NCBI GenBank assembly: GCA_035627515.1
Contig: DASPLQ010000012.1
Coordinates: 650,331 to 714,330 of the forward strand
Source of the DNA: Vitreimonas sp.
Lineage (GTDB): Bacteria; Patescibacteriota; Microgenomatia; UBA1400; PJMF01
Direction: 5' to 3'
Length of the DNA stretch: 64,000 nt
Part shown: positions 1-64,000 of the stretch, in pieces
How the letters are laid out: each line of letters starts with the position of its first letter
Numbering within the stretch: the first letter of the stretch is position 1
Position numbers and translations under genes: made by a program
Notes under the pieces: model-generated
The model's database searches: none
Told to the model about the DNA's origin: nothing
Seen by the model: the letters and a program-made list of their open reading frames with translations, nothing else

Positions 1-405
1 AATTACTAAACCTGCGAAGGTAATCATAATAAAGAAAAGTTGAGCAGCACTGATAGCGGTGCCATACATTAAAAAAGAAAACAGCACTACAAATACTGAG
101 TAACTACCTACAATTGTGCCCGCTAAAGATGCTTGCGAGGTCACTAAAGCCTCATAAATGGCAACATTGGCGGAAGTAAACAACAAACCCAACAGCGCCA
201 ATTGCAGCATCAACCATGGAGTCATCAAGCTTAGCTGCTGATAGGAAAATGGCAGATAACACGACATGCCGATCAAGCTAACCAAAAAAATCCACAAGGC
301 AGTTGATTCACTGCCCAGTTTACGCGAAGCAAAAACCCCAAAAATATCACCACTACCCCAGCCAATATAAGCAATCAGGGCATAGAGAAGGGGGTGGAGG
401 GACAT
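1..405 (-). CDS. EamA/DMT-family membrane transporter, N-terminal part (gene continues beyond window start)
   Basis: Minus-strand ATG at 405. Translation MSLHPLLYALIAYIGWGSGDIFGVFASRKLG... is hydrophobic multi-helix, with the GSGD motif typical of EamA domains. Frame stays open to position 1. Confidence 0.5.
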   Translation of the reverse strand, partial: MSLHPLLYALIAYIGWGSGDIFGVFASRKLGSESTALWIFLVSLIGMSCYLPFSYQQLSLMTPWLMLQLALLGLLFTSANVAIYEALVTSQASLAGTIVGSYSVFVVLFSFLMYGTAISAAQLFFIMITFAGLVI

Positions 406-413
406 GGAGTAGA

Positions 414-1160
414 TTATAGAGAAAGGGGTCGTTTTTTCAATGTGGTACTCAATGAATTTTTGATAAAATCTTTGAGATCTGCCTCTAAGTAAATACCCTC
501 TGCTTCTAAATCACTGAAGATGCCTTTAGCTAGCCTTTCTTGGGCATCGTAAGACAGTTCAATACGGTTAAGCATTTCGCGCACTAAGCTCGTTTGCTCC
601 ATTTTTTTGGCATCAGTTTTTCTTATTCGTTTGTGGTGAACTTCTTGACTTAGATTAAAAGTCTCTATTAAATCCTCAACAATTTCTGGGGAAATATGCT
701 CTGTATCTGCATCGAGGATAAAACTAAATTCGAAGTCAATAAACCATGATCTATATTCATTGTCGCCACTTTTACTTATCAAGAGATTATGAATTAATTC
801 GTCATTTACAATAACGTTGTAACTATGAACTGTACTCAAAGTATTGATAGCAGAACGTAACAAAGGAGCAAAATCTCTTTTCAGGGTCTCAGTATCAATT
901 TCCGCCATAATCTGACCGGGTAAATATTCTCTCAAAAGTCTAATTCTATTTTCAGTTCTACGTAAACGATATGGTTGAGGTGAAACTTCTGAGTTGGCTA
1001 AATGCTGTAGGACTAGATATTCTTGCTCAATCAGGTACGCATCAAACAAAATGCTGCTCTTGCCTGTAATGCCTTCGCGCTGAGTGGGGTCGGTTACAAG
1101 GTAAATAGTACGAAAGGTATCTTTTATCCGATCGATTCGGAGTAATTTTTCATGCGTCAT
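414..1160 (-). CDS. hypothetical protein with protein-kinase-like catalytic motifs
   Basis: NDELIHNLLISKSGD resembles a kinase catalytic loop (HRDLKPENIL). WFIDFEFS resembles a DFG-like motif. No other recognisable domain. Confidence 0.35.
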   Translation of the reverse strand: MTHEKLLRIDRIKDTFRTIYLVTDPTQREGITGKSSILFDAYLIEQEYLVLQHLANSEVSPQPYRLRRTENRIRLLREYLPGQIMAEIDTETLKRDFAPLLRSAINTLSTVHSYNVIVNDELIHNLLISKSGDNEYRSWFIDFEFSFILDADTEHISPEIVEDLIETFNLSQEVHHKRIRKTDAKKMEQTSLVREMLNRIELSYDAQERLAKGIFSDLEAEGIYLEADLKDFIKNSLSTTLKKRPLSL

Positions 1161-1300
1161 AAATATGTATTATATCTGGTGAAGAGATAAAAAGCAATTA
1201 TTATAGGATTATATAGTTGCAAGGCCAGTGTCACTACTGATCGAGCGTCTGCCTGGTGGTCAGGCTGTCTTTTTCAGTCTTTTATTGATATGGTTACGTT

Positions 1301-2014
1301 ATGAAAAGTATCTATAGCCTTCCCACTCTCCAACGGATTCTTGATCGCTGGGGAATTGGTCAAATTGAAGCAGTAAACTACTTTCAAAATGTGGGGGCAC
1401 AGATCTGGCGACATCATATTGAAACTAATCAGGGTAAGTTTGAGCTCTACTCGTATCCACCTGAAGCTTATGAGTACGCAAAAAACAAACTGAAAGAATA
1501 CTTGGTTGATAGGTATGGGGTGATAAACACAACCTTAGTTCATAGTTTTGACAGATACCATCAGCTACGGCAATTGAGTACTAAACATCATATCTCTGCC
1601 AAGCAAGCCAATGCAGATTTACAAGTGCTTCAAGGTTTGAAAATCATCAAGGCCTTCCGAGTTTATGGGAGTATTTTTCAAATTCATTTAGAAGATGAAA
1701 GTGTCTTAGTTACCTATGGTAAGTGGAGTATTCAGAAATTCTCAAGCCACAGACATAATGTTGTGGTCGATTCGGCAATGAATAGCAAACAAGAACTTGA
1801 TGCTGCCATCGAGGCGTTGAAGCACGACACCCCACAGATTCAAAGGCATATCTTAAAACAAGGTTGGTTTGAACTCTATCTTTCTCACCATGTAAGCCTG
1901 CACTTTACCCGGACGGAACGCTTTGCTGCAATTGAAGTTCACCTTCATCGACGCCGGAATGACATCCACATTTTTGAAGAAACAGAAATTTACTACACGC
2001 GAGATTTAGAATAG
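1301..2014 (+). CDS. hypothetical protein
   Basis: 237-aa ORF with no recognisable motif. AT-richer than the backbone. Confidence 0.4.
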   Translation: MKSIYSLPTLQRILDRWGIGQIEAVNYFQNVGAQIWRHHIETNQGKFELYSYPPEAYEYAKNKLKEYLVDRYGVINTTLVHSFDRYHQLRQLSTKHHISAKQANADLQVLQGLKIIKAFRVYGSIFQIHLEDESVLVTYGKWSIQKFSSHRHNVVVDSAMNSKQELDAAIEALKHDTPQIQRHILKQGWFELYLSHHVSLHFTRTERFAAIEVHLHRRRNDIHIFEETEIYYTRDLE

Positions 2015-2040
2015 AAGTTGCAGACTGTGCGCAATTTGGG

Positions 2041-2127
2041 CGGAAGCGGAGGGATTCGAACCCTCGTGACCCTTGCGAGCCCCAAGGTTTTCGAGACCTG
2101 GCCGTTAGACCGCTCCGGCACGCTTCC
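2041..2127 (-). tRNA. tRNA-Ser (anticodon CGA), type II
   Basis: Reverse complement gives GGAAGCG acceptor stem, TGCCGGAGCGG D-arm, anticodon loop CTCGAAA, long variable arm, GGTTCGAATCC T-loop and discriminator G. Closely resembles E. coli tRNA-Ser(CGA). CCA is not encoded. Confidence 0.8.
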
Positions 2128-2154
2128 AGTGATACGTATGATACCTGAGTCACC

Positions 2155-4485
2155 TTGATTATTAAAGTCCTCTCTGAAAACGCAGTTTCTCTCAAGCTGG
2201 ACCTTTATAAAAGAAAGGAAACATGCTTTGATGGAATATTGACTATGATATTTGATGTTTTAAAAGAGAAAAACACTTCTGAAGCAGAACTATCTGAATC
2301 ACAAAAATATGAGCAACTTGAGCATATCTTTGATGATTTACTGAAGCGAAGATTAAATTTCACACAAGCCCTCGAGCAAGTGTTTAACCTCTACGAAAAA
2401 CCTAATTACGAGGCAGCTCGGCGGATAATGATGTCTGCCTATCATTCATTGACGCTGAGTACGCGCTTGATCTATCCCAATGGTGTGCCCGAAAATCTCT
2501 TAAAAAAGGGTATGCAAAGACTGGGCAAATTCAGCATGCGGGTGTTATCGATTGAGCAAGTCCGAAAATTGATGATGTGGTCGGGCAAACATGGTGAAGA
2601 AATACTAGGTAACTTGAACCAAGTTTTAAAAAACTCACTTGATTTTGAGTCGCGCAGAATCGAGCGATCACGCCTGGCTTTAGAACGTATGGCCAAGTTG
2701 GCTGAACATGGAGAAGAACTCATCGAACAAATATTTCGGTTTTGGTTTAAAGAAGTCAGCCGACCGTTTGTGATGAATCGGCGACCGTGTGAGTTTGACC
2801 CCACAATTGAACGCTTCGAACTTCAACAACGGATTGGTGATAAACATCTCGCTTCAGAGTTTGGCAGTTTTGTGGTGGACAAAAAACTTGATGTCGCCAA
2901 ACTTACTCAGGAGGCCAAAGCGCGATTTGATAATGGTGATCCAAACCTCATATATGCGCTGTTGATTAAAAACCAGTTGCAGAATCTGGTCATTGATCGT
3001 CAAAAAGATGAAGATGGTCATCGTGGCAAAGCCTATGAAGCAATTGAGCCCAATGAACAATACTCAGTAGTTATTTGGCGCGGCGATGAGTACAAAAAAA
3101 TCTACATACCTCATGATGTCATCAAGAAAAATGCAAATAATCGCTCAGACTTTGTCCATTATCTAAACACGAGTATTGAAATGAATAATGAGAGTGGGTG
3201 GCAAAAGTGGCCCGCACATCTTAATAAAGATGATGCCTATACAAAAGTCATCACCATGCAGGAGCGGGGGAAGTATCGCTTGGATCCTGATCGACCCGAT
3301 GTAGCAGATATGAGTTTAATTCTCAGCGATCCCACCCAAATGGATGCGGATTTATGCCAGGCAGATTATCGCAACTTTACTCACGGTAATGGTATTAATG
3401 TGGCGTTACGGGTCGCGATGGGGCCAGATGGTATGCAGCTGGTCACCAAGAATGGCCACAGTATGACTGATGGCAATCCAGCCCGGAGATTTCTAGGTCA
3501 TGTAGCCCAAAAAACATGGGATGAGTTTCATGCTTATGCCAATGCTTTCCAACCCTTGGTCGCTGATCATAATGCCCGCTACTATCCTGGACGTGAACCT
3601 AAAAGTCTCAAGGTTGATGCTCAAAATTTAGCTTCTCTGTACGAAACTGCTCGGAAATATGAAAAACCCACCACTAGTTTCACAGTTCCGTTGGAAGCTA
3701 ACAAACTCAATCAAATTTCGGACTCTTTTTATGTGGTAGTAAAGAAAGAGGCCAAAGCTGGAAGACCACCTAAGGAAACCAGGGAATATCCTTTTTCAGC
3801 ATCTAACATTATCCAATTGGCAGCCGCCTTAACGTTAGAGAAATTAGAAATTGAGTCTGACAGCACCCACCTTCTAGAAGCTGCGCCTGATTTTGGGAGT
3901 TTGGCACCCATTAACTTGCCTCTCAATAAAGAGTTAAAAAGAAAAATTTTATCTGGGCAGACATTGCTGCCAAATGAACTAGATTTGCTTTTTGCGTCGA
4001 TGGGTAAATTAGCTGCGGAACGCTCTTCGTATAAAAAAACTGGAGTCACGCCAGTCACAGTTTTAGCTACAGGTTTAGGTGAGCTGCGGCCAGACTTAGA
4101 GCCCATTACTGATCTCCTCGATGCCGCTCGCAACCGGATGACAACTCGGGTCAGCTTGCTGACGTCGCTGTTTATCCGTGGCAACCGTAACGCCCCCGAT
4201 CCAGACGCCGACTCACTTTTTAAGTCAACTATGTTTGGAACAGCATTAAGTTCTAATTACACTGATATTGGAGTCGGGGTAGAAGAGGCAGGTAAAGATG
4301 AGGACAGCAATGACCAAGCCACAATCCATGCCCGGATACGTCGGGAAAGTAATCTTAATACCCATGACTTTGAGGTGACTTTCAAAGAGGTCTATAAAAA
4401 TCTAGTCTCTTATCTACATAGATTGGCCAGAAATGCCCAAATAGGAACTGATTTTACTGGTCCTGAGACAGCAACCGCAGCATAG
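2155..4485 (+). CDS. large hypothetical protein (776 aa as ORF; true start uncertain)
   Basis: Long uninterrupted ORF with no TM segments or motifs seen. Markedly AT-rich and bracketed by two tRNA genes. Confidence 0.5.
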   Translation: MIIKVLSENAVSLKLDLYKRKETCFDGILTMIFDVLKEKNTSEAELSESQKYEQLEHIFDDLLKRRLNFTQALEQVFNLYEKPNYEAARRIMMSAYHSLTLSTRLIYPNGVPENLLKKGMQRLGKFSMRVLSIEQVRKLMMWSGKHGEEILGNLNQVLKNSLDFESRRIERSRLALERMAKLAEHGEELIEQIFRFWFKEVSRPFVMNRRPCEFDPTIERFELQQRIGDKHLASEFGSFVVDKKLDVAKLTQEAKARFDNGDPNLIYALLIKNQLQNLVIDRQKDEDGHRGKAYEAIEPNEQYSVVIWRGDEYKKIYIPHDVIKKNANNRSDFVHYLNTSIEMNNESGWQKWPAHLNKDDAYTKVITMQERGKYRLDPDRPDVADMSLILSDPTQMDADLCQADYRNFTHGNGINVALRVAMGPDGMQLVTKNGHSMTDGNPARRFLGHVAQKTWDEFHAYANAFQPLVADHNARYYPGREPKSLKVDAQNLASLYETARKYEKPTTSFTVPLEANKLNQISDSFYVVVKKEAKAGRPPKETREYPFSASNIIQLAAALTLEKLEIESDSTHLLEAAPDFGSLAPINLPLNKELKRKILSGQTLLPNELDLLFASMGKLAAERSSYKKTGVTPVTVLATGLGELRPDLEPITDLLDAARNRMTTRVSLLTSLFIRGNRNAPDPDADSLFKSTMFGTALSSNYTDIGVGVEEAGKDEDSNDQATIHARIRRESNLNTHDFEVTFKEVYKNLVSYLHRLARNAQIGTDFTGPETATAA

Positions 4486-4924
4486 GACTCCAGACAGGGT
4501 TAGAAGCCATAAAGCCAAAGACTTTGTCTTCTAATAATTTGGGGTGAAGTTGGTCAGACGGGAATAATTCCAGAAGTTGTTGGGTGAAGAGAGCGGGATC
4601 AATGGCCCGAGCTTCAGCCATTGTTTGGTTTCGTTTCATGACTGACCCTAATAATAAACCTAAGAAAAGCAAGACATCCAATTGAGTTCTGACAGTATCT
4701 TTTGAAGGCTCAGCATTAAAAATTTCGATATATATTTGGTCAGTATTACGAGCGTGGTGGGGATTGAGAAAATCAGCTAACATTCGCTCAACTTCTAGGA
4801 ACTCAGGTTCACTTAATTGAGCAAATTGTTTTAACAGTTCTTTTTCGATTTCGGGATTATATGTGCCTTGGGCGATCTGTTCAGTAGATTGGACAAATAA
4901 TTTGGAAAATTCTTTAAAAGCCAT
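4454..4924 (-). CDS. hypothetical protein
   Basis: 156-aa ORF ending beside the tRNA-Arg. No motif recognised. Confidence 0.4.
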   Translation of the reverse strand: MAFKEFSKLFVQSTEQIAQGTYNPEIEKELLKQFAQLSEPEFLEVERMLADFLNPHHARNTDQIYIEIFNAEPSKDTVRTQLDVLLFLGLLLGSVMKRNQTMAEARAIDPALFTQQLLELFPSDQLHPKLLEDKVFGFMASNPVWSPMLRLLSQDQ

Positions 4925-4934
4925 AAATCAAAAG

Positions 4935-5008
4935 TGCACCCGGCGCGATTCGAACGCACGACCCTCAGATCCGCAATCTGATGCTCTATCCAGCTGAGCT
5001 ACGGGTGC
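4935..5008 (-). tRNA. tRNA-Arg (anticodon GCG)
   Basis: Reverse complement GCACCCGTAGCTCAGCTGGATAGAGCA-TCAGA-TTGCGGA-TCTGA-GGGTCGTGCGTTCGAATCGCGCCGGGTGC-A. Near-identical to canonical bacterial tRNA-Arg outside the anticodon arm. Loop reads U33-G34-C35-G36-G37. CCA is not encoded. Confidence 0.7.
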
Positions 5009-5094
5009 ATATACAGCCAAAGTAATACTGGCGCGGTTATTAAATCAGCGAAGTTATATTGTATCGCCTGGTGCAGAGTACGTCAAAGCTCGAT

Positions 5095-5916
5095 TTATGA
5101 TTGAGCCGGTGGCGCTGAAGTTGGGGTGGGAGAAGCGCTAGGCGGTTGAGAACTGGGCTGAGTTTCAGCATCCAAAGGCAACTTTTGTTGTAACCACTCG
5201 GCAGCTTGTTCAAAGTAGCTGGGGTGAGGTTTTTGGTGGAGCAAGACCTCGGAGAGGAGCTCATCAATTTCACTAGGATTCACCTCACCGAGCACGAGTG
5301 TTAAATGAAACGGAAACCGATTAACTTCTAGATGAAGCAAGTTGGATCCATATTTATTACTAAACCAATATCGACTGAGCTCATCCCAAAAATAAAGCTG
5401 GTTATCAAGTCGCATACCGTATGTAGTGACTTGATACTTAATGATTTCTGGGGGGAAAGTATTCAGCACGTAGGCCAAAAAAGCTAGGGCAATTACAGCT
5501 GCAATTGGTAAAAATTGTCCGGCAAAGAACAGAATCAAACATACCAACAAAGCAATAATAAACACCGTGCTGAAGTATTGACGGTTACGTTTTTTGAAAG
5601 GGCGACTAGGAGCTAACCACTCAGCGACTAATTCCTCAGGCAGCGGTCGATTGGCCATTTCAGGATTAACCGGCGGGAACTCAGGAGCAGCTTGTTGGGG
5701 AGGTGGTGGCAAGGGTGCTTGAGATTGTGGAGGTGGTGGTGAAGGGAGTTCACTTTGAGTATAAGGAGCATTTAGATATTGTTCACTTGATGGCGGTGGC
5801 GAGGAAAGGGTTTCAGGCGTGGCTGCCACTTCAGATACTCCACTCCGTTGCTGACGGCGTTGGCGCATTTGTTCTAAATATTCTCGAGAGGTCGGTCGGG
5901 CAGAACTGTCACTCAT
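5095..5916 (-). CDS. membrane protein with Pro-rich N-terminal region
   Basis: N-terminus SPPPPQSQAPLPPPPQQAAPEFPP, then two TM helices and a C-terminal globular region. No known family recognised. Confidence 0.5.
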   Translation of the reverse strand: MSDSSARPTSREYLEQMRQRRQQRSGVSEVAATPETLSSPPPSSEQYLNAPYTQSELPSPPPPQSQAPLPPPPQQAAPEFPPVNPEMANRPLPEELVAEWLAPSRPFKKRNRQYFSTVFIIALLVCLILFFAGQFLPIAAVIALAFLAYVLNTFPPEIIKYQVTTYGMRLDNQLYFWDELSRYWFSNKYGSNLLHLEVNRFPFHLTLVLGEVNPSEIDELLSEVLLHQKPHPSYFEQAAEWLQQKLPLDAETQPSSQPPSASPTPTSAPPAQS

Positions 5917-5978
5917 GACGTTTTAACTATACACGATTTGTAGGGTAATGAAAATCCTGGTGCACGAAGGTTGTATAA

Positions 5979-6497
5979 TTGATGTGTATGTCTGTATATC
6001 TTTCTACTTCCGGCTGGGTAGTCTTGTCTAAAAAGAAGGAATTACCCATTCACACCCGATTGGCAGCACAACGTTTTGTGACCGATAAAGATATTAATGC
6101 ACGTCGGTTTGGTTTTCCAGAGGATTTTGATCCTGTAGTAGCAGTAGGTGTGTTGCAAGCGTTAACTTTTTTATTAAAGAATCAGGTGTTTGAAATGGAA
6201 GTGGATGTGATTGACCAACAGGCAATATTATTTAAGGAAAAGCTGAGCACAGGGGCTGCCACAGAAGCCTCTCAACGCTGGGAAGCTTTAAAAGAGTCAC
6301 AACGAGCTCAGTTAGTTTTGACCTATATGAAGCATTTTCAAGAATATCCAGTGGTGGCAGAGGTAGTATGTGAAAATATTAACTCACGTATGTCTCAGTT
6401 GCGCCATCCTCGCTGGCAGGTGACGGCTATTCCCTATGGCAGTGAATCAGATGATCTTAATCTTTTAACAACTGGCTTTTTATCGTGGTCAAAATAA
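5979..6497 (+). CDS. hypothetical protein
   Basis: 172-aa ORF. Start uncertain. Confidence 0.35.
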   Translation: MMCMSVYLSTSGWVVLSKKKELPIHTRLAAQRFVTDKDINARRFGFPEDFDPVVAVGVLQALTFLLKNQVFEMEVDVIDQQAILFKEKLSTGAATEASQRWEALKESQRAQLVLTYMKHFQEYPVVAEVVCENINSRMSQLRHPRWQVTAIPYGSESDDLNLLTTGFLSWSK

Positions 6498-6553
6498 GAA
6501 TTGCCACGGCTGTTTACTCAGAAAAATGCTAGAATAGAAACCTTCTTAACTAA

Positions 6554-6636
6554 GGAAGGGTCGCATAGTGGCCTAGTGCACTGGTCTTGAAAACCAGCAT
6601 CCGAAAGGATCGAGGGTTCGAATCCCTCCCCTTCCG
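6554..6636 (+). tRNA. tRNA-Ser (anticodon TGA), type II
   Basis: GGAAGGG acceptor stem, anticodon arm CTGGT-CTTGAAA-ACCAG, long variable arm CATCCGAAAGGATCG, GGTTCGAATCC T-loop and discriminator G. Confidence 0.8.
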
Positions 6637-6685
6637 CTCAAGTCTTATCTTTCCCGACATCATTAAACCTTGTACAATCGCGCTC

Positions 6686-9025
6686 ATGGCCGTGGCAAGA
6701 AAAAAACTGGTACTAAAGAAAATTGTGGTGGTGGTGCCGGTTTATAATGAAGCGTTATTCATCACTGATTTCCTGCAGTCCTTAACTGCAGAGCTGAAAA
6801 AGCTCAATCGTCGATATCAAGTGACAGCGTTGATCGTTAATGATGGTTCTCAAGATCAGACAGCTCACCTTCTCAAACACTGGAAAGATAAAAAATTTCT
6901 TAAAGTCATCACTCATCAGCAGAACCGAGGTAAAGGAGCCGCCTTACGGACCGGCATTGAGAAAGCTCAAGCAGCTGGCGCTCAAGCGGTGGTGGTAATG
7001 GATGGCGATTGCCAACACGAGCCCGGTGCCATCGCTGAGTTTATTACTCATCTCCAGCGTTCACCCATCGTCTTTGGATATCGTGATTTTGCCGATAAAA
7101 TGTCTTGGGTTCGTCAACTGGGGAATGGTGTGATGGCTAGTATTTTCAAACACTTTTTTACGATTAAACGCCGTGACCCCTTATGTGGCTTTATGGCATT
7201 TCGCAGTGAGATGTTACCACTTATCCAGTGGCAATCAGATGATTATGGCGTGGAAGCTGAGATTGCCGCTTTGGTAGCCAAACGCCAATTACCTTTCACT
7301 GAACTCAAAATTGCCACCATTTACCTTGATAAAAAAACCGGCTTAAACTTGCGTGACGCCACCAAAATTATGTGGCGGATACCGAGCTGGTTTGCCCTGC
7401 AAAGCCCTGGGTTACAGCGAGTGGCACAAGTAGTTGCTCGCTATCAATGGTCATTCCTTACCATTGTGGCCAGTCTGTTATTTTTAAGTTTAGCTTTTAA
7501 ATATCCATTTCAACCCAGTTCGCTAATAGGCAACTTAGAACCATATCCTGATACGCTTTACTACTCAGTGCCAGCCTGGAATTTAACTCATGGCGACTCG
7601 TGGTCGATGAGCATGCCAGGTCATTATACCAAGCAAGTCACGCCGCCATTGTATTCGTGGTATTTATTGCTGTATTTTTTTCTGATCAATGATGTGAGAG
7701 TTTTTTACTTAGCCAACTTGGTGTTGAGCGTCGCCACCATTGCTCTCTTAGTTCGTAGTCTCAAGCTATGGCTCGGTAATAATCTGCTGGCAGTGGTAGC
7801 TGCAGCGGTAGCCCTCTTTTTGTATGTGACTCAGTTTTACATTTATACCGTGCCCACACTCTTGATGGCTGAAAACATCACTTTGTTTTTGATCGTGGCT
7901 AGTCTGTGGTCTCTGCTTAGCTGGCAGGGCATTGCGCCGGTTATTGCAGGTTTTTTACCTCTCGCGTTTTTGCTGATTAAATTCTCCAACGCTCCTGTGG
8001 CATTGGTCATTGGTATAAGTGCGCTGCTGCGGGGTTGGTTTTCGAGGTGGTCAGTTAATAAAAAAGTAAGGTATGTGGTGATGCTAGGTGTCACGGGGTT
8101 GATGTTTATATGTTATGTATGGCTATCAGAAATTTTAGTGGGTCATAAAAACTTAGCCGCAGGCCAAACTTTTAGCAACATTTATTTTAGATCTAATACT
8201 CAGTTTTATTTGCAAGCGGTGGCTGGTGGTGGCACACGTTTCCTGTGGTTTACCGAAAGATTAATATCACCAGTGGTGAGCTTGTTAGCAGCGGTAGGAA
8301 TAGTAGTCATCGCGGTCAGTTTTAACCGCTCACAAAAAATCTTGAGTGCCGTTTTTATAAGTTTGGGGTTATCGACGGTTGTGCTGATGTCATTTTTTGT
8401 GACTCCTGATGCGCGGTACGTGATGATCGTTGTACCGATCATGATCCTTTTCACAGCTACTACCATCAAAAAAATACTCGGGTATCGATGGGGATGGCTA
8501 GCAGTCCTAGTCCTAGTAAGTAGCTTTTTAGTTGTGCCTGGTTTAGGTCTGCGCAGCTCCGAAATGGAGTTAATAACCATCAAAAAACAAATCGGCCTTA
8601 ACTTTAAGTATCAAGAAACACCGTGGAATTATTTAGCCGTAAAAAAATGGCAGGAATATCTAGTGACACAACCGCGATCAGCTGAACAGCAATTATATGT
8701 GGGGACATTTTTGCCACCCTATTATGTGCACGTCTTGGGTCTCAATGAAGCTCAAGCTTTGCCGATCACGTTGCAGCAAGAATTTATGACCGCTGAATTA
8801 TTAACCACGCATCAAGTGCCTAGTGTGAAAGATTTATATGCAACTTTGTTGCAGCAAGGTCATCGCGTTTTTGTTTCCGAGTACTATGCTAATAATCTTC
8901 AGGCTTGGCCCTTGGAATATAAGACCTTAACTTCAGCATTTCAGCTCACTAAAGTTCACACCGGTTGTTTAGGTGCATGTGATTTATATGAACTAAGTCT
9001 GAAAACCACCGAAAGTCAGCGGTGA
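6686..9025 (+). CDS. GT2-family glycosyltransferase (polyprenyl-phosphate sugar synthase-like) fused to a large polytopic membrane domain, possibly GT-C-like
   Basis: N-terminus VVVPVYNE...VNDGSQD...VVMDGDCQHEP is a classic DPM1/GtrB-type GT2 signature. The C-terminal 500 aa or so has at least 10 hydrophobic helices. The listed ORF start at 6587 reads through the tRNA, so the start was placed at ATG 6686. Confidence 0.7.
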   Translation: MAVARKKLVLKKIVVVVPVYNEALFITDFLQSLTAELKKLNRRYQVTALIVNDGSQDQTAHLLKHWKDKKFLKVITHQQNRGKGAALRTGIEKAQAAGAQAVVVMDGDCQHEPGAIAEFITHLQRSPIVFGYRDFADKMSWVRQLGNGVMASIFKHFFTIKRRDPLCGFMAFRSEMLPLIQWQSDDYGVEAEIAALVAKRQLPFTELKIATIYLDKKTGLNLRDATKIMWRIPSWFALQSPGLQRVAQVVARYQWSFLTIVASLLFLSLAFKYPFQPSSLIGNLEPYPDTLYYSVPAWNLTHGDSWSMSMPGHYTKQVTPPLYSWYLLLYFFLINDVRVFYLANLVLSVATIALLVRSLKLWLGNNLLAVVAAAVALFLYVTQFYIYTVPTLLMAENITLFLIVASLWSLLSWQGIAPVIAGFLPLAFLLIKFSNAPVALVIGISALLRGWFSRWSVNKKVRYVVMLGVTGLMFICYVWLSEILVGHKNLAAGQTFSNIYFRSNTQFYLQAVAGGGTRFLWFTERLISPVVSLLAAVGIVVIAVSFNRSQKILSAVFISLGLSTVVLMSFFVTPDARYVMIVVPIMILFTATTIKKILGYRWGWLAVLVLVSSFLVVPGLGLRSSEMELITIKKQIGLNFKYQETPWNYLAVKKWQEYLVTQPRSAEQQLYVGTFLPPYYVHVLGLNEAQALPITLQQEFMTAELLTTHQVPSVKDLYATLLQQGHRVFVSEYYANNLQAWPLEYKTLTSAFQLTKVHTGCLGACDLYELSLKTTESQR

Positions 9026-9036
9026 TCAGCCTTTGA

Positions 9037-9735
9037 TTAGAGAGTGGAACTGACTGCACTAGGCGATGCTTGCAACACCAACCGTTGTGAATCAAATAAG
9101 CCGGTACACGTATAAATAGTCAAAATTTCATGATCGGTAGGGAGGACAGCTTCGATTTGGTCGGGATTGACGATCATTTTCTTCATCACCGTGTATTCAT
9201 AGAGTTTATTGTCCTGAGTCTTAACCTGAATAGTATCACCGAGCTTTACTGTTTTTAAGTTCCCCAGTAAGTGCTTGCGATTATGACCATAAATGACAAT
9301 ATTACCGCCTTCCGCGGGTCGTGCTGAGCTGACTAAGTGAGTAGCAGCAGTGTCGGAAGTTTCCCAGACACCATCAGTGATTTGAGCTGGTATGACACTC
9401 GTCTGAATGTGATGATCAGGAATAATAACCTCTATGGGGAGCTCCCCGCGCAAAGCCAGTTGACCAGTCACCGTCGGAGTGACTCGAAAGGAAAGTACAG
9501 TTTGGCGATACGAGTAATACCAGGCAGAGCCCAACATTAAGTTAAGACCAAGAGTGGCGAGAATGATCCACAGCCCTGGCAACCACCGTCGGCGAGGTTT
9601 GAGCTCAGAAGGTTGTGCTAACGAGGTTGAAGGTCCCGTTACCACAGCTTGAGACTGTGAGAGGTGAGCACCTGTTTTCCGCCGTCGTGAGTGTTTTTTA
9701 TGACGCTTAGTTTTGCTTAGTTTGGAAGTAGCCAT
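9037..9735 (-). CDS. sortase family transpeptidase
   Basis: N-terminal TM anchor, IVIYGHNRKH and the TLxTC-type active-site motif ILTIYTCTG. Sits immediately downstream of an LAxTG substrate gene. Confidence 0.8.
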   Translation of the reverse strand: MATSKLSKTKRHKKHSRRRKTGAHLSQSQAVVTGPSTSLAQPSELKPRRRWLPGLWIILATLGLNLMLGSAWYYSYRQTVLSFRVTPTVTGQLALRGELPIEVIIPDHHIQTSVIPAQITDGVWETSDTAATHLVSSARPAEGGNIVIYGHNRKHLLGNLKTVKLGDTIQVKTQDNKLYEYTVMKKMIVNPDQIEAVLPTDHEILTIYTCTGLFDSQRLVLQASPSAVSSTL

Positions 9736-10756
9736 AGAGCGCTGATGCAGTAGTAATTAGACCAGTTCCAAACACAGAGAGCAAGAGATATTCAACTTGA
9801 CTGCCTGTATTGGCTAAGGTGGAAGCACCTAAAACTTGACCTACACCACGACCATTGATACCGGTGCTAGCACCGAGGACACTACCACGACTGCGATCAG
9901 GGTCCAGGTGAACATCACCACACATTGGCATTGTTAATGACATCGATTGCGTGTTCCAACCTTCAGCACTAGCGGTAATGGTGCCATTACCGTTTTGATC
10001 AAAAGTAACTTTTGCACGACCATTTTCATTCGTATGAGCTTGTTTAGTAGAACCGTTATACACAAAAGTCACCAATACGTCTTTGACACCAGTACCATTG
10101 TCTTTGACATCCATCGCAGCGTCAAAAGTTTTTTGAGTACATTGCAAGTTATCATTACCTAAGCTGGTTTGACGACCCGACTCACTGGAGCCACCGCCTT
10201 TGCCTGACTCAGGAGGATTGGAAGGTGCCGGGTTGCTGGAGGCAGTAGGGCTGGCACTAGGGCTAGCTTCAGGTGAAGCACTAGGTTCCATTGAAGGACT
10301 AGGCTCTGGGGTAGCACTAGGTTCGAGGGTAGGACTTGGGTTAGGGGTGGCACTTGGTTCAGCAGTTGGACTAGGTTCTACGCTGGGAGTTGGGCTCGGA
10401 CTAGCACTTGCCTCAGGGTTACAAGTCTCACCATCATGAGGGATGTAATCATCTTCGTGGCCATTTAAAGGTGAGCCGTTTTCATCAAAGTGACCGGCAT
10501 TGCCGTTATCACCATATAAGGCTTCACAAGAGATATCGATCATGACATAAGGATTAACTTCATCAGATGAAGTAGCATGACAAATGACGATTTTTTTGTT
10601 GCCATTGGCTTGACACTCTTCTAAAGTAGGAATTGGTAAGTGATGAGCAAAGACAGGCAAAGCTTTGGTGACAAAAAAGAGTCCACCAATTAAAAGAGCT
10701 AAGCCGACATTAATTTGAGAAATAACAGCGTTTGAGGCAGCAGTGTTTTTTTGCAT
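9707..10756 (-). CDS. sortase-substrate surface protein with C-terminal LANTG sorting signal and PS/PT-rich linker
   Basis: Signal peptide after MQKNT, Cys-containing N-domain, long (P-S/T-P-E/A-P-S) linker and a beta-rich domain. C-terminus is LANTGSQVEYLLLSVFGTGLITTASALYGYFQTKQN, i.e. motif plus hydrophobic span plus polar tail. Start placed at ATG 10756. Confidence 0.7.
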   Translation of the reverse strand: MQKNTAASNAVISQINVGLALLIGGLFFVTKALPVFAHHLPIPTLEECQANGNKKIVICHATSSDEVNPYVMIDISCEALYGDNGNAGHFDENGSPLNGHEDDYIPHDGETCNPEASASPSPTPSVEPSPTAEPSATPNPSPTLEPSATPEPSPSMEPSASPEASPSASPTASSNPAPSNPPESGKGGGSSESGRQTSLGNDNLQCTQKTFDAAMDVKDNGTGVKDVLVTFVYNGSTKQAHTNENGRAKVTFDQNGNGTITASAEGWNTQSMSLTMPMCGDVHLDPDRSRGSVLGASTGINGRGVGQVLGASTLANTGSQVEYLLLSVFGTGLITTASALYGYFQTKQN

Positions 10757-10991
10757 GTTTTGTAAGAATTGAGTAATAAAAGTGTAATAAATTTGTGTGT
10801 CAGATAGTATCACAAACATTTAATTTGTGTCTATATGATCTATTATATATGTAATAGTTACACTTCTATATAGTCAATTTTGTAGGGGATTATAACAAAT
10901 AATATAGGACTTGTCAAGGCTAATGGTTTCGTATATCAGTCTATTTTCAACTCAAACTTTTGCTATTTTTATTTTCGGTTAAAATAGAGGC

Positions 10992-11573
10992 ATGTCCCGT
11001 CTGATCCTTGCTTCTCAGTCACCCCAGCGTCAACTCCTGATGAAAGCACTGGGAGTAGAGTTTATGGCAGTTCCGGCAGCAGTAGATGAAAAAAGCATTA
11101 CTGGCCCAACGCCGGCTGAGCGGGCTCAATTAATCGCCGAAGCTAAGGCGGAGAAAGTTAATCAGAGTTATCCTGAGGCTGTGATCGTGGCGGGCGATAC
11201 GTTTGTACATTTGAATGGCCACTCTCTAGAAAAGCCCACTTCACTTGCAGAAGCTCGAGAAATGTTAAGCACCCAATCTGGGCAGACGGTAGAAGTTGTC
11301 AGCGGTTTTTGTTATGTAGATCCTGATTTGCAGATTCATCACACGTCAGTAACTACTTTAAACACCACCTTTAGGCAGCTCAGCACACAAGAAATTGACC
11401 GCTATGTGACCACGCAACCAGTTACAACCTGGTCAGGAGCATTTTCAGTTGCATATCCGGAGGGGGGAGCTTTTTTTAGTCGCGTCGAGGGCTCATACAC
11501 GGCCTTTGTGTACGGTTTACCTGTGGAAGAGCTGGTGCCACTTTTGCAACGCTCAGGGTTATTACCTAAATAA
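10992..11573 (+). CDS. maf: Maf-like nucleoside triphosphate pyrophosphatase
   Basis: N-terminus LILASQSPQRQLLMKALGVEF plus a conserved GxGxD region typical of Maf/YhdE. Confidence 0.8.
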   Translation: MSRLILASQSPQRQLLMKALGVEFMAVPAAVDEKSITGPTPAERAQLIAEAKAEKVNQSYPEAVIVAGDTFVHLNGHSLEKPTSLAEAREMLSTQSGQTVEVVSGFCYVDPDLQIHHTSVTTLNTTFRQLSTQEIDRYVTTQPVTTWSGAFSVAYPEGGAFFSRVEGSYTAFVYGLPVEELVPLLQRSGLLPK

Positions 11574-12551
11574 ACGTTGTAACCACCCGCCACCACGCAC
11601 GGCAGTTTCTTGATCATCACCAGAAGGTGAGGCCACTTTAGGCTGGACCTCGCCTGTTTCACCATTCACTTCGTATTGCAGAATCGTGGGTTTGGGGGCC
11701 GGAGTTGCTGGTCGTTTCCAGAATTGGAGTCGACCAAATACGCCATTAGATCGTGATGAATTAGCTTGAGGAGGTTGGGGAGGGACAGGGACGATATACT
11801 TAACTGTTCCGTCTTCTTCGGTGACCACTTTCATTTCATCAGTTTTGATATTTTTTGGTAAGTTTTCTTGGTTTTTAATTTTTTCTAAGGCTTCTTCAGG
11901 GGTGACTTTTAAAACACCAGTTTTACCTTGAGCATTTTCTAAACGAATCCGTTCGGTGGCGTCTTCAGTTTTGGGTTTGATTTCAAGTTTGACATCCGGA
12001 TTATCCATGGTGGCTTTGGCTTCATCAGATTTAAACTCTATCACGGGCTTACCTTCGGGGTTGATGCCGGAGTTAATTTCCAACGGTTTAGGCCATGGCT
12101 CTGGTCGCTCACCTTGGCCATTTTTCTCGGCTTCCATCCGGCGGCGATACTCGGCTTCATTCATGCCTGGTTCAGTGGGTGACGGTACGGTCATTTGGAG
12201 ACGTTTGGTGCGGACCTCATCAGAAGGAGCCGGACTGGCTTTGAGCTCGAGCTGTTTTTTTCGCATCTCAATCACTGTTTCTTTGTTTTGAGCGTCGAGG
12301 CGAATGCGCATCTCATCGGCATTGGCAGGTTTAGGAGTCCTGGTCTGGACAGGCATGGGAGGCCGAATCATTTTCTGGTCGGTGATACCAGTATTAGCTC
12401 TGACTTCATCGCTTTCGCCCAACACATTGTCTTCTGTGATTTCGATTCGACCGGTGGGGAGAACATTAATTTCTAAGGCCAGCGTTTGGGGAGCAAAGGC
12501 TAAAAAGGTGAGGGTGAGTAACAAAGCAGTTACAGCGTGCGTAGTTTTCAT
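11562..12551 (-). CDS. secreted hypothetical protein
   Basis: Signal peptide MKTTHAVTALLLTLTFLAFAPQTLA. Charged, repetitive, Lys/Glu-rich body. Start placed at ATG 12551. Confidence 0.5.
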   Translation of the reverse strand: MKTTHAVTALLLTLTFLAFAPQTLALEINVLPTGRIEITEDNVLGESDEVRANTGITDQKMIRPPMPVQTRTPKPANADEMRIRLDAQNKETVIEMRKKQLELKASPAPSDEVRTKRLQMTVPSPTEPGMNEAEYRRRMEAEKNGQGERPEPWPKPLEINSGINPEGKPVIEFKSDEAKATMDNPDVKLEIKPKTEDATERIRLENAQGKTGVLKVTPEEALEKIKNQENLPKNIKTDEMKVVTEEDGTVKYIVPVPPQPPQANSSRSNGVFGRLQFWKRPATPAPKPTILQYEVNGETGEVQPKVASPSGDDQETAVRGGGWLQRLFR

Positions 12552-12609
12552 AAGTCTTCCTTGTGATAGATACATCATGACAAATCTGGTACTTAAAAAC
12601 AAGATCTAT

Positions 12610-12800
12610 TGACGGGGTCTATGCTACAATCAAAAGACCTTCAGGGCAGGGTGCAAGTCCCGATCGGTGGTAAAGCCCACGAGTCCCGAGCTCCGCTCGC
12701 GACATGATTCGGTGAGTCCCGCGCTTAGCGCAGGATAACTCCGAAGCCGGCAGTACAGTCTGAATGAAAGAAGGCACACGTAACTCACAGGTTGAGTTAG
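12610..12800 (+). promoter_or_regulatory. candidate structured 5' leader / cis-regulatory RNA upstream of EamA transporter
   Basis: About 190-nt GC-rich leader. Three copies of GAGTCCCG at 12656, 12682 and 12715. Several short hairpins (GTGG-TAAAGC-CCAC, GCGCT-TAGCGC, CCGATCGG). Ends in gctgtttttt immediately before the transporter gene. Class not identified. Confidence 0.2.
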
Positions 12801-12854
12801 GTGCTGTTTTTTATTCCCTCAAGGTTGGTAAAAAGTAATGTGTTAAGGATCTTT

Positions 12855-13787
12855 ATGATGAAGAGTCTGAAGTTTCAGGGCCCTGTATTAATTGTGATAG
12901 CCGCTATTTTGTGGGCACTTGATGGTGTGGTGCGCCGAAGTTTATTTACGTTGCCTCCCATTACGATTGTGTTTTTAGAACATTTGATTGGCACTGCCTT
13001 GTTACTTCCTTTGATCGCTAAAGAATTTTTGGCCCAAAAATTTACGTCTCGGATTATTGGTTTAGCAATTGCGGTGTCCCTATTAAGTAGTTTGCTAGGA
13101 ACCTTATGGTTTACCACGGCATTAGCCAAGGTTAACTTTATTTCCTTCAGCGTGGTGTTCTTATTGCAAAAGTTACAACCTATTTTTGTGATTTTATCTG
13201 CCACCTTATTACTGAAAGAAAAAATTACACCTAAATATCTGCAATGGGCAGCGTTGGCTTTTGTTGCCGCTTATTTTGTGACGTTCAAAAATGGGTATGT
13301 CAGTTTTGCGACCGGCAACCAAACCGTAATCGCGGCAGGATATGCCTTGGCAGCTGCCGCAGCCTGGGGTATTGGAACTACTTTGTCTAAGTTATTGATG
13401 AGAGAAGTTTCAAGTAATGTGGCCACTGGGTTGCGTTTTATAGGCGCAACAATCTTTGGTCTGCTTGGTGTGATGGTGATGGGGCAATCGGGTAGTTTGA
13501 GTATGGTGGAACCTTCACAATGGGCGCGCTTGGTTTTTATTGCTCTTTCAACTGGGATGGTGGCCTTGTGGATTTATTACCGTGGTCTGCAAAAAACAGA
13601 AGCCAAGATTGCAACTTTGTTGGAACTGGTTTTTCCATTACTAGCAGTTTTTATCGATGCTGTCATTTATAAAAGCTTTTTAGCTCCCAGCCAATATTTA
13701 GCGGCAGTGGTCCTGATGTTTGCACTCTATCAGATTGCTTTACTGCAAAAGCCCGAAAAGGTTGCTTCTCAAGCGAACGAATCTTGA
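12855..13787 (+). CDS. EamA/DMT-family drug/metabolite transporter
   Basis: About 10 predicted TM helices in two homologous halves, typical EamA architecture. Start placed at ATG 12855. Confidence 0.7.
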   Translation: MMKSLKFQGPVLIVIAAILWALDGVVRRSLFTLPPITIVFLEHLIGTALLLPLIAKEFLAQKFTSRIIGLAIAVSLLSSLLGTLWFTTALAKVNFISFSVVFLLQKLQPIFVILSATLLLKEKITPKYLQWAALAFVAAYFVTFKNGYVSFATGNQTVIAAGYALAAAAAWGIGTTLSKLLMREVSSNVATGLRFIGATIFGLLGVMVMGQSGSLSMVEPSQWARLVFIALSTGMVALWIYYRGLQKTEAKIATLLELVFPLLAVFIDAVIYKSFLAPSQYLAAVVLMFALYQIALLQKPEKVASQANES

Positions 13788-13889
13788 TATAATGATGGCT
13801 CGGTTCGGCAGGTATTACCTGTCTAACCAATGCCTGGAAGCGTCGCCCCGCGGGGCGGGACTTCTTAGACGATTAATAACTGGAATCAA

Positions 13890-13979
13890 GGAAGCGTCGC
13901 ATAGTGGCCCAGTGCAACAGGTTGCTAACCTGTACCACAGAAATGTGGTTCGTGGGTTCGAATCCCACCGCTTCCGCCA
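13890..13979 (+). tRNA. tRNA-Ser (anticodon GCT), type II
   Basis: GGAAGCG acceptor stem, anticodon arm ACAGG-TTGCTAA-CCTGT, long variable arm, T-loop GGTTCGAATCC, discriminator G and encoded CCA. Confidence 0.85.
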
Positions 13980-14029
13980 CAATCGACAATCGAGCGTAGC
14001 TCGAATTGGCGAGTGTGGTGGGATATGCT
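13980..14029 (+). repeat. 50-nt tRNA 3' trailer, copy 1 (second copy at 55741-55790)
   Basis: CAATCGACAATCGAGCGTAGCTCGAATTGGCGAGTGTGGTGGGATATGC matches 55741-55790 with 2 mismatches. Contains the hairpin CGAGC-GTA-GCTCG. Confidence 0.6.
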
Positions 14030-14782
14030 ATGAAACACCTCGTCCTTGTTGCTGATGACTTTGGTTTAACTCCGGGAATTAATCGCGGGTGTATAGCCGC
14101 TATCCAAACAGGAATTTTAACTGAGTTGTCATTAATGATGGATTCGCCTGCAACTGCTGAAGGTGTCAAAGCAGTCTTGGATAATAATATTCATGGTCTA
14201 GGTATTCATATTACGCTTCATGACATTGTAGGCACGGGCAGGTATTTGAAAACTGATGACTATAAGCAATTGTTAGCAGAAGCTCCAGCAGCGACGTTAG
14301 CTAATCGAGTTCGAGTCGAATTGCAAAAATTTGAAGAGCTAACGGGGAGAATTCCCACTCACATCAATGGTCATAAGAACTGCCATCTACATCCTAAAGT
14401 TATTGACGTAGTTAATGAGTATGCATTGCAACACGATATTTTTGTGAGACCTTTGATTGCTTTCTCAGATGGCAATAGCGCTGGGCAAGACATGAATGAT
14501 GTTTTGCTACAGCGAGGTGTTAAGTTGACTGATTACATTTTTGAACATATAGTTGGTAGTTTTGATGAAGCTCAGCAAGGTTTTGTAGAAGACTTCACAA
14601 TGGTTGCAGATAATACAGTCACCGAATTTTTCTTTCACCCTGCTTATGTTGATGATTTATTACGACAATTCTCATCCCTGGTTGGTGACCGTGAACGTGA
14701 CGTAAAGTTACTCACTGATAGTGAGTTTAAAAACCAGCTTGAAACTCAAGGAGCAATGATTTCAGGATTTGGAGATATTTAA
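14030..14782 (+). CDS. YdjC/ChbG-family carbohydrate deacetylase
   Basis: N-terminus MKHLVLVADDFGLTPGINRGCIAA is the hallmark of YdjC-like (PF04794) proteins. Start placed at ATG 14030, at the end of the tRNA trailer repeat. Confidence 0.7.
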   Translation: MKHLVLVADDFGLTPGINRGCIAAIQTGILTELSLMMDSPATAEGVKAVLDNNIHGLGIHITLHDIVGTGRYLKTDDYKQLLAEAPAATLANRVRVELQKFEELTGRIPTHINGHKNCHLHPKVIDVVNEYALQHDIFVRPLIAFSDGNSAGQDMNDVLLQRGVKLTDYIFEHIVGSFDEAQQGFVEDFTMVADNTVTEFFFHPAYVDDLLRQFSSLVGDRERDVKLLTDSEFKNQLETQGAMISGFGDI

Positions 14783-16026
14783 TACACCAACGGCCCGGTT
14801 TCTACTGCCTCAAAGGCACTGCCGGGGATTGATTTCAACTGCTCCAATTCTTCATCGTTCCAGTTGGGATGTTGCTGACCACTGATATACCAATCACTGC
14901 CGTTGTCTGCCAGGATCATGCCATATTTTTTCAGCGCGGTAGCAATAACGCGAGCTTGGCCAGTTAAGTTGTTGATGTTGTAATCAGCTTTGAGCCGAAC
15001 TCTGAGGCCCATGGGTGGCAAGTTGGCATTGGTACTGCTGGATGCAAAATGAGTGGCGGGGTGAATAAAGGCTCGTTGTGAATTATTGACAGTAAAGCGA
15101 ATGGCGTGCTTAATTTCTCCCTGTGCGACTTCATCGTACCGGACGAGTCCAGGCAAGATCGGCAGCCCTGCCGCATCAGCTGACGTCCAGTATTGTGGAC
15201 GCAAGGCATTACTACTTAAATCAAAAATGGCGCCTGAGTCAGCATTCCAACTACTTGATTGAGGAAAGGCACGATAGAGCTCATACAATCGGCAGCTTTC
15301 AGTATTGAGGGCAATCACGTGACGGTCACCATCTGAGCTATTTCCACCCTCAATCGGGGCAGTGAGGGGAATAGGATACGGGCCTGGATCACTTTCGTCA
15401 CCATAAGCAGTAAAGTTAATGGGCGTCAAAGCTTGAGAGTTAGTGACGGTGATAAACGGAATGCCATAGGTTTCACCCCAGGTGGCGCCGCCAAAATCGG
15501 GATGAAGTTCTTCATTCGCTCCGATACTGGCAATGTAGCTAGCCGAGTTAGCATGGACAGGGTAACTGGAAATATCGGTGTTCCACGGATTGTTTGCTGG
15601 GAATATTTGGCAACCATTAATACTGGGTGCACCGGAAATAGGTGTCGCACTCGGGCTGGGGCTGGGAATTGGGGTGGGAGATGGTGAAGCTGATGGAGAG
15701 GGTTGTGGTGAGATTGAAGGTGAGGGCGAGGCAGCTGGGCTAGGAGTCGGCGCAGCTACACAGTCTTGTCCTAAAAATAAGAGAAACCATGAATAATCAG
15801 TTAAGTTCGTTTTACCGTCATGATTAATATCGGCTTGGGTATGGGTAGCGCTACTCAACGGAAAACTGTTGAGGAAAATAGTGTAATCAGGAAGATTAAC
15901 CTGGTGGTCTTGATTAAAGTCAGCATCGCAGGCAGTAGGGACTGCTTGAGCCTTTACCCCGACTGGTAGAAGCACATACATGAGTGTTACGATGAGCACT
16001 AAGCTAAGGATAAGATTCTTTTTCAT
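14779..16026 (-). CDS. secreted protein with N-terminal dockerin-like Ca-binding repeats, PS-linker and uncharacterised catalytic-like domain
   Basis: Signal peptide. CDADFNQDHQVNLPDYTIFLNSF...ADINHDGKTNLTDYSWFLLF is a duplicated dockerin type-I-like motif. Then SPSPSASPSPTPIPSPSPSATP linker. C-terminal domain (GMILADNGSDWYISG) not assigned. Confidence 0.6.
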   Translation of the reverse strand: MKKNLILSLVLIVTLMYVLLPVGVKAQAVPTACDADFNQDHQVNLPDYTIFLNSFPLSSATHTQADINHDGKTNLTDYSWFLLFLGQDCVAAPTPSPAASPSPSISPQPSPSASPSPTPIPSPSPSATPISGAPSINGCQIFPANNPWNTDISSYPVHANSASYIASIGANEELHPDFGGATWGETYGIPFITVTNSQALTPINFTAYGDESDPGPYPIPLTAPIEGGNSSDGDRHVIALNTESCRLYELYRAFPQSSSWNADSGAIFDLSSNALRPQYWTSADAAGLPILPGLVRYDEVAQGEIKHAIRFTVNNSQRAFIHPATHFASSSTNANLPPMGLRVRLKADYNINNLTGQARVIATALKKYGMILADNGSDWYISGQQHPNWNDEELEQLKSIPGSAFEAVETGPLVY

Positions 16027-16048
16027 GCGTTTGTGATTTCAATGTTGA

Positions 16049-18493
<2,445 letters not shown>

Positions 18494-18509
<16 letters not shown>

Positions 18510-19942
18510 CTCTCTTGGACTTGTCGCAAGTTTTTAATAAATGTTTCAAAGTTATCCGCGCTAGTAGCTAAAATTTTAATTTGAGAGTGAAACGTTTTGT
18601 TAGTGGCATAGAGATGTTTAACAGTCTCGATTTTTTCTCCCGACCAATCACTTGACCATAGTAAACCTGCTAACACCATCGCCAAAGGGCGATCAATTAC
18701 TTCCGGATAAAGTTGATCTAAGGTGCTTTCCAATCTCAGACCACGGTCCAAAATTTCTTTCAGATGACCTGAGAGTTCAGCTCCAAACCGCAAAAAGCCT
18801 TGGGCCTTTTGATACTCACCCACCAATTCCAGTAATTTATTGCTTAATTCATGTTGCAATGGAGTTTGTGTTTGACGGCCGACACGAGTCACTGAGAGGA
18901 GTAAGTTGAGCGCCGGCTTACGGCCAGCTAAAAATAAATCTAAATCAAAGAACAGGTGCCCATCAGTCATCGACATTAAATTAGTTTGAATATAACCTGC
19001 CAAATCACCCTCATTGGTTTCGGCAATTGGGAGACAGGTAATTGAGACGTGATGATCATTAATCATAAAACTGCCGGCACGTTCCATCAGCCGGGAGTGA
19101 ATAAAAAACACATCGCCGGGATAGGCTTCTTTACCCGGAAATTCTTGAGCGAGTAAGGCGATTTCGCGATAGTATTCAGCATGGGCGCTCATGTTATCAA
19201 AAATGACCAATACATCATGACCTTGATCGCGGAAGTACTCAGCCAAAGTCATGGCTGTGTAGGGTGTCAGAAAAATACTGCCTGGACTATCACCGAGGTC
19301 ACTGGTTACAAACACACATTGGTCAGCGACGCCAGCTTTTTCTACTAACTGTCGCGCTGCCGAGATAGCAGAAGGTTTGCGGGCAATGCCGGCATAAATA
19401 CAGATGCTGCCCTGATGAGCTTGAGTGAGCATGGTTTGGAGTACAAACTGTGATTTACCCGTTTTTTTATCACCAATTACTAGCTCACGCTGTCCTTTTG
19501 CCAGTGGAATCATCAAGTCCACCAGCGCGACGCCAGTATCTAGACTTTGCCGAGACGTAGCCCGACTTTCTAAACTGAGTGGCTCGGCTTCTACTACGCG
19601 CCACTCGCCATCAGTGTGATACGGAGGTCCATGATGATGTAGTAACCGTCCTAGACTATCAATATTTTTACCCAACAGGTGATCACTGACAAAAACTTTC
19701 AAACCTTCACCGGTGCGAGCCACCATCATGCCGGGTTTGACTTCTAGTTCACTGCCCAGCAACATGATTTTGACTTCATGTTCGCCCACACTTAGTACTC
19801 GCCCATGAATGTCATTTTCTAAGACGACAATTTCGCCAACTTTGATACCTGGTAAATCACTCACCCATACCAAACCTGAGACCATCTTGGTGATGTAGCC
19901 AATTTCGCTGAGTTGTTCACGGTAGGATTGAAAATGATTCAT
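18494..19942 (-). CDS. atpA: F-type ATP synthase alpha subunit
   Basis: AKGQRELVIGDKKTGKS P-loop. Colinear with canonical alpha throughout. Confidence 0.95.
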
Positions 19943-19945
19943 AGA

Positions 19946-20710
19946 TTAAATGACTAATAACAAATAAGCTAAGCCTAAGCCCACGGCCATTACGCCTAGG
20001 GTAATTAAGACGTTTAATAAAATACCGATTTGAATAGTCCTCCCGGCCAAAGGGTTACGACCAATGGCTTGGACGCCAGTGTGTGCCACCCGAGCAAAAA
20101 ACCAAAAACCAAGAATGACTGAGCTGACTGTTAATAAGGTGGCAAGCGTGTAGCGTAAGGCTAAAACGGGAGATAAGTAAGTAGCATCAATACCTTCTTT
20201 GATGAGTTGAATTAAGTTGGCGCCCGCCCGGGCTGTCATGATAGCCGGTTTGGGTTGGACAGAAACAGGAATTAAACCAATTTTATTGGGATCACTCTCG
20301 TGCCAATCAGCTTGAGCAATGCCCAGGGCGTAACCACTCCGGGTGGCTTTTTGTCCCACTCCGTGGGTGGCAGAAGCTGCGACATACTCGCCTTTGTTGA
20401 TCGGGCCATTCATACTGGAGACCCGAACCCGGGCTATGCCTTGCGTGATAGCAGGTTTGAGGGTAGCGCTCCCAGTACTGAGAAAACCAACATCGGGGTC
20501 AAGCACGACTACGCCATAGGTTTGAGGGCTGTATTCTTGGGAGCACAGGATGAAACCTTGATCACTTTCACAAATCACACTGCCATCTTCCACATTTTCA
20601 CCGGCGATAGAAATAGAAGTAGCAACACCACTCAAAGTGAGAGCGTGCGCAGAAGTTGCAGCCAGCAAAAAAACAAACCACGCAAAACAAATCCCCGGTA
20701 ATTTGGTCAT
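19946..20710 (-). CDS. secreted/membrane-anchored hypothetical protein occupying the atpH position; C-terminal helical hairpin weakly c-subunit-like
   Basis: Signal peptide, beta-rich domain of about 170 aa, then two TM helices joined by a GRNPLAG loop (compare c-subunit RQPE loop) and helix 2 IGILLNVLITLGVMAVGLGL. No ion-binding Glu/Asp. Stops 3 nt before the atpA start. Confidence 0.4.
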   Translation of the reverse strand: MTKLPGICFAWFVFLLAATSAHALTLSGVATSISIAGENVEDGSVICESDQGFILCSQEYSPQTYGVVVLDPDVGFLSTGSATLKPAITQGIARVRVSSMNGPINKGEYVAASATHGVGQKATRSGYALGIAQADWHESDPNKIGLIPVSVQPKPAIMTARAGANLIQLIKEGIDATYLSPVLALRYTLATLLTVSSVILGFWFFARVAHTGVQAIGRNPLAGRTIQIGILLNVLITLGVMAVGLGLAYLLLVI

Positions 20711-20820
20711 TACTCAATAATAGAGGATGAAGATGGCTCTAAACAATATGTAAACTCGATATGTTCGCCTTTTCTTTGTCTCGTCGTAAGTGTAAGAAAT
20801 CTGTAAGATGTGTACCAGGC

Positions 20821-23800
20821 ATGGAAAAAGATCCACGCAGGAGTATTACGTTTCTCGGCATAAGCCGCAGCAAGCGCTTGTTTGCTGTCGGTTTAATTGT
20901 GGTGGCCATAATGCTTTTTTGGTATTGGGATGAGGGAAAAGGTTTACAAGCCAATCGTTCGCAGTCCTCAACTACCAAGCTGGCAGTAGCCACTAAAAAT
21001 GATCGTTCAGAAGGTGAAGTCTTGGCTGCCGAAACCGAAATTGAAGAATCAACTGCCATGTTCCAAGTTAACATTCCTAGTCAATTTGGGGATGTCGTCA
21101 GAGTTGCTGAATTGATTGTCGAAAATCGCTCTCTTTTTGAAGGAATAGCTGAGTTTCAAGATGAAGTAGTGATGAATCAAGCCCTGGAAGTCAAGCAAGA
21201 TTTGACGGTGGGCGGCCGCTTATTATTAACTGGTGATGCGATTGGCCGGGGAGTTGATATCGATATCGAAGACGGCGCCATTACTGCGGGCACCGTCACC
21301 GCGAGCAACTTAGTGTACTCTGTCAAAGCTGGTTCGGGCATTTCAGTAAGTGGTACTCAGGATGTCACCATTTCTGCTACAGATTTGGGTTCATCCCAAC
21401 AGATTTTTAAAAATATTAAAGTGAATAGCGATACCATTACAGCTGGTAGCAACAACGATACTGTTACCTTCAAAGATGGTACCGGTATTTCTCTGACACG
21501 GTCTGGCAATGAAATTACTGTCTCCGGTCGTGACGTCAGCGGTTGGGCTAAAACCGGCAACTATGTGGCGTTAGCTGACACGAGTAATTGGGTAGGAATT
21601 GGTACCAGTACTCCAACCAATAATTTGGAAATTAACTCAGGCACAACCGGCACTTCAGGAGTTACTTTCACTCAATTGACTTCAGCTTCCACCGTGGGTG
21701 TTGGAGGTGGCAAAGTTTTATCAGTTGATTCTGGTGGCCGGATTATTTTAGTTCAGGACCAAACTGGCGACACACCTACCGCTGAATCTGTATTGCCGAC
21801 TGCAGCCAATGGTGAAACCTTATATTTTAATGGACTGAACTGGGTGGCATCTTCCAACCTGTATCACAACGGTGGACAAGTGGGCATTTCCACCACACCA
21901 GCCACTAATGTGAGATTCCATGTTTTAACGAATGCTGCCAACGCCGTCGGTGCAGTTATTCAGCGCGTCACTGGCCAAACAGCCAATTTTATGGAGTTCC
22001 GCAATGAGAGTGGCACGCCATTGTCATACGTTTCGGCTGACGGTGTCTTCCACGGCAATGTCAGTGGTGATATCAGTGGCTCCATTAATGCTGGTCTCAG
22101 TCAGGGGCAAGTGGCTTTTCAAGGAGCGTCAGCTTTGCAAGGCAGTAACTCACTGTTTTGGGATAGTGGTAATAGCCGGTTGGGAGTGGGGACGAATGCT
22201 CCCCAGAAAGCCGTTCATATTTATAATGATTCTGGGCTGTGGGTTCAAAATACTTCTGGTGGTACTGCTTTAACTTCAATTACGGGTGGGTCAGTTAACA
22301 CACTTAACTCGACAACTTTATCTTTGGGGGCTAATGCTAATACTGCTATGACATTAATGTCTAGCGGCAACGTTGGCATTGGTACCACTTCGCCAACCTC
22401 CCTCTTCCATGTTAATGGCAAAACTACAGGCAAAGCACTAGCCATTCTCAACGAAACCGGTAATCAAGATATCTTTACAGCCAGTGCCAGTGGAACTTCG
22501 ATGTTCACCATTAAGAATGATGGAAAAGTGGGGATTGGGACGACTGCACCAACAGCACTACTTAATTTAAGCTCTAGTACTAGTGATCCAACTTTAATTA
22601 TTGATCCGGGGAGTAGCTCAACTGTGGATCCTACAATTGCTCTCTATGATACTACCACCAGTGCTGGTTTTAAAATTCGTTACGATAACGATGGAGGTGA
22701 CAGTTATATTGATAGCATTTTCAACGGTACTGATACGGCTCCAGCGATACGTTTCAGAACAGAGACATCAGCGGTAACAAAAGAAGCTATGACCATTACC
22801 CATGGAGGAAGTGTCGGTATCGGCACCACCTCACCCACCTCACTCTTGCATCTTTCATCAACCTCTACTAGTTTGACCAATGGTTTATTTAAGATGGATT
22901 GGAGTCCGGCTTCAGCCACTACGTTAGCGGGTGATTTGTTTAACCTTAATATTGGCGCTAATGGTAATGCGACCAATGTTTTTAGTATCACTGATTCAGG
23001 TTCGACCTTATTCTCAGTTAGTGAAAGTAAAATTACTTCAGCTATCCCGCATGAGTTTACAGTGGCAGGTGATGTCAGTTTTGGTTATGACATTAACTTA
23101 ATTAATCAAACTGCGGGCAATATTAATAGTAATGGTCCGTTTGCGATTAACGCTGGTGAGGTCTACGAAAATGGCACGCTCACTTTGCGCACGTATAACA
23201 AAGGTCGGGTGGTGGTGGATAGTGAAGCTCTGCTCGTGAATCGGGCAGCCACTATTTCTGGAAAGTTAGTAGCTGGAACTACTAATCCTCCCGTGGCGAT
23301 TGGTCAACTGTATGTGTCGAATGCCGCCACCTATGGTAAAGCTTTAGCCATTTTGAACCAAACTGAGTCGGCTGATATTTTTGCAGCCAGTGCCAGCGGG
23401 ACAAATAGATTTGTAATTACCAGCGCAGGCAGAGTAGGTATTGGAGTTGCTGCTCCAACAAATAACTTAGAGGTGGTAGGAACAAGTAAGATTTCTAGAG
23501 ATTCCAATAGTTATATTGAGTATAACTCCTCAGGTGAAATTCAATATTATTTAAGTGGTTTTAATAAATTTAAAGTTACTAATACAGAAACCTATGCTGA
23601 AGTACTCAGAGCTCCCACTATTAATATGGTTAATAATGGTGTGACGTTAGCGGCCACTGGCTCAGTATTTACTATTTCTAATAATTCTGGTGGCATGACT
23701 GAACGATTAAGAATTACCCAAAGTGGAAGCTTTGGCATGGGCACTAATTCCCCTGATGCGCGATTATCAGTAAATGGAGATTTATCTGCCAACTCTGCCA

Positions 23801-24834
23801 CTATTAGTGGCACGTATGCTGGCAATGTTGCGCTAACCATTAATGCGCTGACTGATGCCGACAGCACCATTCGTTTGCGTGAATCAGGGACTACTAAATG
23901 GAATCTTTTCAATGATGGCGATAATTCCGATAGTTTGTACATCACCGATGCCGGTGGTGATCAAGGTGTGTTCTTGGCTCAAGATGCGACGAGTTGGGCA
24001 GCAGCTTCTGATATTACGCTCAAAGAAAATATTAATTTAGTCGATGGCTCATTGGATAAAATCAAGCAACTGCGTGGCGTGTACTATAACTTCATTGGTA
24101 CGCAGCGGACTGAAGTAGGTTTGATCGCTCAGGAAGTGCAAGCGGTGCTTCCCGAATTAGTTGTCACTAATAATAATGGCAAGTTAGCTGTCATGTACGA
24201 TCGGTTGGCACCGGTGTTAGTGAATGCAATTCAAGAACAACAAGGCCAATTGGATAAACTAGGCAACTTTTCTACCTATGAAGATCGCTTAGCCGCAGTG
24301 GAAGCACAAAATACTGAACAAGATACTGTGCTTGCTCAACTTAAAACCACCTTAAGTGATTTATTTAAAAATGCAGTCACATTCTTAGCTGATGTCACCT
24401 TCAAAGGGTATTTGAAATTTAGCCCTGATCAAACTGGCTACGTAGCTGTCCCAGTGGGTGCCACTGAGGCTAAGGTGACCTTTAAAAACAAAATGCCTTC
24501 AGAACCAATTATTAACCTGACTCCACGCCGCCTCGTAGCCGGGATGAAAGTTGGGGAAGTTAAAGATACTCATTTTATTGTCCAGTTTGAACAACCACTG
24601 GCTGAAGAACTCAGAATTGATTGGTTAGCAACCTTGAAAGATACTGAAAACAGTAATGAGCCAACCGTTGAGTTTGTGATTCCTTCCCCAGTGCCTAATC
24701 TTGTTGTCCCTGAAGCCGCGGCTGCTGAACCGGCTGCCAGCCCCACTCCGGCGCCATCTTCAACTCCTGTCCCCACCGTGGCACCTTCATCAAGTCCTGA
24801 ACCAGTAGCTAGTGAGAGTGCCGCTACACCGTAG
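20821..24834 (+). CDS. giant membrane-anchored surface repeat protein, tail-fibre-like, with S74 intramolecular-chaperone autoproteolysis motif (paralog 1)
   Basis: N-terminal type-II anchor (RLFAVGLIVVAIMLFWYW). Repeated GxVGIGTTSPTSLxHV...KALAIxNETGNQDIFTASASGT modules. At nt 24004-24260, ASDITLKENINLVDG...GLIAQEVQAVLPELVV matches the tail-spike / endosialidase S74 chaperone motif. PS-rich C-terminus. Start placed at ATG 20821. Confidence 0.7.
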   Translation: MEKDPRRSITFLGISRSKRLFAVGLIVVAIMLFWYWDEGKGLQANRSQSSTTKLAVATKNDRSEGEVLAAETEIEESTAMFQVNIPSQFGDVVRVAELIVENRSLFEGIAEFQDEVVMNQALEVKQDLTVGGRLLLTGDAIGRGVDIDIEDGAITAGTVTASNLVYSVKAGSGISVSGTQDVTISATDLGSSQQIFKNIKVNSDTITAGSNNDTVTFKDGTGISLTRSGNEITVSGRDVSGWAKTGNYVALADTSNWVGIGTSTPTNNLEINSGTTGTSGVTFTQLTSASTVGVGGGKVLSVDSGGRIILVQDQTGDTPTAESVLPTAANGETLYFNGLNWVASSNLYHNGGQVGISTTPATNVRFHVLTNAANAVGAVIQRVTGQTANFMEFRNESGTPLSYVSADGVFHGNVSGDISGSINAGLSQGQVAFQGASALQGSNSLFWDSGNSRLGVGTNAPQKAVHIYNDSGLWVQNTSGGTALTSITGGSVNTLNSTTLSLGANANTAMTLMSSGNVGIGTTSPTSLFHVNGKTTGKALAILNETGNQDIFTASASGTSMFTIKNDGKVGIGTTAPTALLNLSSSTSDPTLIIDPGSSSTVDPTIALYDTTTSAGFKIRYDNDGGDSYIDSIFNGTDTAPAIRFRTETSAVTKEAMTITHGGSVGIGTTSPTSLLHLSSTSTSLTNGLFKMDWSPASATTLAGDLFNLNIGANGNATNVFSITDSGSTLFSVSESKITSAIPHEFTVAGDVSFGYDINLINQTAGNINSNGPFAINAGEVYENGTLTLRTYNKGRVVVDSEALLVNRAATISGKLVAGTTNPPVAIGQLYVSNAATYGKALAILNQTESADIFAASASGTNRFVITSAGRVGIGVAAPTNNLEVVGTSKISRDSNSYIEYNSSGEIQYYLSGFNKFKVTNTETYAEVLRAPTINMVNNGVTLAATGSVFTISNNSGGMTERLRITQSGSFGMGTNSPDARLSVNGDLSANSATISGTYAGNVALTINALTDADSTIRLRESGTTKWNLFNDGDNSDSLYITDAGGDQGVFLAQDATSWAAASDITLKENINLVDGSLDKIKQLRGVYYNFIGTQRTEVGLIAQEVQAVLPELVVTNNNGKLAVMYDRLAPVLVNAIQEQQGQLDKLGNFSTYEDRLAAVEAQNTEQDTVLAQLKTTLSDLFKNAVTFLADVTFKGYLKFSPDQTGYVAVPVGATEAKVTFKNKMPSEPIINLTPRRLVAGMKVGEVKDTHFIVQFEQPLAEELRIDWLATLKDTENSNEPTVEFVIPSPVPNLVVPEAAAAEPAASPTPAPSSTPVPTVAPSSSPEPVASESAATP

Positions 24835-24836
24835 TT

Positions 24837-27800
24837 ATGAAGTTACCCATTTTAAAATATTGGCGTAGTCAGTACCGAACATTTTTTTTTGCGTTGTTGA
24901 CTATCTTAAGCTTAGCGATTCCAGCGTGGTACCGATTACACTCACCTAGTGATGCCCGGGCCGGTTGGTTTAATGATCAATGGCAATATCGCAAACGCAT
25001 TCCGCTAACTAATAGTGGTGGCAGTACCGTCACTGACCACCAGGTTCAATTAACTATCGATACCGCCGCGCTTGTTACCTCCGGCAAACTCCAAAGCAAC
25101 TGTGTTGACCTCCGTCTTAACGCTCAAAACACTGATTTTTTGCCATATTGGATTGAACCAGGAACGTGCAATACGACAACCACTAAAGTCTGGGTTCGTG
25201 TCCCTGAAATTCCTACCACTGGTGCAAATATTTGGCTGTACTACGGTAATCCCTCAGCGCTGGATGAATCGAGTGCGGAGCGGGTGTTTCATGCCATTCT
25301 CAAAAACCAGGCGGCAGCCTGGAATATGGATGACAATGTTTCTGGTAATGGTCAAACAATTACCGATGTTAGCGGCAATAGTCGAACAGGTACTATTGTC
25401 GGTTCAGTGAACTGTACAGGTACTGGTCAATTTGATAAAGCCTGTTCACTAACTAGTGGTGGGTATATTGATACTTTTGATACCGGACTTTCAAATCAAT
25501 TAAGTATTTCAGTATGGATTAAGCCCACTTCTGTAGCAACTGCACAAGCAATTATGGGTGAACGTTCGGGAACTAACAGCTGGGCGCTCTATGTTCGACC
25601 CACTGGGGAACTAGGATTCACTTTAAGTGGTTTATCTGATCACATTACAACCGGAGCAGGAGTGACAGCGGGAGTTTGGCAACACGTATTGGTAGTAGTT
25701 AATGGCACTAGTTTAAAAATGTATCGCAATGGAACCCTAGTCAGCGATGTCACTATGGGAGCAACAGTTGCCGACTCTAACCTAACTATGAAAATTGGTG
25801 CTGCAGGTGGTGCTACTAGTCCATATACAGGTGAGATAGATAACCTGCGTTTGTATTCACGGGCTTTCAATGCTGAAGAAATACAACAATTATTAGGCCC
25901 AACCGCAAATTCTCGATATGGATATATGACAAATAACTTGGTAGGCAATGAATTGGTTACAGGTTACAACACTAATGTTACGACTGGCTCACAACAGACT
26001 GAGGAAACAAGTCCACGGCCGATTGCAGTTTGGAATTTTGATGAGGGTAGTGGACAAACTATTAATGATGTCGTGGTGAAAAAAAATCAAGCCATGTTAG
26101 GTGCTAATAGCTCTTCGGCATCAGATGACCCTACCTGGCAAACTGAGGATATGTGTATCAGTGGTAAGTGTTTACGGTTTGATGGTACCAATGATTATGT
26201 CCAAGTGAACAATAATATTAGTACTCAAATAGGCACTGCAGTCACATTTTCGGCTTGGATTAGAACTAATTCGAGTAACAATCCGATGTCGATTATGGGT
26301 AATTACAATTCCGCGGTAGCAGGAGGACCATGGTTTGAAGTGCTGGCAGGTAAAGCGGCTTTCCATAATGGTAGTTCCGGAACTTTAAGTAGTAATAAAT
26401 CAGTTAATGATGGTAAGTGGCATCATGTGGTGGCTACAGTTGGGCCCTCCGATGCAAAGATCTATGTCGATGGCAGTTTAGATAACTCATCAACTTCTTT
26501 TTCACTTTTGAAAACATCCACAACTGCCTATGCCATTGGTGCGGTCTATGCATCTAGTGCTCCCAGTTCATTCTTTAATGGCTTCATTGATGAGCCCAAA
26601 ATTTATCCCTATGTGCGGACAGCTGCCGAAGTCAGGCAAGATTACATTCGGGGTTTAACGAGTGCAGGTGCTAATGCCGCGTTGGGTGTGCCGGAAACCA
26701 GCCATTTAAATAATGGCTTAGCAGCCTACTGGAAAATGGATGAGAGTAGCTGGAATGGGACCAGCTCGGAAGTGATTGATTCGAGTGGTAATAATAATCA
26801 CGGAACTGCGGGCTGCAATGGCGGGTGTGTGGGTTCACCTCCTAGTACTAGTACCGGTAAATTTGGCAATGCGGGTTATTTCACGGTGACAGGCAGTAAC
26901 TATCAGAGGGTTAGTGTGCCTTCTTCTAGCACTTTGCAGATCACTTCAGCAATAACGCTCTGTACTTGGGTTAATGAAGTAGGTACCAACTTTAATGGAT
27001 ATGTGCTTGATGCTAACACGTATCGTTTACAAATGAACTCTGGCGGTAGTATCGATATGCGGGTGACTACTGGCGGTGTCTCAACCGCCTCGCCAAATAG
27101 TGGTACTCTACCCACTAACACTTGGGTGCATATCTGTGGGACCTATGATGGTAGTAAGGTTAGTTTATATAGAGATGGCAGCTTAGTGGGATCAACAGCC
27201 AAAACAGGTACTATTGATACTATCAGCAGTCCAGTTATTAATAATGCTACTGGTGCAACTCGCAACTTAAAATTAGATGAATTCCGTATTTATAACCGAG
27301 CTCTTTCGCCCGCCGAAGTCCAAGATCTCTACGCGTGGACCGCTGGACCGGTGGGGCACTGGAAGTTCGATGAGGGGGAGGGTACGACTGCGAATGATGC
27401 CAGTGGCAATGGCTTAACGGGAACAATTACTTCTGGGACCCAGTGGAGTGAAGGAAGATTTGGCAGCGCACTCAATTTTGATGGGACTCAGCTAGTTCTT
27501 ATCGGTAATTCTGCTCCAGTTCAATTAGGAACGGGTACAGTAGAAGCCTGGATCAAAACCACTAATGCCGGTAGTTCTTTCCGTGGTATCGTAGTTAAGC
27601 AAAACGCCTATGGCATGTTTTTAAATGATAATGTGTTCGGAAGCTATGATTGGGGAGGGACTGGTTTTAATAGTAGTGGCTTAAGTCTTAATGATGGTCA
27701 ATGGCATCATGTCAGTATGACTTTTGATGGCAGTAATAGTACCACCAACTTATATCTTGATGGTACTTTGGTTGACACAGGCAATAACACTGTCTCAGGT

Positions 27801-29981
27801 CATAACACGAGTTTGAGTATTGGGTCCGGTACTGGTGGAGTTAGTCAGACTTTTATTGGCAAAATTGATGATGTTAAACTCTACAACTACGTTCGGACCA
27901 GAGAACAAGTTTTGTTGGATATTAAAGCCAACCGGCCGGCCGCATTGGGGGCACAGGATTCGGTTCCGCCTCCACTTGCCCACTGGAAGTTTGATGAAGG
28001 TAATGGTACCAGTAACGCCGATAGCAGCGGGAATGGCTATACCCTAACTATGGAAAACTCTGAAGGTGATGAGTGGGCGAGTGGCAAATTAGGCTCAGGC
28101 CTACAGTTTGATCGTAATAATGAGCGAGCAGCTCGGGCGGATACCACAGGCTCACCTTTTGATTTAACTCAAGGCACTCTTTCTGCTTGGGTATATCGGA
28201 CTGGACAAGTAAGTGGTTCGGGCAATCAGGGGCGGATTATTAGTAAAGCTGATTTATATGTGCTATTTCTCAATAGTGATGAAGAAGTTCAGTGTTATGG
28301 CAATGGGAGTACCTTGGATTCAAACTACGTCTTACCTCTTAATCAATGGTCACATGTGCTGTGTACGCAAGATTCAGCGAGTACAACTAAAACCCGTAAA
28401 ATTTATGTTAATGGCGTAGAAGTTGCTTCAAGTACCCCAGCTAGTGCGTGGAGTGTTGATAATAATCCTTTGACAGTTGGTAATTATTTTACTGATGGCT
28501 ACTTTTTCCCTGGTTACATCGATGAAGTTAAAATGTGGAACATACCTTTGAATACCGATCAGATTGCGTATGAAGCTAATATCCGATCTGCTGACGTGCT
28601 TGCTTATCAGGCAACCAGTACCGAACAAACTCAAGATGTTGGTTCCAGTAATCCGCCAATAGGTGAGTGGAATTTTGATGAAATGACAGGTGCTACAGCC
28701 AATGATCTCGGGGCAAATGGCTTTGATGGCACGATTACTAACGCAACTTGGGTGCCTGGCCAAATTGGTGGCGCACTCGATTTTGCTGGTAATGCTTGTG
28801 TGTCTACTTCGACTTCTTCAACTCTCAACCCTACTTCCACTATGACGGTGGAAACGTGGGTGTATCTAAATGCCAATCAAGGTTCGTTTGCTTCATTAAT
28901 TTCACGAGATGGCGAATCGGCAGCGCGGGCGTATTCAATAGAACTAGGTAATGCCGGTACGAATCGTTTGAGAGTGTGGTTTGGCGCCGGTGGCAGTCCC
29001 AAAGTAGTTGATTCTACTTCGGCTTTGGCCCTCAACCAGTGGTACCACATTGTGGGGACCTATGATGGCTCTAGTGTGAAGTTGTACATCAATGGCAGAT
29101 TAGATAACAGTTTAAGCACTTCCGGCACGATCACTACTAACACTGACACTTTAGCATTTGGCTGTAGCAGCCAACTCAATGGCGAGTACTTCAACGGTAA
29201 GCTCGATCACGTCAAAATCTACAACTACGCTCGCAGTCAAGCTCAAGTGGCCTATGATTACAACCGCGGTAAACCAATTGCGCACTGGAAAATGGATGAG
29301 TGTCAGGGGACTACAATTTATGATGCTTCGGGAAATAATAATCATGGCACGTTAACAGTCACCGGCCAATCAGTGGGAACCTGTGACACTAGTTCCACAG
29401 CTTGGGGTAGCGGGGCGACAGGAAAATATAATGCTAGCATTAACTTAGATGGTACTGGAGATGAAATTAGCATAGGAGATCCAAGTTCAGGTATTTTTGA
29501 CTTTGGTACTCGAGACTTTACATTAAGTGCGTGGGTCAAAACAACAAGCGGCGAACAAAGCATTATCTCAAAGCAAATAGCTAACACCTGGAACGGTTAC
29601 AATTTTTACATTATGCCTGATGGTAAATTAATTAGCAGTGTTTCCTGGCTTAATAATGGCGCAACCAGTTCTATCACCAGCACCAATAGTGTGAATGACG
29701 GAACATGGAAACATGTGGTGTTTGTCATGAATGGGGCTGATAGAACAAACTGGAAACTCTATATCAATGGTCAAGCTGACAGTTTTACTGAAGCAGGGTC
29801 AGATTTATCAGGTACTGGTATTGATAATACTGTCCCCCTAAGAATTGGTAATCGTGAATATAACGATGCCACTGACTTTATTGGCCAAATCGACGACGTC
29901 AAAGTCTTCAATTACGCTCTCTCTACCGCCCAAGTTCGCAAAGAGTACAACGCGGGGTCAGCGATTTATTTTGGTAATTAA
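24837..29981 (+). CDS. 1714-aa secreted protein: DUF2341-like N-domain followed by about 7 tandem LamG (concanavalin-A-like) domains
   Basis: N-terminal TM/signal. VWVRVPEIPTTGANIWLYYGNP resembles DUF2341. Seven LamG C-terminal beta-strand signatures: IDNLRLYSRAFNAEEIQQL, IDEPKIYPYVRTAAEV, LDEFRIYNRALSPAEVQDLY, IDDVKLYNYVRTREQV, IDEVKMWNIPLNTDQI, LDHVKIYNYARSQAQV, IDDVKVFNYALSTAQV. Confidence 0.7.
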   Translation: MKLPILKYWRSQYRTFFFALLTILSLAIPAWYRLHSPSDARAGWFNDQWQYRKRIPLTNSGGSTVTDHQVQLTIDTAALVTSGKLQSNCVDLRLNAQNTDFLPYWIEPGTCNTTTTKVWVRVPEIPTTGANIWLYYGNPSALDESSAERVFHAILKNQAAAWNMDDNVSGNGQTITDVSGNSRTGTIVGSVNCTGTGQFDKACSLTSGGYIDTFDTGLSNQLSISVWIKPTSVATAQAIMGERSGTNSWALYVRPTGELGFTLSGLSDHITTGAGVTAGVWQHVLVVVNGTSLKMYRNGTLVSDVTMGATVADSNLTMKIGAAGGATSPYTGEIDNLRLYSRAFNAEEIQQLLGPTANSRYGYMTNNLVGNELVTGYNTNVTTGSQQTEETSPRPIAVWNFDEGSGQTINDVVVKKNQAMLGANSSSASDDPTWQTEDMCISGKCLRFDGTNDYVQVNNNISTQIGTAVTFSAWIRTNSSNNPMSIMGNYNSAVAGGPWFEVLAGKAAFHNGSSGTLSSNKSVNDGKWHHVVATVGPSDAKIYVDGSLDNSSTSFSLLKTSTTAYAIGAVYASSAPSSFFNGFIDEPKIYPYVRTAAEVRQDYIRGLTSAGANAALGVPETSHLNNGLAAYWKMDESSWNGTSSEVIDSSGNNNHGTAGCNGGCVGSPPSTSTGKFGNAGYFTVTGSNYQRVSVPSSSTLQITSAITLCTWVNEVGTNFNGYVLDANTYRLQMNSGGSIDMRVTTGGVSTASPNSGTLPTNTWVHICGTYDGSKVSLYRDGSLVGSTAKTGTIDTISSPVINNATGATRNLKLDEFRIYNRALSPAEVQDLYAWTAGPVGHWKFDEGEGTTANDASGNGLTGTITSGTQWSEGRFGSALNFDGTQLVLIGNSAPVQLGTGTVEAWIKTTNAGSSFRGIVVKQNAYGMFLNDNVFGSYDWGGTGFNSSGLSLNDGQWHHVSMTFDGSNSTTNLYLDGTLVDTGNNTVSGHNTSLSIGSGTGGVSQTFIGKIDDVKLYNYVRTREQVLLDIKANRPAALGAQDSVPPPLAHWKFDEGNGTSNADSSGNGYTLTMENSEGDEWASGKLGSGLQFDRNNERAARADTTGSPFDLTQGTLSAWVYRTGQVSGSGNQGRIISKADLYVLFLNSDEEVQCYGNGSTLDSNYVLPLNQWSHVLCTQDSASTTKTRKIYVNGVEVASSTPASAWSVDNNPLTVGNYFTDGYFFPGYIDEVKMWNIPLNTDQIAYEANIRSADVLAYQATSTEQTQDVGSSNPPIGEWNFDEMTGATANDLGANGFDGTITNATWVPGQIGGALDFAGNACVSTSTSSTLNPTSTMTVETWVYLNANQGSFASLISRDGESAARAYSIELGNAGTNRLRVWFGAGGSPKVVDSTSALALNQWYHIVGTYDGSSVKLYINGRLDNSLSTSGTITTNTDTLAFGCSSQLNGEYFNGKLDHVKIYNYARSQAQVAYDYNRGKPIAHWKMDECQGTTIYDASGNNNHGTLTVTGQSVGTCDTSSTAWGSGATGKYNASINLDGTGDEISIGDPSSGIFDFGTRDFTLSAWVKTTSGEQSIISKQIANTWNGYNFYIMPDGKLISSVSWLNNGATSSITSTNSVNDGTWKHVVFVMNGADRTNWKLYINGQADSFTEAGSDLSGTGIDNTVPLRIGNREYNDATDFIGQIDDVKVFNYALSTAQVRKEYNAGSAIYFGN

Positions 29982-29989
29982 GCTTTCCT

Positions 29990-32071
29990 TTGCAGTACTT
30001 ACCTAATCTGTTACTATGGATACAGATGTCAACCGTGGATTCATTTACCCAGCGCGTCATGAACATGATTCTGCCAGCAATGGCGATCATAGTCCCGATA
30101 GTGTTTGTGCCGCTGAGCACAGATTTTTTTACCACCAGTAAAAAAATAGTGTTATTGGTGGTGGCTTCGGTAGCAATTTTGGCTTGGACATGGCGCGGAG
30201 TGCTACGTAAAAAATTTGATTTTTATATCAGTCCAGCCACGGCGCCACTCATTATTTTGTGCATTTTATATGGTGTTTCGACGGCGTTTAGAGCCCCCAA
30301 CTTTTGGCTAGCATTAACTGGTGAAACGACACTTTTTTTAACATTAAGTGTGATTTTTTTAACGGTAACGGCTCTTTTAAAAGAGCAGGCGGTGTTAGTC
30401 CGTACCTATCACTCGTTATTACTCTCTGCCTCTGTTGTGTCCCTGATTGTGATACTGCAATTTTTTAAAATTGGCCAGTTACTGACAGCAGTTCCTTGGT
30501 TAGAAACGCCGTTATTTAATCCCACTGGTGGTCCGCTCACCTTTTTATCTCTCAGTGTGCCTCTCATTGCAGCCAATGCTGCTTTCTTGTATCGTCACCA
30601 GCCACGGCCAAAGCCATTTTATTTTCTGACGACCTTATTATTGGTGGTTGCCTCGTTATTAACAGTGGCTTTATTAGTGATGGAAAAGTTGCAACTAATG
30701 CCGTTGACTGCAGCCTGGGTGATTGGAATCGGGGCCTTACAAAATCCTGGAGTGGCATTATTGGGAACAGGTCCCGGCACCTATGCCGATGTTTATACGC
30801 AGCTTAAACCGGCTTTTATGAACATGACGCCCACTTGGAATGTGGTTTTTTCTAGTTCAGTTAATTATTTCTTTCAACTACTCACTACGGTTGGGTTACC
30901 CGCAGTAGCTTTATATTTATATGCCTTAGGGAGCACTCTCGCAGCCGCCAGCCGCCAGCTCACGAAAAACCGATGGCTCAAAGTTTACACGGCTTTGCTA
31001 CTTAGTTGCGTGGGAATGCAACTCATTTTGCCTCCCAACTTAATGTTAATGTTGATAGTGTTCATCAGTTTGAGTTTAGTGACAATTGAGTTAAAAATAA
31101 CTCAGCTCTCTGCAACCCTTAATCCTTTGCAGAGTAGTGCGGCCCAGATGTTGGGAGCGCCGCGGCGCTTTTGGGAGCAACGATTTGGGGCACATGAACA
31201 AAAATTAAGCTTGTTGTTTTGGTTTATGGGTTTGGTGATTACTGGCGGAGTGCTTTTTTATAATTACGTCCTGGCCCGCGCCTATGCCAGTGAGATAGTT
31301 TTTTATCGCTCTTTGCAAGCCGCGGATCAAAACAATGGCACCGCCGTTTATAACCTTCAAGTCCAAGCCATTAACTTAAAACCATATGAGCCCCAGTATC
31401 ATTTGGCATATGCTCAAACGAATCTCGCGTTAGCTGAGTCATTGGCAGCAAAAAGTGAGGTTAATGATCAAGACAAAGCCACTATTACCCAATTAATTGA
31501 ACAAGCTATCCGAGAAGCTAAAACTGCGGTGCAGTTACAACCGACCAATAGTTTGGCGTGGCAAAACCTAGCGGCTATTTATCGGCAACTGATTGGTTTA
31601 GCTGATGGAGCAGATGAATGGACATTGACGGCTTATCAACAGGCTATAGCCTTAGATCCTAGTAATCCTCAGCTACGCCTAGATTTGGGTGGAGTTTTTT
31701 ATTCGGTAAAAAATTATGGTGAAGCTGTAGGCTACTTTACCCAAGCCGCTCAACTTAAACCCGACTGGGCTAATGCCTATTACAACTTAGCAATGGCGTA
31801 TCGCGATGGCGGAGAGCCGCAACTAGCAGTCCAAGCCATGCGTGTAGTAGCCGAACTCATTGATCCTACGAGTACCGAGTATCAACAAGTGCAAACAGAG
31901 CTCAAAGCTTTAGAAGCTGATTTGCCGACAGAAATAACCCCACCTCAGCCTTTACCAGTCAGTGATGACACAGAAGAGGAAGAAGTACTCACGAAGCCTT
32001 CACCATTGCCTTCACCTACTTTGAAAGAGGAAATCGAACTTCCGGCTGATGTAGCCCCAAATTCACCCTAA
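29990..32071 (+). CDS. O-antigen-ligase-like (Wzy_C) polytopic membrane protein with C-terminal TPR repeats
   Basis: At least 10 TM helices, with a periplasmic-loop GIGALQNPGVALLGTGPG. C-terminal TPR-like repeats (AYYNLAMAYRDGG, LAWQNLAAIYRQL). Confidence 0.6.
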   Translation: MQYLPNLLLWIQMSTVDSFTQRVMNMILPAMAIIVPIVFVPLSTDFFTTSKKIVLLVVASVAILAWTWRGVLRKKFDFYISPATAPLIILCILYGVSTAFRAPNFWLALTGETTLFLTLSVIFLTVTALLKEQAVLVRTYHSLLLSASVVSLIVILQFFKIGQLLTAVPWLETPLFNPTGGPLTFLSLSVPLIAANAAFLYRHQPRPKPFYFLTTLLLVVASLLTVALLVMEKLQLMPLTAAWVIGIGALQNPGVALLGTGPGTYADVYTQLKPAFMNMTPTWNVVFSSSVNYFFQLLTTVGLPAVALYLYALGSTLAAASRQLTKNRWLKVYTALLLSCVGMQLILPPNLMLMLIVFISLSLVTIELKITQLSATLNPLQSSAAQMLGAPRRFWEQRFGAHEQKLSLLFWFMGLVITGGVLFYNYVLARAYASEIVFYRSLQAADQNNGTAVYNLQVQAINLKPYEPQYHLAYAQTNLALAESLAAKSEVNDQDKATITQLIEQAIREAKTAVQLQPTNSLAWQNLAAIYRQLIGLADGADEWTLTAYQQAIALDPSNPQLRLDLGGVFYSVKNYGEAVGYFTQAAQLKPDWANAYYNLAMAYRDGGEPQLAVQAMRVVAELIDPTSTEYQQVQTELKALEADLPTEITPPQPLPVSDDTEEEEVLTKPSPLPSPTLKEEIELPADVAPNSP

Positions 32072-32131
32072 AAATTCGCCTTTTCTTTGTCTCGCGGTGA
32101 GTGTAAGAACTCTGTAAGATGTGTACCAGGC

Positions 32132-35100
32132 ATGGAAAAAGATCCACGCAGGAGTATTACGTTTCTCGGTTTAAGCCGCAGCAAGCGCTTGTTTGCTGTC
32201 GGTTTAATTGTGATGGCAGGAATAGCATGGTGGTCGATCCGACCAAACAGGCTTCTCGAGCCCAGTGGTGATCAATTGGCAGTCGCACAGGGAAAAAGCG
32301 TAGGCTCTGGTCGAGTTCTAGGTACTGACACCGAAGAGATTACCCCAGCCACGTTTCAAGTCCAAGTGGCGACAGTGTTCTCAGATGTGGTGAGGATCGC
32401 AGAGTTGAGTGTGGCAGAAGGTTCAGTGTTTGCAGGGCTGGCTGAGTTTCAAGATGAAGTCATCATGCGCGCCAATGCTGAAGTAAGAGGTGATTTAACA
32501 GTTGGTGGGCGGTTAATTTTGAATGATGATGCGTTTGGCAATGACATTGATATCGATATCGAACAAGGCACCATCACTGCTGGCACCGTCACCGCCGATA
32601 ACTTAGTCTACTCAGTTAAAGCTGGCTCGGGCATTTCGGTCAGTGGCACACAGGACGTGACTATTTCCGCCACTGATTTAGGTTCTTCGCAAAAGATTTT
32701 TAAAAACGTTAAAGTCAATAGTGACACCATTACAGCAGCCAATAATGAAGACACCCTCACCCTCAAAAATGGTTCTGGTGTTAACTTATCTCGATCCGGC
32801 AATGAAATTACTTTTGCCAGCGATAACATTAGTGGCTGGGTGCGCTCAGGTAGTTATGTGGCCTTGGTAGATGCTACCACTTCCGTAGGTATTGGGACCG
32901 CTACCCCCACCAATAAACTGGAAATCAATTCCGGTACCACTCACACTTCTGGTCTCACCTTTAGTCAAATGACGTCTGCCTCTACGGTCGGGGTTGGGGG
33001 CGGTAAAGTATTGTCAGTCGATTCTGGTGGCCGAGTGATTTTAGTGCAGGACCAAACGGGTGACACTCCCGATGCAGAATCAGTTTTGCCTTCTACAACT
33101 ACTGGTGGCACCTTATATTTCAATGGCCTGAACTGGGTAGGCAGCACCAATCTCTATCACAATGGTGGTCAAGTGGGTATTTCCACTACACCTGCTGCCA
33201 ACTCACGTTTTCATGTTCTAACGAATGCCGTGGATAAGGTTGGGGCAGTGATTCAGCGCGTTGTTTCTCAGACGGCAAATTTGTTAGAGTTTCGTGATGA
33301 AAATGGTAATGCGCTGAGTTATTTTGATGAAGAGGGCGTTTATCATGGTGAAGCAGAGTTAACGGGCTCGATTACTGGCTCTATTAACCCTGGTTTAGTC
33401 CAAGGACAAGTAGCTTATCAAGGAGCTTCTGCTTTGGCTGGTAGCAACTCATTATTTTGGGATGCTGGTAACTCGCGCTTAGGGATTGGAACTAATGGGC
33501 CTTCTTCTCAGTTACACCTCAACTCAAGTACAGACGGGACAACTACTGGCATTACTTTAGCTAGCCAATACAACACGCTCAAGCTGTATGGCCGAGGTAA
33601 CTCACCAGCTAGCTCAGTTATCGAATCGAGCGGGAGCTTTCCAGGAATCACTTTTAGAACTGGTTCTAGTCCTGCTGATCGTATGTACTTAGATCTGGTT
33701 GGTAAATTAGCACTAGGGCACACTTCACCAGTGGGCTTATTTGATGTCAGTGGCAAGGTCACCGGTAAAGCTCTAAATATTCTTAACGAAACCGGTAACC
33801 AAGATATTTTCACCGCCTCGGCTTCAGGAACTTCACGGTTCACGATTAAGAATGATGGGAGTGTGGGTGTAGGCACAGTGAGTCCAAGTCAGGCCCTACA
33901 TGTAGTTGGTAATTTAGCCGTCGAAGGTGTGGAAACTGGGACAGGAGGCATAGCTGAAAATAGTGGACGCATTAGAGTTGGGAATCGAACTAATGGAGGT
34001 GTGACCACGAAATACTTAGAAATGTGGAGTAACTGGGATACCCCTGTTATTCAAAGTGTTGGATATGGGCAGCCCTTATCTATCACTTCATCAACTGGTC
34101 GAATAAGCATGAATCCTATTAGCTCAGGGGGTACGGCCACTAATTCGAACAATATGATTTTTTTGAGAGTGGGTCATGGGGCAGGGAGTACGAGTAACGT
34201 CAGTCCGGCAATAGCTGGTTCAGGAGGGCTTGGTGTCTGGGCCAGTGATATTAACTCTAGTTTACTGATTATTGATACTTCAACAGCTGGGCATAATCGC
34301 CCTCTGATTGAAGCCAGCGAGGCAACGGTATCTCGTCTCTATTTGCATCAGGATGGTCGGTTAGGTCTCAATAACAGTTCACCAACTGGCACCTTACACG
34401 TTGTGACTGGTTCAACAGCTGGTAAAGCATTGACAATTTTTAATGAAACCGGTGATCAGAATATTTTGACTGCTTCAGCCTCCGGTACCACGCGGATGGT
34501 TTTAACTAATAATGGGCTGTTAGGAGTGGGAACAACTTCTCCGACTTCCAGAGTCCACGTTCAAGGGGATTTAGCCGTGACCGATGGATCTGGTAATCCA
34601 GGTATACTGAGAATTGGTACCAATGAAAAAGGCCTCCTGTATTTGACTGGTAGTACCTTAGCTCTTCAAAGTAATAATTATCCTATTACTATTCAATCAA
34701 TCGGAGGTGCTTTTGGTGGATATATTCGTTTCAATCTAGGTGGAACTGAAGCCATGAGATTAACAAGCGCCGGGAATTTTGGCATTGGAACTACCGCTGC
34801 AACTTCGCCACTACATGTTAACGCTGGGTATGGCTCAAATGCCTTGGCTGCTTTCAATCAACTCAATGGTGGTGACATTCTGACAGCTAGCGCCAGTGGT
34901 ACTACCCGGATGGTGTTAAGTAATGCTGGGCGGTTGGGATTAAACACTCTTACTCCAGGCGCCTTAGGTGATTTTGCCGCTCCTACGAGTACGGTTGGTT
35001 TGATTGTTAGAGCTACTGCTTCCGGCGGACAGAATGCTCAAGAGTGGTACAACAATGGTAATTCTTTAACAGCGGCTGTTAACAATCAAGGTAGCTTTTA

Positions 35101-36394
35101 TACTGGCAGTTGTGCAGCAGTAGGAACTTCAAGTCTATGTGGCTCGCAATTGGCAGTGGTATCAGGTAGTCCAACTCGACCTGGTATTAGTGTGAGCGGT
35201 GCTTCAGGCCAATCCGCAGCACTTTTAAGCTTAACCGGAGCTGGCACCATTGCCGCAGGTACTAGTACCTACATGAACCTGGATCTTTCTGGTTTAGTGC
35301 TTACAACCAACAATCCTACTATTAATGGTTTTAATATTAGTAATATTCCTACTGGCAGCGGCGTAGAAACCGCGATTAAAGTGGGTACCGGTTGGGATGT
35401 AGCGGCAACTTTTGCGTCAGGCAACATTGGTTTGGGCACCAGTACGTTTGGAACGTCGGCTGATAAAGTGCTGGCCATTGCCGGCTCTACTGCGCCCAGC
35501 TCAGCGATCACTGATGGCATTCAACTCTTTGCTGTTGATCAAAGTGGCAGCCACGAGTTGAGAGTTATGGACGAAGCTGGAAATATCACTACGCTTTCAC
35601 CTCACAATTTCAGTTTAATTCCTGAAGGCCGTAGTGAGGATCTAGCTTGGAGTTTTTACTCAGAGCGTAATGGCTTAGCGATTAATGCTGATATGACCAA
35701 AGCCTTGCGGTTGGTAGAAAAACTGAGTGGTGAGCAATTAATTTACTTAAAAGATCTAGACACTAATCAGGACGTCACCCCGACATTTACTCAGGAGTTG
35801 CCTAGCGCTCAAACGCTTTTAGCTGAAGGAGAAATTCCGGCCGTAGCTCGTTGGAGTTATCAATTATGGAGCTTCATTGGTGAAGTGGTATTTGAAAAAC
35901 CAGCACGCTTTTTAGCCTCAGTAGTATTTGAGAATGACGTCAAAGTGGAAGGTTTCATTGAGCAGAGTCCAGCCGCAGCAGGTTGGGCAGAAATAAAGGC
36001 CGGTGACGGTGAAGTGAAAGTCACGTATGCCCAAGCTTACCCCGCACAGCCTGTACTGACTGTGACTCCCACGAAGAGTGGCGTAAAGTATCAACTGGTA
36101 GATGAAACCACCACTGGCTTTACAATTAAACTCGAAGCACCCGCCGCTCAGCTCGAACGCTTTGCATGGCAGGCACAATTTATTACCAGTCCCCAAACCA
36201 CCACTAGTAATGGGGGAAGTAGCCCATCACCTTCACCCACAGCTAGTTCCAGTCCCAGCCCCAGCCCGAGCTCAGCCCCAGTCATTGCCTCGCCATCACC
36301 GACCCCACTTGTCTCACCTGAGCCGAGTCCTAGCTCCCAGCCGGATGCAACTCCAGAGCCGACAGCCAGTGATTCAGCGGGGCTGAGTGAATAA
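32132..36394 (+). CDS. giant membrane-anchored surface repeat protein, tail-fibre-like (paralog 2)
   Basis: 5' leader and first roughly 470 codons nearly identical to the gene at 20821; the rest is divergent but has the same VG(I/V)GT...KAL(N/T)I(L/F)NETGxQxI(F/L)TASASGT repeat family. PS-rich C-terminus. Start placed at ATG 32132. Confidence 0.7.
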   Translation: MEKDPRRSITFLGLSRSKRLFAVGLIVMAGIAWWSIRPNRLLEPSGDQLAVAQGKSVGSGRVLGTDTEEITPATFQVQVATVFSDVVRIAELSVAEGSVFAGLAEFQDEVIMRANAEVRGDLTVGGRLILNDDAFGNDIDIDIEQGTITAGTVTADNLVYSVKAGSGISVSGTQDVTISATDLGSSQKIFKNVKVNSDTITAANNEDTLTLKNGSGVNLSRSGNEITFASDNISGWVRSGSYVALVDATTSVGIGTATPTNKLEINSGTTHTSGLTFSQMTSASTVGVGGGKVLSVDSGGRVILVQDQTGDTPDAESVLPSTTTGGTLYFNGLNWVGSTNLYHNGGQVGISTTPAANSRFHVLTNAVDKVGAVIQRVVSQTANLLEFRDENGNALSYFDEEGVYHGEAELTGSITGSINPGLVQGQVAYQGASALAGSNSLFWDAGNSRLGIGTNGPSSQLHLNSSTDGTTTGITLASQYNTLKLYGRGNSPASSVIESSGSFPGITFRTGSSPADRMYLDLVGKLALGHTSPVGLFDVSGKVTGKALNILNETGNQDIFTASASGTSRFTIKNDGSVGVGTVSPSQALHVVGNLAVEGVETGTGGIAENSGRIRVGNRTNGGVTTKYLEMWSNWDTPVIQSVGYGQPLSITSSTGRISMNPISSGGTATNSNNMIFLRVGHGAGSTSNVSPAIAGSGGLGVWASDINSSLLIIDTSTAGHNRPLIEASEATVSRLYLHQDGRLGLNNSSPTGTLHVVTGSTAGKALTIFNETGDQNILTASASGTTRMVLTNNGLLGVGTTSPTSRVHVQGDLAVTDGSGNPGILRIGTNEKGLLYLTGSTLALQSNNYPITIQSIGGAFGGYIRFNLGGTEAMRLTSAGNFGIGTTAATSPLHVNAGYGSNALAAFNQLNGGDILTASASGTTRMVLSNAGRLGLNTLTPGALGDFAAPTSTVGLIVRATASGGQNAQEWYNNGNSLTAAVNNQGSFYTGSCAAVGTSSLCGSQLAVVSGSPTRPGISVSGASGQSAALLSLTGAGTIAAGTSTYMNLDLSGLVLTTNNPTINGFNISNIPTGSGVETAIKVGTGWDVAATFASGNIGLGTSTFGTSADKVLAIAGSTAPSSAITDGIQLFAVDQSGSHELRVMDEAGNITTLSPHNFSLIPEGRSEDLAWSFYSERNGLAINADMTKALRLVEKLSGEQLIYLKDLDTNQDVTPTFTQELPSAQTLLAEGEIPAVARWSYQLWSFIGEVVFEKPARFLASVVFENDVKVEGFIEQSPAAAGWAEIKAGDGEVKVTYAQAYPAQPVLTVTPTKSGVKYQLVDETTTGFTIKLEAPAAQLERFAWQAQFITSPQTTTSNGGSSPSPSPTASSSPSPSPSSAPVIASPSPTPLVSPEPSPSSQPDATPEPTASDSAGLSE

Positions 36395-36444
36395 TTCAGC
36401 TGCTGCTTGACCCTCTAGATGTTTCTCGTCAGAATAGAGGGGCT

Positions 36445-37170
36445 ATGAATGAACAGCCTCTCATTACTCCTGTCACCGCTCCAAAGAAGAAATTAGCGTG
36501 GAAGACCTTGATTTTTAGAGGTTTATTTTTGATTCTTGTTGTCGCTCTCGCTGCTACCGCATATCTCTATTATCAAACCCGTCAGGAGATTACGTACTTA
36601 ACTACTGAAGCTGGTCAGCAAGAAATGGCTCGTCGCGAAGTAGAAGCTGTCACCAGTCGTTTGAAAAAATTAACCATTTTGCCAGAAGAAGATCCAGTCG
36701 TGGCCACCATTCTCGATCCTGATTACTTAGCTTCTCAATCTGCTTTTTACCAGAAGTCTGAAAAAGGTGACAAACTGGTGGTCTATCCTCAAGCGCAAAA
36801 AGCTTACATTTATAGTCCTGGTCGGGATCTGATCGTCAATGCCGGTCCGCTGATTGTGCAGCCAGAAGAGGGCGTGGAACAGACTTCGCCAGCTGAAAAA
36901 GTGAGTATTGAAGTCCGCAATGGTTCTAATCAAGCCGGGGCAGGTACAGCTTTTTCCCAGCAACTCAACCAAGACGTCTTTACTGTCACCCAAGTGCGCG
37001 ATGCAGCCAATAAAAATTATACTGAAACCTTAATTGTTGTCCGCGACGCTGATATCACCGATGACTCTTTGAGTGGTATAGCTCAGGCCACCAATGGCCG
37101 AATTGTGCGGGAATTGCCAAGTGGTGAAACTGCTTCCACGGCCCAAATTGTGGTCATTATTGGTGGTTAA
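36445..37170 (+). CDS. LytR_C (LytR/CpsA/Psr C-terminal) domain membrane protein
   Basis: N-terminal TM anchor. C-terminus VSIEVRNGSNQAGAGTAFSQQLNQDVFTVTQVRDAANKNYTETLIVV...IVVIIGG matches the LytR_C domain pattern. Confidence 0.7.
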   Translation: MNEQPLITPVTAPKKKLAWKTLIFRGLFLILVVALAATAYLYYQTRQEITYLTTEAGQQEMARREVEAVTSRLKKLTILPEEDPVVATILDPDYLASQSAFYQKSEKGDKLVVYPQAQKAYIYSPGRDLIVNAGPLIVQPEEGVEQTSPAEKVSIEVRNGSNQAGAGTAFSQQLNQDVFTVTQVRDAANKNYTETLIVVRDADITDDSLSGIAQATNGRIVRELPSGETASTAQIVVIIGG

Positions 37171-37184
37171 ATAAGCTAGTATCT

Positions 37185-37826
37185 ATGTCTATCACTGCGT
37201 TCAATCCTGCACATTTATTGACCTTTTATCAGTTAGCCGAAAAACTCAAAACCACGCTCCGCCATAGTTGGCTGAATGACGGTGTGCGTCGTGAAAGTGT
37301 GGCCGAACATTCTTGGATGATGGCCCTACTAGCAATGGTACTGATGCCACACTTGAGCCAGAAACTAGACGCGCTGAAAGTACTAAAAATGATCATTGTT
37401 CATGATCTTGCCGAAGCAGTCACGACCGATCTACCAGTTTGGGAAGGAGTCGTTAATAAAGCTCAGAAACAAGCCGCCGAGCAACAAGCGATTGAGCAAC
37501 TGTTCGCACCCTTAGACGCTGCTACCCGCCAAGATCTTGTTGAAGTGTGGGAAGAGTATGAAGCTCGCCAATCGCCGGAAGCAGTCTTTGTCAAAGCCAT
37601 TGATACGTTGGACGTTATCACCCAACATAATGTGGCACCCATCGAAACCTGGGATGATAATGATTACTTATGGCAGCTATCGCCATTACAGGACAAGTTT
37701 TTTGATATTGATGTAGTTTTGCGGCAGGTTAAGGATGAAATTGATAAATGGTCAATTGAAAAAGTCAGCGCGGTCAATAATTTAGCCAGGCTAGATCAAG
37801 CAGAGCTGAAAAAACGTCTAGGATAA
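37185..37826 (+). CDS. HD-domain phosphohydrolase (YfbR-like 5'-deoxynucleotidase family)
   Basis: HSWMMALLAMVL...IIVHDLAEAVTTDLP carries the H...HD...D metal-binding signature of YfbR/HDDC2-type HD proteins. Confidence 0.7.
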   Translation: MSITAFNPAHLLTFYQLAEKLKTTLRHSWLNDGVRRESVAEHSWMMALLAMVLMPHLSQKLDALKVLKMIIVHDLAEAVTTDLPVWEGVVNKAQKQAAEQQAIEQLFAPLDAATRQDLVEVWEEYEARQSPEAVFVKAIDTLDVITQHNVAPIETWDDNDYLWQLSPLQDKFFDIDVVLRQVKDEIDKWSIEKVSAVNNLARLDQAELKKRLG

Positions 37827-37827
37827 A

Positions 37828-38985
37828 ATGTCTAATACTGCCCCCCAATACTGCCAACGTTTTACCCAGGCTTATGGCGAGCTGAAATCAGGATTTAACG
37901 AAGCTGAGTTTAAAGCACAGCTAGAAGAGTTGTTAACTAATCCTACGCTGGAGTTATATGAGCGCCTTCGCAAACAGTATCAGGAAACGTTGGGGCGAAA
38001 ATTTGCCTTACAAGCTGAGTATGAAGAGCAAGCATGGGAGTTGATGAGAAAATACTTTACAGAGGATAATCCTCAGGATGAGGTTTTTTTCGACAATCTA
38101 GTTTTAGATCCCACGACCAACACCTTTATACTGCAAGGTGATTTTCATAACGAAAACGGTCATAAGTATACTTTTTTCCCAAACTTAATTCGTGAAGTGA
38201 CAGGCAATATTACTTTATTTGACGCTATGACTGAGTTAGGTGGTGTCAAGAGAATTGGTGGTGAGTTGGATTTAGAGTTGAAGGCAGAAAGTGGGGAGAT
38301 GGTTTTTAATGCCCCACACTTGGAGTACGCCTATGCTATTAAAAGTGGTGCTAATAAAGGATGTGTTTTTAATTTTCCTTCACTTACAGAAATTGAGGAT
38401 GAGCTAGAGATTTCTGATTCTGCTCAAATTTTGATGCCTCAGTTACGAAAATGTCCAGATATGTTCATTACTACTCGCAGTGCATTCGAGCTGCCGGAGT
38501 TAAAAACATTGCAAAGTGGAATTATTTCTGCCAGTGATGTCAACTTACCCGCTTGCGAGGAAGTAGTCTCTTTAAAGCTTTTTGGTGGCAATACTGCTCG
38601 AGCACGTTTACCGAGGTTAAAGAAAGCGCCGACATTAACTTTACACAACTTCTTGGGTGCAGATATTCCTGAGCTAGTCACGGTTGGTAATTTGGAAGCA
38701 AATAGATCTAAAGTAAACTTCGCCGCTTTGACTCATATTACTAATGGTTTAGTACTCATCATTGAGACAGATGAAATTGAACATCTGGATGATTATTTCC
38801 CCGCCCTCAAAAGGATTTCCGTCAACCGACCGTTTGATTATGGAGTTAAAGTGGGTGATGCTAATCAAATTCCTCTACTAAAACAAAAGTTTGAGAAAAT
38901 GGGCGTGATGATTGAAGCTGAAATAAAAGGTCCCACTCCTCCAGCACAAAAACCACTCAAACGTAATAACATGAATTGGGGCTAA
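37828..38985 (+). CDS. hypothetical protein with leucine-rich-repeat-like segments
   Basis: 385-aa ORF with periodic Leu-rich stretches (LPELKTLQSGIISASDVNLPACEEVVSLKLFGGN...). No firm domain. Confidence 0.4.
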   Translation: MSNTAPQYCQRFTQAYGELKSGFNEAEFKAQLEELLTNPTLELYERLRKQYQETLGRKFALQAEYEEQAWELMRKYFTEDNPQDEVFFDNLVLDPTTNTFILQGDFHNENGHKYTFFPNLIREVTGNITLFDAMTELGGVKRIGGELDLELKAESGEMVFNAPHLEYAYAIKSGANKGCVFNFPSLTEIEDELEISDSAQILMPQLRKCPDMFITTRSAFELPELKTLQSGIISASDVNLPACEEVVSLKLFGGNTARARLPRLKKAPTLTLHNFLGADIPELVTVGNLEANRSKVNFAALTHITNGLVLIIETDEIEHLDDYFPALKRISVNRPFDYGVKVGDANQIPLLKQKFEKMGVMIEAEIKGPTPPAQKPLKRNNMNWG

Positions 38986-39048
38986 GAGTATATTGGCGAA
39001 AGTCTGGGCTTGTTTTTACTCACCACTTTCCACTACAATTCGTAGTAC

Positions 39049-39417
39049 ATGAAACCAACCTCTAACTTAGGTCCTTTGGAACAAGCCGTGATGGAAGTTG
39101 TATGGCAGTATCATCCGCACCAACCAGTGTCAGTTCGCACAGTGCTGGAAGTATTACGTGAGCGTAAAGAAATTGCCTATACCACCGTCATGACAATCAT
39201 GACGCGTTTAGTGGCTAAAGGGTATTTAACCAAAACTAAACAAGGTAAAAGTTTTTATTATCAGCCCCAACAAAACCAAGAACAGACCTTAAAATCACTG
39301 GTTAAAAAAACGTTGAGTAATTTCATTGAGCGGTTTGGTGAAGAAGCCGTAGCAGCTTTCCTAGATGAAGCCGAAGCGCACCAGCCTAAAAAAAATCGGG
39401 TCAAACGCCGAACATAA
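39049..39417 (+). CDS. BlaI/MecI/CopY-family transcriptional repressor
   Basis: LGPLEQAVMEVVWQYHPHQPVSVRTVLEVL...YTTVMTIMTRLVAKGYLTKTKQGKSFYYQP is a typical penicillinase-repressor winged helix. Confidence 0.8.
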   Translation: MKPTSNLGPLEQAVMEVVWQYHPHQPVSVRTVLEVLRERKEIAYTTVMTIMTRLVAKGYLTKTKQGKSFYYQPQQNQEQTLKSLVKKTLSNFIERFGEEAVAAFLDEAEAHQPKKNRVKRRT

Positions 39418-39424
39418 AGTCTAT

Positions 39425-40441
39425 ATGCATATCCGTACTGAATGGCAGTTAGTAGTATTTCTGAGTATTTGTTTGAGTGTCATGGGTGTAGTTTTTTTCC
39501 AGCTCTTAGAAAAGTTTTCATTTTTAAGTGTTAGTCAAGTTGCTGAGGTATGTTCCAGTTTAGCTGTTAGCTTTAGCTACTCTTATTTTTATCACTGTGG
39601 CCAAACGTTGGCCGTAGTGGCCAGTGGTTTAATTACGGGTTTGTATCTCAAGGCTCTGATCTCATTTGTAAAAACCCAGCGTCATGGAGCGCAGTTGTTG
39701 TCGAAAAAAGTGTCTCGGATGCCGATCCGACTACTCCGCCTGAGTAATCAATTAGGTTTGGAGAACGATGAGCTGATCTTAATTAATTCGTCACAGCCAG
39801 TAGCCATTACCGTAGGAATTTTTAACCCTCGGATTGTGATTAGTACTCACTTAATGACTGAACTCACTCACAAAGAACTGGAAGCAGTTTTAATCCATGA
39901 GGTTCACCACTTACGACGTTGTCATCCTTTATTATTTTTAGCCGCTGAAGTAGTTGCTTCCAGCTTACCTTTTGTGCCCATTATTAAAGAAATCGTGGGA
40001 CATTTTCGATATCTCATGGAATATCAAGCTGATAAGCGCGCAACCAAGTTGCAGGGTAGTATAGTATATATTTCACGAGCTCTTCACAAAATGACTGCTG
40101 GCACCACTCAGTATGCATTATTTCCTGCCTTTAGTTATACACGTCAGCAATCACGGTTGAGAGCGGTTAGTACTCAGCCGCATGGTCTAAACCTGACGTT
40201 GAGAAGTTTGCTCATCTCCGCGATCACGGTGATGAGTTTAAGCGGTTTACTCGTGATTCCAATCTCTGTTCGAGCTCAACAGGCTGGTGCTTCCACTGGG
40301 CTGGTTAACTGCAGCTCACACAATGCGGATCAGTGTACAACGTACTGTCACCCCGGCGTGATGAGTTTTTACCAACTCGAAACCAGCCCCAATCGCTCCA
40401 CCGACCCACTGTTGTCACAACCCTTAACTCCTGCGTATTGA
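39425..40441 (+). CDS. BlaR1-like M56 metallopeptidase membrane sensor
   Basis: Four TM helices and an HExxH motif in EAVLIHEVHHLRRCHP (compare BlaR1 HELxH). Cognate BlaI lies immediately upstream. Start placed at ATG 39425 to avoid overlap. Confidence 0.7.
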   Translation: MHIRTEWQLVVFLSICLSVMGVVFFQLLEKFSFLSVSQVAEVCSSLAVSFSYSYFYHCGQTLAVVASGLITGLYLKALISFVKTQRHGAQLLSKKVSRMPIRLLRLSNQLGLENDELILINSSQPVAITVGIFNPRIVISTHLMTELTHKELEAVLIHEVHHLRRCHPLLFLAAEVVASSLPFVPIIKEIVGHFRYLMEYQADKRATKLQGSIVYISRALHKMTAGTTQYALFPAFSYTRQQSRLRAVSTQPHGLNLTLRSLLISAITVMSLSGLLVIPISVRAQQAGASTGLVNCSSHNADQCTTYCHPGVMSFYQLETSPNRSTDPLLSQPLTPAY

Positions 40442-40495
40442 CCAAGGCCCAAATAATTACTACACTACGTAGTAGATATTAAGTATTAAGGTGTT

Positions 40496-41275
40496 ATGAG
40501 ACCTCAAAACCCGTATTCCTTGGCCGCAGTGATGGCCTTTCTCAATAATAATTTCGCGATCGTCATTTTGGCAGTAGTGATGTTTGCAGCTGGTTTCTTT
40601 TTAGGTTCGATGTGGACTGAAAACCAACTCTTGAAAAATGGTACTGGCGTGGCCGCAGCTCCGAGTGCAGCTCTTCCCACCGATCCTAGTGCGGTCGCTC
40701 CCAGTGGGCCTACCAAAGATCAGTTAGCCCAGGTTCCCGCTGTCACCGATGAAGATATGCAGCGCGGAAGCACAAATCCCAAGATCACCTTGATTGAGTA
40801 CTCAGATTTTGAGTGTCCTTTTTGTCAACGTTTTCACCCCACTATGCAACAAGTGATGGATGAGTACGGTGACCAGGTCCAATGGGTGTATCGTCATTAT
40901 CCGTTGTCCTTCCATCCCAATGCGCAAAAAGCTGCGGAAGCTGCAGAGTGTGTTAATAAAGTAGGTGGCGAAACAGCCTTTTGGAAGTATGCAGATGCGG
41001 TGTTCGAAGAGAATAGTAAGCTGGGAGGGACTTTGACTCCCGAAGCTATCAAGACAGCAGCCCAAGCAGCAGGTGTCAACATGAGTAGCTTCCAAACGTG
41101 TCTCGACAGTGGCGAGATGGCTGATAAAGTTAGCGCGCAAGCTAGCGGCGGTAGTTCAGCGGGTGTGAGCGGTACACCGGGAACCATCATCGTCACCGAA
41201 GATGGTGCTCAAGAAATGATTCCTGGAGCCTTACCATTTGAGCAGGTCAAACCTATGCTCGATAAGTACTTATAA
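40496..41275 (+). CDS. DsbA-family thiol:disulfide oxidoreductase, membrane-anchored
   Basis: N-terminal TM. ITLIEYSDFECPFCQRFHP is the thioredoxin-fold CxxC signature of DsbA/BdbD. Confidence 0.8.
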   Translation: MRPQNPYSLAAVMAFLNNNFAIVILAVVMFAAGFFLGSMWTENQLLKNGTGVAAAPSAALPTDPSAVAPSGPTKDQLAQVPAVTDEDMQRGSTNPKITLIEYSDFECPFCQRFHPTMQQVMDEYGDQVQWVYRHYPLSFHPNAQKAAEAAECVNKVGGETAFWKYADAVFEENSKLGGTLTPEAIKTAAQAAGVNMSSFQTCLDSGEMADKVSAQASGGSSAGVSGTPGTIIVTEDGAQEMIPGALPFEQVKPMLDKYL

Positions 41276-41323
41276 ATGATTATAATAAACGGGTAGAGAG
41301 CACGACTTTCTACCCGTTTTTTT

Positions 41324-41866
41324 ATGAAACCTGTCAAACTTTTATCGTTACTTTTAGTAACTTTAGCTATCACTGTCAGTGTCGCGGGGTGGTGGTATTA
41401 CTACCGGACTCCGGATGATATCCATCATGAGTCTGTCCATTATCACGCTGGTTTTCAAGTCTATGTAGATGACGTCAAACAGGACTACAGTGATTGGAAG
41501 TACATGAATTTTACGCCCTGTGGTGATCATCAAGAAAAACAAACACCTGAGGAAGAACAGCAGGAAAAAGCTCACTTGCATGATGGCAATGGCGATGTGG
41601 TGCATGTCCACCGGCCGGGCGCCACCTGGGGGGATTTATTTAAAAATATTGGTGTCACACTCGATGCTAATAAAGAAGTTGTAGCATATAGTGGTGATCA
41701 AAAAATCACTGACATTTTAACTAAACCTATTGAGGCTAATCAAAGTATTGTGATTGTGGTGGGTGCACAGGAAAAAGCAAATGAGTACTTACCAAACCGA
41801 GTTACTCTAGAACGCATCGCCGAAGTCGAAAAGAAAAGCGAACTGTGTGGGGCTACCAAGCATTAG
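41324..41866 (+). CDS. membrane-anchored hypothetical protein, His/Cys-rich (possible metal-binding)
   Basis: N-terminal TM. HHESVHYHAGF, CGDH, HLHDGNGDVVHVH and a C-terminal Cys. No family assigned. Confidence 0.4.
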   Translation: MKPVKLLSLLLVTLAITVSVAGWWYYYRTPDDIHHESVHYHAGFQVYVDDVKQDYSDWKYMNFTPCGDHQEKQTPEEEQQEKAHLHDGNGDVVHVHRPGATWGDLFKNIGVTLDANKEVVAYSGDQKITDILTKPIEANQSIVIVVGAQEKANEYLPNRVTLERIAEVEKKSELCGATKH

Positions 41867-41880
41867 GACTAGTTCGCAAT

Positions 41881-42723
41881 CTATACCGAACTAGGAAGAG
41901 GAGCAGCAGGTGGCTTATTCAGGCCCAGCTTGGTTTTTAAGTAGGCTTGATTGCGATACAGATTAAAGGCCAGGTTGCACATCAGCAATGCCATCGCATA
42001 CGGTTCGGGCCAATAGAAGTAAAGAGCAATGGCCACCAATACACCCAGACTCCCCGCGAAAACATATTGTTGTTTAGGTAAGGCTGGTGAAGTCTTGGGC
42101 TCCACTGCCATCACCATTAAGAAGTAAGCCAGAGTGCCATCTGCCAGCAAGAACAAAGGACTCATCCGGAAAAGAAGAGTGTACAAAACCGCAAAAACGC
42201 TGGCACTAATCAAAACAATTGGTAGCTTCCGATATTTGTGTGCCACGTAGCCTGCCAGAGGGAGTGTTAATAACATTGCCACGCTCATTCCTTCCGGAAT
42301 TAAAGGCAGCCGCGGGGCAAAATTCGTACCCCACCAACTTGGATAAATAGACACGAAGCTGAAAACAGCGGCAGTCAAAGCAGCTGGGTTAAAGATGGGG
42401 CCTGTAGGAACTCTGACTAAGCGCTGTACCAACTCAGTAAAGATTCCTAGTAGCGGGAATACCCACCACGCGATCAAAGGATCAAATAACAATAACAGAA
42501 TAAAATTAGAAATGCTTTTGTGTTCCCAGCGGGTGGGCCGCCCGAGGTTCAAAAAAGTTAACAAAAAGTAGGTGGCCCAGTTACCAGCTGCCAGCAAAGC
42601 AGCGTTGCGGAATTGGGTTAGCCAAAAGCTTAATTGAGTGCCATCCCATCCCCAACTCGCCCAGACATACATCACGACTAGATAAATGAGCAAAATGCGT
42701 ATTGGCGAGAACCAGTTTTTCAT
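41881..42723 (-). CDS. polytopic membrane protein, RnfD/NqrB-like (NQR2/RnfD/RnfE family) candidate
   Basis: Seven to eight TM helices. C-terminal FLMVMAVEPKTSPALPKQQYVFAGSLGVLVAIAL parallels the RnfD/NqrB FMATDPVTSP...G..G.L motif. Divergent from the ApbE / FMN-binding genes. No SGAT flavinylation site seen. Confidence 0.4.
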   Translation of the reverse strand: MKNWFSPIRILLIYLVVMYVWASWGWDGTQLSFWLTQFRNAALLAAGNWATYFLLTFLNLGRPTRWEHKSISNFILLLLFDPLIAWWVFPLLGIFTELVQRLVRVPTGPIFNPAALTAAVFSFVSIYPSWWGTNFAPRLPLIPEGMSVAMLLTLPLAGYVAHKYRKLPIVLISASVFAVLYTLLFRMSPLFLLADGTLAYFLMVMAVEPKTSPALPKQQYVFAGSLGVLVAIALYFYWPEPYAMALLMCNLAFNLYRNQAYLKTKLGLNKPPAAPLPSSV

Positions 42724-42764
42724 GCTACTATCTTACCGGTATTACTTTATAAAATAAAGCACAT

Positions 42765-43247
42765 ATGAAAAAAACACTTTTGTCTTTATCAATCATTGTA
42801 GCAACTGCTGTCATTTTTAGCGCCTGCCAATCTTCACAGCCAACTACTACTGCTCCCAGTACAGCACCGGCTGCTGCAGTAGCCTCAACTGCTCCCGCTG
42901 CTGAGCCTTCTGCGATGCCTGCCATCGAAACCTCACCAGCTATGCCAGCTGCTCCAGGGGCACGTGAGTTAAACACCGAAACTACATATCAATCACCAGC
43001 AGGTCCTGAAAAAGTAGCTTTCGCCCTCACTGTTGACGCCCAAGGTGTGATTACAGATGCTACCACCACCGTGCTTGCTAAGGCCCCTATCTCAGTCGTG
43101 CGCCAAGAAGCCTTCGCTAAAGAAATGCCAACAGTGTTGAAAGGCAAAAAATTAGCAGAACTCACTAAAGTTGATCGCATTGGTGGTTCTTCTTTGACCA
43201 CAGGTGCTTTTAATGCTGCTTTAACTCAACTCAAAGCTGGTTTATAG
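42765..43247 (+). CDS. lipoprotein with C-terminal FMN-binding (FMN_bind) domain; probable ApbE substrate
   Basis: Lipobox IFSAC. Ala/Pro-rich linker. C-terminus LTKVDRIGGSSLTTGAFNAALTQL aligns to the FMN_bind consensus VDAVSGATxTSxAxxxAV, with Ser at the flavinylated position. Confidence 0.6.
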   Translation: MKKTLLSLSIIVATAVIFSACQSSQPTTTAPSTAPAAAVASTAPAAEPSAMPAIETSPAMPAAPGARELNTETTYQSPAGPEKVAFALTVDAQGVITDATTTVLAKAPISVVRQEAFAKEMPTVLKGKKLAELTKVDRIGGSSLTTGAFNAALTQLKAGL

Positions 43248-43256
43248 TCAGCTTCG

Positions 43257-44144
43257 ATGACAGAATTTCGTTTTAATGCCATGGGCACGGCTTGGTCAAT
43301 TACCCTCGATGGAGTAACTGATCGAGACGTGCCTGTTTCGTTGTGGGACAAAGTGGTGACTAGTACTGATAATTTCGAGCAACGTTTTTCGCGGTTTATT
43401 GAAGGCAGTGAAGTGACAGCATTTCGTACTGCTCCGGCTGGCACCTATCCTCTTTCTAAAGAACTTACTATCTTGTTGGCACAGTCTCACGTTGTGCGAG
43501 AGTTAACAGGCGGCGCTTTTGACCCCGCTATTGGTACCCTCTTAGAAAAAGCTGGCTATGACCAACAGTATTCTTTTCATCCTCAGGATCAAGAGCTTGA
43601 TAACTGGCGTTTGCCGGGTTGGAATGTGGATGTTGCTCAACAGCAAGTGACAATCTCAGACGCAGTAGTTTTTGACACAGGTGGGATTGGCAAAGGGTAT
43701 TGGATCGATCAGTTGAGTCAACTGATATTTGAGGCTGGGTACCCGTATCACTTAGTCGATGGTGGCGGTGATATGGTAGCTACCACCAAAGAGAACTATG
43801 CTGGCTGGCAAGTAGCGATTGAGTGGCCAGGTGACCAAGAGCGAGCTATCGGAGTGGTAGAACTTCATAATCAGGGCTTTGCTGCCTCTGATATTTTTCG
43901 ACGGCGCTGGGGAGAATGGCATCATCTCATCAATGTTACCGAACGCCAGCCAGTTGGTAATATTAAAGGCTGTGTCGCGGTAGCCGCTTCGGCCTGGTCA
44001 GCCGACCAAATGACATCGGCGTTAGCCCTAGTTCAGCCAGAAGCATATGAGCACATTGGTCACGCACTCGGTGCTGAGTACTTAGTTTTGCTGCAATCTG
44101 ATCAAGCAATTATCAGTCCTCAGTGGCCTGGTGAGGTATTTTAG
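43257..44144 (+). CDS. apbE: FAD:protein FMN transferase ApbE
   Basis: FNAMGTAWSITL and TGGAFDPAIGTLLEKAGY are conserved ApbE motifs. Length (295 aa) is typical. Confidence 0.85.
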   Translation: MTEFRFNAMGTAWSITLDGVTDRDVPVSLWDKVVTSTDNFEQRFSRFIEGSEVTAFRTAPAGTYPLSKELTILLAQSHVVRELTGGAFDPAIGTLLEKAGYDQQYSFHPQDQELDNWRLPGWNVDVAQQQVTISDAVVFDTGGIGKGYWIDQLSQLIFEAGYPYHLVDGGGDMVATTKENYAGWQVAIEWPGDQERAIGVVELHNQGFAASDIFRRRWGEWHHLINVTERQPVGNIKGCVAVAASAWSADQMTSALALVQPEAYEHIGHALGAEYLVLLQSDQAIISPQWPGEVF

Positions 44145-44207
44145 TAAGTATTCATTACTCCAGTGCTTTTGTGAGATGATTTGATACAATCCCCGCAAAG
44201 GAATGCT

Positions 44208-44750
44208 ATGTCAAAATCACTTCTTACTTTTTCAGTTATAACCTTGAGTCTGCTTGGTTTATTAACAGTCGCCACCACCCCTGTGGCTGCTCAAGTCATG
44301 GTCCAAGAACAAACCATGGAGGCCAACACGTCTTCGAATGCTTCTGTGACCTGCGAAGGCAACTGTAATGGCTCAGCTGAGGCCAATAGTTCAGTGACCG
44401 GTCGTCAATACCAACGCATGGAAGTCTCAGGAAATGCCGGGACAACCTATGTGGCGCGTCCTGCTCGACGATATGTCAAAACTAAGACTAAGTATGTTCA
44501 CTCCCGAGCCGCTACCCCGGTGGTATGGGTGAGTGAGGGAGCTGTCAGATTAACTTGGAGTTTGCGCGGTGGTACATGTCATGTCCGCTACACTGAGGCC
44601 AGTGAGGCCGTGTACAAATATGCCACAGCTGCAAGTTGTGATGATGGTGGTGTAACCATTTCTGGTTTGACTCCAGGAATCAGATATCGTTTCCAAGTTC
44701 GCCAAAATGACGGTGGTTGGTCAGGCTCAGTGATTGTCAAAGCTCAGTAA
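44208..44750 (+). CDS. secreted protein with C-terminal fibronectin-III-like domain
   Basis: Signal peptide MSKSLLTFSVITLSLLGLLTVATTPVAA. C-terminal VRLTWSLRGG...GLTPGIRYRFQVRQ resembles FN3. Start placed at ATG 44208. Confidence 0.5.
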   Translation: MSKSLLTFSVITLSLLGLLTVATTPVAAQVMVQEQTMEANTSSNASVTCEGNCNGSAEANSSVTGRQYQRMEVSGNAGTTYVARPARRYVKTKTKYVHSRAATPVVWVSEGAVRLTWSLRGGTCHVRYTEASEAVYKYATAASCDDGGVTISGLTPGIRYRFQVRQNDGGWSGSVIVKAQ

Positions 44751-44772
44751 ATTCTATTTTTAAACAATGAAT

Positions 44773-44798
44773 AAAGAGCCGATCATGATCGGCTCTTT
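44773..44798. terminator. bidirectional terminator-like palindromic hairpin between convergent genes
   Basis: Perfect 12-bp palindrome AAAGAGCCGATC-AT-GATCGGCTCTTT, with A/T-rich tracts on both sides. Confidence 0.5.
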
Positions 44799-44802
44799 GT
44801 GG

Positions 44803-45963
44803 TTAAAGAGAGATAGTGCGCGTTTTACTGTTATTGCCGGTATTAGTTTCAGGGAATTGATTACTGGTGTTAAGCTCAAACTTGACGTCGGTTTTGCCAC
44901 TGGCGACAGTAAAGTCATAGCCTGTGCTTTCTTGGGCAGTCGCGCCCGGACTGATCCAGTTATCGATCGTGACGTGTTTGACCTCACTGCCGTTAATAAA
45001 CCACTTCAATGAGAACTTACCTTGTTTGTCCTGGCCATTATTTTTAATTGTGGCTTTAGCGGTTAGTTTTTGATCTTTAGTAGGATTATCAACCAAGGTG
45101 GTTGTGCCCTGCTGATAAAACTCTATCGAAATGGCCTCCACATCACTGCGGGTGCCTTCTGCTTTCAGCGATAAGGTCCGAGAATTATTATTGCGATTAG
45201 CTTCTTGGAGAGCATTCGTAGTATCGACGTTATAGGTAAAGTTATTGTCGCCCTGGTTTAGGAAAAAACCACCATACACGATGCTATTGACGTCATCATA
45301 AACTGCTTGGGATTCGGCTTTGACTTTGCCAGTGGTGTTACTCCCCTGTGTGCTGCCATTAATACTCCAGTTGCTAGTAAATGTGCCGGAGTCCTGTTTG
45401 CCATTATTACGTAACTTAGCGCGTAGCGTCACGCGCTGACCAGCGTAAAATGGAGCACTCAGTGTACTTCCGGAAGTAGGATCCTCGATCACAATCTCAT
45501 CAACTGATAAATCAACGGTGGTGTTGGTTCCGGCTGGAGAAGCACTGGGCGTGGGACTGCCACTGGGTTGTGGCGAACTCGAGGGTTTTGGGGTCGGTGA
45601 GGGACTGGGTTTTAAACTCGGGCTCGGTTTAGGACTGGGCGAGGGTGAAGGTGAGGGCTTTGGGGTGGGCAACGGGCTAAGAAGATTCCCCAGTGTACTA
45701 TCAGATTTTGGTGAAGGTGAAGGAGTAACCACCACAATTTCTGTCTCAGGACTGACATTTCCATACACCCCATAATTCAAAATCAACAGACTAAGAGGAA
45801 TAATAATCAGGGCACCGATTACTCCCATTAAAAACTTAGGATTGACTTGATCTGAAGCCGGTGCAGGTGAGGAAGATCGAGAAGGATGATCAACTCCGTG
45901 AGCACTAAATTGGTGCAACACGTTAGGATCGAACTGGGCAGGAGTTTCGTTCATACGCAGCAA
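44803..45963 (-). CDS. membrane-anchored surface protein with PS/PK linker and two CARDB-like domains
   Basis: N-terminal TM. Linker PTPKPSPSPSPSPKPSPSLKPSPSPTPKP. Two repeats of the LRAKLRNNGKQDSGTFTSNWSINGS / AKATIKNNGQDKQGKFSLKWFINGS type (CARDB signature NxGxxxxxxFxxxWxING). Confidence 0.55.
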   Translation of the reverse strand: MLRMNETPAQFDPNVLHQFSAHGVDHPSRSSSPAPASDQVNPKFLMGVIGALIIIPLSLLILNYGVYGNVSPETEIVVVTPSPSPKSDSTLGNLLSPLPTPKPSPSPSPSPKPSPSLKPSPSPTPKPSSSPQPSGSPTPSASPAGTNTTVDLSVDEIVIEDPTSGSTLSAPFYAGQRVTLRAKLRNNGKQDSGTFTSNWSINGSTQGSNTTGKVKAESQAVYDDVNSIVYGGFFLNQGDNNFTYNVDTTNALQEANRNNNSRTLSLKAEGTRSDVEAISIEFYQQGTTTLVDNPTKDQKLTAKATIKNNGQDKQGKFSLKWFINGSEVKHVTIDNWISPGATAQESTGYDFTVASGKTDVKFELNTSNQFPETNTGNNSKTRTISL

Positions 45964-46075
45964 TAAATGACAGTATCAGCCTACCGGTTTCTCAAGAAAA
46001 AGTAAAGTGAGGCTCTGGGCTCTTTCTTACGTAGTTATGTCACATTCTTGACCGCTTAAAGAGACAATAAAACCT

Positions 46076-46660
46076 ATGCCTTCAAGTAAATATCCTTGGT
46101 TAGCAGTAGGGTTATTATTAATTGGAATTATTTTGGCGGGAGTAATCATTATTGGTTTACTCAGATGGAGTTTTAGACGTTTAAGCTCAGGTACCAGCTC
46201 ACCTACTATTACTACCGCAGCTACGCCAATTCCTGAAGTAGTGGTCCAAACTCAGGATAAATTAATTGTGATTGAGGACCCGCTCCTTAATCATGAAGGT
46301 TTGCGAGTTGAAGAATTCACCACAGATCCTAATCAACATTTAGGCCAAGCAGTAACGCTGAAAGGACAAGTCAGTCAACGCATCAACCCCTGGGGTTTTG
46401 CCCTGCGGTCGGCGGGTGAGCCAGATGCAGAGGTGCTCATCGTGACAAATGGCGACATCACCCAAAAATCTAATCTGGAGCCAGCTGGTTTAGATGTGGC
46501 TCAAGCAGTAGTTGTCAAAGGAATTGCCAAACTACTCACTAAAGAAGGGCAAACTGAACAATTTGGCTTTGAAATCGATGATTTATCTACCTCTGTCTGG
46601 CAGGATCAGGTAGTAGTGGTAGCCGATAGCGTTACGGTAGTTGAAGCTTCTCCTCAGTAG
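46076..46660 (+). CDS. membrane-anchored hypothetical protein
   Basis: N-terminal TM (LAVGLLLIGIILAGVIIIGLL) followed by a soluble domain. No family recognised. Confidence 0.4.
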   Translation: MPSSKYPWLAVGLLLIGIILAGVIIIGLLRWSFRRLSSGTSSPTITTAATPIPEVVVQTQDKLIVIEDPLLNHEGLRVEEFTTDPNQHLGQAVTLKGQVSQRINPWGFALRSAGEPDAEVLIVTNGDITQKSNLEPAGLDVAQAVVVKGIAKLLTKEGQTEQFGFEIDDLSTSVWQDQVVVVADSVTVVEASPQ

Positions 46661-46712
46661 TTGGTACAATAGCGACTCTTTGTTAACAGCTTATTATTGC
46701 TGCTAACAATCA

Positions 46713-46795
46713 GGAGAGGTCGCATAGTGGCCTAGTGCAGCGGTTTACTAAACCGCCGTTCGCAAGAACCGGGGGTTCGAATCCCCCCCTCTCCG
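46713..46795 (+). tRNA. type-II (Ser-like) tRNA with apparent anticodon ACT
   Basis: GGAGAGG/CCTCTCC acceptor stem. D-arm identical to the tRNA-Ser(TGA) at 6554. Anticodon arm GCGGT-TTACTAA-ACCGC (U33 A34 C35 U36 A37). Long variable arm, GGTTCGAATCC T-loop and discriminator G. Confidence 0.6.
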
Positions 46796-46831
46796 CACAT
46801 ATACTTTTACATATGCAAACCGAATGAACTC

Positions 46832-47326
46832 TTATTCAGTTGTCATATCTGCAAAAGACTCTTTTTTAAAGTACATCTCAATAGCTGCTTTGTGTCCCGG
46901 TAGTATATCAAGAGTGTTTCCCTTAATATTTATCCACTCCCAGCCCTCACATTTTTCAGGTTCTTGTAGTTGTGGAATGTCAGTAACATCCTCTGATACA
47001 TAAATAAAATGAATAAAGTCACAGATACCTTGATTCTCACGAACAACTCCCACGTATTCCAGCATATCTAATTTAATGCCTGTTTCTTCATAAACTTCTC
47101 GAGCTACTGCCTGACCGATAGGTTCATTTAGCTCGATCCTTCCTCCAGGTAAACCATAATAACCAGCCTTATAACTGTTTTTCCTTTTACCGAGTAGGAT
47201 TTCACCTTTGGAGTTAACTAAGATTGCGCAGGCGCCAATGGGTTGAGGAGCGGGGTTAGTCTTTAATTTTGAGATTTTTTCCTCGTATTCACGAACAACT
47301 TTTTGATGTTGAAACCAATGTCCCAT
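46832..47326 (-). CDS. NUDIX hydrolase (MutT-like)
   Basis: Nudix box GLPGGRIELNEPIGQAVAREVYEETGI. Confidence 0.8.
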   Translation of the reverse strand: MGHWFQHQKVVREYEEKISKLKTNPAPQPIGACAILVNSKGEILLGKRKNSYKAGYYGLPGGRIELNEPIGQAVAREVYEETGIKLDMLEYVGVVRENQGICDFIHFIYVSEDVTDIPQLQEPEKCEGWEWINIKGNTLDILPGHKAAIEMYFKKESFADMTTE

Positions 47327-47510
47327 ATTTTCCTTATAACTTCTTCCGTGAGGTTATTTTAACTCATTATCAGTATTATGATGAGAAGGTTGAGCTTACT
47401 GATAGCTTAGGTATTGGCAAAATGGTAGTATAACCCAGTCAACACAACCTATAATCAAGGTTCGAATAGAGTCAAGTTTAGCCCGCCACGTTTTCCAAAA
47501 TTAACTAACT

Positions 47511-48416
47511 ATGATTGAACACCCACAACCTAGTTCTCCCCAAACCGAAAACATATTTAACAACCATGAGCGATTAGTGTGCCGGTATGATGAATTAGAA
47601 ACAGAAACGCGGACCTTACTTGAGGGAGTTACGTACCGACAACTTCCGGAATTTATTACGCTCGATAAAAGATTGAGTGGTTTTTTTTCTAGTATTCGAG
47701 CTGCGGTAGACCTGGATCGTGAGAAAAGAAAAATTAATCCACTCAAAGCCGAAATGATACGACGAGCACGGTTAGCTTTTAGCGAGGTAGATGAGGAGGA
47801 TTCACATCGGCATTTACAACACCTCAACGCCTTTGATGAAGAACCTGTGGAAGAGTTGGAGCACGGTCAAAGACTTTATTTAGATGAAGGTAAGGTTATA
47901 CAAGGACGGATCTATAGAGGTGATGGCAGTTTTGTAGCAGCACAAACCCAAGCCGATAACATTGAAGATGATAAAGCAATTGTAGATATTCATAACCATC
48001 CTCACACTTCACCTCCCAGCCGACAAGATATTGCCTCCATGGTAGCAGATGATAAACCAGAGTCTGATCGGTGCTTATACTTCATTGCTGCTCAGGAGTT
48101 GAATATTGTTGTTGTTATTTGTCAGGATTCCCAGAGATACCCGATTACTGAATTAAGAACTAAACTAAAACTGGGGCTTAAAGCTAAAGAGGAGTATTTC
48201 GAAGAGTTAGAAGTAGCTAATGACTTGATTCCTAAAGAAATTGAGAATAAAAAACAAGTTACATTTATTAAATGGTTTGCTGACATTATAAAGTTGTCGC
48301 ATGAGTATCAAATTGGGATTTATTTTTCCTTAGCAGAGGAGAAAAGCAATGTCCTTAAGAGAGCAGATGATGTCCAAGAAATAATTGAGTTATCTCACCG
48401 TTTATCAAAATACTAA
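47511..48416 (+). CDS. hypothetical protein with RadC/JAB-like metalloprotease motif
   Basis: IVDIHNHPHTSPPSRQDIASM matches the RadC-type JAB signature HNHPSGxxxPSxxD. The rest is acidic/helical. Low-GC. Confidence 0.45.
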   Translation: MIEHPQPSSPQTENIFNNHERLVCRYDELETETRTLLEGVTYRQLPEFITLDKRLSGFFSSIRAAVDLDREKRKINPLKAEMIRRARLAFSEVDEEDSHRHLQHLNAFDEEPVEELEHGQRLYLDEGKVIQGRIYRGDGSFVAAQTQADNIEDDKAIVDIHNHPHTSPPSRQDIASMVADDKPESDRCLYFIAAQELNIVVVICQDSQRYPITELRTKLKLGLKAKEEYFEELEVANDLIPKEIENKKQVTFIKWFADIIKLSHEYQIGIYFSLAEEKSNVLKRADDVQEIIELSHRLSKY

Positions 48417-48428
48417 TATCAACTATCT

Positions 48429-48995
48429 TTGCCAAATTTTATGATCAAAAAACTTTCCTCCACTACTGTATATCAAAACAAATGGCTGAGCGTTCGTGAA
48501 GATAAGGTAATGTTTGATAACAAGTTTGAAGGCATTTATTCTGTTCTGGATAAACCTGATTGCGTGATGATTATGCCCTATGATGGCGAGTTCTTTTATT
48601 TGGTGAGACAGTATCGTTATCCGATTGAAAAATACTTTCTTGAATTTCCGGCTGGCAGCCATGAAGAGAGTACCATCGAAAATGAAGTTCAGCTCGTCAA
48701 AGACGAATTGGAAGAAGAAACGGGTTGGGTGAGTGAGAAAATTACTAAGCTCGGTGTTCTCAATGAAGTGCCCGCTACAGTCAATCAGCGTTGTCATATG
48801 TTTTTGGCAGAAAACTTACGCCACGGTCAGCAAAAGTTGGAAGTCACTGAATCAGATTTAACTATCATAAAAATGACGCAATCAGAACTAGAAACTGCGA
48901 TAGCGAATGGTAAAGTGAGTGATGCTAAGACACTGGCTGGTTTTTTGATTTGGAAATTAAAAAAACAGCTTAATGATGCTGATATTAAATCATAG
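48429..48995 (+). CDS. NUDIX hydrolase, ADP-ribose pyrophosphatase-like
   Basis: FPAGSHEESTIENEVQLVKDELEEETG Nudix box, with a NudF-like N-terminal region. Confidence 0.8.
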   Translation: MPNFMIKKLSSTTVYQNKWLSVREDKVMFDNKFEGIYSVLDKPDCVMIMPYDGEFFYLVRQYRYPIEKYFLEFPAGSHEESTIENEVQLVKDELEEETGWVSEKITKLGVLNEVPATVNQRCHMFLAENLRHGQQKLEVTESDLTIIKMTQSELETAIANGKVSDAKTLAGFLIWKLKKQLNDADIKS

Positions 48996-49007
48996 TATAG
49001 TACTTTC

Positions 49008-49583
49008 ATGAACGAAATTGTGAGGGGTATAGAAGACAAAACTATTTATACTCCCAAAGATGCTCCAGATCTTAAAATTCATATTTATAATCAAAGATAT
49101 GCAATAAAGCTATCAATGTGGAAAAAATTGGTTATTCCTGAAGATAGATTGAAGGCTTTAATGGACGAGCGAGGTGAAATGTGGTTAGCAATAAATGCCA
49201 GAAAACATGGCGATATCACTGGAGGATTAACTGGACTTGGTATTGATGCTCAAGACCACTCAGCCACAAGATTTCAATTAAAAGTAGATAAAAACACAAA
49301 TGTATATGAAATGAATATTCCAGTAGGCTATTCATTTGCCAGTGAAAAAGCGGCCCAAATAATGTTAAAAATGATTCCACAACAAGTTCAGCGTCAGCCT
49401 GTTATCCTCAGTGGCAGTGGTTTTTACAAAGAAATAGGAAGTGATGTTTTAACTTATTGGGGATATTCCCTGCCAGACATAGATGACAATGATCCGAGGT
49501 TTATTGAAAAAGGAATAGATACACATGGAAATGAGTTTATAAGTATGAGGCTGAATTCATTTCCAAATGATTTGAAGATTTGA
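49008..49583 (+). CDS. hypothetical protein
   Basis: 191-aa ORF with no motif. Low-GC, same islet as the flanking Nudix genes. Confidence 0.4.
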   Translation: MNEIVRGIEDKTIYTPKDAPDLKIHIYNQRYAIKLSMWKKLVIPEDRLKALMDERGEMWLAINARKHGDITGGLTGLGIDAQDHSATRFQLKVDKNTNVYEMNIPVGYSFASEKAAQIMLKMIPQQVQRQPVILSGSGFYKEIGSDVLTYWGYSLPDIDDNDPRFIEKGIDTHGNEFISMRLNSFPNDLKI

Positions 49584-49612
49584 GTGGACGTACAAAAACT
49601 CACCGGCATTTC

Positions 49613-50476
49613 CTACTCAGGTAACACACCCACTGTCTGCAGGACATTTATGTGTTCGGGTGGCTGAGCGAGTAAGTACTCAATTTCTTCTCTACGGACT
49701 ACTAAGTTATTTTCATTAGCGATGGTTTGTGCTTGTACGAGGGCTTTTTTAGCTTCATCCAGCTGACCAGTTTGAGCTAATAGCTGAGCTTTACTCATTA
49801 AGCCAAACGTCAGCCAAATTTTGGACCCGTTATTTTTTTCAATTAACGCTAAGCCTTGGGTAATGAGAGGTTGAGCTTCAGTCATTTTTCCTTGTGCTAA
49901 GTAAGCTGCACCCAAATGTGTCATTTCATCCCCTTGAGCTGCCGGCGCAGTTTGAATTTTTTGAGAGTGTTGAAGAGCAGTGATCGCTGGTTCTACCTTT
50001 CCTGCATACAGTAAGGCATGAGCCCAGTTTCTTGCCAAACCAGGATCTTGATCATTAAACCAATTATTGGCTTTGAGTGTTTCATATACAGCCAGAGAAC
50101 TGTCACTATACGCTTGAGCTTGTGTAGGTTGTTTCTGACGACTGGCTCGGCCAGCTTGGAGCCGAAACAAAATTGAGAGGTTGTTGCCAGTTTCGATGGC
50201 CAAAGCTTGATCTTTAATAGTGACTGCGGAGTAAAATGCTGTTTTTAGTTTCGGTTCAGACTCTGTATAGTTGCCTGCTTCTCGCAGTTGGGCCCCTTCG
50301 GCCATGACAGCTTTGATTTGATCAGCAGTTTCCAAGGTTGGTAAGGGAGTTGGGCTAGGGGACGAAGATGGAGTTGGATAAAGTCTAGTGAGGTTTTGGC
50401 CGATAAAAAAGGATGAGGCTAGCACTCCAGCGATCAAAACGAGCACGATGCCAATTAGGAGGGAGTTCTTTTTCAT
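49613..50476 (-). CDS. secreted/membrane-anchored TPR-repeat protein
   Basis: N-terminal signal/anchor (MKKNSLLIGIVLVLIAGVLASS), short PSPTP linker, then repeated TPR-like helices (AYLAQGKMTEAQPLITQGLAL...). Confidence 0.55.
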   Translation of the reverse strand: MKKNSLLIGIVLVLIAGVLASSFFIGQNLTRLYPTPSSSPSPTPLPTLETADQIKAVMAEGAQLREAGNYTESEPKLKTAFYSAVTIKDQALAIETGNNLSILFRLQAGRASRQKQPTQAQAYSDSSLAVYETLKANNWFNDQDPGLARNWAHALLYAGKVEPAITALQHSQKIQTAPAAQGDEMTHLGAAYLAQGKMTEAQPLITQGLALIEKNNGSKIWLTFGLMSKAQLLAQTGQLDEAKKALVQAQTIANENNLVVRREEIEYLLAQPPEHINVLQTVGVLPE

Positions 50477-50513
50477 ACAGCGCATTCTAACATAGTCGGA
50501 CTATACTAAAGCC

Positions 50514-50804
50514 ATGATAGAAATAGCTGCTGCTTCTATATGGTGGGTATACATTGTGGAGTGCCAAGATGGCACATACTACACGGGTGTGGCCCGGGAT
50601 GTAACTACCCGCCTGGCCCGACATAACACCGGGCGTGGGGCTAAGTACACGCGTGGTCGTGGACCAGTGAAGTTAGTGTACAGCGAACCTCAGTCTGATC
50701 GGTCGACAGCGTTGAAAAGAGAAGCTGAGATAAAGAAATTGAGCCGGGGCGAAAAGCAAGTTTTGATTGATGATTTTAAAAAAGGTGCTCAGAAATTAAC
50801 CTAG
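50514..50804 (+). CDS. GIY-YIG nuclease-family protein (UPF0213-like)
   Basis: WWVYIVECQDGTYYTGVARDVTTRLARHNTG...EAEIKKLSRGEK is a typical small GIY-YIG domain protein. Confidence 0.75.
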   Translation: MIEIAAASIWWVYIVECQDGTYYTGVARDVTTRLARHNTGRGAKYTRGRGPVKLVYSEPQSDRSTALKREAEIKKLSRGEKQVLIDDFKKGAQKLT

Positions 50805-51789
50805 CCCCTTTTCCCACCTTAGCTACAAAGATTTGATCAATGTAGGCTTCTTTCATAAAGAAAGTTTTTATTTTTTCTACATTTTCTTTATTACAAATGA
50901 TGTGAACGTTTGGTCCGGCATCGATGGTAAAGTAACATTCGATATCAGCTGCTCTTAGTTCATAAACAGCTTTGATTATTTCCAAGGTGCTACTCTCCCA
51001 ATACCAAATAGGTGGATGTGAGGTCATAGCAACGAGGTGAAGTGATAAAGTCTCCTTTTCTATTTCACTTCCTAGTAATGTGAGGTTTCTTTCAGAAATT
51101 GCTTCACGAATTTTTTTTAATCGTGGTGATAGCTCAGCTAGCCGAGCAGAGAAATAAGGGCTTGTAGCGGTGGCTTCGTGCCCTTCAAGTGAGGAAACTT
51201 TTTTAGCATCTTGAGACACTACCAAAATAAGATCATATAATGCCCAGTGTGATTCGGGAGCTAATTGGGTAGCAAAAGATGTGGTGTTGCTGGTGCCTTT
51301 TTTCCATTCCACAAATCCATCTGGTATTGAGCGTGTGGCGGAACCAGACCCTCCTAATCGAGTTAAGATAGAGAGTTGTTTTTGTGAAGGTTTTAATTTT
51401 AGGGCTTGGCATATTGCCAGCGTCAAAGCCGCAAAGGCGGAGGCAGAAGAAGCGATCCCGGCATCAGCGGGAAAGTTATTAATGGATTTAACACATGCTG
51501 GCAAATTAATCTGAGCCATCTCTCTGAGGCGATTTAATTGATTAATGATTCTAGAGGCTTTTTTTCCTGTTAATTGTTGTTCTTGCTCATTAAAAAAGGT
51601 GACATAAATTTGATCTACTGTATATTTTTCTGAAAAATCAACAGTAGTGATGGTATGTATTCCCTCTAAATTCATCGAGATAGAAGAATTTTGTGGTAAG
51701 GTTAATTCTGTATTTTTTTTACCCCAATACTTTACAAAGGCAATATTGGCGGGAGCGAGCGCAGTGGCTTTCATTGTAGTACTTCCCAT
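50776..51789 (-). CDS. mvaD: diphosphomevalonate decarboxylase
   Basis: N-terminus APANIAFVKYWGKKNTELTLPQNSSISMNL plus a GHMP motif AGIASSASAFAA. Confidence 0.85.
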   Translation of the reverse strand: MGSTTMKATALAPANIAFVKYWGKKNTELTLPQNSSISMNLEGIHTITTVDFSEKYTVDQIYVTFFNEQEQQLTGKKASRIINQLNRLREMAQINLPACVKSINNFPADAGIASSASAFAALTLAICQALKLKPSQKQLSILTRLGGSGSATRSIPDGFVEWKKGTSNTTSFATQLAPESHWALYDLILVVSQDAKKVSSLEGHEATATSPYFSARLAELSPRLKKIREAISERNLTLLGSEIEKETLSLHLVAMTSHPPIWYWESSTLEIIKAVYELRAADIECYFTIDAGPNVHIICNKENVEKIKTFFMKEAYIDQIFVAKVGKGARLISEHLF

Positions 51790-52685
51790 TGATGGTTACT
51801 TGTTAAGTTAAGTAGTTTGTTTTTTTGTTGATGATATGCCAAGATAATACCTGAGCCACCTTTTATTCCCCCAGCCCCACAAACTTTGGCGTGTCCGCCA
51901 ATGCTTTCAATCAGATTAATCATTTCTTTGGCTTTAGAGCCTACCACTCCTAGTGTTTCAAGTTGTCTCTGATTGGTGGTTAATAAAAATGTAGGCGGTA
52001 CTCCTTTTTCAAGTTGCTCAATAATCTTGTTTGTAACTTTACTAATGTTAGCGCATATTTTTTTGAAATCAGGTTTTTTAAGTGATTTTTCAACCATCTC
52101 TTTGGTAGTTTCTTTAGCTGCACCCGAGTTAATTAACACATAATTATTTATGTTAAAAAATGGCGTTTTTTTATCAGTTATTTTTAATTCACCGCCGATG
52201 CTTTTAACTACTAAAGGCAGATTGTATGCAGTTGCTACAGCGTCGAGGCCGCTGGGTCTGCCATGAGCATAAGTTTCACATTTCTGAATCAAAGTTATTT
52301 TTTGTGATAATGATAAAACGCATCTATTTACTTGGGCACAGGCTTGAACAATAGCATGCGCTAAGGCTGCTGATGAGCCCAACCCACAGTTTTGTGGAAT
52401 AGTTGAATTAAGTTCTAATTTAAAGTGAGAATAATCACTTGAAAATTCTTCTTTACAAACATTGAGAATAAACTCAACGTGAGGTGAATAAACAGGTTTG
52501 TTTTTAATGTTAGTGACCAATCTGGCTTTAATGTGATTTTTTAAGGGAATTACTAGCGCTATTGTTCCCTGTAATATACTATATTCACCACTCACTATTA
52601 ACTTACCGTGCGCCGTTGCCCAAGGAGTTTTATTTATCACTTGTGTTGTCCTCATCTTCAAGATAAACAATTTCATACATATCAC
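51771..52685 (-). CDS. mvk: mevalonate kinase (GHMP kinase family)
   Basis: HGKLIVSGEYSILQG N-terminal motif and the GHMP ATP-binding loop PQNCGLGSSAALAHAI. Immediately upstream of mvaD, overlapping it. Start uncertain (M1, M4 or M11). Confidence 0.75.
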   Translation of the reverse strand: MICMKLFILKMRTTQVINKTPWATAHGKLIVSGEYSILQGTIALVIPLKNHIKARLVTNIKNKPVYSPHVEFILNVCKEEFSSDYSHFKLELNSTIPQNCGLGSSAALAHAIVQACAQVNRCVLSLSQKITLIQKCETYAHGRPSGLDAVATAYNLPLVVKSIGGELKITDKKTPFFNINNYVLINSGAAKETTKEMVEKSLKKPDFKKICANISKVTNKIIEQLEKGVPPTFLLTTNQRQLETLGVVGSKAKEMINLIESIGGHAKVCGAGGIKGGSGIILAYHQQKNKLLNLTSNHQWEVLQ

Positions 52686-52914
52686 GTAAATCTTCTATCT
52701 CAATTGATACACTTCCACACACCACCATATCCCACCACTCATTAGGTATGTCTGCAAATTCACTTTTGAGAACTAACTTAAATTTCCGATTTTCTTTTTC
52801 CATGTGATTCCTTTCTTTTTATCGATGAACACTTTGGATGTTACATACTCATTGGTCGTAATTAACCACGAGAATCATTCAAAAGGGAAAATTTTATAGA
52901 GGAGTCAGCAAAGT

Positions 52915-54870
52915 TTACTCAAACACTACGGTGGTGACACTATATGCCGGCATGGTGTAGTACGTGATGTTGCCAGTGACGGTGAGTGTGCCAGCTGATT
53001 GAGGTGTAGATGAAGCGGACGTCAAGCGATAAGCACGGGCGGTAGTGAAGCTGTGGGTACTACTGACGGCTAATTTAACGACTAAGGGACTGGCATGTTT
53101 ATTGATGACCACTGCGTACACTTTATCTGTGGCCACCCCGTTTGCCATACCATACGCAGAACTGCGGACAATATCAGAGTTGGTAACTTCAGGTAAGCTC
53201 GAGTTACCGATCTTACTGCCATTGCCATCATAGTTTAAGTACATGTCAAAGGCACCATAAAAGAATTGGTTTTGATCATTAAGTTCCCAGAGGTTAGCAG
53301 CGAAGATGCCTTCGCGACCAAAAATGCCTAGCACGTCAGCTTGAGCGATACCTCCTGAAATGTGATTACCACCACCATAGTTATATTCGGTGAAGGCTAA
53401 TTTAGTGTCGGGGTAGTTGTTGCCGATACGAGTGCGGACGTCAGGAATTAATTTGATAGGTGCGTGTAGATAATCATTTGCAATCCAGCTATTTTCTTGA
53501 TAGGAATGATCCCACAATGAGCGTGGAGCCTGGACACGAGCTTGAATTTTACTCTCACTATCACTATTACAATCAGTAATGCGGCAACCGGTAGCGTTGT
53601 CGCGGGCTTCAGGATACCAATGGAGATCCAAAACGTCTAATAAGCGTTTGCCGGCTGCGGTTGATCGCTGCCTCATGCCAGCCAGGAAATAATCTAAGTA
53701 GGTGTCACCAACCTGGCCTGGGGCTCGAGTGGTGGTGCGGTCAGGAGCATCTTGGAGAGTTTGGAACTCGTTATAGCCGTAGGCGACCGAGCCAAAGACT
53801 TTGGCGTTAGGGTCACGAGCTTTGATGACAGCCGCAAACTCACTGGAGCGATCAACCATCTCAGCATAGGTGGGTTTATTAGGATGGACATATGGATGGG
53901 TGCTAGGCCATAAACCAGGTTCATTATCCAAGCTATACATAATGTCCGCAGTGGGGAAGATGCTTTCTACAAAATTAACAAACTCACTTTGATAGACACG
54001 ACGATCACCCATCACGCCTGAGCTGCCATCACCACTTGGTTGAGGATCATTAATGGCCCAGCGGGTATTGGTATCAGTGGCAGTGGAGTTGACGGAACCA
54101 TTTTTATCAGCGGAGACATAATCGACAATGGGCACGGTCACGAGCGACGCAGCTTCTTTACTTTGAGCGTCGTTAATTCGAACTCGGACGGCTTCACCCG
54201 GTGTACCAGAGTTGCCACCACAACTGTAGCCGCCTGATTCACAGAGGTAGTTATCACTGGAGTTTTGCCAATCAGTGCCGGCGTTGGAAGCATTATTTTC
54301 CCAGTTATAGGCAGTCCAGCGGTTACCACCGGAGCGAACGAGCTCGGTGCGAGCGTAGCGAGCGTCATTGGTGCCATAAATATACTGTGAGATTTCACGT
54401 CTGACCATAGAATTGATCGTGACCGAGATGTCATGTGGCTGAGGTGAGGTGGAAGGAAACGGTGAAGGACTGCCCGGCATGGGTGTAGGATTAGCACTGG
54501 AGAGAGGGCTAGAGCTGGGCGTAGGGCTGGTGCTGGGTCCTGGGCTGGAACTAGGGCTGGGAGTACAGGTATCGAAAAAATATAGTCGTAACCAACTGAG
54601 ATCTACTAGATTAACATACGAGTTGCGATCAAGATCTGCCGGCGAAGTAGTAGTGGCTGAGGGCGAAAAATTGTTAGCTAAGATGGTGTAATCAGGGAGG
54701 TTGACAACTAAATCGTCATTTAGGTCGGCATCACAGACCGTAGGTGTATACGCAGTTTGAGCTGCTACCTGGGAAGCAAGCAAGACACTGACAGTGGTCA
54801 ACGCCAAAACTGTAAAGGCAACTAAGGGTCTGCGCTGAAATGCAGGTAACAACGGCATAGAGTCAGGCAA
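52915..54870 (-). CDS. secreted glycoside hydrolase (clan GH-A TIM-barrel, GH44-like) with N-terminal dockerin-like module
   Basis: Signal peptide. Dockerin-like CDADLNDDLVVNLPDYTILANNF...ADLDRNSYVNLVDLSWLRLYF. PS linker. Catalytic signatures YSLDNEPGLW (acid/base NEP) and LAFTEYNYGG (nucleophile), plus LHWYPEA. Confidence 0.65.
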   Translation of the reverse strand: MPDSMPLLPAFQRRPLVAFTVLALTTVSVLLASQVAAQTAYTPTVCDADLNDDLVVNLPDYTILANNFSPSATTTSPADLDRNSYVNLVDLSWLRLYFFDTCTPSPSSSPGPSTSPTPSSSPLSSANPTPMPGSPSPFPSTSPQPHDISVTINSMVRREISQYIYGTNDARYARTELVRSGGNRWTAYNWENNASNAGTDWQNSSDNYLCESGGYSCGGNSGTPGEAVRVRINDAQSKEAASLVTVPIVDYVSADKNGSVNSTATDTNTRWAINDPQPSGDGSSGVMGDRRVYQSEFVNFVESIFPTADIMYSLDNEPGLWPSTHPYVHPNKPTYAEMVDRSSEFAAVIKARDPNAKVFGSVAYGYNEFQTLQDAPDRTTTRAPGQVGDTYLDYFLAGMRQRSTAAGKRLLDVLDLHWYPEARDNATGCRITDCNSDSESKIQARVQAPRSLWDHSYQENSWIANDYLHAPIKLIPDVRTRIGNNYPDTKLAFTEYNYGGGNHISGGIAQADVLGIFGREGIFAANLWELNDQNQFFYGAFDMYLNYDGNGSKIGNSSLPEVTNSDIVRSSAYGMANGVATDKVYAVVINKHASPLVVKLAVSSTHSFTTARAYRLTSASSTPQSAGTLTVTGNITYYTMPAYSVTTVVFE

Positions 54871-55005
54871 TATTATAGCTTGTTTACTTGATTTCCACAG
54901 GTAGAGGATGACGTTAAATAACTGATATGTACAACCTACGTATTTGCTATTTAATGTTTATTGGTTTTAATACCCCTACGTTGTTCCAGATATACATCTA
55001 AAAAA

Positions 55006-55596
55006 ATGAGAACCAAAGCCTCCCTTACTATCTATTTTAACGCCGCGATTTGTGCTGAAAATGAGTTTGAGCAAGAATATCGCCTGATTGTGGAGACGTT
55101 AGAAAAACTTGGTCATAAAGTTATCTCAGATCATGTTTTCCAACAAACCCTGGAAGATTTGAAAAAGAAAAAACCTGAACAGTTGCAGAAGTATTACCAC
55201 CAAACTAAACGTAAAATCCAAAAAGCTGACCTGATGGTGGCGGAAATTTCGTATCCTTCTACTGTGAATGTGGGTCACGAGTTAACCTTGGCTTTAGAAT
55301 ACAACAAGCCGGTGTTAGCTCTGTATCGCACTGATCAACCGCCATTAATTTTTTGGGCGCTAAATGAAGACAAATTCTGTGTGGCAGAATATTCCCTCAG
55401 TAATTTGCCCACAGTGATCCAAGATTGTCTCGATTACTTAAGTAGCCAAGTGGATTCACGATTTAACTTTTTCATCTCACCACGGCTACAAAATTATCTC
55501 GATTTAATTTTTAAGAAAAAGAAAATTCCTCGTTCAGTGTATCTACGCCGATTAATCGAAGAAGACATGGCTAAGAATAAGGATTTGGTCGATTAA
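55006..55596 (+). CDS. hypothetical protein, possibly nucleoside 2-deoxyribosyltransferase-like
   Basis: IYFNAAICAENEF...VAEISYPSTVNVGHELTLALEYNKPVLAL loosely resembles the PF05014 fold. Weak. Confidence 0.3.
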   Translation: MRTKASLTIYFNAAICAENEFEQEYRLIVETLEKLGHKVISDHVFQQTLEDLKKKKPEQLQKYYHQTKRKIQKADLMVAEISYPSTVNVGHELTLALEYNKPVLALYRTDQPPLIFWALNEDKFCVAEYSLSNLPTVIQDCLDYLSSQVDSRFNFFISPRLQNYLDLIFKKKKIPRSVYLRRLIEEDMAKNKDLVD

Positions 55597-55652
55597 ATTC
55601 TCCGCTTCGTTTTTTACTCACCACTAGATATAATCGCATCTGACTGAATTAA

Positions 55653-55740
55653 GGAAGCGTCGCCTAGTGGTTTATGGCACATGCCTGGAAAGCATGACCC
55701 CGCAAGGGGCTCGTGGGTTCGAATCCCACCGCTTCCGCCA
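55653..55740 (+). tRNA. tRNA-Ser (anticodon GGA), type II
   Basis: GGAAGCG acceptor stem, anticodon arm CATGC-CTGGAAA-GCATG, long variable arm ACCCCGCAAGGGGCTC. T-arm and acceptor 3' strand identical to the tRNA at 13890. CCA is encoded. Confidence 0.85.
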
Positions 55741-55790
55741 CAATCAACAATCGAGCGTAGCTCGAATTGGCGAGTGTGATGGGATATGCA
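55741..55790 (+). repeat. 50-nt tRNA 3' trailer, copy 2
   Basis: CAATCAACAATCGAGCGTAGCTCGAATTGGCGAGTGTGATGGGATATGC. Two mismatches versus 13980-14029. Confidence 0.6.
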
Positions 55791-55896
55791 CTTGGGTTTT
55801 TATCCTGCCGGCAACCGAGCTCAGCTCGGCTGCCTAATACCCGGAGGGTGCACCGCTTCCGCTGATAAAACACTTGAACCGAAACAGAAATAAGTT

Positions 55897-57144
55897 TTAA
55901 CTAGCTTTTTGCTCTATTAACACTGCTCCCACCACAAACCAAAATATCAAGTGTTCTGAAATTGAAATGACATTGGTCTGTGAGTGGTACACATATAACA
56001 AAAAGCACAACATCAACATTTGGTACCAGACACGGTCAGTAGCATTTGCTTTACGAGTTTGTTTAACTAACTGAAGATAAGCAACCCCCAACAGTAAACT
56101 GTAACTGATGAGCCCCACCACCCCGGTGGTGACCAAAACCTCTAACAATTCTGAGTGAGCTTTGTCGAGATAGACATCATGATAAAAACCTTCTCGCAGT
56201 GCCGAGTAACGGAAAGCATAATCCACATTGGCCACCCCCCACCCGAAAACAGGTTGAGCTAAATAGCCGGTACTGACATGTTTAAAAATCCGTGTTCGGC
56301 TTTCAGCTATGGCGGTCGTTTGATCTTTCCAAATAGCAATAGTATTAAAGAGAAGCGCTGCTAAGAGTATGGTGCCCAGCCCCCAAACTGGAGAGTAATC
56401 TTTGGTAAGTATATAAAGGAGACACGTTGCCACTCCCAACCCTGCAATGGCTCCCAAAGAATATGTCCCTAGCAGAGCTAGGATGAGGATAACCAGTGTT
56501 AAGACCACTCCACCTTTCACCAGCTGTGTGTCAGCTACGCGGTATAAATACCACCCCAATGGTAAACAACACAGCAGATAGCCAGCTAAAAAGTTAGGTT
56601 GACCGAAGCTAACACCGATCGCCCCCTGCCAGTTATAAACACTTTCCATATTCAGCACATGTAAACGCACGAAATCAATCACCGCCCAAGTACTCACTAG
56701 TCCTGCACCAGACCACATCGACCACACAAAATACTTTCGCCACTGGGATGTTTGCCAGAAACTGATCAGTAAACTTGCCGCAATCAACACGCTTAAGGTC
56801 AATAAGCCATCGATACGATAGGGATTACCGATGACGCTTTTATGGATATCTTCACCTAACAGAGATGAAAGGACAGCTACGCTAAAGAAGGTCATGACAG
56901 CTAGGAGTAGCGGAAGATGAAAAGTGATGGCAGGCATAGGCCGTCGTCGCAGCATCACCATCAGAGTAAACCCTATCCCCATAACTCCAGCAATGGTAGC
57001 CCAGACCTTAGGAACTTCATGAGGAATAGTAGCACTGGGCCAAAATACCAGCGGCTGCAGACAGAGACCAATCCACCCCAACCAGAGGTAAAAAGGCACA
57101 GCAAATAGGGATAAATGGGATTTCTGTCGCCTGTTGACCGACAT
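55897..57144 (-). CDS. O-antigen-ligase-like (Wzy_C) polytopic membrane protein
   Basis: About 10 TM helices and the periplasmic loop YLAQPVFGWGVANVDYAF typical of the O-antigen ligase family. Confidence 0.6.
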   Translation of the reverse strand: MSVNRRQKSHLSLFAVPFYLWLGWIGLCLQPLVFWPSATIPHEVPKVWATIAGVMGIGFTLMVMLRRRPMPAITFHLPLLLAVMTFFSVAVLSSLLGEDIHKSVIGNPYRIDGLLTLSVLIAASLLISFWQTSQWRKYFVWSMWSGAGLVSTWAVIDFVRLHVLNMESVYNWQGAIGVSFGQPNFLAGYLLCCLPLGWYLYRVADTQLVKGGVVLTLVILILALLGTYSLGAIAGLGVATCLLYILTKDYSPVWGLGTILLAALLFNTIAIWKDQTTAIAESRTRIFKHVSTGYLAQPVFGWGVANVDYAFRYSALREGFYHDVYLDKAHSELLEVLVTTGVVGLISYSLLLGVAYLQLVKQTRKANATDRVWYQMLMLCFLLYVYHSQTNVISISEHLIFWFVVGAVLIEQKAS

Positions 57145-57204
57145 TTTTTGTTGCTGTATAGTACCAAATCTAATACGTACAAATTATATAAAAGTATATC
57201 AAAT

Positions 57205-57798
57205 ATGAAAAATACTTCTTACTTCTCTATTGTAGCGCTGTTTGCCTTAGTTGTGCCAGTGCTGTCATTATTGGCCTTTGCTGGTCAGGGCGTGCCACAA
57301 GTTTCAGCAGGTGGGGCTTGGGAAGAACCAGTTTCAACTCCTTCGCAACCAGTCAGTACTCCAACTCAACCTGGTAACGCTGGTGGGAATAATAACGGAG
57401 TCAGTACCAACGCAGGTGGCAGTCCAGCCACCGGTACTAGTGCAGCACATCCTCAAGGCTGTGGCGACACTCGCCCAGTAGGTGTATCAGATTTATTCCA
57501 GATCAATAGAGATGGTGCTAAAGCTACTTTATACTTCACACCTGTCCATGGTGCGAGTAGTTATCATGTCGTTTTTGGACACAAGGATGGGGATGAACGC
57601 TTTGGTGGTATCTCCATGGTCCCTAGTAACAATAATGGTGTGCAAACCATCGTCGTCGATCACTTGTCACCTCGCAAGACCTACTCATTCAAAGTAGTAC
57701 CTGCCAATGGTTGTGCCGCTGGCGACAGTTCCAGCTGGTTGACTGCAACTGGTAAAGGTCTGAAGTTCTCAGCCTTCAAGTACTTCAAGAAAAAGTAA
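57205..57798 (+). CDS. secreted protein with FN3-like C-terminal domain
   Basis: Signal peptide MKNTSYFSIVALFALVVPVLSLLAFAGQG, Thr/Pro/Gln-rich linker, and C-terminal ATLYFTPVHGASSYHVVFGHKDGDERFGG...KTYSFKVVP. Start placed at ATG 57205. Confidence 0.5.
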   Translation: MKNTSYFSIVALFALVVPVLSLLAFAGQGVPQVSAGGAWEEPVSTPSQPVSTPTQPGNAGGNNNGVSTNAGGSPATGTSAAHPQGCGDTRPVGVSDLFQINRDGAKATLYFTPVHGASSYHVVFGHKDGDERFGGISMVPSNNNGVQTIVVDHLSPRKTYSFKVVPANGCAAGDSSSWLTATGKGLKFSAFKYFKKK

Positions 57799-57820
57799 AG
57801 TGATTTAGTCAGGATAATCA

Positions 57821-57857
57821 GACCCCCGTCTGCTCATTAGCGGATCGGGGGTTTTTT
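57821..57857 (+). terminator. rho-independent terminator
   Basis: GACCCCCG-(17-nt loop)-CGGGGGTC followed by TTTTTT, 23 nt after the stop of the upstream gene. Confidence 0.7.
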
Positions 57858-57909
57858 GTGATAGAGTGTGCAGAACACTTAAAAAGTAATTTTTATTTAA
57901 GGAGTAATA

Positions 57910-58227
57910 ATGACCTCTGAACAACCACGAACTTATGATCAATTATCTCCTGTTCAAAAAGATCAAGTTTCAGCCTTAAAGCAAGAGATTGCAACCAATC
58001 CTTGGTTTAACACGGCTTACATTGCCGCGCGATTGAACCCTGAACTGGTGGGCTTTTACTTGAAATCAACTCATCAGGGTGAGCAAATTTTACCTGTTTA
58101 TCAAACACAAGATGGTAACCAAACATGGTTTTTTGCAGTCGAGTATCATGGTCCCCAAGAATATCGCAAAGAAACCACCCATGAAGGTGTCCCTCGATCA
58201 GCTGTCATTTTCCATAACATGAAATAG
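57910..58227 (+). CDS. hypothetical protein
   Basis: 105-aa ORF preceded by the RBS-like AAGGAGTAATAATG. No motif. Confidence 0.45.
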   Translation: MTSEQPRTYDQLSPVQKDQVSALKQEIATNPWFNTAYIAARLNPELVGFYLKSTHQGEQILPVYQTQDGNQTWFFAVEYHGPQEYRKETTHEGVPRSAVIFHNMK

Positions 58228-58236
58228 GTATAATAA

Positions 58237-59034
58237 ATGTCTATGACTCTTTTTCACGCTCTCATTCTTGGTATTGTAGAAGGTTTGACTGAGTTTCTCC
58301 CGATCTCATCCACCTTTCATTTAATTTTTGCTAGCAAATTACTGGGTATTCCAGAAACTGAGTTTCTGAAGATGTTTGAAGTTTTTATACAGTCAGGGGC
58401 GATTTTGTCAGTGGTGTTTTTGTATGGCTGGGAAACCTTCAAAGACCGGGCGCTGTGGCCCAAAGTCGTGGCATCATTTATTCCCACGGCTGTGATTGGT
58501 TTTGGATTACACGAAATTATTAAATCGGTATTTTTTGAGACCGAAAGTTTAATGATCATGATGTTTATTGGCTTAGGTATTGGGTTTATGGCGTATGAAT
58601 GGTGGTTAGCGAAGGAAGATAAACAACCAGCGGGAGCTGTGGCAACTTTGACGTATAGTCAAGCAATCATGGTCGGTTTAGCACAAGCAGTAGCCGTGAT
58701 TCCAGGTGTGTCCCGGGCTGGGGCAGTGATAGTAGCGATGATGCTCTTGGGTATTAGGCGGGATGAGGCGGCTAAGTACTCGTTTATTTTGGCGGTACCC
58801 ACCATTTGTGGAGCTGCCTTTTTAGATATCGTCAAAATGAGATCAGAGCTGATGGCAGCAGGGGACTCGATTATGCTGTTGATGGCAGGTTTTGTTGCCG
58901 CATTTTTCTCAGCTTTGATTGTGTTGAAATGGTTTATCAGTTACTTGCAGCGTCACACGCTGACTCAATTTGGCGCCTATCGAGTAGTAGCCGGGATGAT
59001 TTTAGCTTTCCTGCTTTACACCGCTGGGATTTAA
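58237..59034 (+). CDS. uppP: undecaprenyl-diphosphatase
   Basis: N-terminus TLFHALILGIVEGLTEFLPISSTFHLI and PGVSRAGA are hallmark BacA/UppP motifs. Eight TM helices. Confidence 0.9.
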   Translation: MSMTLFHALILGIVEGLTEFLPISSTFHLIFASKLLGIPETEFLKMFEVFIQSGAILSVVFLYGWETFKDRALWPKVVASFIPTAVIGFGLHEIIKSVFFETESLMIMMFIGLGIGFMAYEWWLAKEDKQPAGAVATLTYSQAIMVGLAQAVAVIPGVSRAGAVIVAMMLLGIRRDEAAKYSFILAVPTICGAAFLDIVKMRSELMAAGDSIMLLMAGFVAAFFSALIVLKWFISYLQRHTLTQFGAYRVVAGMILAFLLYTAGI

Positions 59035-59052
59035 CTTTTAAATAGAGATGGT

Positions 59053-59352
59053 ATGGTGAAGTACAAACAATTTTTCCAACAAATGCTTGAAGAAAATCGG
59101 GCTCAATTTGAAGCTTTCAAAGTTGTGCACGATGGCTATAAGCAAGATCGTAAGGCGTGGAGTAAACGTTTTCACGAAGAAGGTAGAGAGATTATCGATA
59201 TTATTCGTGACTGGGAACGACGATTATGTTCAGGAATGGAACGAGGCAATAATGCCGTTTTTTCTTCCAAGTTATCAGAGAAGTTTTGGGCAGAAATCAA
59301 AGGCTATTTATCTCACATTGAGTTGGTAGGCGTGAAGTCAAACTTAGATTAA
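59053..59352 (+). CDS. hypothetical protein
   Basis: 99-aa helical, charged ORF. Confidence 0.35.
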   Translation: MVKYKQFFQQMLEENRAQFEAFKVVHDGYKQDRKAWSKRFHEEGREIIDIIRDWERRLCSGMERGNNAVFSSKLSEKFWAEIKGYLSHIELVGVKSNLD

Positions 59353-59671
59353 AGTATGTTCCTTGTGACATATTTGTGCCACGATCGTGCACTATGTATG
59401 GCACTGTAAAAATGAGGTTCTATTTAGGATTTAGTGAGTGAGAGGGTCTTTTGCAGAGCTCATGTTTTTTCGTTTGTATGAATATTGGCAAAAATCATAC
59501 AACCTTCACAAACCTCTTTCTTATCCATTGTGCGATTATTAACAAAAACCGCACAACGCAGAAAAAATTCACTTTTTGAACAACTACTATCAAACAGATA
59601 AAGATCAGACTCTTTTTTCACACCCCCATGAGAAACCTTCTTAAAGGTCTTTCAGCTATAGCATTAAAAAC

Positions 59672-59706
59672 CAAAAAAAAGACGGGTAGTTGTGTCCCTA
59701 CCCGTC
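59672..59706 (-). terminator. rho-independent terminator (minus strand)
   Basis: 9-bp stem GACGGGTAG/CTACCCGTC with an 8-nt loop. On the minus strand it is followed by TTTTTTTTGG. Confidence 0.7.
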
Positions 59707-59753
59707 GCCTGTGTCACTCATGCTGCTCGTTGTGTTGTGTTTAATTGTATGAG

Positions 59754-59825
59754 TTAACTCCGATCGGAACTACGTGATTGTTTGCCCCGACTGGAAGAAC
59801 TCTTGCTGCGATTAGACTTTGCCAT
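59754..59825 (-). CDS. candidate small ORF (23 aa, Ser/Arg/Lys-rich) with strong Shine-Dalgarno
   Basis: Minus-strand AAAGGGGGTGA roughly 10 nt upstream of ATG. Encodes MAKSNRSKSSSSRGKQSRSSDRS. The terminator above lies about 50 nt downstream. Confidence 0.2.
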   Translation of the reverse strand: MAKSNRSKSSSSRGKQSRSSDRS

Positions 59826-59963
59826 ATAGTCTAAGTGGTCACCCCCTTTCTCTTACTTTGTAGCTGTTTGGTAAACACCACTATGAGCGTTTTATGTAAA
59901 GGCACCAGCAACGTTGGGTAAGAAAGAAGTAAGCGACGGAAATAGCCAAAACCTAAACTTTAG

Positions 59964-60311
59964 CTATTGCTTGGGTTGAGCGCGGCGTTTCTCAATTTTC
60001 TCTAGAGAATACATGATGCGCTCATGGAGATTAATTTTCTTGATCCGGGCAAAGCGAAGAATGGTGGCCAGGATATCGCCGAGTTCTTGTTCATAGGTTT
60101 CATCATTTTGAGCGGCGATGTTGGTAGGTTTGCGGCCGTGTTCAGCGAGATAAGCCCGGGCCATCTCTCCCAATTCTTCCATCAGGCTTAAGATCAAAAT
60201 CGAGCCAAACTCTTTGGTGTTACGTTTACCCTTGTCAATTTTGTCTAAGTAGCGGAAGTATGTTGCAAAAGGAGTGGAGTAGTAATTTTTTTTAGCTGGT
60301 TGAGTTTTCAT
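59964..60311 (-). CDS. MazG-like nucleotide pyrophosphohydrolase
   Basis: EELGEMARAYLAEHGRKPTNIA...ELGDILATILRFARIKKINLHERI is the MazG EExxE/helical signature. Start placed at ATG 60311 to avoid a 66-nt overlap with dnaG. Confidence 0.7.
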   Translation of the reverse strand: MKTQPAKKNYYSTPFATYFRYLDKIDKGKRNTKEFGSILILSLMEELGEMARAYLAEHGRKPTNIAAQNDETYEQELGDILATILRFARIKKINLHERIMYSLEKIEKRRAQPKQ

Positions 60312-60383
60312 ACTCTGAATTATACAGAGTTTGGGTATTTTTTGGATTTTAAAATGGAGTATACTTAAAAGTACTTTCCCATC

Positions 60384-62222
60384 ATGTCGCAAATTAAACA
60401 AATTAAAGACGCCACTAATCTTGTCGAAATCATTGGCGAGCGCATTCAAGTGCAGCGGTCCGGGGCAAATTTGCGTGCCTTATGTCCCTTTCACAGTGAA
60501 AAAAGTCCATCATTTTTTATTAATGATCAATTCCAACGGTATAAATGTTTTGGGTGTGGTGAAAGTGGCGATGTCTTCACTTTTTTGGAAAAGTATGAAG
60601 GCATGACATTTAATGAATCGCTCAAGTATCTCGCTGATAGAGTTGGTATTCAGCTCGAGCAGTGGAAACCTACGCATGAAGAAGATCGCAAAGAGCGGAT
60701 GCTGGCCATCTTAAATTTAGCCAAAGAATATTATCATTTTTTGTTGACCCAGCACGAAACTGGTGAACCGGCTCGTCAGTATCTCCAGGAACGTGGCACT
60801 ACCAATGAATCAATTAAAATTTTTCAACTAGGATATGCTTTGTCTGCTTGGGACGGCTTATTGACGTATTTGCGCGATAAGAAAAAATATGATGAAGAAG
60901 ATATTTTGGCTACGGGATTGGTAATTAAAGGGAAAACGGGGCGCTACTATGATCGCTTTCGGGGTCGGGTGATGTTTCCCCTCACCAATCATCGCGGCCA
61001 GGTAGTGGGGTTTTCAGGTCGGATTTTAAATGCTGTGCCAGCCATGCAAAATACTGGTGGCAAAATACCTGAAAAAGAACCCAAGTACATCAATACCCCA
61101 GAAACGAGTTTATATCATAAAAGCCAAATGTTATTTGGTTACTCAGAGCTTTATCAAGAAATAAGAAAAAAGCGGGAAGTGATTGTGGTGGAAGGTGAGT
61201 TTGATGTCATATCTTCGGCTCAAGCGCACGTCAATCACGTAGTGGGCATCAAAGGTTCCGCACTGACGACAGAGCACTTGCGGCTGATGAGCCGAGCCGC
61301 CGATCGTATTTTATTTGCACTCGATACTGATGCCGCTGGGGTAGAAGCTACTAAACGTGCCATCACGCTGGCACAAGACACTAACTTAGAGTTGCGAGTG
61401 ATTGCTATTCCGGAAGGTAAAGATCCTGATGAGTTAGCTCGGCATGATCCTAAAACCTGGCGAGAAGCCAGTAAAACTTCGATTTCTATTTATGAGTTTT
61501 TGATCCAAGCCGCTCTTAAAAAATACGATCCTACTAAGCCAGAAGGCAAACGCAAAATTATTGTGGAGCTGGCGCCCATTCTTAACGCCATTGCCTTGAG
61601 CGTAGAACAAGATTACTATCTCAAGAAATTAGCCACTGAGTTGCACGTCAAAGAAGAGCTATTACGAAACGATTTTGTTCGTTTGCGAGACGCGCGTAAA
61701 CCGCTCCGTTTTCATGACAAACCGGTCGAAGATAAAGAAGACACAGTGGCCGAAAAGGAGCCAGAGGTTAAATCTCGTCACTCCAAGCTATTGGAGTATG
61801 CGTTATTCCTCTTTTTCCGAAGTGACAGTAGTCAGATCGCTGCTAAGGCCAAGACGCTTCAAGAAATTGGTTTGAGTGGGCATGCTAAGTTGTTAGTTGA
61901 AGCAGCACAGAGCAGTAGCAGTCAGGGTGCCTTTGAACTGAAACAGTTTATTGAGCAGCTGCCAGATGACTTACAAGACTACTTGTTTAGCATTTACCAC
62001 GAGCCAGAATTTCTTAAAGTCATCGAAAAAGGTGAGTTAGATAAAGAGTGGCAAAAAATCACTAAAGAGTTAAACCAAGAGTTCGTCAAAACGCATATTA
62101 CTCGCATTACTGCCGAGTTGGATGAGCTGGATCAGAAGGTGGATAAGACCCCCGAGGATGAACAACGACAGCTCGAGTTATTGACAGAAGTGGCTCGACT
62201 TCGGAAGTTGAAAACCACGTAA
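60384..62222 (+). CDS. dnaG: DNA primase
   Basis: CPFHSEKSPSFFIN...YKCFGCGESGDVFTF zinc ribbon. TOPRIM motifs VIVVEGEFDVIS and LFALDTDAAG. Confidence 0.9.
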   Translation: MSQIKQIKDATNLVEIIGERIQVQRSGANLRALCPFHSEKSPSFFINDQFQRYKCFGCGESGDVFTFLEKYEGMTFNESLKYLADRVGIQLEQWKPTHEEDRKERMLAILNLAKEYYHFLLTQHETGEPARQYLQERGTTNESIKIFQLGYALSAWDGLLTYLRDKKKYDEEDILATGLVIKGKTGRYYDRFRGRVMFPLTNHRGQVVGFSGRILNAVPAMQNTGGKIPEKEPKYINTPETSLYHKSQMLFGYSELYQEIRKKREVIVVEGEFDVISSAQAHVNHVVGIKGSALTTEHLRLMSRAADRILFALDTDAAGVEATKRAITLAQDTNLELRVIAIPEGKDPDELARHDPKTWREASKTSISIYEFLIQAALKKYDPTKPEGKRKIIVELAPILNAIALSVEQDYYLKKLATELHVKEELLRNDFVRLRDARKPLRFHDKPVEDKEDTVAEKEPEVKSRHSKLLEYALFLFFRSDSSQIAAKAKTLQEIGLSGHAKLLVEAAQSSSSQGAFELKQFIEQLPDDLQDYLFSIYHEPEFLKVIEKGELDKEWQKITKELNQEFVKTHITRITAELDELDQKVDKTPEDEQRQLELLTEVARLRKLKTT

Positions 62223-62240
62223 CATTTTCCAATTTCATGC

Positions 62241-62570
62241 TTGACACTACATACCCCCCAGGAGTATTCTGAGAATGTTCCTAACATGTCAAATTCCATT
62301 TCAAAACCATCTGAGGTGGTTGAGTCGTCCACCTCTAATCCTGATCAAGTTCTTACCCAACTCAAACGTATTCGGGGGCAATTAGATGGTGTGATTACGA
62401 TGTATGAAGACGAGCGTGCCTGCGTCGATATCGTACGGCAAGTCATTGCCGCTCGTAACTCACTGGGACGTGTAGCACGAGACTTATTGACCGGCGAAGC
62501 TACTCGGTGCAGTCGTGAACGACGCGTCGAAGATCTAGATGAAATTTTAAAGGAATTATTTAAGTATTAG
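62241..62570 (+). CDS. CsoR/RcnR/FrmR-family metal- or stress-sensing transcriptional repressor
   Basis: QLKRIRGQLDGVITMYEDERACVDIVRQVIAARNSLGRVARDLL...RCS follows the DUF156 helical pattern with a Cys-His-Cys triad. Alternative start at ATG 62286. Confidence 0.75.
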   Translation: MTLHTPQEYSENVPNMSNSISKPSEVVESSTSNPDQVLTQLKRIRGQLDGVITMYEDERACVDIVRQVIAARNSLGRVARDLLTGEATRCSRERRVEDLDEILKELFKY

Positions 62571-62665
62571 GGAAGTAACTGAGTCATTTAGTAATTAAGT
62601 AATTTAGGTTGGAAAAGCTATTTACTCAATTACTCAATTACTTATTTACTAACACAAGGAGACAT

Positions 62666-63040
62666 ATGTCTGATACTGCAACTCAAAGTGCCCCTCATTT
62701 TTCGGGCGATGAATTACAAGCCTACCTTAAAGACGGTAAAAATATGCCCTTATTAGTCGATTTTTACGCTGAATGGTGTGGTCCGTGCAAATTAGCTGCT
62801 CCCATTATTGATAAATTATCAGTCGAGTATAAAGGCAAGGTGACGATTGCTAAGTTAGATACCGATGAAAACAACGAGATGGCTCGTCAATTCGGAGTGA
62901 TGAGTATCCCCACCGTGATCATTTTCAAGAATACTACTGGAGATGACAAAGCTGAGCTCATCGAAGTTGATCGCAAGATTGGCTACGGTGGCGAAGAAGC
63001 CTATCGAGAACTATTAAAGAAACTAGTGGGAGAAAAGTAA
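62666..63040 (+). CDS. trxA: thioredoxin
   Basis: WCGPCK active site. RBS AAGGAGA lies 6 nt upstream of ATG 62666. Confidence 0.9.
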   Translation: MSDTATQSAPHFSGDELQAYLKDGKNMPLLVDFYAEWCGPCKLAAPIIDKLSVEYKGKVTIAKLDTDENNEMARQFGVMSIPTVIIFKNTTGDDKAELIEVDRKIGYGGEEAYRELLKKLVGEK

Positions 63041-63082
63041 AAAGTAACTGGCTGGTGCTGTACCTGCTAGTGAATCACTTCT

Positions 63083-64000
63083 ATGCCTAAGTCCATTCCT
63101 GTTGCCATCATTGGTTCTGGTCCCGCCGGTTATACGGCTGCCGTGTACGCTGCCCGGGCCAAGTTAAACCCAGTCTTGTTTGCTGGTTACCAAAGCGGTG
63201 GTCAATTGATGTGGACGACCGACGTAGAAAACTTTCCTGGTTTTCCCGCTGGTGTAGCTGGACCGCAATTAATGGTGCAGATGCGTGAACAAGCTCAAAA
63301 GTTTGGTGCCGACATTCAAGATGTCCATGTCACGGCGGTAGATTTTACCCAGCGGCCGTTTCGGATTTGGACGGCTTTACCTGAAGGTGTAGCGCCAGAA
63401 ATTTACGATAAAGGCACGGCTGAAGAAGTCAAAGCTGTGATTGCGAAGATCAAAAAACTGCCAGCTACCTATGAAGCTGAAAGTGTCATTTTAAGCACTG
63501 GGGCCAGTTCTATCATGTTAAATGTCCCGGGTGAAATGAAGTTACTAGGCCGAGGGGTGAGTACCTGTGCCGTGTGTGATGCGGCCTTTTATCGTGAGCG
63601 AGACACTTTTGTAGTAGGCGGTGGTGATAGCGCGATGGAAGACACCTTGGCTCTGACCAAGTTTGCTAAAACAGTGACTGTCATTCATCGACGCGACTCT
63701 TTCCGTGCCAGCAAAATTATGCAAGAGCGGGTGTTAAATCACCCTAAAGTAAAAGTCCTGTGGAACAGTCAAATTCTGGAAGTCATTGGTGAGCAAAAGG
63801 TAGATAAACTAAAAATCCAAACTGGACCTGAAATTCAAGAAGTTCCCGCTGATGGAGTCTTTATTGCCATTGGCCACCGTCCGATCACGCGTATTTTCGA
63901 TCAGCAAGTTATGTTGGATGAACATGGGTACATCGTGACACGCCATAGTTTAAGCGCCAAAGGTTTAGAACTGGCGCGCTTGGCGGTAAATGAAAAAGAG
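63083..64000 (+). CDS. trxB: thioredoxin-disulfide reductase, N-terminal 306 codons (continues beyond window)
   Basis: FAD-binding VAIIGSGPAGYTAAVYAAR, redox-active CAVCD and NADPH-binding GGGDSAME. Confidence 0.9.
   Translation, partial: MPKSIPVAIIGSGPAGYTAAVYAARAKLNPVLFAGYQSGGQLMWTTDVENFPGFPAGVAGPQLMVQMREQAQKFGADIQDVHVTAVDFTQRPFRIWTALPEGVAPEIYDKGTAEEVKAVIAKIKKLPATYEAESVILSTGASSIMLNVPGEMKLLGRGVSTCAVCDAAFYRERDTFVVGGGDSAMEDTLALTKFAKTVTVIHRRDSFRASKIMQERVLNHPKVKVLWNSQILEVIGEQKVDKLKIQTGPEIQEVPADGVFIAIGHRPITRIFDQQVMLDEHGYIVTRHSLSAKGLELARLAVNEKE

Follow-up and report, generated by a model that had tools for sequence, protein, structure and literature searches.

Gene content and lineage of the locus

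The window analyzed here is a 64-kb stretch of DNA (64,000 nucleotides), within which a 16-kb locus of flat G+C content carries five consecutive genes on the plus strand, separated by intergenic gaps of 2-60 nt (ORF calls). The initial annotation had described a run of same-strand genes coding for about 5200 aa of envelope protein; its ORF coordinates proved exact, and the four large genes sum to 5164 aa. The genes and the elements next to them are the following.

19946-20710, minus strand: c-subunit-like protein, 254 aa, head-to-head with fibre paralog 1
20764-20820, plus strand: "fibre leader box" (TTCGCCTTTTCTTTGTCTCG...), directly upstream of paralog 1
20821-24834, plus strand: fibre paralog 1, S74 type, 1337 aa from the start MEKDPRRS
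24837-29981, plus strand: DUF2341/LamG giant, 1714 aa
29990-32071, plus strand: WaaL-fold (Wzy_C superfamily) TPR membrane protein (WaaL-TPR), 693 aa, TTG start
32075-32131, plus strand: second copy of the leader box, 4 nt past the WaaL-TPR stop
32132-36394, plus strand: fibre paralog 2, non-S74 type, 1420 aa
36445-37170, plus strand: small membrane protein with LytR_C, 241 aa

The maximal ORF of paralog 1 starts at 20761, and the NCBI call for the WaaL-TPR protein is 12 aa shorter than the 693 aa given above. The flanks hold housekeeping genes (Pfam), with an F1 ATPase operon on one side and HD-hydrolase/M48/DsbA genes on the other, and the locus occupies the same position beside the F1 operon in five related genomes. 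Among the best 80 of at least 404 relatives of the WaaL-TPR protein, nearly all are labelled as Microgenomates lineages, as generic Patescibacteria or with obviously wrong labels, and one comes from a WWE3 genome; relatives of the neighbouring c-like protein are also from Microgenomates lineages. The locus is chromosomal, encodes cell-envelope proteins and comes from a small-genome Microgenomates (OP11, Patescibacteria/CPR) bacterium. Tails rich in PS/PT, which had been ascribed to all five proteins, are found on three of them: the P+S+T fraction of the last 60 aa is 0.50 in paralog 1, 0.67 in paralog 2 and 0.37 in the TPR protein, as against 0.15 in the LamG giant and 0.20 in the LytR_C protein.

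Architecture of the fibre paralogs

Over the first ~600 aa the two fibre proteins share 63% identity, and they have a C-terminal domain in common. Their parts can be delimited as follows.

Paralog 1, aa ~20-38: transmembrane anchor, with a cytoplasmic basic tail
Paralog 1, aa ~91-460: conserved N-module
Paralog 1, aa ~513-1040: beta-helix shaft with MAT-like repeat modules
Paralog 1, aa 1063-1114 (24007-24162, plus strand): S74 chaperone/protease core, SDITLK
Paralog 1, aa ~1126-1181: helical stretch (predicted helices, low confidence)
Paralog 1, aa ~1204-1272: beta-sandwich C-terminal domain
Paralog 1, aa ~1288-1337: P/S/T-rich tail
Paralog 2, N-terminal part: transmembrane anchor and N-module as in paralog 1, then a different shaft
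Paralog 2, aa ~1090-1255: conserved "NS74 module" of 165 aa
Paralog 2, aa ~1256-1365: shared C-terminal domain, then a P/S/T tail

The N-terminal anchoring proposed in the initial annotation agrees with the way both paralogs, and their close homologues as well, begin with a basic tail followed by a hydrophobic helix. Its S74-type motif in paralog 1 is borne out by a Pfam match to Peptidase_S74 (PF13884; E 2e-14, 54 bits against a cut-off of 22, model positions 1-57 of 58) in which the Ser-Lys dyad motif SDxxxK is intact (SDITLK, aa 1063-1068). Construction from a repeated module stands in part: short G[IV]G[TV]xxP motifs occur seven times in paralog 1 and five times in paralog 2, but full KALxIxNE...ASASGT modules number only two and three, respectively. 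The likeness to tail fibres is real, since PHROG tail-fibre families match the giants down to E 6e-28 (paralog 2 at 8.5e-13), and "virion structural protein" is among these PHROG matches. In the PDB, phmmer links both paralogs to the Bdellovibrio fibre Bd2133 (8OND; E 3e-8 for paralog 1, 1.5e-11 for paralog 2), with further matches to 8OML, 8ON4 and 8OJN at E 1e-4 to 1e-3.

These giants are type II membrane-anchored proteins, with the N-terminus inside, that presumably form trimeric beta-helical fibres; our structure model is a monomer AF2 prediction of the C-terminal 298 aa, and a monomer cannot show trimerization. The ~370-aa N-module has no Pfam match and is present at full length in ~20 cluster representatives among 1.84 billion. 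Across homologues, the ends are conserved and the middle is variable, the shaft being the least conserved part. Six of 14 close homologues carry S74, seven carry the NS74 module and one (P0003) matched neither, so that the two are mutually exclusive in this set. The NS74 module is 56-73% identical in its seven carriers, and comparing it with S74 detected no relation. The C-terminal domain is present in all 14 and could be aligned in 12-13 of them, unlike the variable (mosaic) C-terminal tip that is a feature of MAT fibres. Relatives have one to three fibre genes per genome.

The LamG giant and the WaaL-TPR protein

The giant between the fibre and WaaL-TPR genes consists of a signal-anchor (aa 16-34), a DUF2341 domain (aa 88-153) and seven LamG/concanavalin-like domains (aa 162-1692), as the initial annotation had largely foreseen with a DUF2341-like head and about seven LamG domains. 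Pfam matches DUF2341 at E 4.5e-16 and Laminin_G_3 in seven stretches at E 2e-182, and WxFDE...IDxxKxY motifs delimit exactly seven units. The LamG-type PDB matches are 4QVS, annotated as an S-layer-domain protein, and 5HON, an extracellular arabinanase module. The TafC fimbrial model (NF052521) reaches 233 bits, below its cut-off of 410 and over seven partial stretches, and the likeness to this haloarchaeal fimbrial subunit is therefore one of shared LamG content only; a prepilin-type signal was not seen by eye in the N-terminal sequence of the giant. Giants in which DUF2341 is likewise followed by LamG_3 repeats occur in Patescibacteria and archaea, and LamG/concanavalin plus DUF2341 giants are candidate adhesins in Patescibacteria (PMC11809585; PMC12911398). 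The distinctive feature here is that the giant recurs between a fibre gene and a WaaL-TPR gene; the equivalent giant of a distant Microgenomates locus (L008) shows 30% identity across ~1190 aligned columns with gaps counted.

By our own count, the WaaL-TPR protein has ~11 transmembrane helices (aa 23-424), among which an external loop spans aa 231-302, then a TPR domain predicted to lie outside the membrane (aa ~450-643; Pfam TPR aa ~500-640) and a Pro-rich tail with a conserved PSPxxxxxIELP motif. It had been described as a Wzy-like/TPR protein. The TPR part is plain, but the Wzy-like part is not visible in the protein's own sequence, to which Pfam Wzy_C (PF04932) gives no match even at E<=10, and emerges only from homologues (8 of 20 match Wzy_C, best E 7e-19), from a profile comparison in which hhalign aligns the family with the canonical Wzy_C protein of the window (86.6% probability, E 4.5e-6) and from the predicted fold, which is of the WaaL-type polytopic kind with a large extracytoplasmic loop. 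It differs from WaaL in having 13% sequence identity and an extra helix after the WaaL-like core, which would place the TPR domain and Pro-rich tail outside. In WaaL and PglL, an external-loop His within an H-[NS]-x-x-L motif is essential. This His is absent here, Val291 aligning with the His of the canonical Wzy_C protein, and across the aligned family HN survives in the most distant member (P0080) alone, with S, A, F, Y, N, T, P, V or G in the remaining ones. Lacking both this His and a Wzy_C match of its own, the protein may not be a ligase.

The window does contain genes for a BacA undecaprenyl-diphosphatase and a canonical Wzy_C protein, and lipid-linked glycan chemistry is therefore present. 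The Wzy_C superfamily also includes the Gram-positive S-layer O-OTases and the protein O-oligosaccharyltransferases of the PglL/PilO type, which transfer Und-PP-linked glycans to Ser/Thr in low-complexity P/S/A-rich segments. The case for such a transfer by our protein is circumstantial, consisting of the P/S/T tails on three locus proteins, the TPR domain predicted outside and BacA in the window, and the missing His argues against it.

The small membrane protein

The last gene had been assigned to LytR_C, and Pfam agrees (aa 153-240, E 4e-7). The catalytic LCP domain (PF03816) of LytR-CpsA-Psr ligases is absent by Pfam, leaving the accessory LytR_C alone, preceded by a transmembrane helix (aa 21-39) and a fibre-associated domain of ~110 aa (aa ~24-141). 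The protein has no NCBIfam match and no PDB relative. Its homologues follow fibre genes in several relatives (L001, L002-L004), in one case 37 nt after an S74 fibre gene (L006); others lie ~0.3 kb from a weakly fibre-like ORF (L087) and ~6 kb from a fibre gene (L005). Those of L001, L006 and L087 match the N-terminal domain only, and the part that travels with the fibres is this domain, not LytR_C.

Recurrence of the gene order and of the leader box

A comparison of gene order across relatives, proposed in the initial annotation, revealed that the succession of fibre gene, DUF2341/LamG giant and WaaL-TPR gene is kept in two distant Microgenomates loci (L008 and L054), in which the anchor protein is only ~32% identical. 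Parts of the triad recur more widely: upstream of the TPR gene there is a LamG giant in L043 and L062 (a partial one in L033) and a fibre-like ORF in L010, L031, L059, L069 and L070, while L083 and L087 have fibre-like genes downstream of it. The succession of fibre gene and small membrane protein gene is found in L001, L002-L004 and L006, and close relatives have no LamG or TPR genes between their fibre genes. The locus is the junction of two separately recurring modules, one of fibre, LamG giant and WaaL-TPR and one of fibre and small membrane protein. The WaaL-like/TPR gene itself is widespread in Microgenomates (at least 404 relatives), and an ORF of at least 1000 aa is present in only 28 of 80 sampled WaaL-TPR loci (upstream on the same strand in 17 of 80). 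With giant genes missing near most of these loci, their adjacency here could be positional rather than functional.

Both modules open with one conserved leader box. Between the 143-nt block at 20764-20906 and its counterpart at 32075-32217 identity reaches 95%, compared with 43-85% for coding DNA further in, and a 20-mer of the box has just these two occurrences in the 64 kb where 0 are expected. In L001 (two copies) and L002/L003, fibre genes are preceded by a related box. The box is a candidate promoter or regulatory element, and the copy after the WaaL-TPR stop implies a second transcription unit.

Proposed function and alternative explanations

On balance, we think that the locus probably encodes a chromosomal set of surface adhesins, whose main role, as read from sequence, would most likely be adhesion to other cells or surfaces; adhesion to a host is plausible. 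Each fibre would present, beyond a membrane-proximal N-module, a variable shaft, an S74 or NS74 module, a small beta-sandwich domain and a P/S/T tail that is probably glycosylatable. In paralog 1, S74 is predicted to drive trimer folding and then to cut itself off just before Ser1063; given the N-terminal membrane anchor, cleavage would release the C-terminal fragment, and the mature fibre would stay anchored. The LamG giant would display seven lectin-like domains on its membrane anchor and is likely a glycan-binding adhesin, by which, as by the fibres, a host cell or glycan surface could be bound. The WaaL-fold protein most likely acts on an undecaprenyl-linked glycan, transferring or handling it on the external face of the membrane; its outward-facing TPR domain would hold an extended protein or polymer partner, and candidate acceptors include the P/S/T tails of the fibres. 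The small membrane protein after paralog 2 is a conserved fibre partner. The initial annotation had suggested a dedicated adhesion or host-attachment apparatus; the match of the fibres to MAT and phage fibres and the recurrence of the triad speak for it, but the two separate modules and the close relatives without LamG or TPR genes speak against a single dedicated system. Two points count against this reading: the C-terminal domain is conserved, unlike the variable tips of MAT and phage fibres, and paralog 1 would lose this lectin-like domain on cleavage, a poor fit with a simple model in which the tip binds the target.

The conservation of both fibre ends, with the shaft alone varying, could also be taken to mean that fibres and LamG giant form an S-layer-like coat or wall-spanning scaffold for the cell's own integrity, spacing or cell-cell cohesion, and that the WaaL-like protein ligates or polymerizes a secondary cell-wall polymer fixing both. 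Such an envelope architecture would suit the near-core status of WaaL-TPR in Microgenomates, the LysM/M23 wall peptidase close downstream of WaaL-TPR in both annotated loci (L006 and L008/L009) and the similar ~360-aa minus-strand ORFs downstream of it in other loci, as well as the S-layer annotation of 4QVS and the LytR_C domain on the partner protein, which is typical of wall-polymer ligase proteins. P/S/T-rich segments, too, are classic wall-spanning linkers in monoderms. Still, we regard this as rather unlikely: one to three fibre genes per genome are ill suited to a core structural layer, the fibre family is rare (the ~20 full N-module representatives among 1.84 billion), Pfam found no SLH or other known S-layer anchoring domain, and the nearest characterized relatives, MAT and phage fibres, are target-binding devices. 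We consider it improbable that the proteins serve nutrition by capturing polysaccharides or particles, the LamG domains serving as carbohydrate-binding modules while the fibres would tether the cell to plant or microbial glycans, cellulosome-like and with secreted glycoside hydrolases. Genes in the window do code for a GH44 glycoside hydrolase (52915-54870) and for a protein whose dockerin-like match is weak (14779-16026); in L001 and L091, fibre genes have Pel9A-like beta-helix and dockerin-like proteins nearby; GH172/GH39 genes adjoin the triad in L008, and 5HON is an arabinanase module. But the hydrolase genes stand at a distance of 6-16 kb or more in other transcription units, cohesins did not turn up, the dockerin match (E 3e-5) is near its cut-off, and the S74/NS74 fibres are explained no better than by cell adhesion.

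That these are leftover tail-fibre genes of a prophage or tailocin, devoid of cellular function, is scarcely credible despite the PHROG tail-fibre and virion structural matches, the 593 phage records with weak tblastn matches and the AbiEii genes adjoining fibre genes in L005 and L090. The stretch that resembles phages spans only aa ~820-1160, at no more than 29% identity, and no phage covers 80% of the protein; at their N-termini the proteins have membrane anchors and an N-module foreign to phages; the long ORFs are intact, the G+C content is flat, and the position beside the F1 operon is kept in at least five genomes. Integrase, terminase, capsid, sheath, tube and baseplate genes were all absent from the 34 window ORFs scanned with Pfam, a set that takes in 28 of the window's 49 ORFs with 150 aa or more. 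The prophage or tailocin remnant is essentially refuted by this lack of virion genes in the scanned ORFs, together with the anchors, the intact ORFs and the kept chromosomal position, in line with the initial annotation, which had rejected a prophage for want of integrase, capsid and terminase genes.

The adjacent operon is headed by the c-like protein, which combines a signal peptide, a ~150-aa ectodomain and an ATP-synthase c-subunit-like hairpin (GRNPLA loop) with no ion-binding carboxylate; alpha, gamma, beta and epsilon follow, all four below the curated ATP-synthase cut-offs. In Mycoplasma mobile, an F1-like ATPase powers giant surface "legs". Here a divergent F1 operon is kept head-to-head with fibre genes, and by analogy a re-purposed rotary ATPase with an ectodomain-bearing c-like ring might be coupled mechanically or functionally to the fibres, or be a dedicated motor for their export or assembly. 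We hold such coupling to be very improbable. The ectodomain also occurs within giant surface proteins, and the c-like protein probably lies outside the fibre system.

Comparison with known fibre systems

The closest described relatives are the MAT (mosaic adhesive trimer) fibre proteins of Bdellovibrio bacteriovorus, such as Bd2133, Bd3182 and Bd2439, which are surface fibres by experiment, Bd2439 binding glycans (Caulton et al., Nat Microbiol 2024, PMC10769870). The beta-helix repeat is homologous, the KALxIxNE...ASASGT...GIGTTxP unit aligning with the Bd2133 fibre 8OND, and both kinds form multi-copy paralogous families per genome, divide into S74 (SDxxxK) and non-S74 subtypes and have a conserved cell-proximal N-terminal part (PMC10769870). 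In both cases the carrier lives on other bacteria, as shown for Bdellovibrio and presumed for CPR. However, our carrier is a monoderm-type CPR bacterium and Bdellovibrio a diderm predator. Where MAT proteins, as that account describes them, have a signal peptide and a ~130-aa beta-rich domain, we predict an uncleaved transmembrane helix and the ~370-aa N-module; where their S74 is terminal, ours is internal, with ~220 aa after it (helical stretch, beta-sandwich and P/S/T tail). By the same account, MAT tips are the variable part and non-S74 tips are diverse, whereas here the C-terminal domain is conserved, the shaft varies and one conserved 165-aa module replaces S74. The linkage of fibre genes with a LamG giant and a WaaL-TPR gene is absent from the MAT description as cited (PMC10769870).

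With phage fibres and tailspikes that end in an S74 chaperone (endosialidase K1F/NF, T5 pb1), paralog 1 shares the Pfam S74 domain with its Ser-Lys dyad and the PHROG tail-fibre families, at a phage identity of at most 29% limited to ~330 aa. Unlike these, the fibre described here is no part of a virion, is membrane-anchored at its N-terminus and has further conserved domains after the chaperone. There is also a fold match to the ICA domain of eukaryotic MYRF, at 29% identity. In MYRF, cleavage releases the N-terminal part; here it would free a C-terminal fragment instead.

CPR bacteria may have domesticated phage-fibre modules as host-recognition fibres, as Bdellovibrio did, a scenario that seems to us much likelier than a coupling of fibres to the F1 ATPase. 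We found no description in the literature of this combination of genes, nor of MAT-type fibres in CPR bacteria. The initial annotation had not recognized the arrangement as a described system, which holds for CPR bacteria but not for the fibre type, whose described relative is MAT. The parts of the locus themselves are of known kinds.

Gene content and surroundings of the locus

The surface locus consists of five ORFs on one strand, all of which we recovered at the positions proposed in the initial annotation:

20821-24834 (+): fibre 1 (paralog 1), S74 type
24837-29981 (+): LamG giant
29990-32071 (+): WaaL-TPR protein
32132-36394 (+): fibre 2 (paralog 2), non-S74 type
36445-37170 (+): small partner, or LytR_C protein

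Pfam searches likewise bore out the domains named there (S74, DUF2341, LamG, TPR and LytR_C). The P/S/T-rich tails, which had been ascribed to all of the proteins, are found on both fibres and on the TPR protein only; the LytR_C protein and the LamG giant lack them. An F1 ATPase operon flanks the locus on one side and genes for an HD-hydrolase, an M48 peptidase and DsbA on the other, and the G+C content is flat over the locus.

The source record, a contig of 1.41 Mb, was deposited under the alphaproteobacterial name "Vitreimonas sp.". The relatives of the window's genes come from Collier-, Ames-, Beckwith-, Roizman-, Woese-, Levy-, Gottesman- and Shapirobacteria, one WWE3 genome, generic "Patescibacteria group" MAGs and others with doubtful labels. 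Since these relatives and the gene content point to Microgenomates/Patescibacteria, we treat the chromosome as Microgenomates (OP11, CPR/Patescibacteria), and the deposited name looks like a mislabel. The label "uncultured Gammaproteobacteria/Pseudomonadales", borne by many related MAGs, looks wrong, too.

Elsewhere in the window, we located the following genes:

6587-9025 (+): GT2 glycosyltransferase, 812 aa
9037-9735 (-): sortase
9707-10819 (-): ORF of 370 aa without Pfam match, adjoining the sortase gene
14779-16026 (-): protein with a weak dockerin-like match
44803-45963 (-): CARDB-domain protein
52915-54870 (-): GH44 glycoside hydrolase

Sortase anchoring of the giants was considered and rejected, as none of them carries an LPXTG-type sorting signal: neither fibre has such a motif, and the sole match to a loose sortase pattern is IPTTG at aa 125 of the LamG giant, which is not C-terminal. 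The window also contains an FMN riboswitch (12633-12779, +; 82 bits against a cut-off of 66) directly upstream of an EamA-family transporter gene (12801-13787, +), whose product is likely a riboflavin importer. Of the window's six tRNA genes (spanning 2037-55740), five are for tRNA-Ser; the anticodon called for one of these (46713-46796) is the unusual ACT, and there is a GCT one besides.

Two fibre paralogs with mutually exclusive modules

The two fibre paralogs are 63% identical across their first ~600 aa, with weaker repeat matches beyond and a C-terminal domain in common. At the start of both, MEKDPRRSITFLG.SRSKR leads into a hydrophobic helix, together a predicted positive-inside signal-anchor, so that the bulk of the fibre protein would lie outside the cell. 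Deriving the architecture from 14 close homologues, we obtained, from N to C terminus, a TM anchor, an N-module, a shaft, either an S74 or an alternative module, an end domain and a tail. The N-module (aa ~91-460) is conserved and aligned in 12-13 of the 14 homologues, and the variable shaft consists of GIGTxxP and KALxIxNE...ASASGT units; the end domain of ~90 aa is present in all 14, and most of them carry a P/S/T-rich tail. Peptidase_S74 is found at aa 1063-1114 of paralog 1 (Pfam, E 2e-14), and six homologues share this module. Paralog 2 and seven homologues have instead an alternative module of ~165 aa, the two modules being mutually exclusive:

35399-35896 (+): alternative module of paralog 2 (aa 1090-1255), which stands in place of S74 in half of the fibre family

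This alternative module is the best-conserved part of the fibre protein, with 56-73% identity among genomes and a mean column identity of 74% over seven sequences, and it has no relative in Pfam or PDB. Its interpretation as a degenerate S74 domain was rejected at an hhalign probability of 0.4%.

An AF2 model of aa 1040-1337 of paralog 1 reached a mean pLDDT of 64, with 70-86 in the S74 part; it shows the end domain as a confident six-strand sandwich (pLDDT 90-95) and the tail as disordered. An exhaustive HMMER search of 1.84 billion proteins returned only ~20 cluster representatives with a full-length N-module in the same position, and the fibre family proper is thus rare. AbiEii toxin-family genes lie directly beside fibre genes in two related genomes (L005, 8960-9595; L090, 9021-9797 and 19740-20432).

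The LamG giant and a WaaL-fold protein with a predicted external TPR domain

The LamG giant has 1714 aa, with a DUF2341 match (E 4.5e-16) and seven Laminin_G_3 stretches (E 2e-182; both Pfam) that are cleanly bounded by WxFDE and IDxxKxY motifs. Its assignment as a TafC fimbrial subunit or type IV pilus-like component was rejected, the score lying under the cut-off and no prepilin motif being visible by eye. LamG/DUF2341 giants have already been discussed in the literature as candidate CPR adhesins.

The 693-aa protein encoded next contains TPR repeats (Pfam). It had been called Wzy-like, and this description finds no backing in its own sequence but is supported by its homologues and its family profile: Pfam Wzy_C is matched by 8 of 20 homologues (best E 7e-19), and comparing the family's profile with the window's canonical Wzy_C protein gives a probability of 86.6%. 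The H-[NS]-x-x-L motif has a His that is essential in WaaL and PglL, as known from mutagenesis. Where canonical Wzy_C has this residue, the WaaL-TPR protein has Val291, and the His is kept only in the most distant member of the family, so catalysis by the WaaL-TPR protein would be either altered or absent, judging from the alignment. Residues K51, N278 and W283 of the WaaL-TPR protein are invariant. By our count the protein has 11 TM helices, and its N-side loops hold 13 Lys and Arg residues versus 4 on the other side. The topology predicted from this puts the Pro-rich tail outside the cell, along with the TPR domain and the GTGPGTY loop. The tail and the lipid-linked glycan genes of the window are as follows:

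31934-32068 (+): Pro-rich tail of the WaaL-TPR protein, with a motif conserved in the family, P[LI]PSPxxxxx[IL]ELP (PSPxxxxxIELP), before a variable P/T-rich end; homologues P0059-P0066
55897-57144 (-): canonical Wzy_C protein, 415 aa, E 3e-14, His kept, without TPR
58237-59034 (+): BacA undecaprenyl-diphosphatase gene, close to the canonical Wzy_C gene

With these canonical Wzy_C and BacA genes present, lipid-linked glycan assembly exists independently of the TPR protein. We found no paper describing WaaL-TPR proteins in CPR/Microgenomates.

Gene order and a leader box suggest two transcription units

In the close relatives L002, L005, L090 and L091, one to three fibre genes stand head-to-head with an F1 operon, with no LamG or TPR gene. 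Locus L001 has three tandem fibre genes and then the small partner, again with no LamG or TPR gene between, and no F1 operon is visible in the stretch fetched. The order fibre-repeat giant, DUF2341/LamG giant, WaaL-TPR recurs independently in L008 and L054, whose anchor protein is only ~32% identical to that of the window, and partial combinations of these three genes occur in about ten more sampled loci. Among 80 sampled loci, only 28 contain any ORF of at least 1000 aa, and in only 17 does such an ORF lie upstream in the same orientation.

The 241-aa small partner carries LytR_C (Pfam) and was rejected as an LCP ligase, being without the LCP catalytic domain. Its homologues directly follow fibre genes in L001 and L002-L004; in L006, one lies 37 nt after an S74 fibre gene, in L087 ~0.3 kb from a weakly fibre-like ORF, and in L005 ~6 kb from a fibre gene. 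The matches in L001, L006 and L087 are confined to the N-terminal TM segment and the domain of ~110 aa, and LytR_C is therefore an optional addition.

Both fibre genes are preceded by a leader box, which belongs to a 143-nt block in which 57 nt of leader are followed by the first 29 codons:

20764-20906 (+) and 32075-32217 (+): leader box and first 29 codons, 95% identical between the paralogs

Further into the genes, by contrast, identity is 43-85%. The core 20-mer of the box has only two sites in the window, with none expected by chance, and fibre genes of L001 (4991 and 9817) and L002 (5593) have a related box in front of them. Across three genomes, the box (TTTCGCnTyTTTTynGTCT...) lies 55-185 nt upstream of the fibre genes; it may have a regulatory role or stem from gene conversion. 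The search for sigma-70 promoters gave 21 sites in the locus, no better than shuffles (28 expected). Taken together, we conclude that the locus is probably two transcription units side by side, the predicted units being fibre-1/LamG giant/WaaL-TPR and fibre-2/small partner, each of which corresponds to a separately recurring module.

A neighbouring F1-type operon

The operon adjoining fibre 1 may encode a non-canonical ATPase:

16049-20710 (-): F1-type operon, headed by the gene of a 254-aa c-like protein (19946-20710)

The genes for alpha (directly after the 254-aa gene), gamma, beta and epsilon follow. All four subunits score below the NCBIfam cut-offs (alpha 395/554, beta 442/463, gamma 55/194, epsilon 39/67) and also score on Mycoplasma F1-like ATPase models; genes for a, b, delta or a normal c subunit are not seen in this operon. 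The 254-aa protein combines a signal peptide and a ~150-aa ectodomain with a hairpin of two helices, in which the GRNPLA loop and Asn233 are invariant. Its PDB profile matches are weak (E 0.4-1.8), four of the five being ATP-synthase c subunits aligned on the hairpin, whose ring carboxylate aligns with Ile or Leu, so that a membrane carboxylate is missing. The family comprises at least 264 clusters, and all named ones are from Microgenomates or Patescibacteria; among 120 listed homologues (of at least 264 found), 10 are labelled "ATP synthase subunit c" (JGI). In L036 and L083, homologues of the 254-aa protein are neighbours of the WaaL-TPR and fibre genes, and five loci have its ectodomain within giant ORFs that lie upstream of the WaaL-TPR gene. 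The 254-aa protein as a partner of the fibres was set aside, and it is now thought to be part of the ATPase operon. Because the F1 operon constantly neighbours fibre genes, we mention, as a low-probability reading, that ATPase and fibres might belong together, as a re-purposed rotary ATPase whose c-like ring with ectodomain is coupled to the fibres or as a motor for their export or assembly.

Possible function

What we describe is anatomy and homology, from which we infer every functional step. The fibres would be exported in a Sec-dependent manner, their N-terminal anchor staying in the membrane, and trimer folding would begin C-terminally, driven in fibre 2 presumably by the end domain and the conserved alternative module and in fibre 1 by S74, with fibre 1 then cutting itself before Ser1063. 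The displayed long fibres and the seven-LamG protein might bind glycans of a surface or partner cell. At the outer face of the membrane, the WaaL-fold protein may handle a lipid-linked glycan while its TPR domain holds an extended partner, for which the P/S/T tails would be obvious candidates; this glycosylation sub-step is doubtful, whereas we lean, if only slightly, towards the locus proteins being adhesins.

Among the rival explanations, a structural surface coat seems unlikely, and polysaccharide capture for feeding is more improbable still. A phage origin is suggested by PHROG tail-fibre families, which match the fibres down to E 6e-28. However, similarity to actual phages is confined to aa ~820-1160 at no more than 29% identity, and no phage-hallmark domain was found among the 34 window ORFs scanned; we rejected a prophage or tailocin remnant as exceedingly improbable.

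Among ultra-small CPR/Patescibacteria, the means of recognizing and holding a host are known mainly from Saccharibacteria, and we know of no cultured representative of the Microgenomates. If the adhesins were indeed host-recognition devices, the hosts of uncultured Microgenomates might be predicted or captured with these proteins, the expressible targets being the S74 fibre, predicted to be self-cleaving, its non-S74 sister with the very conserved module, the lectin-like end domain and the protein with seven LamG domains. Apart from this, the locus defines a widespread protein family with a WaaL fold and an external TPR domain, without the catalytic His, and a conserved cis element ahead of fibre genes.

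Comparison with MAT fibres and novelty

By sequence, the locus ties Microgenomates to the mosaic adhesive trimer (MAT) fibres of Bdellovibrio bacteriovorus. No other tail-fibre-like adhesins of bacteria known to us have both solved structures and experimental support. The solved MAT fragment 8OND (Bd2133) matches both paralogs (E 3e-8 and 1.5e-11) in an alignment that passes exactly through the repeat module noticed in the initial annotation, and further PDB matches were to the MAT fragments 8OML, 8ON4 and 8OJN. We found no literature report of tail-fibre-like adhesins in CPR bacteria. According to the published study, the MAT family has 21 members, trimeric phage-tail-fibre-like surface adhesins, of which 13 end in an S74 domain (SDxxxK) and 8 in other tips; all share a conserved N-terminal domain thought to be seated on the predator surface, and at least one binds glycan (PMC10769870). 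In some of the features that define MAT fibres, such as a variable tip, the present fibres depart from them, and we therefore class them apart from the MAT members. By analogy, they may work like MAT fibres. The MAT repeat is common to both, and the S74 and non-S74 subtypes of the MAT family have their counterparts in the present genome, which holds one fibre of each.

Follow-up and report, generated by a model that had tools for sequence, protein, structure and literature searches.

A near-identical patch of promoter-like and anchor-coding DNA at the start of two modular, apparently old fibre-gene paralogues

Introduction

Two giant genes, here called A and D, lie on the same strand of the window (the whole 64,000-nt stretch of DNA that was analysed) in what is probably a small bacterium of the Patescibacteria type. 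A preliminary description, made from the sequence, had credited them with a near-identical leader and a shared N-terminal module of about 470 codons, and had proposed recent duplication together with either recombination between the copies or a cassette-style variation mechanism. The locus thus raises the question of how two genes with different ends came to share their beginnings, and whether the arrangement serves to vary surface proteins. The reading that we favor, at a probability of roughly 0.6, is that A and D are modular fibre paralogues of old standing and that a 143-nt piece, made up of promoter-like and anchor-coding DNA, was later copied between them by homologous recombination.

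Results

Genes A and D lie in an array together with genes B and C; its features are as follows.

20821-24834, + strand: gene A, 1337 aa, fibre protein anchored at its N-terminus and ending in a self-cleaving chaperone tail (S74)
24007-24162, + strand: Peptidase_S74 domain of A (Pfam PF13884, E = 2.1e-14; 54 bits, cut-off 22)
24837-29981, + strand: gene B, 1714 aa, DUF2341 plus seven LamG/concanavalin-like domains
29990-32071, + strand: gene C, polytopic membrane protein with C-terminal TPR repeats
32132-36394, + strand: gene D, 1420 aa, paralogous fibre protein without S74 (NCBI HYD35105.1, hypothetical protein)
35420-35851, + strand: non-S74 tail module of D (residues 1097-1240, '...TTLSPHNFSL...')
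35852-36181 in D and 24361-24636 in A, + strand: C-terminal domain of about 110 aa, common to S74 and non-S74 members in a 17-member alignment

Gene A is on record as HYD35102.1, annotated 'tail fiber domain-containing protein'; its product is homologous to the Bd2133 fibre (E = 3e-8), matches PHROG tail-fibre families and carries the S74 motif SDITLK from residue 1063 (SDxxxK motif search). Gene B, whose exact protein is also on record, starts 2 nt after A. For gene C the public call is a protein of 681 aa, with which the start would be at 30026; some of its homologues carry a Wzy_C/O-antigen-ligase domain, and its orthologue in locus L023 likewise stands behind a fibre-head gene. A-B-C does not stand out in composition. 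Between the ATP synthase genes and the LytR_C gene lies a slot whose fibre arrays differ from genome to genome.

Near-identity between A and D turned out to be confined to a short patch.

20764-20906, + strand: patch copy 1, promoter-like region plus gene A codons 1-29 (repeat family D2)
32075-32217, + strand: patch copy 2, ending at gene D codon 29 (repeat family D2)

The copies align by blastn over 143 nt at 95.1% identity, with 7 mismatches and 0 gaps; the window has no third copy (0 expected by chance), and the two lie 11,311 nt apart on the + strand as direct repeats, whose exact stretches measure 59 and 41 nt. The 5' end falls 4 nt beyond the stop codon of gene C (32069-32071), so further extension would be impossible without damaging C. 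The 3' end, at codon 29, falls midway in the hydrophobic helix LFAVGLIVVAIMLFWYW, which a low-confidence model places at residues 16-36, and such a stop inside a transmembrane helix suggests a breakpoint rather than a domain border. Both copies are genuine and not products of the assembly, since an independent short-read contig (Logan SRR7003767_2882, L022), identical to window positions 20872-32140 at 100%, joins the copy-specific variants to their own flanks. At either end this contig breaks off within an exact stretch of the repeat, once in each copy, and in it the first 66 nt of copy 2 are contiguous with the end of gene C.

Beyond the patch the two genes part abruptly and then become alike again.

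21058-22200 in A (residues 80-460) and 32354-33496 in D (residues 75-455), + strand: conserved head, 72.7% amino-acid identity
22409-22532 in A and 33744-33867 in D, + strand: conserved island past the head, 75% nucleotide identity (blastn), a beta-helical fibre repeat unit

Over a linker of about 180 nt (codons 30-80) no similarity can be detected in the DNA, and amino-acid identity is about 30%; this most diverged stretch (dN 0.83) adjoins the patch end. The head that follows aligns at only 70.8% in DNA (21091-22172 against 32384-33471, blastn), although the peptide first quoted as common to both proteins, VYSVKAGSGISVSGTQDVTISATDLGSSQ[Q/K]IFKN[I/V]KVNSDTITA, is indeed in A and D. Pairwise alignment does have sharp identity boundaries, but the claimed near-identical module shrinks to the 143-nt patch, followed by an unalignable linker and a head at about 71%. 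Protein identity falls from 0.87 to 0.27 (30-codon windows) near residue 455-460, in keeping with the earlier picture of a conserved head and divergent distal parts. Past it lies the island GKALAILNETGNQDIFTASASGTS.FTIKNDG.VGIGT, a homologue of the fibre repeat of Bd2133 (E = 4e-16), and the last 150 or so residues are alignable again at about 30%.

The two shared regions differ strikingly at synonymous sites. Over the head (codons 81-460) dN is 0.20 and dS about 2.3, which is saturated, for a dN/dS of about 0.09; over patch codons 1-29 dS is 0.11, from about 20 synonymous sites. At identical residues the same codon is used in 25 of 27 cases in the patch and in 127 of 277 in the head (Fisher p = 2.3e-6). 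With saturated synonymous sites and purifying selection, the head does not look like a recent duplicate, contrary to the preliminary description; it is best read as an old, selectively conserved module of about 380 codons.

The upstream 57 nt of the patch contain the following elements.

20764-20783, + strand: upstream motif TTCGCCTTTTCTTTGTCTCG of gene A, 20 nt (identical in the D copy, 32075-32094)
20804-20809, + strand: putative -10 box TAAGAT of gene A, 11 nt before the ATG (D copy 32115-32120)
20791-20808 and 32102-32119, + strand: direct repeat TGTAAGA-N4-TGTAAGA, overlapping the putative -10 box

The pattern TTCGCnTnTTyTTyGysT-N22-TAnnnT precedes fibre genes in L001, L024, L025/L026 and L002 (twice) and was found nowhere else in the window or the 27 loci searched. 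It amounts to seven instances in five genomes, with the TAnnnT box at offset 41-46 from the motif start in every one. The window motif matches the L025 instance at 19 of 20 positions, and in L001 and L024 motif and box are kept and the spacer has diverged; the motif is clearly under selection across genomes. A consensus sigma-70 scan of this region gave no -35/-10 pair. Shine-Dalgarno sites are nearly absent across the genes of the window, where boxes of the TAnnnT type often stand just before the ATG. Given this, and the recurrence of motif, spacer and box before fibre genes, the 57 nt are probably a promoter rather than a leader with a ribosome-binding site, and the latter half of the original promoter/RBS proposal is probably wrong. 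A -10 box 11 nt from the ATG would imply a leaderless or very short-leader mRNA.

Homologues in other genomes, which are small and probably of the Patescibacteria type, suggest a common plan for the family. In it, a short cytoplasmic tail is followed by a single transmembrane anchor, a linker that varies and a conserved proximal head of about 380 residues; beta-helical 'GIGT' repeats come next, their number differing between members. Then stands either of two tail modules that are unrelated to each other (the S74 chaperone in A, the 'LSPHNFS' module in D), and after it the common C-terminal domain of about 110 residues and a Pro/Ser/Thr-rich tail. The C-terminal domain is 28-30% identical between A and D, with only weak hints of an H-type lectin. 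The head stands at the N-terminus of about 17 cluster representatives; within a genome heads are 73% (A-D) or 80-84% (X1-X3) identical, against 50-58% between genomes. Nothing in A matches the tail module of D, which is 66-78% identical to the module in P0033, P0035, P0041 (BroJett032) and to that in P0040, P0042 and P0044; the S74 module of A is 32-39% identical to relatives in other genomes. Heads thus cluster by genome and tails across genomes, which points to module shuffling. The anchors are not conserved: paralogues X2/X3 of BroJett032 and G1-G3 of L025 have no DNA similarity there, despite heads that are 69-79% identical.

Discussion

A and D appear to be old paralogues encoding giant, tail-fibre-like surface proteins with a common conserved base and different tips. 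Their distal differences would reflect shaft and tip modules exchanged among paralogues, with the head held by purifying selection, presumably since it docks the fibre at the cell surface, and the different tips may serve attachment to host or prey cells. The grouping of heads by genome could result from lineage-specific duplication with tail swapping rather than from homogenisation of the heads. What the architecture of the two genes records is ordinary modular adhesin evolution and not a switching device.

Onto this background the patch would have been added. It would comprise the family's promoter-like element (20-nt motif, 22-nt spacer and -10 box) and the first 29 codons, copied by homologous recombination long after A and D diverged. 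That the copying came later is indicated by a dS of 0.11 in the patch against about 2.3 in the head, and recombination between the copies, which the preliminary description had raised, best accounts for these figures (Fisher p = 2e-6). The copy was most likely made by short-tract gene conversion; the same direct repeats would also arise from unequal crossing-over, or if a circle with the patch, the A body, B and C had been inserted. Copying probably went from A to D, as the ATP-synthase-proximal position held by A carries this promoter in other genomes; D, sited behind B and C, would thereby have gained a promoter of its own along with the membrane anchor of A. No close relative carrying both A and D was found, the nearest being about 50% identical in protein.

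Purifying selection on a cis-regulatory element, acting at the nucleotide level, is the alternative that survives best, though we consider it unlikely. On this view both copies would date from the original duplication and have been unable to change since. They would consist of a promoter and an early-coding RNA structure, such as a hairpin close to the start codon that serves for attenuation, for stabilisation or for translation control. A candidate for such a structure is present.

20861-20895, + strand: stable predicted hairpin, gene A codons 14-25 (identical in D, 32172-32206)

Its free energy is -20.9 kcal/mol (z = -4.15), no other 46-nt window of A or D is as stable, and it was flagged as terminator-like. 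It holds two G-U pairs and so would work on the sense strand only. Four of the seven mismatches between the window copies fall in the promoter spacer, and none of the seven touches the motif, the -10 box or either predicted hairpin, a pattern that nucleotide-level selection would also produce; the selected upstream motif fits as well. Our reasons for preferring recombination are that: (i) selection of this kind leaves 25 of 27 identical codons unexplained, though it does account for motif and -10 box; (ii) the L001 and L024 orthologues and the X2/X3 and G1-G3 paralogues have unrelated anchors and no consistent hairpin, with z of -0.9 to -2.5 among the orthologues tested; (iii) the patch ends abruptly in mid-helix, beside the most diverged stretch; (iv) the RNAalifold consensus is biased toward unpaired mismatch columns, and a fold of A alone pairs two of the seven mismatches and (v) there was no match to an Rfam family. 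An unusually stable hairpin may still be functional in itself.

Rather less probable is the idea that a recombination-based variation system operates through the direct repeats, exchanging cassettes without a dedicated recombinase. RecA-type exchange would delete or amplify the 11.3-kb A-B-C segment and so change which fibre is expressed from the array promoter; alternatively, incoming patch-bearing circles would integrate behind a fixed promoter and anchor. The exact stretches are long enough for homologous recombination, judging from known minimal pairing lengths, the repeats sit exactly where promoter and anchor meet the gene body, and the variety of arrays in the ATP synthase-LytR_C slot is what such a system might leave behind. 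Against this, the sole independent contig has the same arrangement and no variant or recombinant contig was seen; a 5% divergence between the repeats speaks against frequent exchange, and A-B-C is unremarkable in composition. Nor does the cassette mechanism first suggested find a basis here: there are two direct copies only, each on a complete gene with its own promoter-like region and start codon. The window holds no inverted copy of the patch, we found no silent cassette, and a scan of its open reading frames of at least 130 aa, bar three overlapping longer ones, gave no recombinase, transposase or reverse transcriptase.

A recent duplication of the whole gene, followed by fast distal divergence or diversifying selection that left a 470-codon module nearly unchanged, is improbable in the extreme. 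The heads of A and D are each other's closest relatives, as it would predict, but their synonymous sites are saturated at a DNA identity of just about 70%, and the tails are non-homologous, with closer relatives elsewhere than in the sister gene. As for a collapsed or chimeric repeat, the record is a metagenome-assembled genome and short-read contigs do break in the repeat, but seven differences separate copies that are each contiguous with unique flanks, and both reading frames pass straight through the patch into their own gene bodies, so that this explanation may be dismissed.

In predicted build, the family to which A and D belong resembles the MAT (mosaic adhesive trimeric) fibres of Bdellovibrio bacteriovorus and the tail fibres of phages. 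The MAT study (Caulton et al. 2024, Nat Microbiol, PMC10769870; PDB 8ond for Bd2133, 8oml, 8ojn) describes members with and without S74, an N-terminal domain that is conserved and tips that are swapped, as in Bd2133/Bd1334, where tips have been exchanged and the N-terminal or fibre part is still about 75% identical. Both families are large (about 1000 aa or more) surface fibres with many paralogues, a cell-proximal conserved N-terminal domain and beta-helical repeats, which here are sequence-homologous to those of Bd2133 (E = 4e-16), and both include members ending in S74 (SDxxxK) and members that do not; a life on other bacteria may be a further likeness if it holds for the window organism. 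The window family belongs to another phylum and has an uncleaved-looking transmembrane anchor and a head of about 380 residues, where MAT fibres have a signal peptide and a domain of about 130 residues. It also has the extra domain of about 110 residues and Pro/Ser/Thr tail behind the S74 or non-S74 module, and its genes stand in tandem at a single conserved locus, with an upstream motif of their own. A shared DNA copy of promoter plus anchor does not figure for MAT genes in the sections of the MAT study that were searched.

S74 tail fibres and tailspikes of phages (endosialidase-type; PF13884; PHROG) follow the same logic of conserved proximal and variable distal parts, with GIGT-type beta-helical repeats and an S74 domain with its Ser-Lys motif. 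Viral contigs match only the repeat part of the family, and the head (residues 80-460) had no match in 50,697 phage records or IMG/VR. Unlike phage fibres, the proteins here are predicted to be anchored in the cell membrane, and their array lies between ATP synthase and housekeeping genes with no phage genes around.

With regard to the shared 5' DNA, the vpma, vsp and vsa systems of Mycoplasma also have highly conserved upstream DNA (a 5' untranslated region) and N-terminal signal-peptide codons on otherwise divergent surface-protein genes at one locus (PMC2268961). They differ in having one promoter, several silent genes, inverted recombination sites and an adjacent DNA-inverting Xer-type recombinase, whereas here there are two direct copies, each with a promoter-like region, and no recombinase among the scanned reading frames of the 64 kb. 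Short-tract gene conversion between bacterial paralogues is a general phenomenon, e.g., tufA/tufB and the opa genes. As in such concerted evolution, the patch has abrupt borders and is much less diverged at synonymous sites than the sequence flanking it; it differs in that the tract is very short and consists of regulatory DNA and a targeting signal rather than a conserved gene body.

The fibre paralogues A and D share a short, nearly identical patch

Genes A and D, the giant fibre-protein paralogues, are the outer members of four tightly packed genes on the + strand:

20821-24834, + strand: gene A, 1337 aa, HYD35102.1, annotated "tail fiber domain-containing protein"
24837-29981, + strand: gene B, 1714 aa, DUF2341 and seven LamG domains
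29990-32071, + strand: gene C, polytopic membrane protein with TPR repeats
32132-36394, + strand: gene D, 1420 aa, HYD35105.1, annotated "hypothetical protein"

When the A region was compared with the D region by blastn, 20764-20906 aligned with 32075-32217 over 143 nt at 95.1% identity, with 7 mismatches and no gaps (the patch); 21091-22172 aligned with 32384-33471 at 70.8% and 22409-22532 with 33744-33867 at 75%. The linker between the patch and the conserved head module (residues 80-460 of A), comprising codons 30-80 or about 180 nt, is essentially unalignable between A and D, and at the patch border identity falls from 95% to about 40% across a few nucleotides. Two copies of the patch are present in the window, in direct orientation and 11,311 nt apart; both lie on the + strand with no reverse-strand match in the window, and no match was obtained in shuffled sequence. 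The preliminary description had presented the 5' leader and a module of some 470 codons as near-identical in the two genes. This holds for the 143 nt but not for the module, which is 70.8% identical at the DNA level and follows an unalignable linker; the peptide quoted there does occur in both A and D, and the abrupt loss of identity was confirmed near residues 455-460.

An assembly artefact can be rejected as the origin of the two copies, because an independent Logan short-read contig (L022, identical to window 20872-32140 at 100%) reaches into both and joins copy-specific variants to each copy's own flanks. L022 ends inside exact stretches of both copies, which also settles the question of whether short reads are ambiguous across the shared DNA. 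The practical consequences are that short-read assemblies break at the 143-nt repeat and that automated annotation labels one paralogue as "tail fiber domain-containing" and the other as "hypothetical". Exact protein look-ups found B on record and returned no record for A or D.

Divergence of the patch and the head

Codon alignment of A with D gave dN 0.03 and dS 0.11 for codons 1-29, and dN 0.20 and dS about 2.3 for codons 81-460, a saturated value with dN/dS of about 0.09. Where the two proteins have the same residue, they use the same codon at 25 of 27 positions in the patch versus 127 of 277 in the head (Fisher p = 2.3e-6). Given its saturated dS and low dN/dS, the head is an old duplicate kept by purifying selection, and the recent duplication earlier proposed for the ~470-codon module is not compatible with these values. 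The patch alone shows a recent common origin or else extraordinary nucleotide-level constraint. Compared with the homologous sequence on its flank, the patch has a far lower dS (0.11 against about 2.3), and its borders are abrupt, the pattern by which gene conversion is recognized. The nearest relatives, namely the comparison contigs L001, L024 and L025 and the genome of Patescibacteria group bacterium BroJett032, are about 50% identical with unrelated anchors, and none is close enough for orthologue trees of the tract.

We favor the possibility, to which we assign a probability of roughly 60%, that the paralogues had long been diverged when one of them received the promoter and first 29 codons of the other through homologous recombination. 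The likeliest route would be short-tract gene conversion, and the more likely direction would be from A to D, since A occupies the ancestral promoter position beside the ATP synthase genes; in this way D, situated behind B and C, would have come by a promoter to itself and the same anchor as A. An identical trace would be left by unequal crossing-over or by a patch-bearing circle that integrated, and either may have taken place instead.

The patch as a putative promoter and membrane anchor

Fibre genes in five genomes are preceded by a bipartite element, an 18-20-nt motif (TTCGCnTnTTyTTyGysT) that is followed, after a spacer of exactly 22 nt, by a TAnnnT box. While the spacer varies freely, TAnnnT is found at offset 41-46 in all seven instances (window A, window D, fibre gene G1 of L025, L001, L024, and fibre genes X2 and X3 of BroJett032). 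No further instance of the pattern occurs in the window or among the 27 comparison loci, a result that is partly circular as the pattern was derived from the same sites. Two observations argue for selection on the element: (i) in L001 and L024 the sequence has diverged in the spacer and just before the ATG, yet both motif and box are retained, and (ii) the motifs of the window and L025 are identical at 19 of 20 positions despite only about 50% identity between the proteins. A and D each possess the full motif, a -10 box and an ATG; four of their seven mismatches fall in the 22-nt spacer, whereas the motif, the box and the 11 nt leading up to the ATG contain none. The distance from the box (TAAGAT) to the ATG is 11 nt in the window and 7 nt in L001 and L024.

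Shine-Dalgarno sites are absent from nearly all window genes, and in many of them a TAnnnT box precedes the start codon by 6-12 nt (48 ORFs, upstream 30 nt), which suggests that leaderless or short-leader mRNAs are widespread in this organism. With the box so near the ATG and Shine-Dalgarno motifs scarce, we infer that the "leader" is a promoter from which a leaderless or short-leader mRNA would be transcribed. A consensus -35/-10 scan found no canonical -35 hexamer 16-18 nt 5' of the -10 box at either copy, so the promoter reading is a comparative one; 22 nt separate the conserved motif from the -10 box. An Rfam scan of the whole window returned nothing at either patch. Overlapping the putative -10 box is a direct repeat, TGTAAGA-N4-TGTAAGA, with an 11-nt period (20791-20808 and 32102-32119), whose copies differ only in the 4-nt spacer and which is absent from the other genomes; it could be a regulator-binding site.

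The coding part of the patch specifies a charged N-terminus and half of a hydrophobic helix (LFAVGLIVVAIMLFWYW), so the patch ends in mid-helix and not at a domain border; the 5' end of the D copy is 4 nt past the stop codon of C. In L025 the motif stands before the first gene of the array only. The anchors of the paralogues in BroJett032 and L025 are unrelated in DNA and N-terminal sequences vary across the fibre family, which indicates that the homogenized anchor is peculiar to this genome.

The foremost alternative to a recombinational copy, if unlikely in our estimation, is that nucleotide-level selection on a regulatory element keeps the 143 nt alike. What speaks for such selection is a terminator-like hairpin at 20861-20895 (codons 14-25), which at -20.9 kcal/mol (z = -4.15) is unusually stable; no other 46-nt window in A or in D is as stable. 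However, the hairpin has no consistent counterpart in orthologues, for which reason we did not adopt it as a family feature, and selection acting on it would leave unexplained both the codon identity over all 29 codons and the abrupt mid-helix border. RNAalifold on the two copies reported no covariation, although with 7 differences none could be seen; it placed all mismatches at unpaired positions, but this result is biased by the method.

Architecture of the A and D proteins

Residues 1063-1114 of A match Peptidase_S74 (PF13884; E = 2.1e-14, 54 bits against a gathering cut-off of 22) and contain, from residue 1063 on, the Ser-Lys motif SDITLK. D has no PF13884 match and carries a different conserved module instead. 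A matches many PHROG tail-fibre families, and phmmer searches of the PDB matched whole A (E = 3e-8) and whole D (E = 1.5e-11) to the mosaic adhesive trimeric (MAT) fibres of Bdellovibrio bacteriovorus, the structures matched by both being 8ond (Bd2133), 8oml and 8ojn; 8on4 was also among the hits. With a 120-aa query, residues 527-600 of D matched 8ond at E = 4e-16; the conserved island beyond the head is thus a repeat unit of the fibre with homology to Bd2133. An AlphaFold model of the head (residues 1-590, 3-sequence alignment) had a pLDDT of 34 and could not be used. Both proteins also have a C-terminal domain that is common to S74 and non-S74 members and, in A, sits beyond the predicted S74 cleavage site:

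24361-24636, + strand: C-terminal domain of about 110 residues in A
35852-36181, + strand: C-terminal domain of about 110 residues in D

Against the PDB and Pfam, a profile of this domain gave nothing beyond sub-threshold hints of an H-type lectin: a relative matched Pfam H_lectin at E = 0.024, and Helix pomatia agglutinin was hit at E = 0.78. By repeat homology, A and D are classed with MAT-type or tail-fibre-type trimeric adhesins, and their surface location and adhesin role are predicted.

Pro/Ser-rich low-complexity coding repeats at 15650-15696, 36224-36270 and 45617-45657 are common to D and to two secreted-looking proteins encoded at 14779-16026 (dockerin domain) and 44803-45963 (CARDB domains). 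There is also a sortase gene close by (9037-9735).

Modular evolution and the genomic slot of the family

Exhaustive profile searches found the full head at the N-terminus of about 17 cluster representatives of 1180-1950 aa and fibre repeats in thousands of proteins, and we therefore rejected the reading that this is a rare family. A word-indexed protein search gave one true homologue with the head and none with the first 45 residues; such a search skips A, D and other giant family members although they are in the collection, which makes apparent rarity misleading for very long proteins. A search of 50,697 phage records with the head returned nothing; in IMG/VR, contigs matched the fibre-repeat part only, and neither the motif nor the patch had a match there.

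Heads group by genome, being 73% identical between A and D, 80-84% among the three BroJett032 genes and 50-58% between genomes, and S74 and non-S74 tails are mixed within head clades. Modules in BroJett032 and L025 genes match the tail module of D, residues 1097-1240, at 66-78% identity, and A contains nothing comparable; A in turn carries an S74 module that is 32-39% identical to those of other S74 members and resembles nothing in D. The C-terminal domain of A is closest to that of the family protein P0040 (47%, versus 28% to D). Simple duplication and divergence of A and D cannot produce a common head joined to unrelated tails and was rejected, so at least one recombination must have joined them, by either tip swapping or head homogenization.

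The fibre array occupies a syntenic slot with ATP synthase genes (minus strand) on one side and a LytR_C gene on the other (LytR_C in the window and L025). Its contents in four loci are as follows:

window 16309-37170: A-B-C-D
L025 1-19826: three overlapping fibre genes
L027 4355-14860: a toxin-antitoxin module, then one S74 fibre
L001 5283-11764: one fibre gene at the contig end

Directly upstream of the C orthologue in contig L023 (1-462) is a gene for a short protein that consists of the start of a fibre head followed by a stop. C thus seems to accompany fibre genes in at least two genomes and may be an accessory factor. Contigs that contain C or its orthologue end 64-70 nt past the C stop (L023 2541-2604, the contig of protein P0010, and L022 11201-11269). 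As three independent contigs stop there, the DNA just downstream of C may be repeated in relatives too; the motif is absent from the L023 sequence downstream of C.

The organism itself is probably a member of the Patescibacteria, its nearest genome match being BroJett032. The public label, Vitreimonas, is an alphaproteobacterial genus and likely a mislabel; the sortase, the LamG giants, the lack of Shine-Dalgarno sites and the kinship with BroJett032 point to Patescibacteria.

Is the array a variation system?

The preliminary description also raised a cassette-style variation mechanism. A programmed cassette or phase-variation system seems to us improbable: the direct repeats themselves are what it has in its favor, and against it there is no inverted copy, silent gene or variant contig. 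Furthermore, a Pfam scan of window ORFs of at least 130 aa, bar three overlapping longer ORFs, found no recombinase, integrase, resolvase, transposase or reverse transcriptase. The composition of A-B-C shows no anomaly relative to its flanks.

We hold as a long shot the idea that the 143-bp repeat is an active, recombinase-independent exchange module that inserts, excises or amplifies whole fibre-gene bodies (A + B + C). The promoter and membrane anchor would stay fixed while swaps took place behind them in the ATP synthase/LytR_C slot, and the in-patch hairpin might be a recombination hotspot or a shared attenuator; if this were true, an episymbiotic Patescibacterium could change its host-attachment fibres. 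Explanations based on a diversity-generating retroelement (DGR), a shufflon or invertase, or a transposon were rejected, as no such enzyme turned up among the ORFs scanned and there is no inverted repeat, and a repeat search of A and D found no pair resembling a DGR template and variable repeat.

Other features of the window

Five tRNA-Ser genes lie within the 64 kb (2037-2128, 6554-6637, 13890-13979, 46713-46796 and 55653-55740), with the anticodons CGA, TGA, GCT, ACT and GGA; the ACT anticodon (wobble A, loop TTACTAA) is unusual for bacteria. The stretches 13947-14028 at tRNA-Ser(GCT) and 55708-55789 at tRNA-Ser(GGA) are 96% identical over 82 nt and constitute a second short high-identity patch in this genome. 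The 5' halves of the two tRNAs differ, and the shared stretch extends about 50 nt past their 3' ends (trailer CAATCGACAATCGAGCGTAGCTCGAATTGGCGAGTGTGGTGGGATATGC). An FMN riboswitch at 12633-12779 (82 bits, gathering score 66) is directly 5' of an EamA-family transporter gene (12801-13787); the transporter probably takes up riboflavin, with the riboswitch controlling it.

Significance and relation to known systems

The finding stated first is of modest importance: adhesin paralogues have evolved in the usual modular way, and one short segment, the putative promoter with the anchor, was probably copied between them by recombination. Such fibres are of a known kind, to which the locus adds another member; no description of tail-fibre-like adhesins in Patescibacteria was found in the literature searched. 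How ultrasmall episymbiotic bacteria recognize and bind their hosts is largely unknown, according to PMC12206443. The locus supplies candidates for host binding, namely an array of MAT-like, tail-fibre-like surface fibres whose tips are exchangeable, together with an S74 chaperone and a dedicated upstream motif that is strongly conserved, and its syntenic slot occurs in several genomes of 1.1-1.4 Mb.

There is precedent for shared 5' regions in the vpma/vsp families of Mycoplasma, whose members have the 5' UTR and signal peptide in common (PMC2268961). [quoted passage not shown]

The comparison with the MAT family goes further. As described in the published account (PMC10769870), that family comprises 21 paralogues in S74 and non-S74 subfamilies, all with a conserved N-terminal domain following the signal peptide, and tips have been swapped between paralogues that are still 75% identical in their N-terminal or fibre part (Bd2133/Bd1334). 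A and D follow this pattern in their split into S74 and non-S74 members and in distal parts that may likewise have been swapped; they also have a conserved head near the N-terminus. They differ in three respects: (i) the MAT N-terminal domain is a beta-rich domain of about 130 aa directly after the signal peptide, whereas the A/D head is larger, comes to about 380 aa and lies beyond a transmembrane anchor and a linker; (ii) A and D have an extra C-terminal domain beyond the S74 or non-S74 module; and (iii) genes of the A/D type stand in tandem in a syntenic array that has its own putative promoter motif.

Follow-up and report, generated by a model that had tools for sequence, protein, structure and literature searches.

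P1, a surface protein encoded on a chromosomal contig of a CPR bacterium, contains a known domain in an unusual setting: an S74 chaperone domain of the phage type, confirmed by profile searches, is followed by a lectin-like domain. The gene lies within the 64,000-nucleotide stretch of DNA analysed here (the window). We propose, with a probability of roughly 60%, that P1 is a trimeric, phage-fibre-like adhesin that cleaves itself between Ala1082 and Ser1083. Features are collected in Table 1; amino acids of P1 are numbered throughout from the open reading frame (ORF) beginning at 20761, in which the called start is Met21.

Table 1 Features of P1, its paralog and the genes between them (coordinates are positions in the window).
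Feature	Coordinates	Strand	Basis or remark
P1, mechanical ORF, 1357 codons	20761..24834	+	ORF list, translation
P1 as called, surface fibre protein, 1337 aa	20821..24834	+	Public gene product P0122, starting MEKDPRR
5' leader and first ~29 codons of P1	20764..20906	+	DNA alignment, blastn
P1 proximal conserved region, aa 6-603	20776..22569	+	BLASTP, motif scan
P1 hydrophobic segment LFAVGLIVVAIMLFWYW, aa 40-56, with basic residues just before it	20878..20928	+	Hydropathy
P1 distal shaft/tip, phage-tail-fibre-like, aa 856-1082	23326..24006	+	PHROG profiles
Peptidase_S74/ICA core, aa 1083-1134	24007..24162	+	Pfam, PDB profile matches, dyad conservation
Chaperone helical stalk, aa 1135-1203, with ...LVNAIQEQQ...	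24163..24369	+	PHROG/PDB alignment ends, AF2
Neck, 'F..V.F..DV.F.G' beta-repeat, aa 1204-1224	24370..24432	+	Family consensus, AF2
Six-stranded beta-sandwich, modelled H-type-lectin/tailspike C-terminal-domain fold, aa 1225-1291	24433..24633	+	AF2, Foldseek
Pro/Ser/Thr/Ala-rich low-complexity tail, 51 aa, aa 1307-1357	24679..24831	+	Translation
Protein of 1714 aa, DUF2341 plus seven LamG domains	24837..29981	+	Pfam; starts 3 nt past the P1 stop
Polytopic membrane protein of 693 aa, TPRs at its C-terminus	29990..32071	+	Pfam, translation
Paralog 2, 1420 aa as called	32132..36394 (ORF 32087..36394)	+	Translation, BLASTP, Pfam
Paralog 2, different, conserved module in place of S74, ~105-130 aa	35441..35758	+	
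Paralog 2, lectin-like domain	35852..36184	+	
Paralog 2, PS-rich tail	36227..36391	+	

An S74 domain with an intact dyad

The original prediction had placed an S74, endosialidase-type chaperone motif in P1 and named Pfam PF13884 (Peptidase_S74) as the profile to search. This was borne out: over aa 1083-1134, matching model positions 1-57 of 58, P1 scored 54 bits (E = 2.1e-14) where the cut-off is 22, and the isolated region scored 58.5 bits, with PHROG and PDB profile matches in agreement. The motif reads ASDITLKENI from aa 1082, with Ser1083 at nt 24007-24009 and Lys1088 at nt 24022-24024 (the start given earlier, 24000, is two bases off the frame of the ORF, a trivial difference), and the stretch EVGLIAQEVQAVLPELVV begins at aa 1118 (nt 24112). 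The dyad is intact, in the S-D-x-x-x-K arrangement (S1083-D-I-T-L-K1088), and the predicted scissile bond is that between Ala1082 and Ser1083.

Eleven PHROG families, comprising tail-fibre, baseplate and virion-structural proteins, matched the motif region, and the tail-fibre families phrog_5668 and phrog_5481 aligned unbroken from aa 856/857 to aa 1168/1188. When a profile of P1 and 20 relatives (A5) was searched against the PDB, it matched S16 gp37 (6F45, 9.5e-18), 8JOV (1.1e-16) and MYRF (7DC3, 8.6e-15), and more weakly T5 pb1 (8HQZ, 1.2e-6) and GA-1 (3GUD, 1.2e-6). In relatives of P1, YadA-head, HylP and collagen modules were found upstream of the S74 domain.

Unlike in typical phage members, the S74 domain of P1 is not at the extreme C-terminus: 274 residues follow Ser1083, versus a median of 101 from the serine to the end in 120 relatives. 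The roughly 275 further residues of the original prediction are therefore present, but not all of them are additional. Because canonical S74 modules run for about 100 aa from the serine, ~105 of the 274 residues can be assigned to the domain's own stalk, leaving a true extension of ~165 aa. The PHROG and PDB alignments stop at aa ~1168-1190 (those to the PDB near profile positions 113-121), and an AF2 model has a helix at aa 1190-1203. For the complete C-terminal region, single-sequence AF2 produced a low-quality model (pLDDT 43), with the stalk helices at low confidence only.

A lectin-like extension after the S74 domain

The extension of P1 had no Pfam match even at E ≤ 10 and no PHROG family. 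Modelled by AF2 with a 53-sequence alignment, its sandwich reached a pLDDT of 93.3, with six strands. Foldseek matched this model at probability 1.0 to the Helix agglutinins 4Q56, 2CCV and 2CGY (TM 0.45/0.54), to the tailspike C-terminal domains of Sf6, LKA1, phi297 and Pam1 and to an R-pyocin fibre, and at probability 0.96-0.99 to discoidin II (2VM9/2VME); TM-scores were modest, at 0.45-0.54. Searches of BFVD returned tailspikes and proteins annotated 'H-type lectin domain'.

At the sequence level, 44 of 53 family members matched Pfam H_lectin (PF09458) at E ≤ 1, weakly (best 3.6e-6), and members checked at full length scored 18-19 bits, under the cut-off of 24. The top match of the extension profile in the PDB was Helix pomatia agglutinin, at an E-value of 0.18 only. 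H-type lectins (Helix pomatia/aspersa agglutinin, the C-domain of discoidin I/II) are six-stranded beta-sandwiches, as in P1, and the pattern V.F...Y...P.V.vtp ... GF.i ... W.A is common to the P1-type domain, H-type lectins and tailspike domains. Unlike true H-type lectins, P1 lacks a Pfam H_lectin match, and its relatives fall below the curated threshold. The same fold occurs in the sandwiches of tailspikes (Sf6, LKA1 gp49, phi297 gp61, Pam1) and in R-pyocin fibres, at the distal end of trimeric fibres. The sandwich of the extension is confidently modelled as lectin-like, with an H-type-lectin/tailspike C-terminal-domain fold and putative sugar binding.

The neck before the sandwich is an extended segment in the AF2 model; its repeat weakly matches chlorovirus P14 (6NCL), and it may form a trimeric beta-helix. 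A similar tail, rich in P/S/T/E (median 44 aa), follows the domain in 91 of 150 family representatives. A C-terminal sorting signal in P1 was considered and rejected, as translation and hydropathy revealed no LPXTG/sortase, PEP-CTERM or transmembrane (TM) signal in the tail.

A paralog with a shared N-terminal region and a different distal end

Paralog 2, which lies 7 kb from P1, has the same N-terminal ~600 aa (63% identity by BLASTP over P1 aa 6-603). DNA alignment and blastn gave 95% identity between the P1 leader region and 32075..32217 of paralog 2, and ~71-75% over the remainder of the shared N-terminal region. In P1, fibre motifs of the form '(V/L)G(I/V)GT..P' repeat from the proximal region on to aa ~1000 (motif scan). 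The hydrophobic segment is the sole stretch of P1 in which 17-aa windows have a Kyte-Doolittle mean above 1.9; it is predicted to be an N-terminal signal-anchor, with a topology read from hydropathy only. NCBIfam had no model for P1 or paralog 2, and a profile built from their aligned N-terminal regions picked out no relative among the genome contigs searched.

At its distal end, paralog 2 agrees with what had been predicted of it: the PS-rich tail of P1 has a counterpart there, and the S74 domain is missing: neither Pfam (E ≤ 10) nor a custom S74 HMM recognised one. The module that takes the place of S74 had no significant match in Pfam or PHROG.

Recurrence and conservation of the architecture

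Exhaustive HMMER searches with the extension profile found 1698 representatives (clusters at 50% identity) at E ≤ 1e-3, in which the domain nearly always lay close to the C-terminus of large proteins. Among the best 150 of these, 60 have an S74 domain upstream of the extension, with 210-434 aa from the serine to the end; an S74 domain followed by the lectin-like domain occurs in at least 55 protein clusters at 50% identity. By sequence, therefore, the architecture is not a one-off but recurs in many CPR proteins, a taxonomic attribution based on contig sizes (~1.0-1.2 Mb) and on three named members, all of them Patescibacteria (Beckwithbacteria, Parcubacteria, Patescibacteria group). A full-text literature search gave, among the papers listed, no described case of an H-type-lectin domain after S74.

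The extension family surfaced only through the exhaustive HMMER search. A word-indexed protein search with the 275-aa C-terminus returned matches to the S74 part only (coverage ≤ 61%); of the extension alignments used as queries in the same way, A1 returned nothing and A3 one 92-aa fragment.

Across the family, mean pairwise identity is 31% in the extension, on a par with the 33% of the S74 domain, and P0123, the closest relative of P1, is 64% identical in the extension versus 35% in S74. Because the extension is conserved at least as well as the chaperone, and because it forms the uncleavable end of paralog 2, a disposable role for it is unlikely. It is also conceivable, though in our view unlikely, that P1 does not cleave, and that S74 acts as a permanent in-line trimerisation node with the sandwich as a covalent distal receptor-binding tip, as in paralog 2. 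The conservation of the extension, equal to or exceeding that of S74, would fit such an arrangement, as would the occurrence of the domain as an uncleavable terminus both in paralog 2 and in ~90 of 150 family representatives without S74; tailspike C-terminal domains of this fold, moreover, are normally kept as functional parts. Yet the Ser and Lys of the dyad, which have no known role besides proteolysis, are retained in 54 of 54 alignable relatives of the same architecture (48 SD...K, 6 SS...K) at ~33% mean identity, as they are in all 120 ordinary C-terminal S74 relatives, and all tested intact-dyad S74 domains cleave, including the internal domain of MYRF (PMC3742443) and the bacterial Bd3182 (PMC10769870). 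Such strict retention favours a cleaving P1 over a non-cleaving variant.

A downstream beta-sandwich is also found in three metagenomic bacterial proteins (P0004, P0012 and P0094), which have an internal S74 domain, a C-terminal sandwich ~75 aa later and ~200 aa from the serine to the end. In these the sandwich is not the lectin-like domain of P1 but Por_Secre_tail, a Bacteroidota-type secretion signal. By analogy with this pairing of S74 and a T9SS C-terminal sorting domain, the C-terminal module of P1 could be an envelope-retention or sorting device, binding wall or S-layer glycans of the producing cell itself or guiding export, from which S74 would cut the assembled fibre free. The extension does recur as a general-purpose C-terminus in a great many giant proteins of different kinds, and P0126 and P0160 appear by eye to finish in SH3b-like wall-binding sequence. 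We nevertheless hold this to be quite improbable for P1, which can rely on its N-terminal signal-anchor for both Sec export and retention, carries none of the C-terminal signals sought above, and matches in fold the receptor-binding tips of phages rather than known anchors.

Chromosomal context of P1

P1 is chromosomal and lies in a Microgenomates-like CPR genome. Genes for ATP synthase alpha/gamma/beta are directly upstream, housekeeping genes are downstream, and further neighbours encode LytR_C, an HD hydrolase, an M48 peptidase and a DsbA-like protein; the local atpD is ~52% identical to those of Levyibacteriota/Daviesbacteria. The LamG and TPR genes between the paralogs may be co-transcribed, judging from shared strand and spacing only, and the TPR protein's polytopic N-terminal portion had no significant Pfam/PHROG match. 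The chromosomal neighbours and the N-terminal anchor uphold the earlier claim of a bacterial rather than a phage surface protein. A rival reading of P1 as the tail-fibre gene of a phage, prophage or tailocin, which its strong PHROG tail-fibre matches (aa 856-1188) and the frequency of the extension fold among phage tailspikes might suggest, is highly improbable and was rejected on gene context: its flanks hold no phage genes, and its neighbours, the ATP synthase operon included, are cellular. In addition, P1 has a predicted membrane anchor and a nearby paralog, members of the family are on ~1 Mb contigs, the extension is without a PHROG family, and not one of 1028 matching GenBank phage records (50,697 searched) covers the S74 part together with the extension.

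Discussion

How CPR/Patescibacteria attach to host cells is largely a mystery, and most of their giant surface proteins carry no annotation. For P1, the analysis showed directly which domains it contains, that its dyad is intact, what fold the extension adopts, that the gene is chromosomal and that other proteins repeat the architecture. From sequence and model we infer the trimeric state, the topology, the cleavage, the fate of the released module and its ligand.

In the self-cleaving adhesin that we propose, P1 would be exported via Sec and kept on the cell surface by its N-terminal signal-anchor. Because it is built from modules of the phage-tail-fibre type, it is almost certainly a homotrimer. 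The segment from aa 1083 to ~1190 would constitute a complete S74 intramolecular-chaperone/autoprotease that registers and trimerises the upstream shaft, a role with parallels in K1F endosialidase, T5 pb1, the MAT fibres of Bdellovibrio and MYRF. Once the trimer had formed, the Ser1083/Lys1088 dyad would cut between Ala1082 and Ser1083, yielding an anchored fibre of ~110 kDa (Met21-Ala1082), with aa 856-1082 as its new C-terminal end, and an acidic C-terminal piece of 275 aa and 29.7 kDa. This piece would be more than a bare chaperone, comprising the stalk, the beta-repeat neck, the lectin-like beta-sandwich and the mucin-like PST tail. As it carries the lectin-like module, cleavage would either shed a trimeric module or leave it non-covalently attached, and would also expose a new fibre tip.

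More tentatively, as a possibility rather than an expectation, S74 may have been repurposed in CPR/Patescibacteria from a folding cap into a programmed break-point, making an adhesin that works in two stages or switches tips, or else a secreted lectin, for host cells. Assembly of the fibre would then itself free, or hold non-covalently, the lectin-like 'head' and unmask a second tip on the shaft, and episymbionts would use the adhesin or lectin to find or hold host cells.

The closest parallels in organisation are the MAT (mosaic adhesive trimer) fibres of Bdellovibrio bacteriovorus, for one of which, Bd3182, S74 cleavage has been shown experimentally at S782 (PMC10769870). The analogy is one of organisation only: MAT fibres are chromosomally encoded, trimeric surface fibres of ~1000 aa made of phage-like modules; S74-terminated and non-S74 paralogs share a conserved N-terminal part and vary at their ends, as do P1 and paralog 2, and the SDxxxK dyad is common to both. 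They are used, too, by a bacterium whose way of life involves attachment to other cells, as is presumed of CPR episymbionts. In MAT fibres, however, S74 ends the protein, whereas in P1 the neck, lectin-like sandwich and PST tail come after it, and MAT proteins have a cleaved signal peptide and a conserved, beta-rich MAT N-domain of ~130 aa, whereas P1 has a predicted signal-anchor and belongs to a monoderm-like CPR bacterium.

Phage CIMCDs (K1F endosialidase, T5 pb1, S16/T4-like gp37, GA-1 gp12; PF13884, MEROPS S74) share with P1 the sequence family and dyad, the GxIAQEV...P motif, the helical stalk and an upstream region homologous to tail-fibre shafts. They stop ~100 aa past the serine, whereas P1 continues, and the context of P1 is cellular. 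In the ICA domain of MYRF, S74 is internal and a large functional C-terminal part follows; trimerisation-dependent self-cleavage separates two functional parts (PMC3742443, PMC8326128). P1 resembles MYRF in its internal S74 domain with a downstream portion, and its profile matches the MYRF structure. MYRF, though, is a eukaryotic transcription factor whose anchor lies downstream and whose N-terminal part is released, whereas P1 is a putative bacterial adhesin with its predicted anchor on the N-terminal side and no TM segment downstream of S74.

Judged from sequence, this locus points to phage-tail-fibre-type fibres with a catalytically intact S74 dyad in CPR bacteria, as in the predator Bdellovibrio, and the work defines a widespread C-terminal lectin-like domain, so far without annotation, in ~1,700 clusters at 50% identity. 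If no cut is made in P1, its S74 domain would be the first with an intact dyad in purely structural use. If the domain does cut, the product would be a defined, trimeric lectin-like module of ~30 kDa rather than a bare chaperone, and the uses of S74 would extend past the 'throw-away chaperone' of phages and the 'release of a transcription factor' of MYRF.

Results

The S74 motif put forward in the original prediction was found in the ORF of the fibre protein P1, in which ASDITLKENI begins at aa 1082 and EVGLIAQEVQAVLPELVV at aa 1118. Residues are numbered throughout from the ORF starting at 20761; the public gene call, to which the database protein P0122 is 100% identical, begins at Met21 (nt 20821, 1337 aa). 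The proposed Pfam search returned Peptidase_S74 (PF13884) at 54 bits (cut-off 22; E 2.1e-14; model positions 1-57 of 58), and 11 PHROG families of tail-fibre, baseplate and virion-structural proteins matched across the motif. A profile built from P1 and 20 relatives was searched against the PDB, where it matched S16 gp37 (6F45, 9.5e-18), a tail fibre (8JOV, 1.1e-16) and myelin regulatory factor (MYRF; 7DC3, 8.6e-15), together with T5 pb1 (8HQZ) and GA-1 (3GUD). Judged from these sequence comparisons, the match is not due to chance. It is the only S74 domain in the 64-kb window.

Features of P1, paralog 2 and their surroundings
Feature	Position (nt)	Strand	Residues	Remarks
FMN riboswitch	12633..12779	+		Rfam RF00050, 82 bits; upstream of ORF 12801..13787
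tRNA-Ser(GCU)	13890..13979
P1 ORF	20761..24834	+		1357 codons; translation contains the peptides of the prediction
Ser1083	24007-24009	+		from P1 translation
Lys1088	24022-24024	+		from P1 translation
Helix			1190-1203 of P1	AlphaFold2 model
Extended neck			1204-1224 of P1	AlphaFold2 model; family repeat F..V.F..DV.F.G
Six-stranded sandwich			1225-1291 of P1	AlphaFold2 model
LamG protein	24837..29981	+		1714 aa; N-terminal hydrophobic segment, DUF2341, seven LamG (Laminin_G_3)
Membrane/TPR protein	29990..32071	+		693 aa; between both fibre paralogs
Replacement module of paralog 2	35441..35758		1119-1224	~105-130 aa, at S74 position of P1; contains GIQLFAVDQSGSHELRVMDEAGNITTLSPHNF
Class-II tRNA, called tRNA-Ser	46713..46796	+		anticodon ACU

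The original prediction also placed about 275 residues beyond the motif. While 274 residues do follow Ser1083, the part up to ~aa 1190 is ordinary chaperone (core plus a helical stalk with LVNAIQEQQ), because the Ser-to-C-terminus distance has a median of 101 aa in 120 S74 relatives, the PHROG profiles themselves end at P1 aa 1167-1188, and solved chaperone chains in the PDB profile search stop near profile positions 113-121. By these comparisons, the real extension comprises about aa 1190-1357.

This extension gave no Pfam or PHROG match, and shares 30-32% identity with the C-terminus of paralog 2, a second ORF at 32087..36394. An exhaustive HMMER search with a profile of these two sequences recovered 1698 representatives (50% clusters) at E<=1e-3 and 198 at E<=1e-10, with the domain nearly always close to the C-terminal end of proteins 1000-5000 aa long. 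H_lectin (PF09458) was matched weakly by 44 of 53 family members (best 3.6e-6; 18-19 bits in members checked versus a Pfam threshold of 24), and the top PDB match of the family profile was Helix pomatia agglutinin (E 0.18). An AlphaFold2 model of the extension from a 53-sequence alignment was confident (pLDDT 93.3). Foldseek matched the C-terminal domains of the Sf6, LKA1, phi297 and Pam1 tailspikes, Helix agglutinins and an R-pyocin fibre in the PDB at probability 1.0, discoidin II at 0.96-0.99, and in BFVD tailspikes, tail fibres and proteins named 'H-type lectin domain'. Because TM-scores were modest (0.45-0.54) and sequence scores fell below the Pfam threshold, we call the modelled sandwich H-type-lectin-like, short of a certified H_lectin member. 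The final 51 aa form a tail that is rich in Pro, Ser, Thr and Ala and lacks any sorting motif; a like tail (median 44 aa) follows the lectin-like domain in 91 of 150 representatives. In two family members, P0126 and P0160, the end past this domain resembles by eye an SH3b wall-binding domain (...LNVRSEP...GEVLPGE.Y......WY.I......GWV...Y).

Among the best 150 of the 1698 representatives, 60 carry S74 upstream of the extension domain; where the start of S74 is complete (55 sequences), 210-434 aa separate the Ser from the C-terminus and the linker ahead of the extension varies from 2 to 223 aa. Both the nucleophile, Ser, and a Lys five positions further on are kept in 54/54 alignable S74-plus-extension sequences (48 SD...K, 6 SS...K), and likewise in 120/120 ordinary C-terminal S74 relatives. 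Mean pairwise identity is 33% in the S74 part and 31% in the extension, which is therefore under as much constraint as the chaperone. P0123, the closest relative of P1, is 64% identical in the extension and 35% in S74, suggesting module shuffling. Shafts preceding S74 in relatives contain YadA-head, HylP triple-helix or collagen repeats, all trimeric modules. Public annotation of these proteins reads only 'Peptidase S74 domain-containing' or hypothetical, since the lectin-like domain scores under the Pfam threshold. Three short bacterial metagenomic proteins (P0004, P0012, P0094) carry S74 followed by the T9SS C-terminal sorting domain Por_Secre_tail, another architecture with internal S74.

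Paralog 2 is 63% identical to P1 across the N-terminal ~600 aa and shares its lectin-like domain and PS-rich tail; Pfam and profile searches found no S74 in it. The original prediction had already noted its lack of the SD-x-LK sequence and the tail counterpart. Its replacement module, which falls in no family of Pfam or PHROG, shows very strong conservation (E 1e-36 to 1e-62) in at least 17 further representatives lacking S74, where it stands just before the lectin-like domain; it could be an alternative assembly module. The two genes share a 143-nt stretch of 95% DNA identity (20764..20906 and 32075..32217; ~57 nt of 5' leader plus the first ~29 codons), which starts abruptly at TTCGCCTTTTCTTTG, compared with ~71-75% in the remainder of the conserved N-terminal region. 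A regulatory leader common to both genes could account for this, as could recent gene conversion.

Genes for ATP synthase alpha, gamma and beta lie directly upstream of P1 on the opposite strand, beside a 415-aa ORF (14779..16026, minus strand) with a dockerin type I match just over the Pfam cut-off (E 3e-5). The LamG protein starts 3 nt past the P1 stop and is probably co-transcribed with P1 in the same surface-protein cluster. The membrane/TPR protein has at its N-terminus a long hydrophobic, polytopic region without a match in Pfam, and at its C-terminus TPR repeats and a P/E/S-rich end; by eye it is like O-antigen-ligase or glycosyltransferase-type membrane proteins. Further downstream, on the P1 strand, are paralog 2, LytR_C, HD hydrolase, M48 peptidase and DsbA-like genes. 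In P1 itself, a predicted signal-anchor is formed by the single strongly hydrophobic segment (aa 40-56), which follows basic residues. AtpD shares ~52% identity with Levyibacteriota, Daviesbacteria and Microgenomates MAGs, and named S74-plus-extension members come from Candidatus Beckwithbacteria, Candidatus Parcubacteria and 'Patescibacteria group bacterium'. The contigs that encode family members measure 0.99-1.21 Mb (typical of CPR genomes), several paralogs sharing one contig. Of 50,697 GenBank phage records, 1028 matched the S74 part and none covered 80% of the S74-plus-extension query, a search of limited sensitivity for the divergent extension.

Five tRNA-Ser genes (CGA, UGA, GCU, ACU, GGA) are scattered in the window. 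The loop of tRNA-Ser(ACU) is U-U-A-C-U-A-A on a 5-bp stem; an A34 anticodon is unusual in bacteria.

Discussion

We infer, at a probability of roughly 0.6, that P1 would be a trimeric surface fibre anchored at its N-terminus, with S74 registering the shaft. After trimerisation, the Ser1083/Lys1088 dyad would cut Ala1082|Ser1083, leaving an anchored fibre of 1062 aa (~110 kDa) and a 275-aa fragment (29.7 kDa, pI 4.6) bearing chaperone, neck, lectin-like sandwich and Pro/Ser/Thr-rich tail. Of this chain, the analysis shows what the domains are, that the dyad is intact, how the extension folds, the genomic context and the recurrence of the architecture, whereas trimerisation, topology, cleavage and the fate of the fragment are inferred. 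An unlikely alternative, favoured by the conserved extension, is an S74 that serves structure and stays uncut, so that the lectin-like domain would be a permanent tip; the strictly retained dyad speaks against it. It is quite doubtful that the cut instead detaches the fibre from a module for envelope retention or sorting at the C-terminus, for which the relatives bearing S74 and a T9SS sorting domain are a loose analogy. A phage gene was rejected as highly improbable on genomic context, given ATP synthase upstream and cellular neighbours.

Self-cleaving S74 in cellular bacterial fibres is already known from the mosaic adhesive trimer (MAT) family of Bdellovibrio, in which cleavage of Bd3182 at Ser782 was demonstrated experimentally and blocked by S782A (PMC10769870); like P1 and paralog 2, that family is split into S74 and non-S74 members with a conserved proximal part. 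In MYRF, internal chaperone domains cleave (PMC3742443, PMC8326128), and eCIS tail-fibre domains include H-lectin and Peptidase_S74, not as an ordered pair (PMC12923769). Our literature search turned up no account of an H-type-lectin-like domain placed after S74, none of the papers listed containing both terms, nor any account of S74 fibres in Patescibacteria. P1 is not categorically new; it offers a clean, testable case in a group whose host-attachment machinery is obscure.
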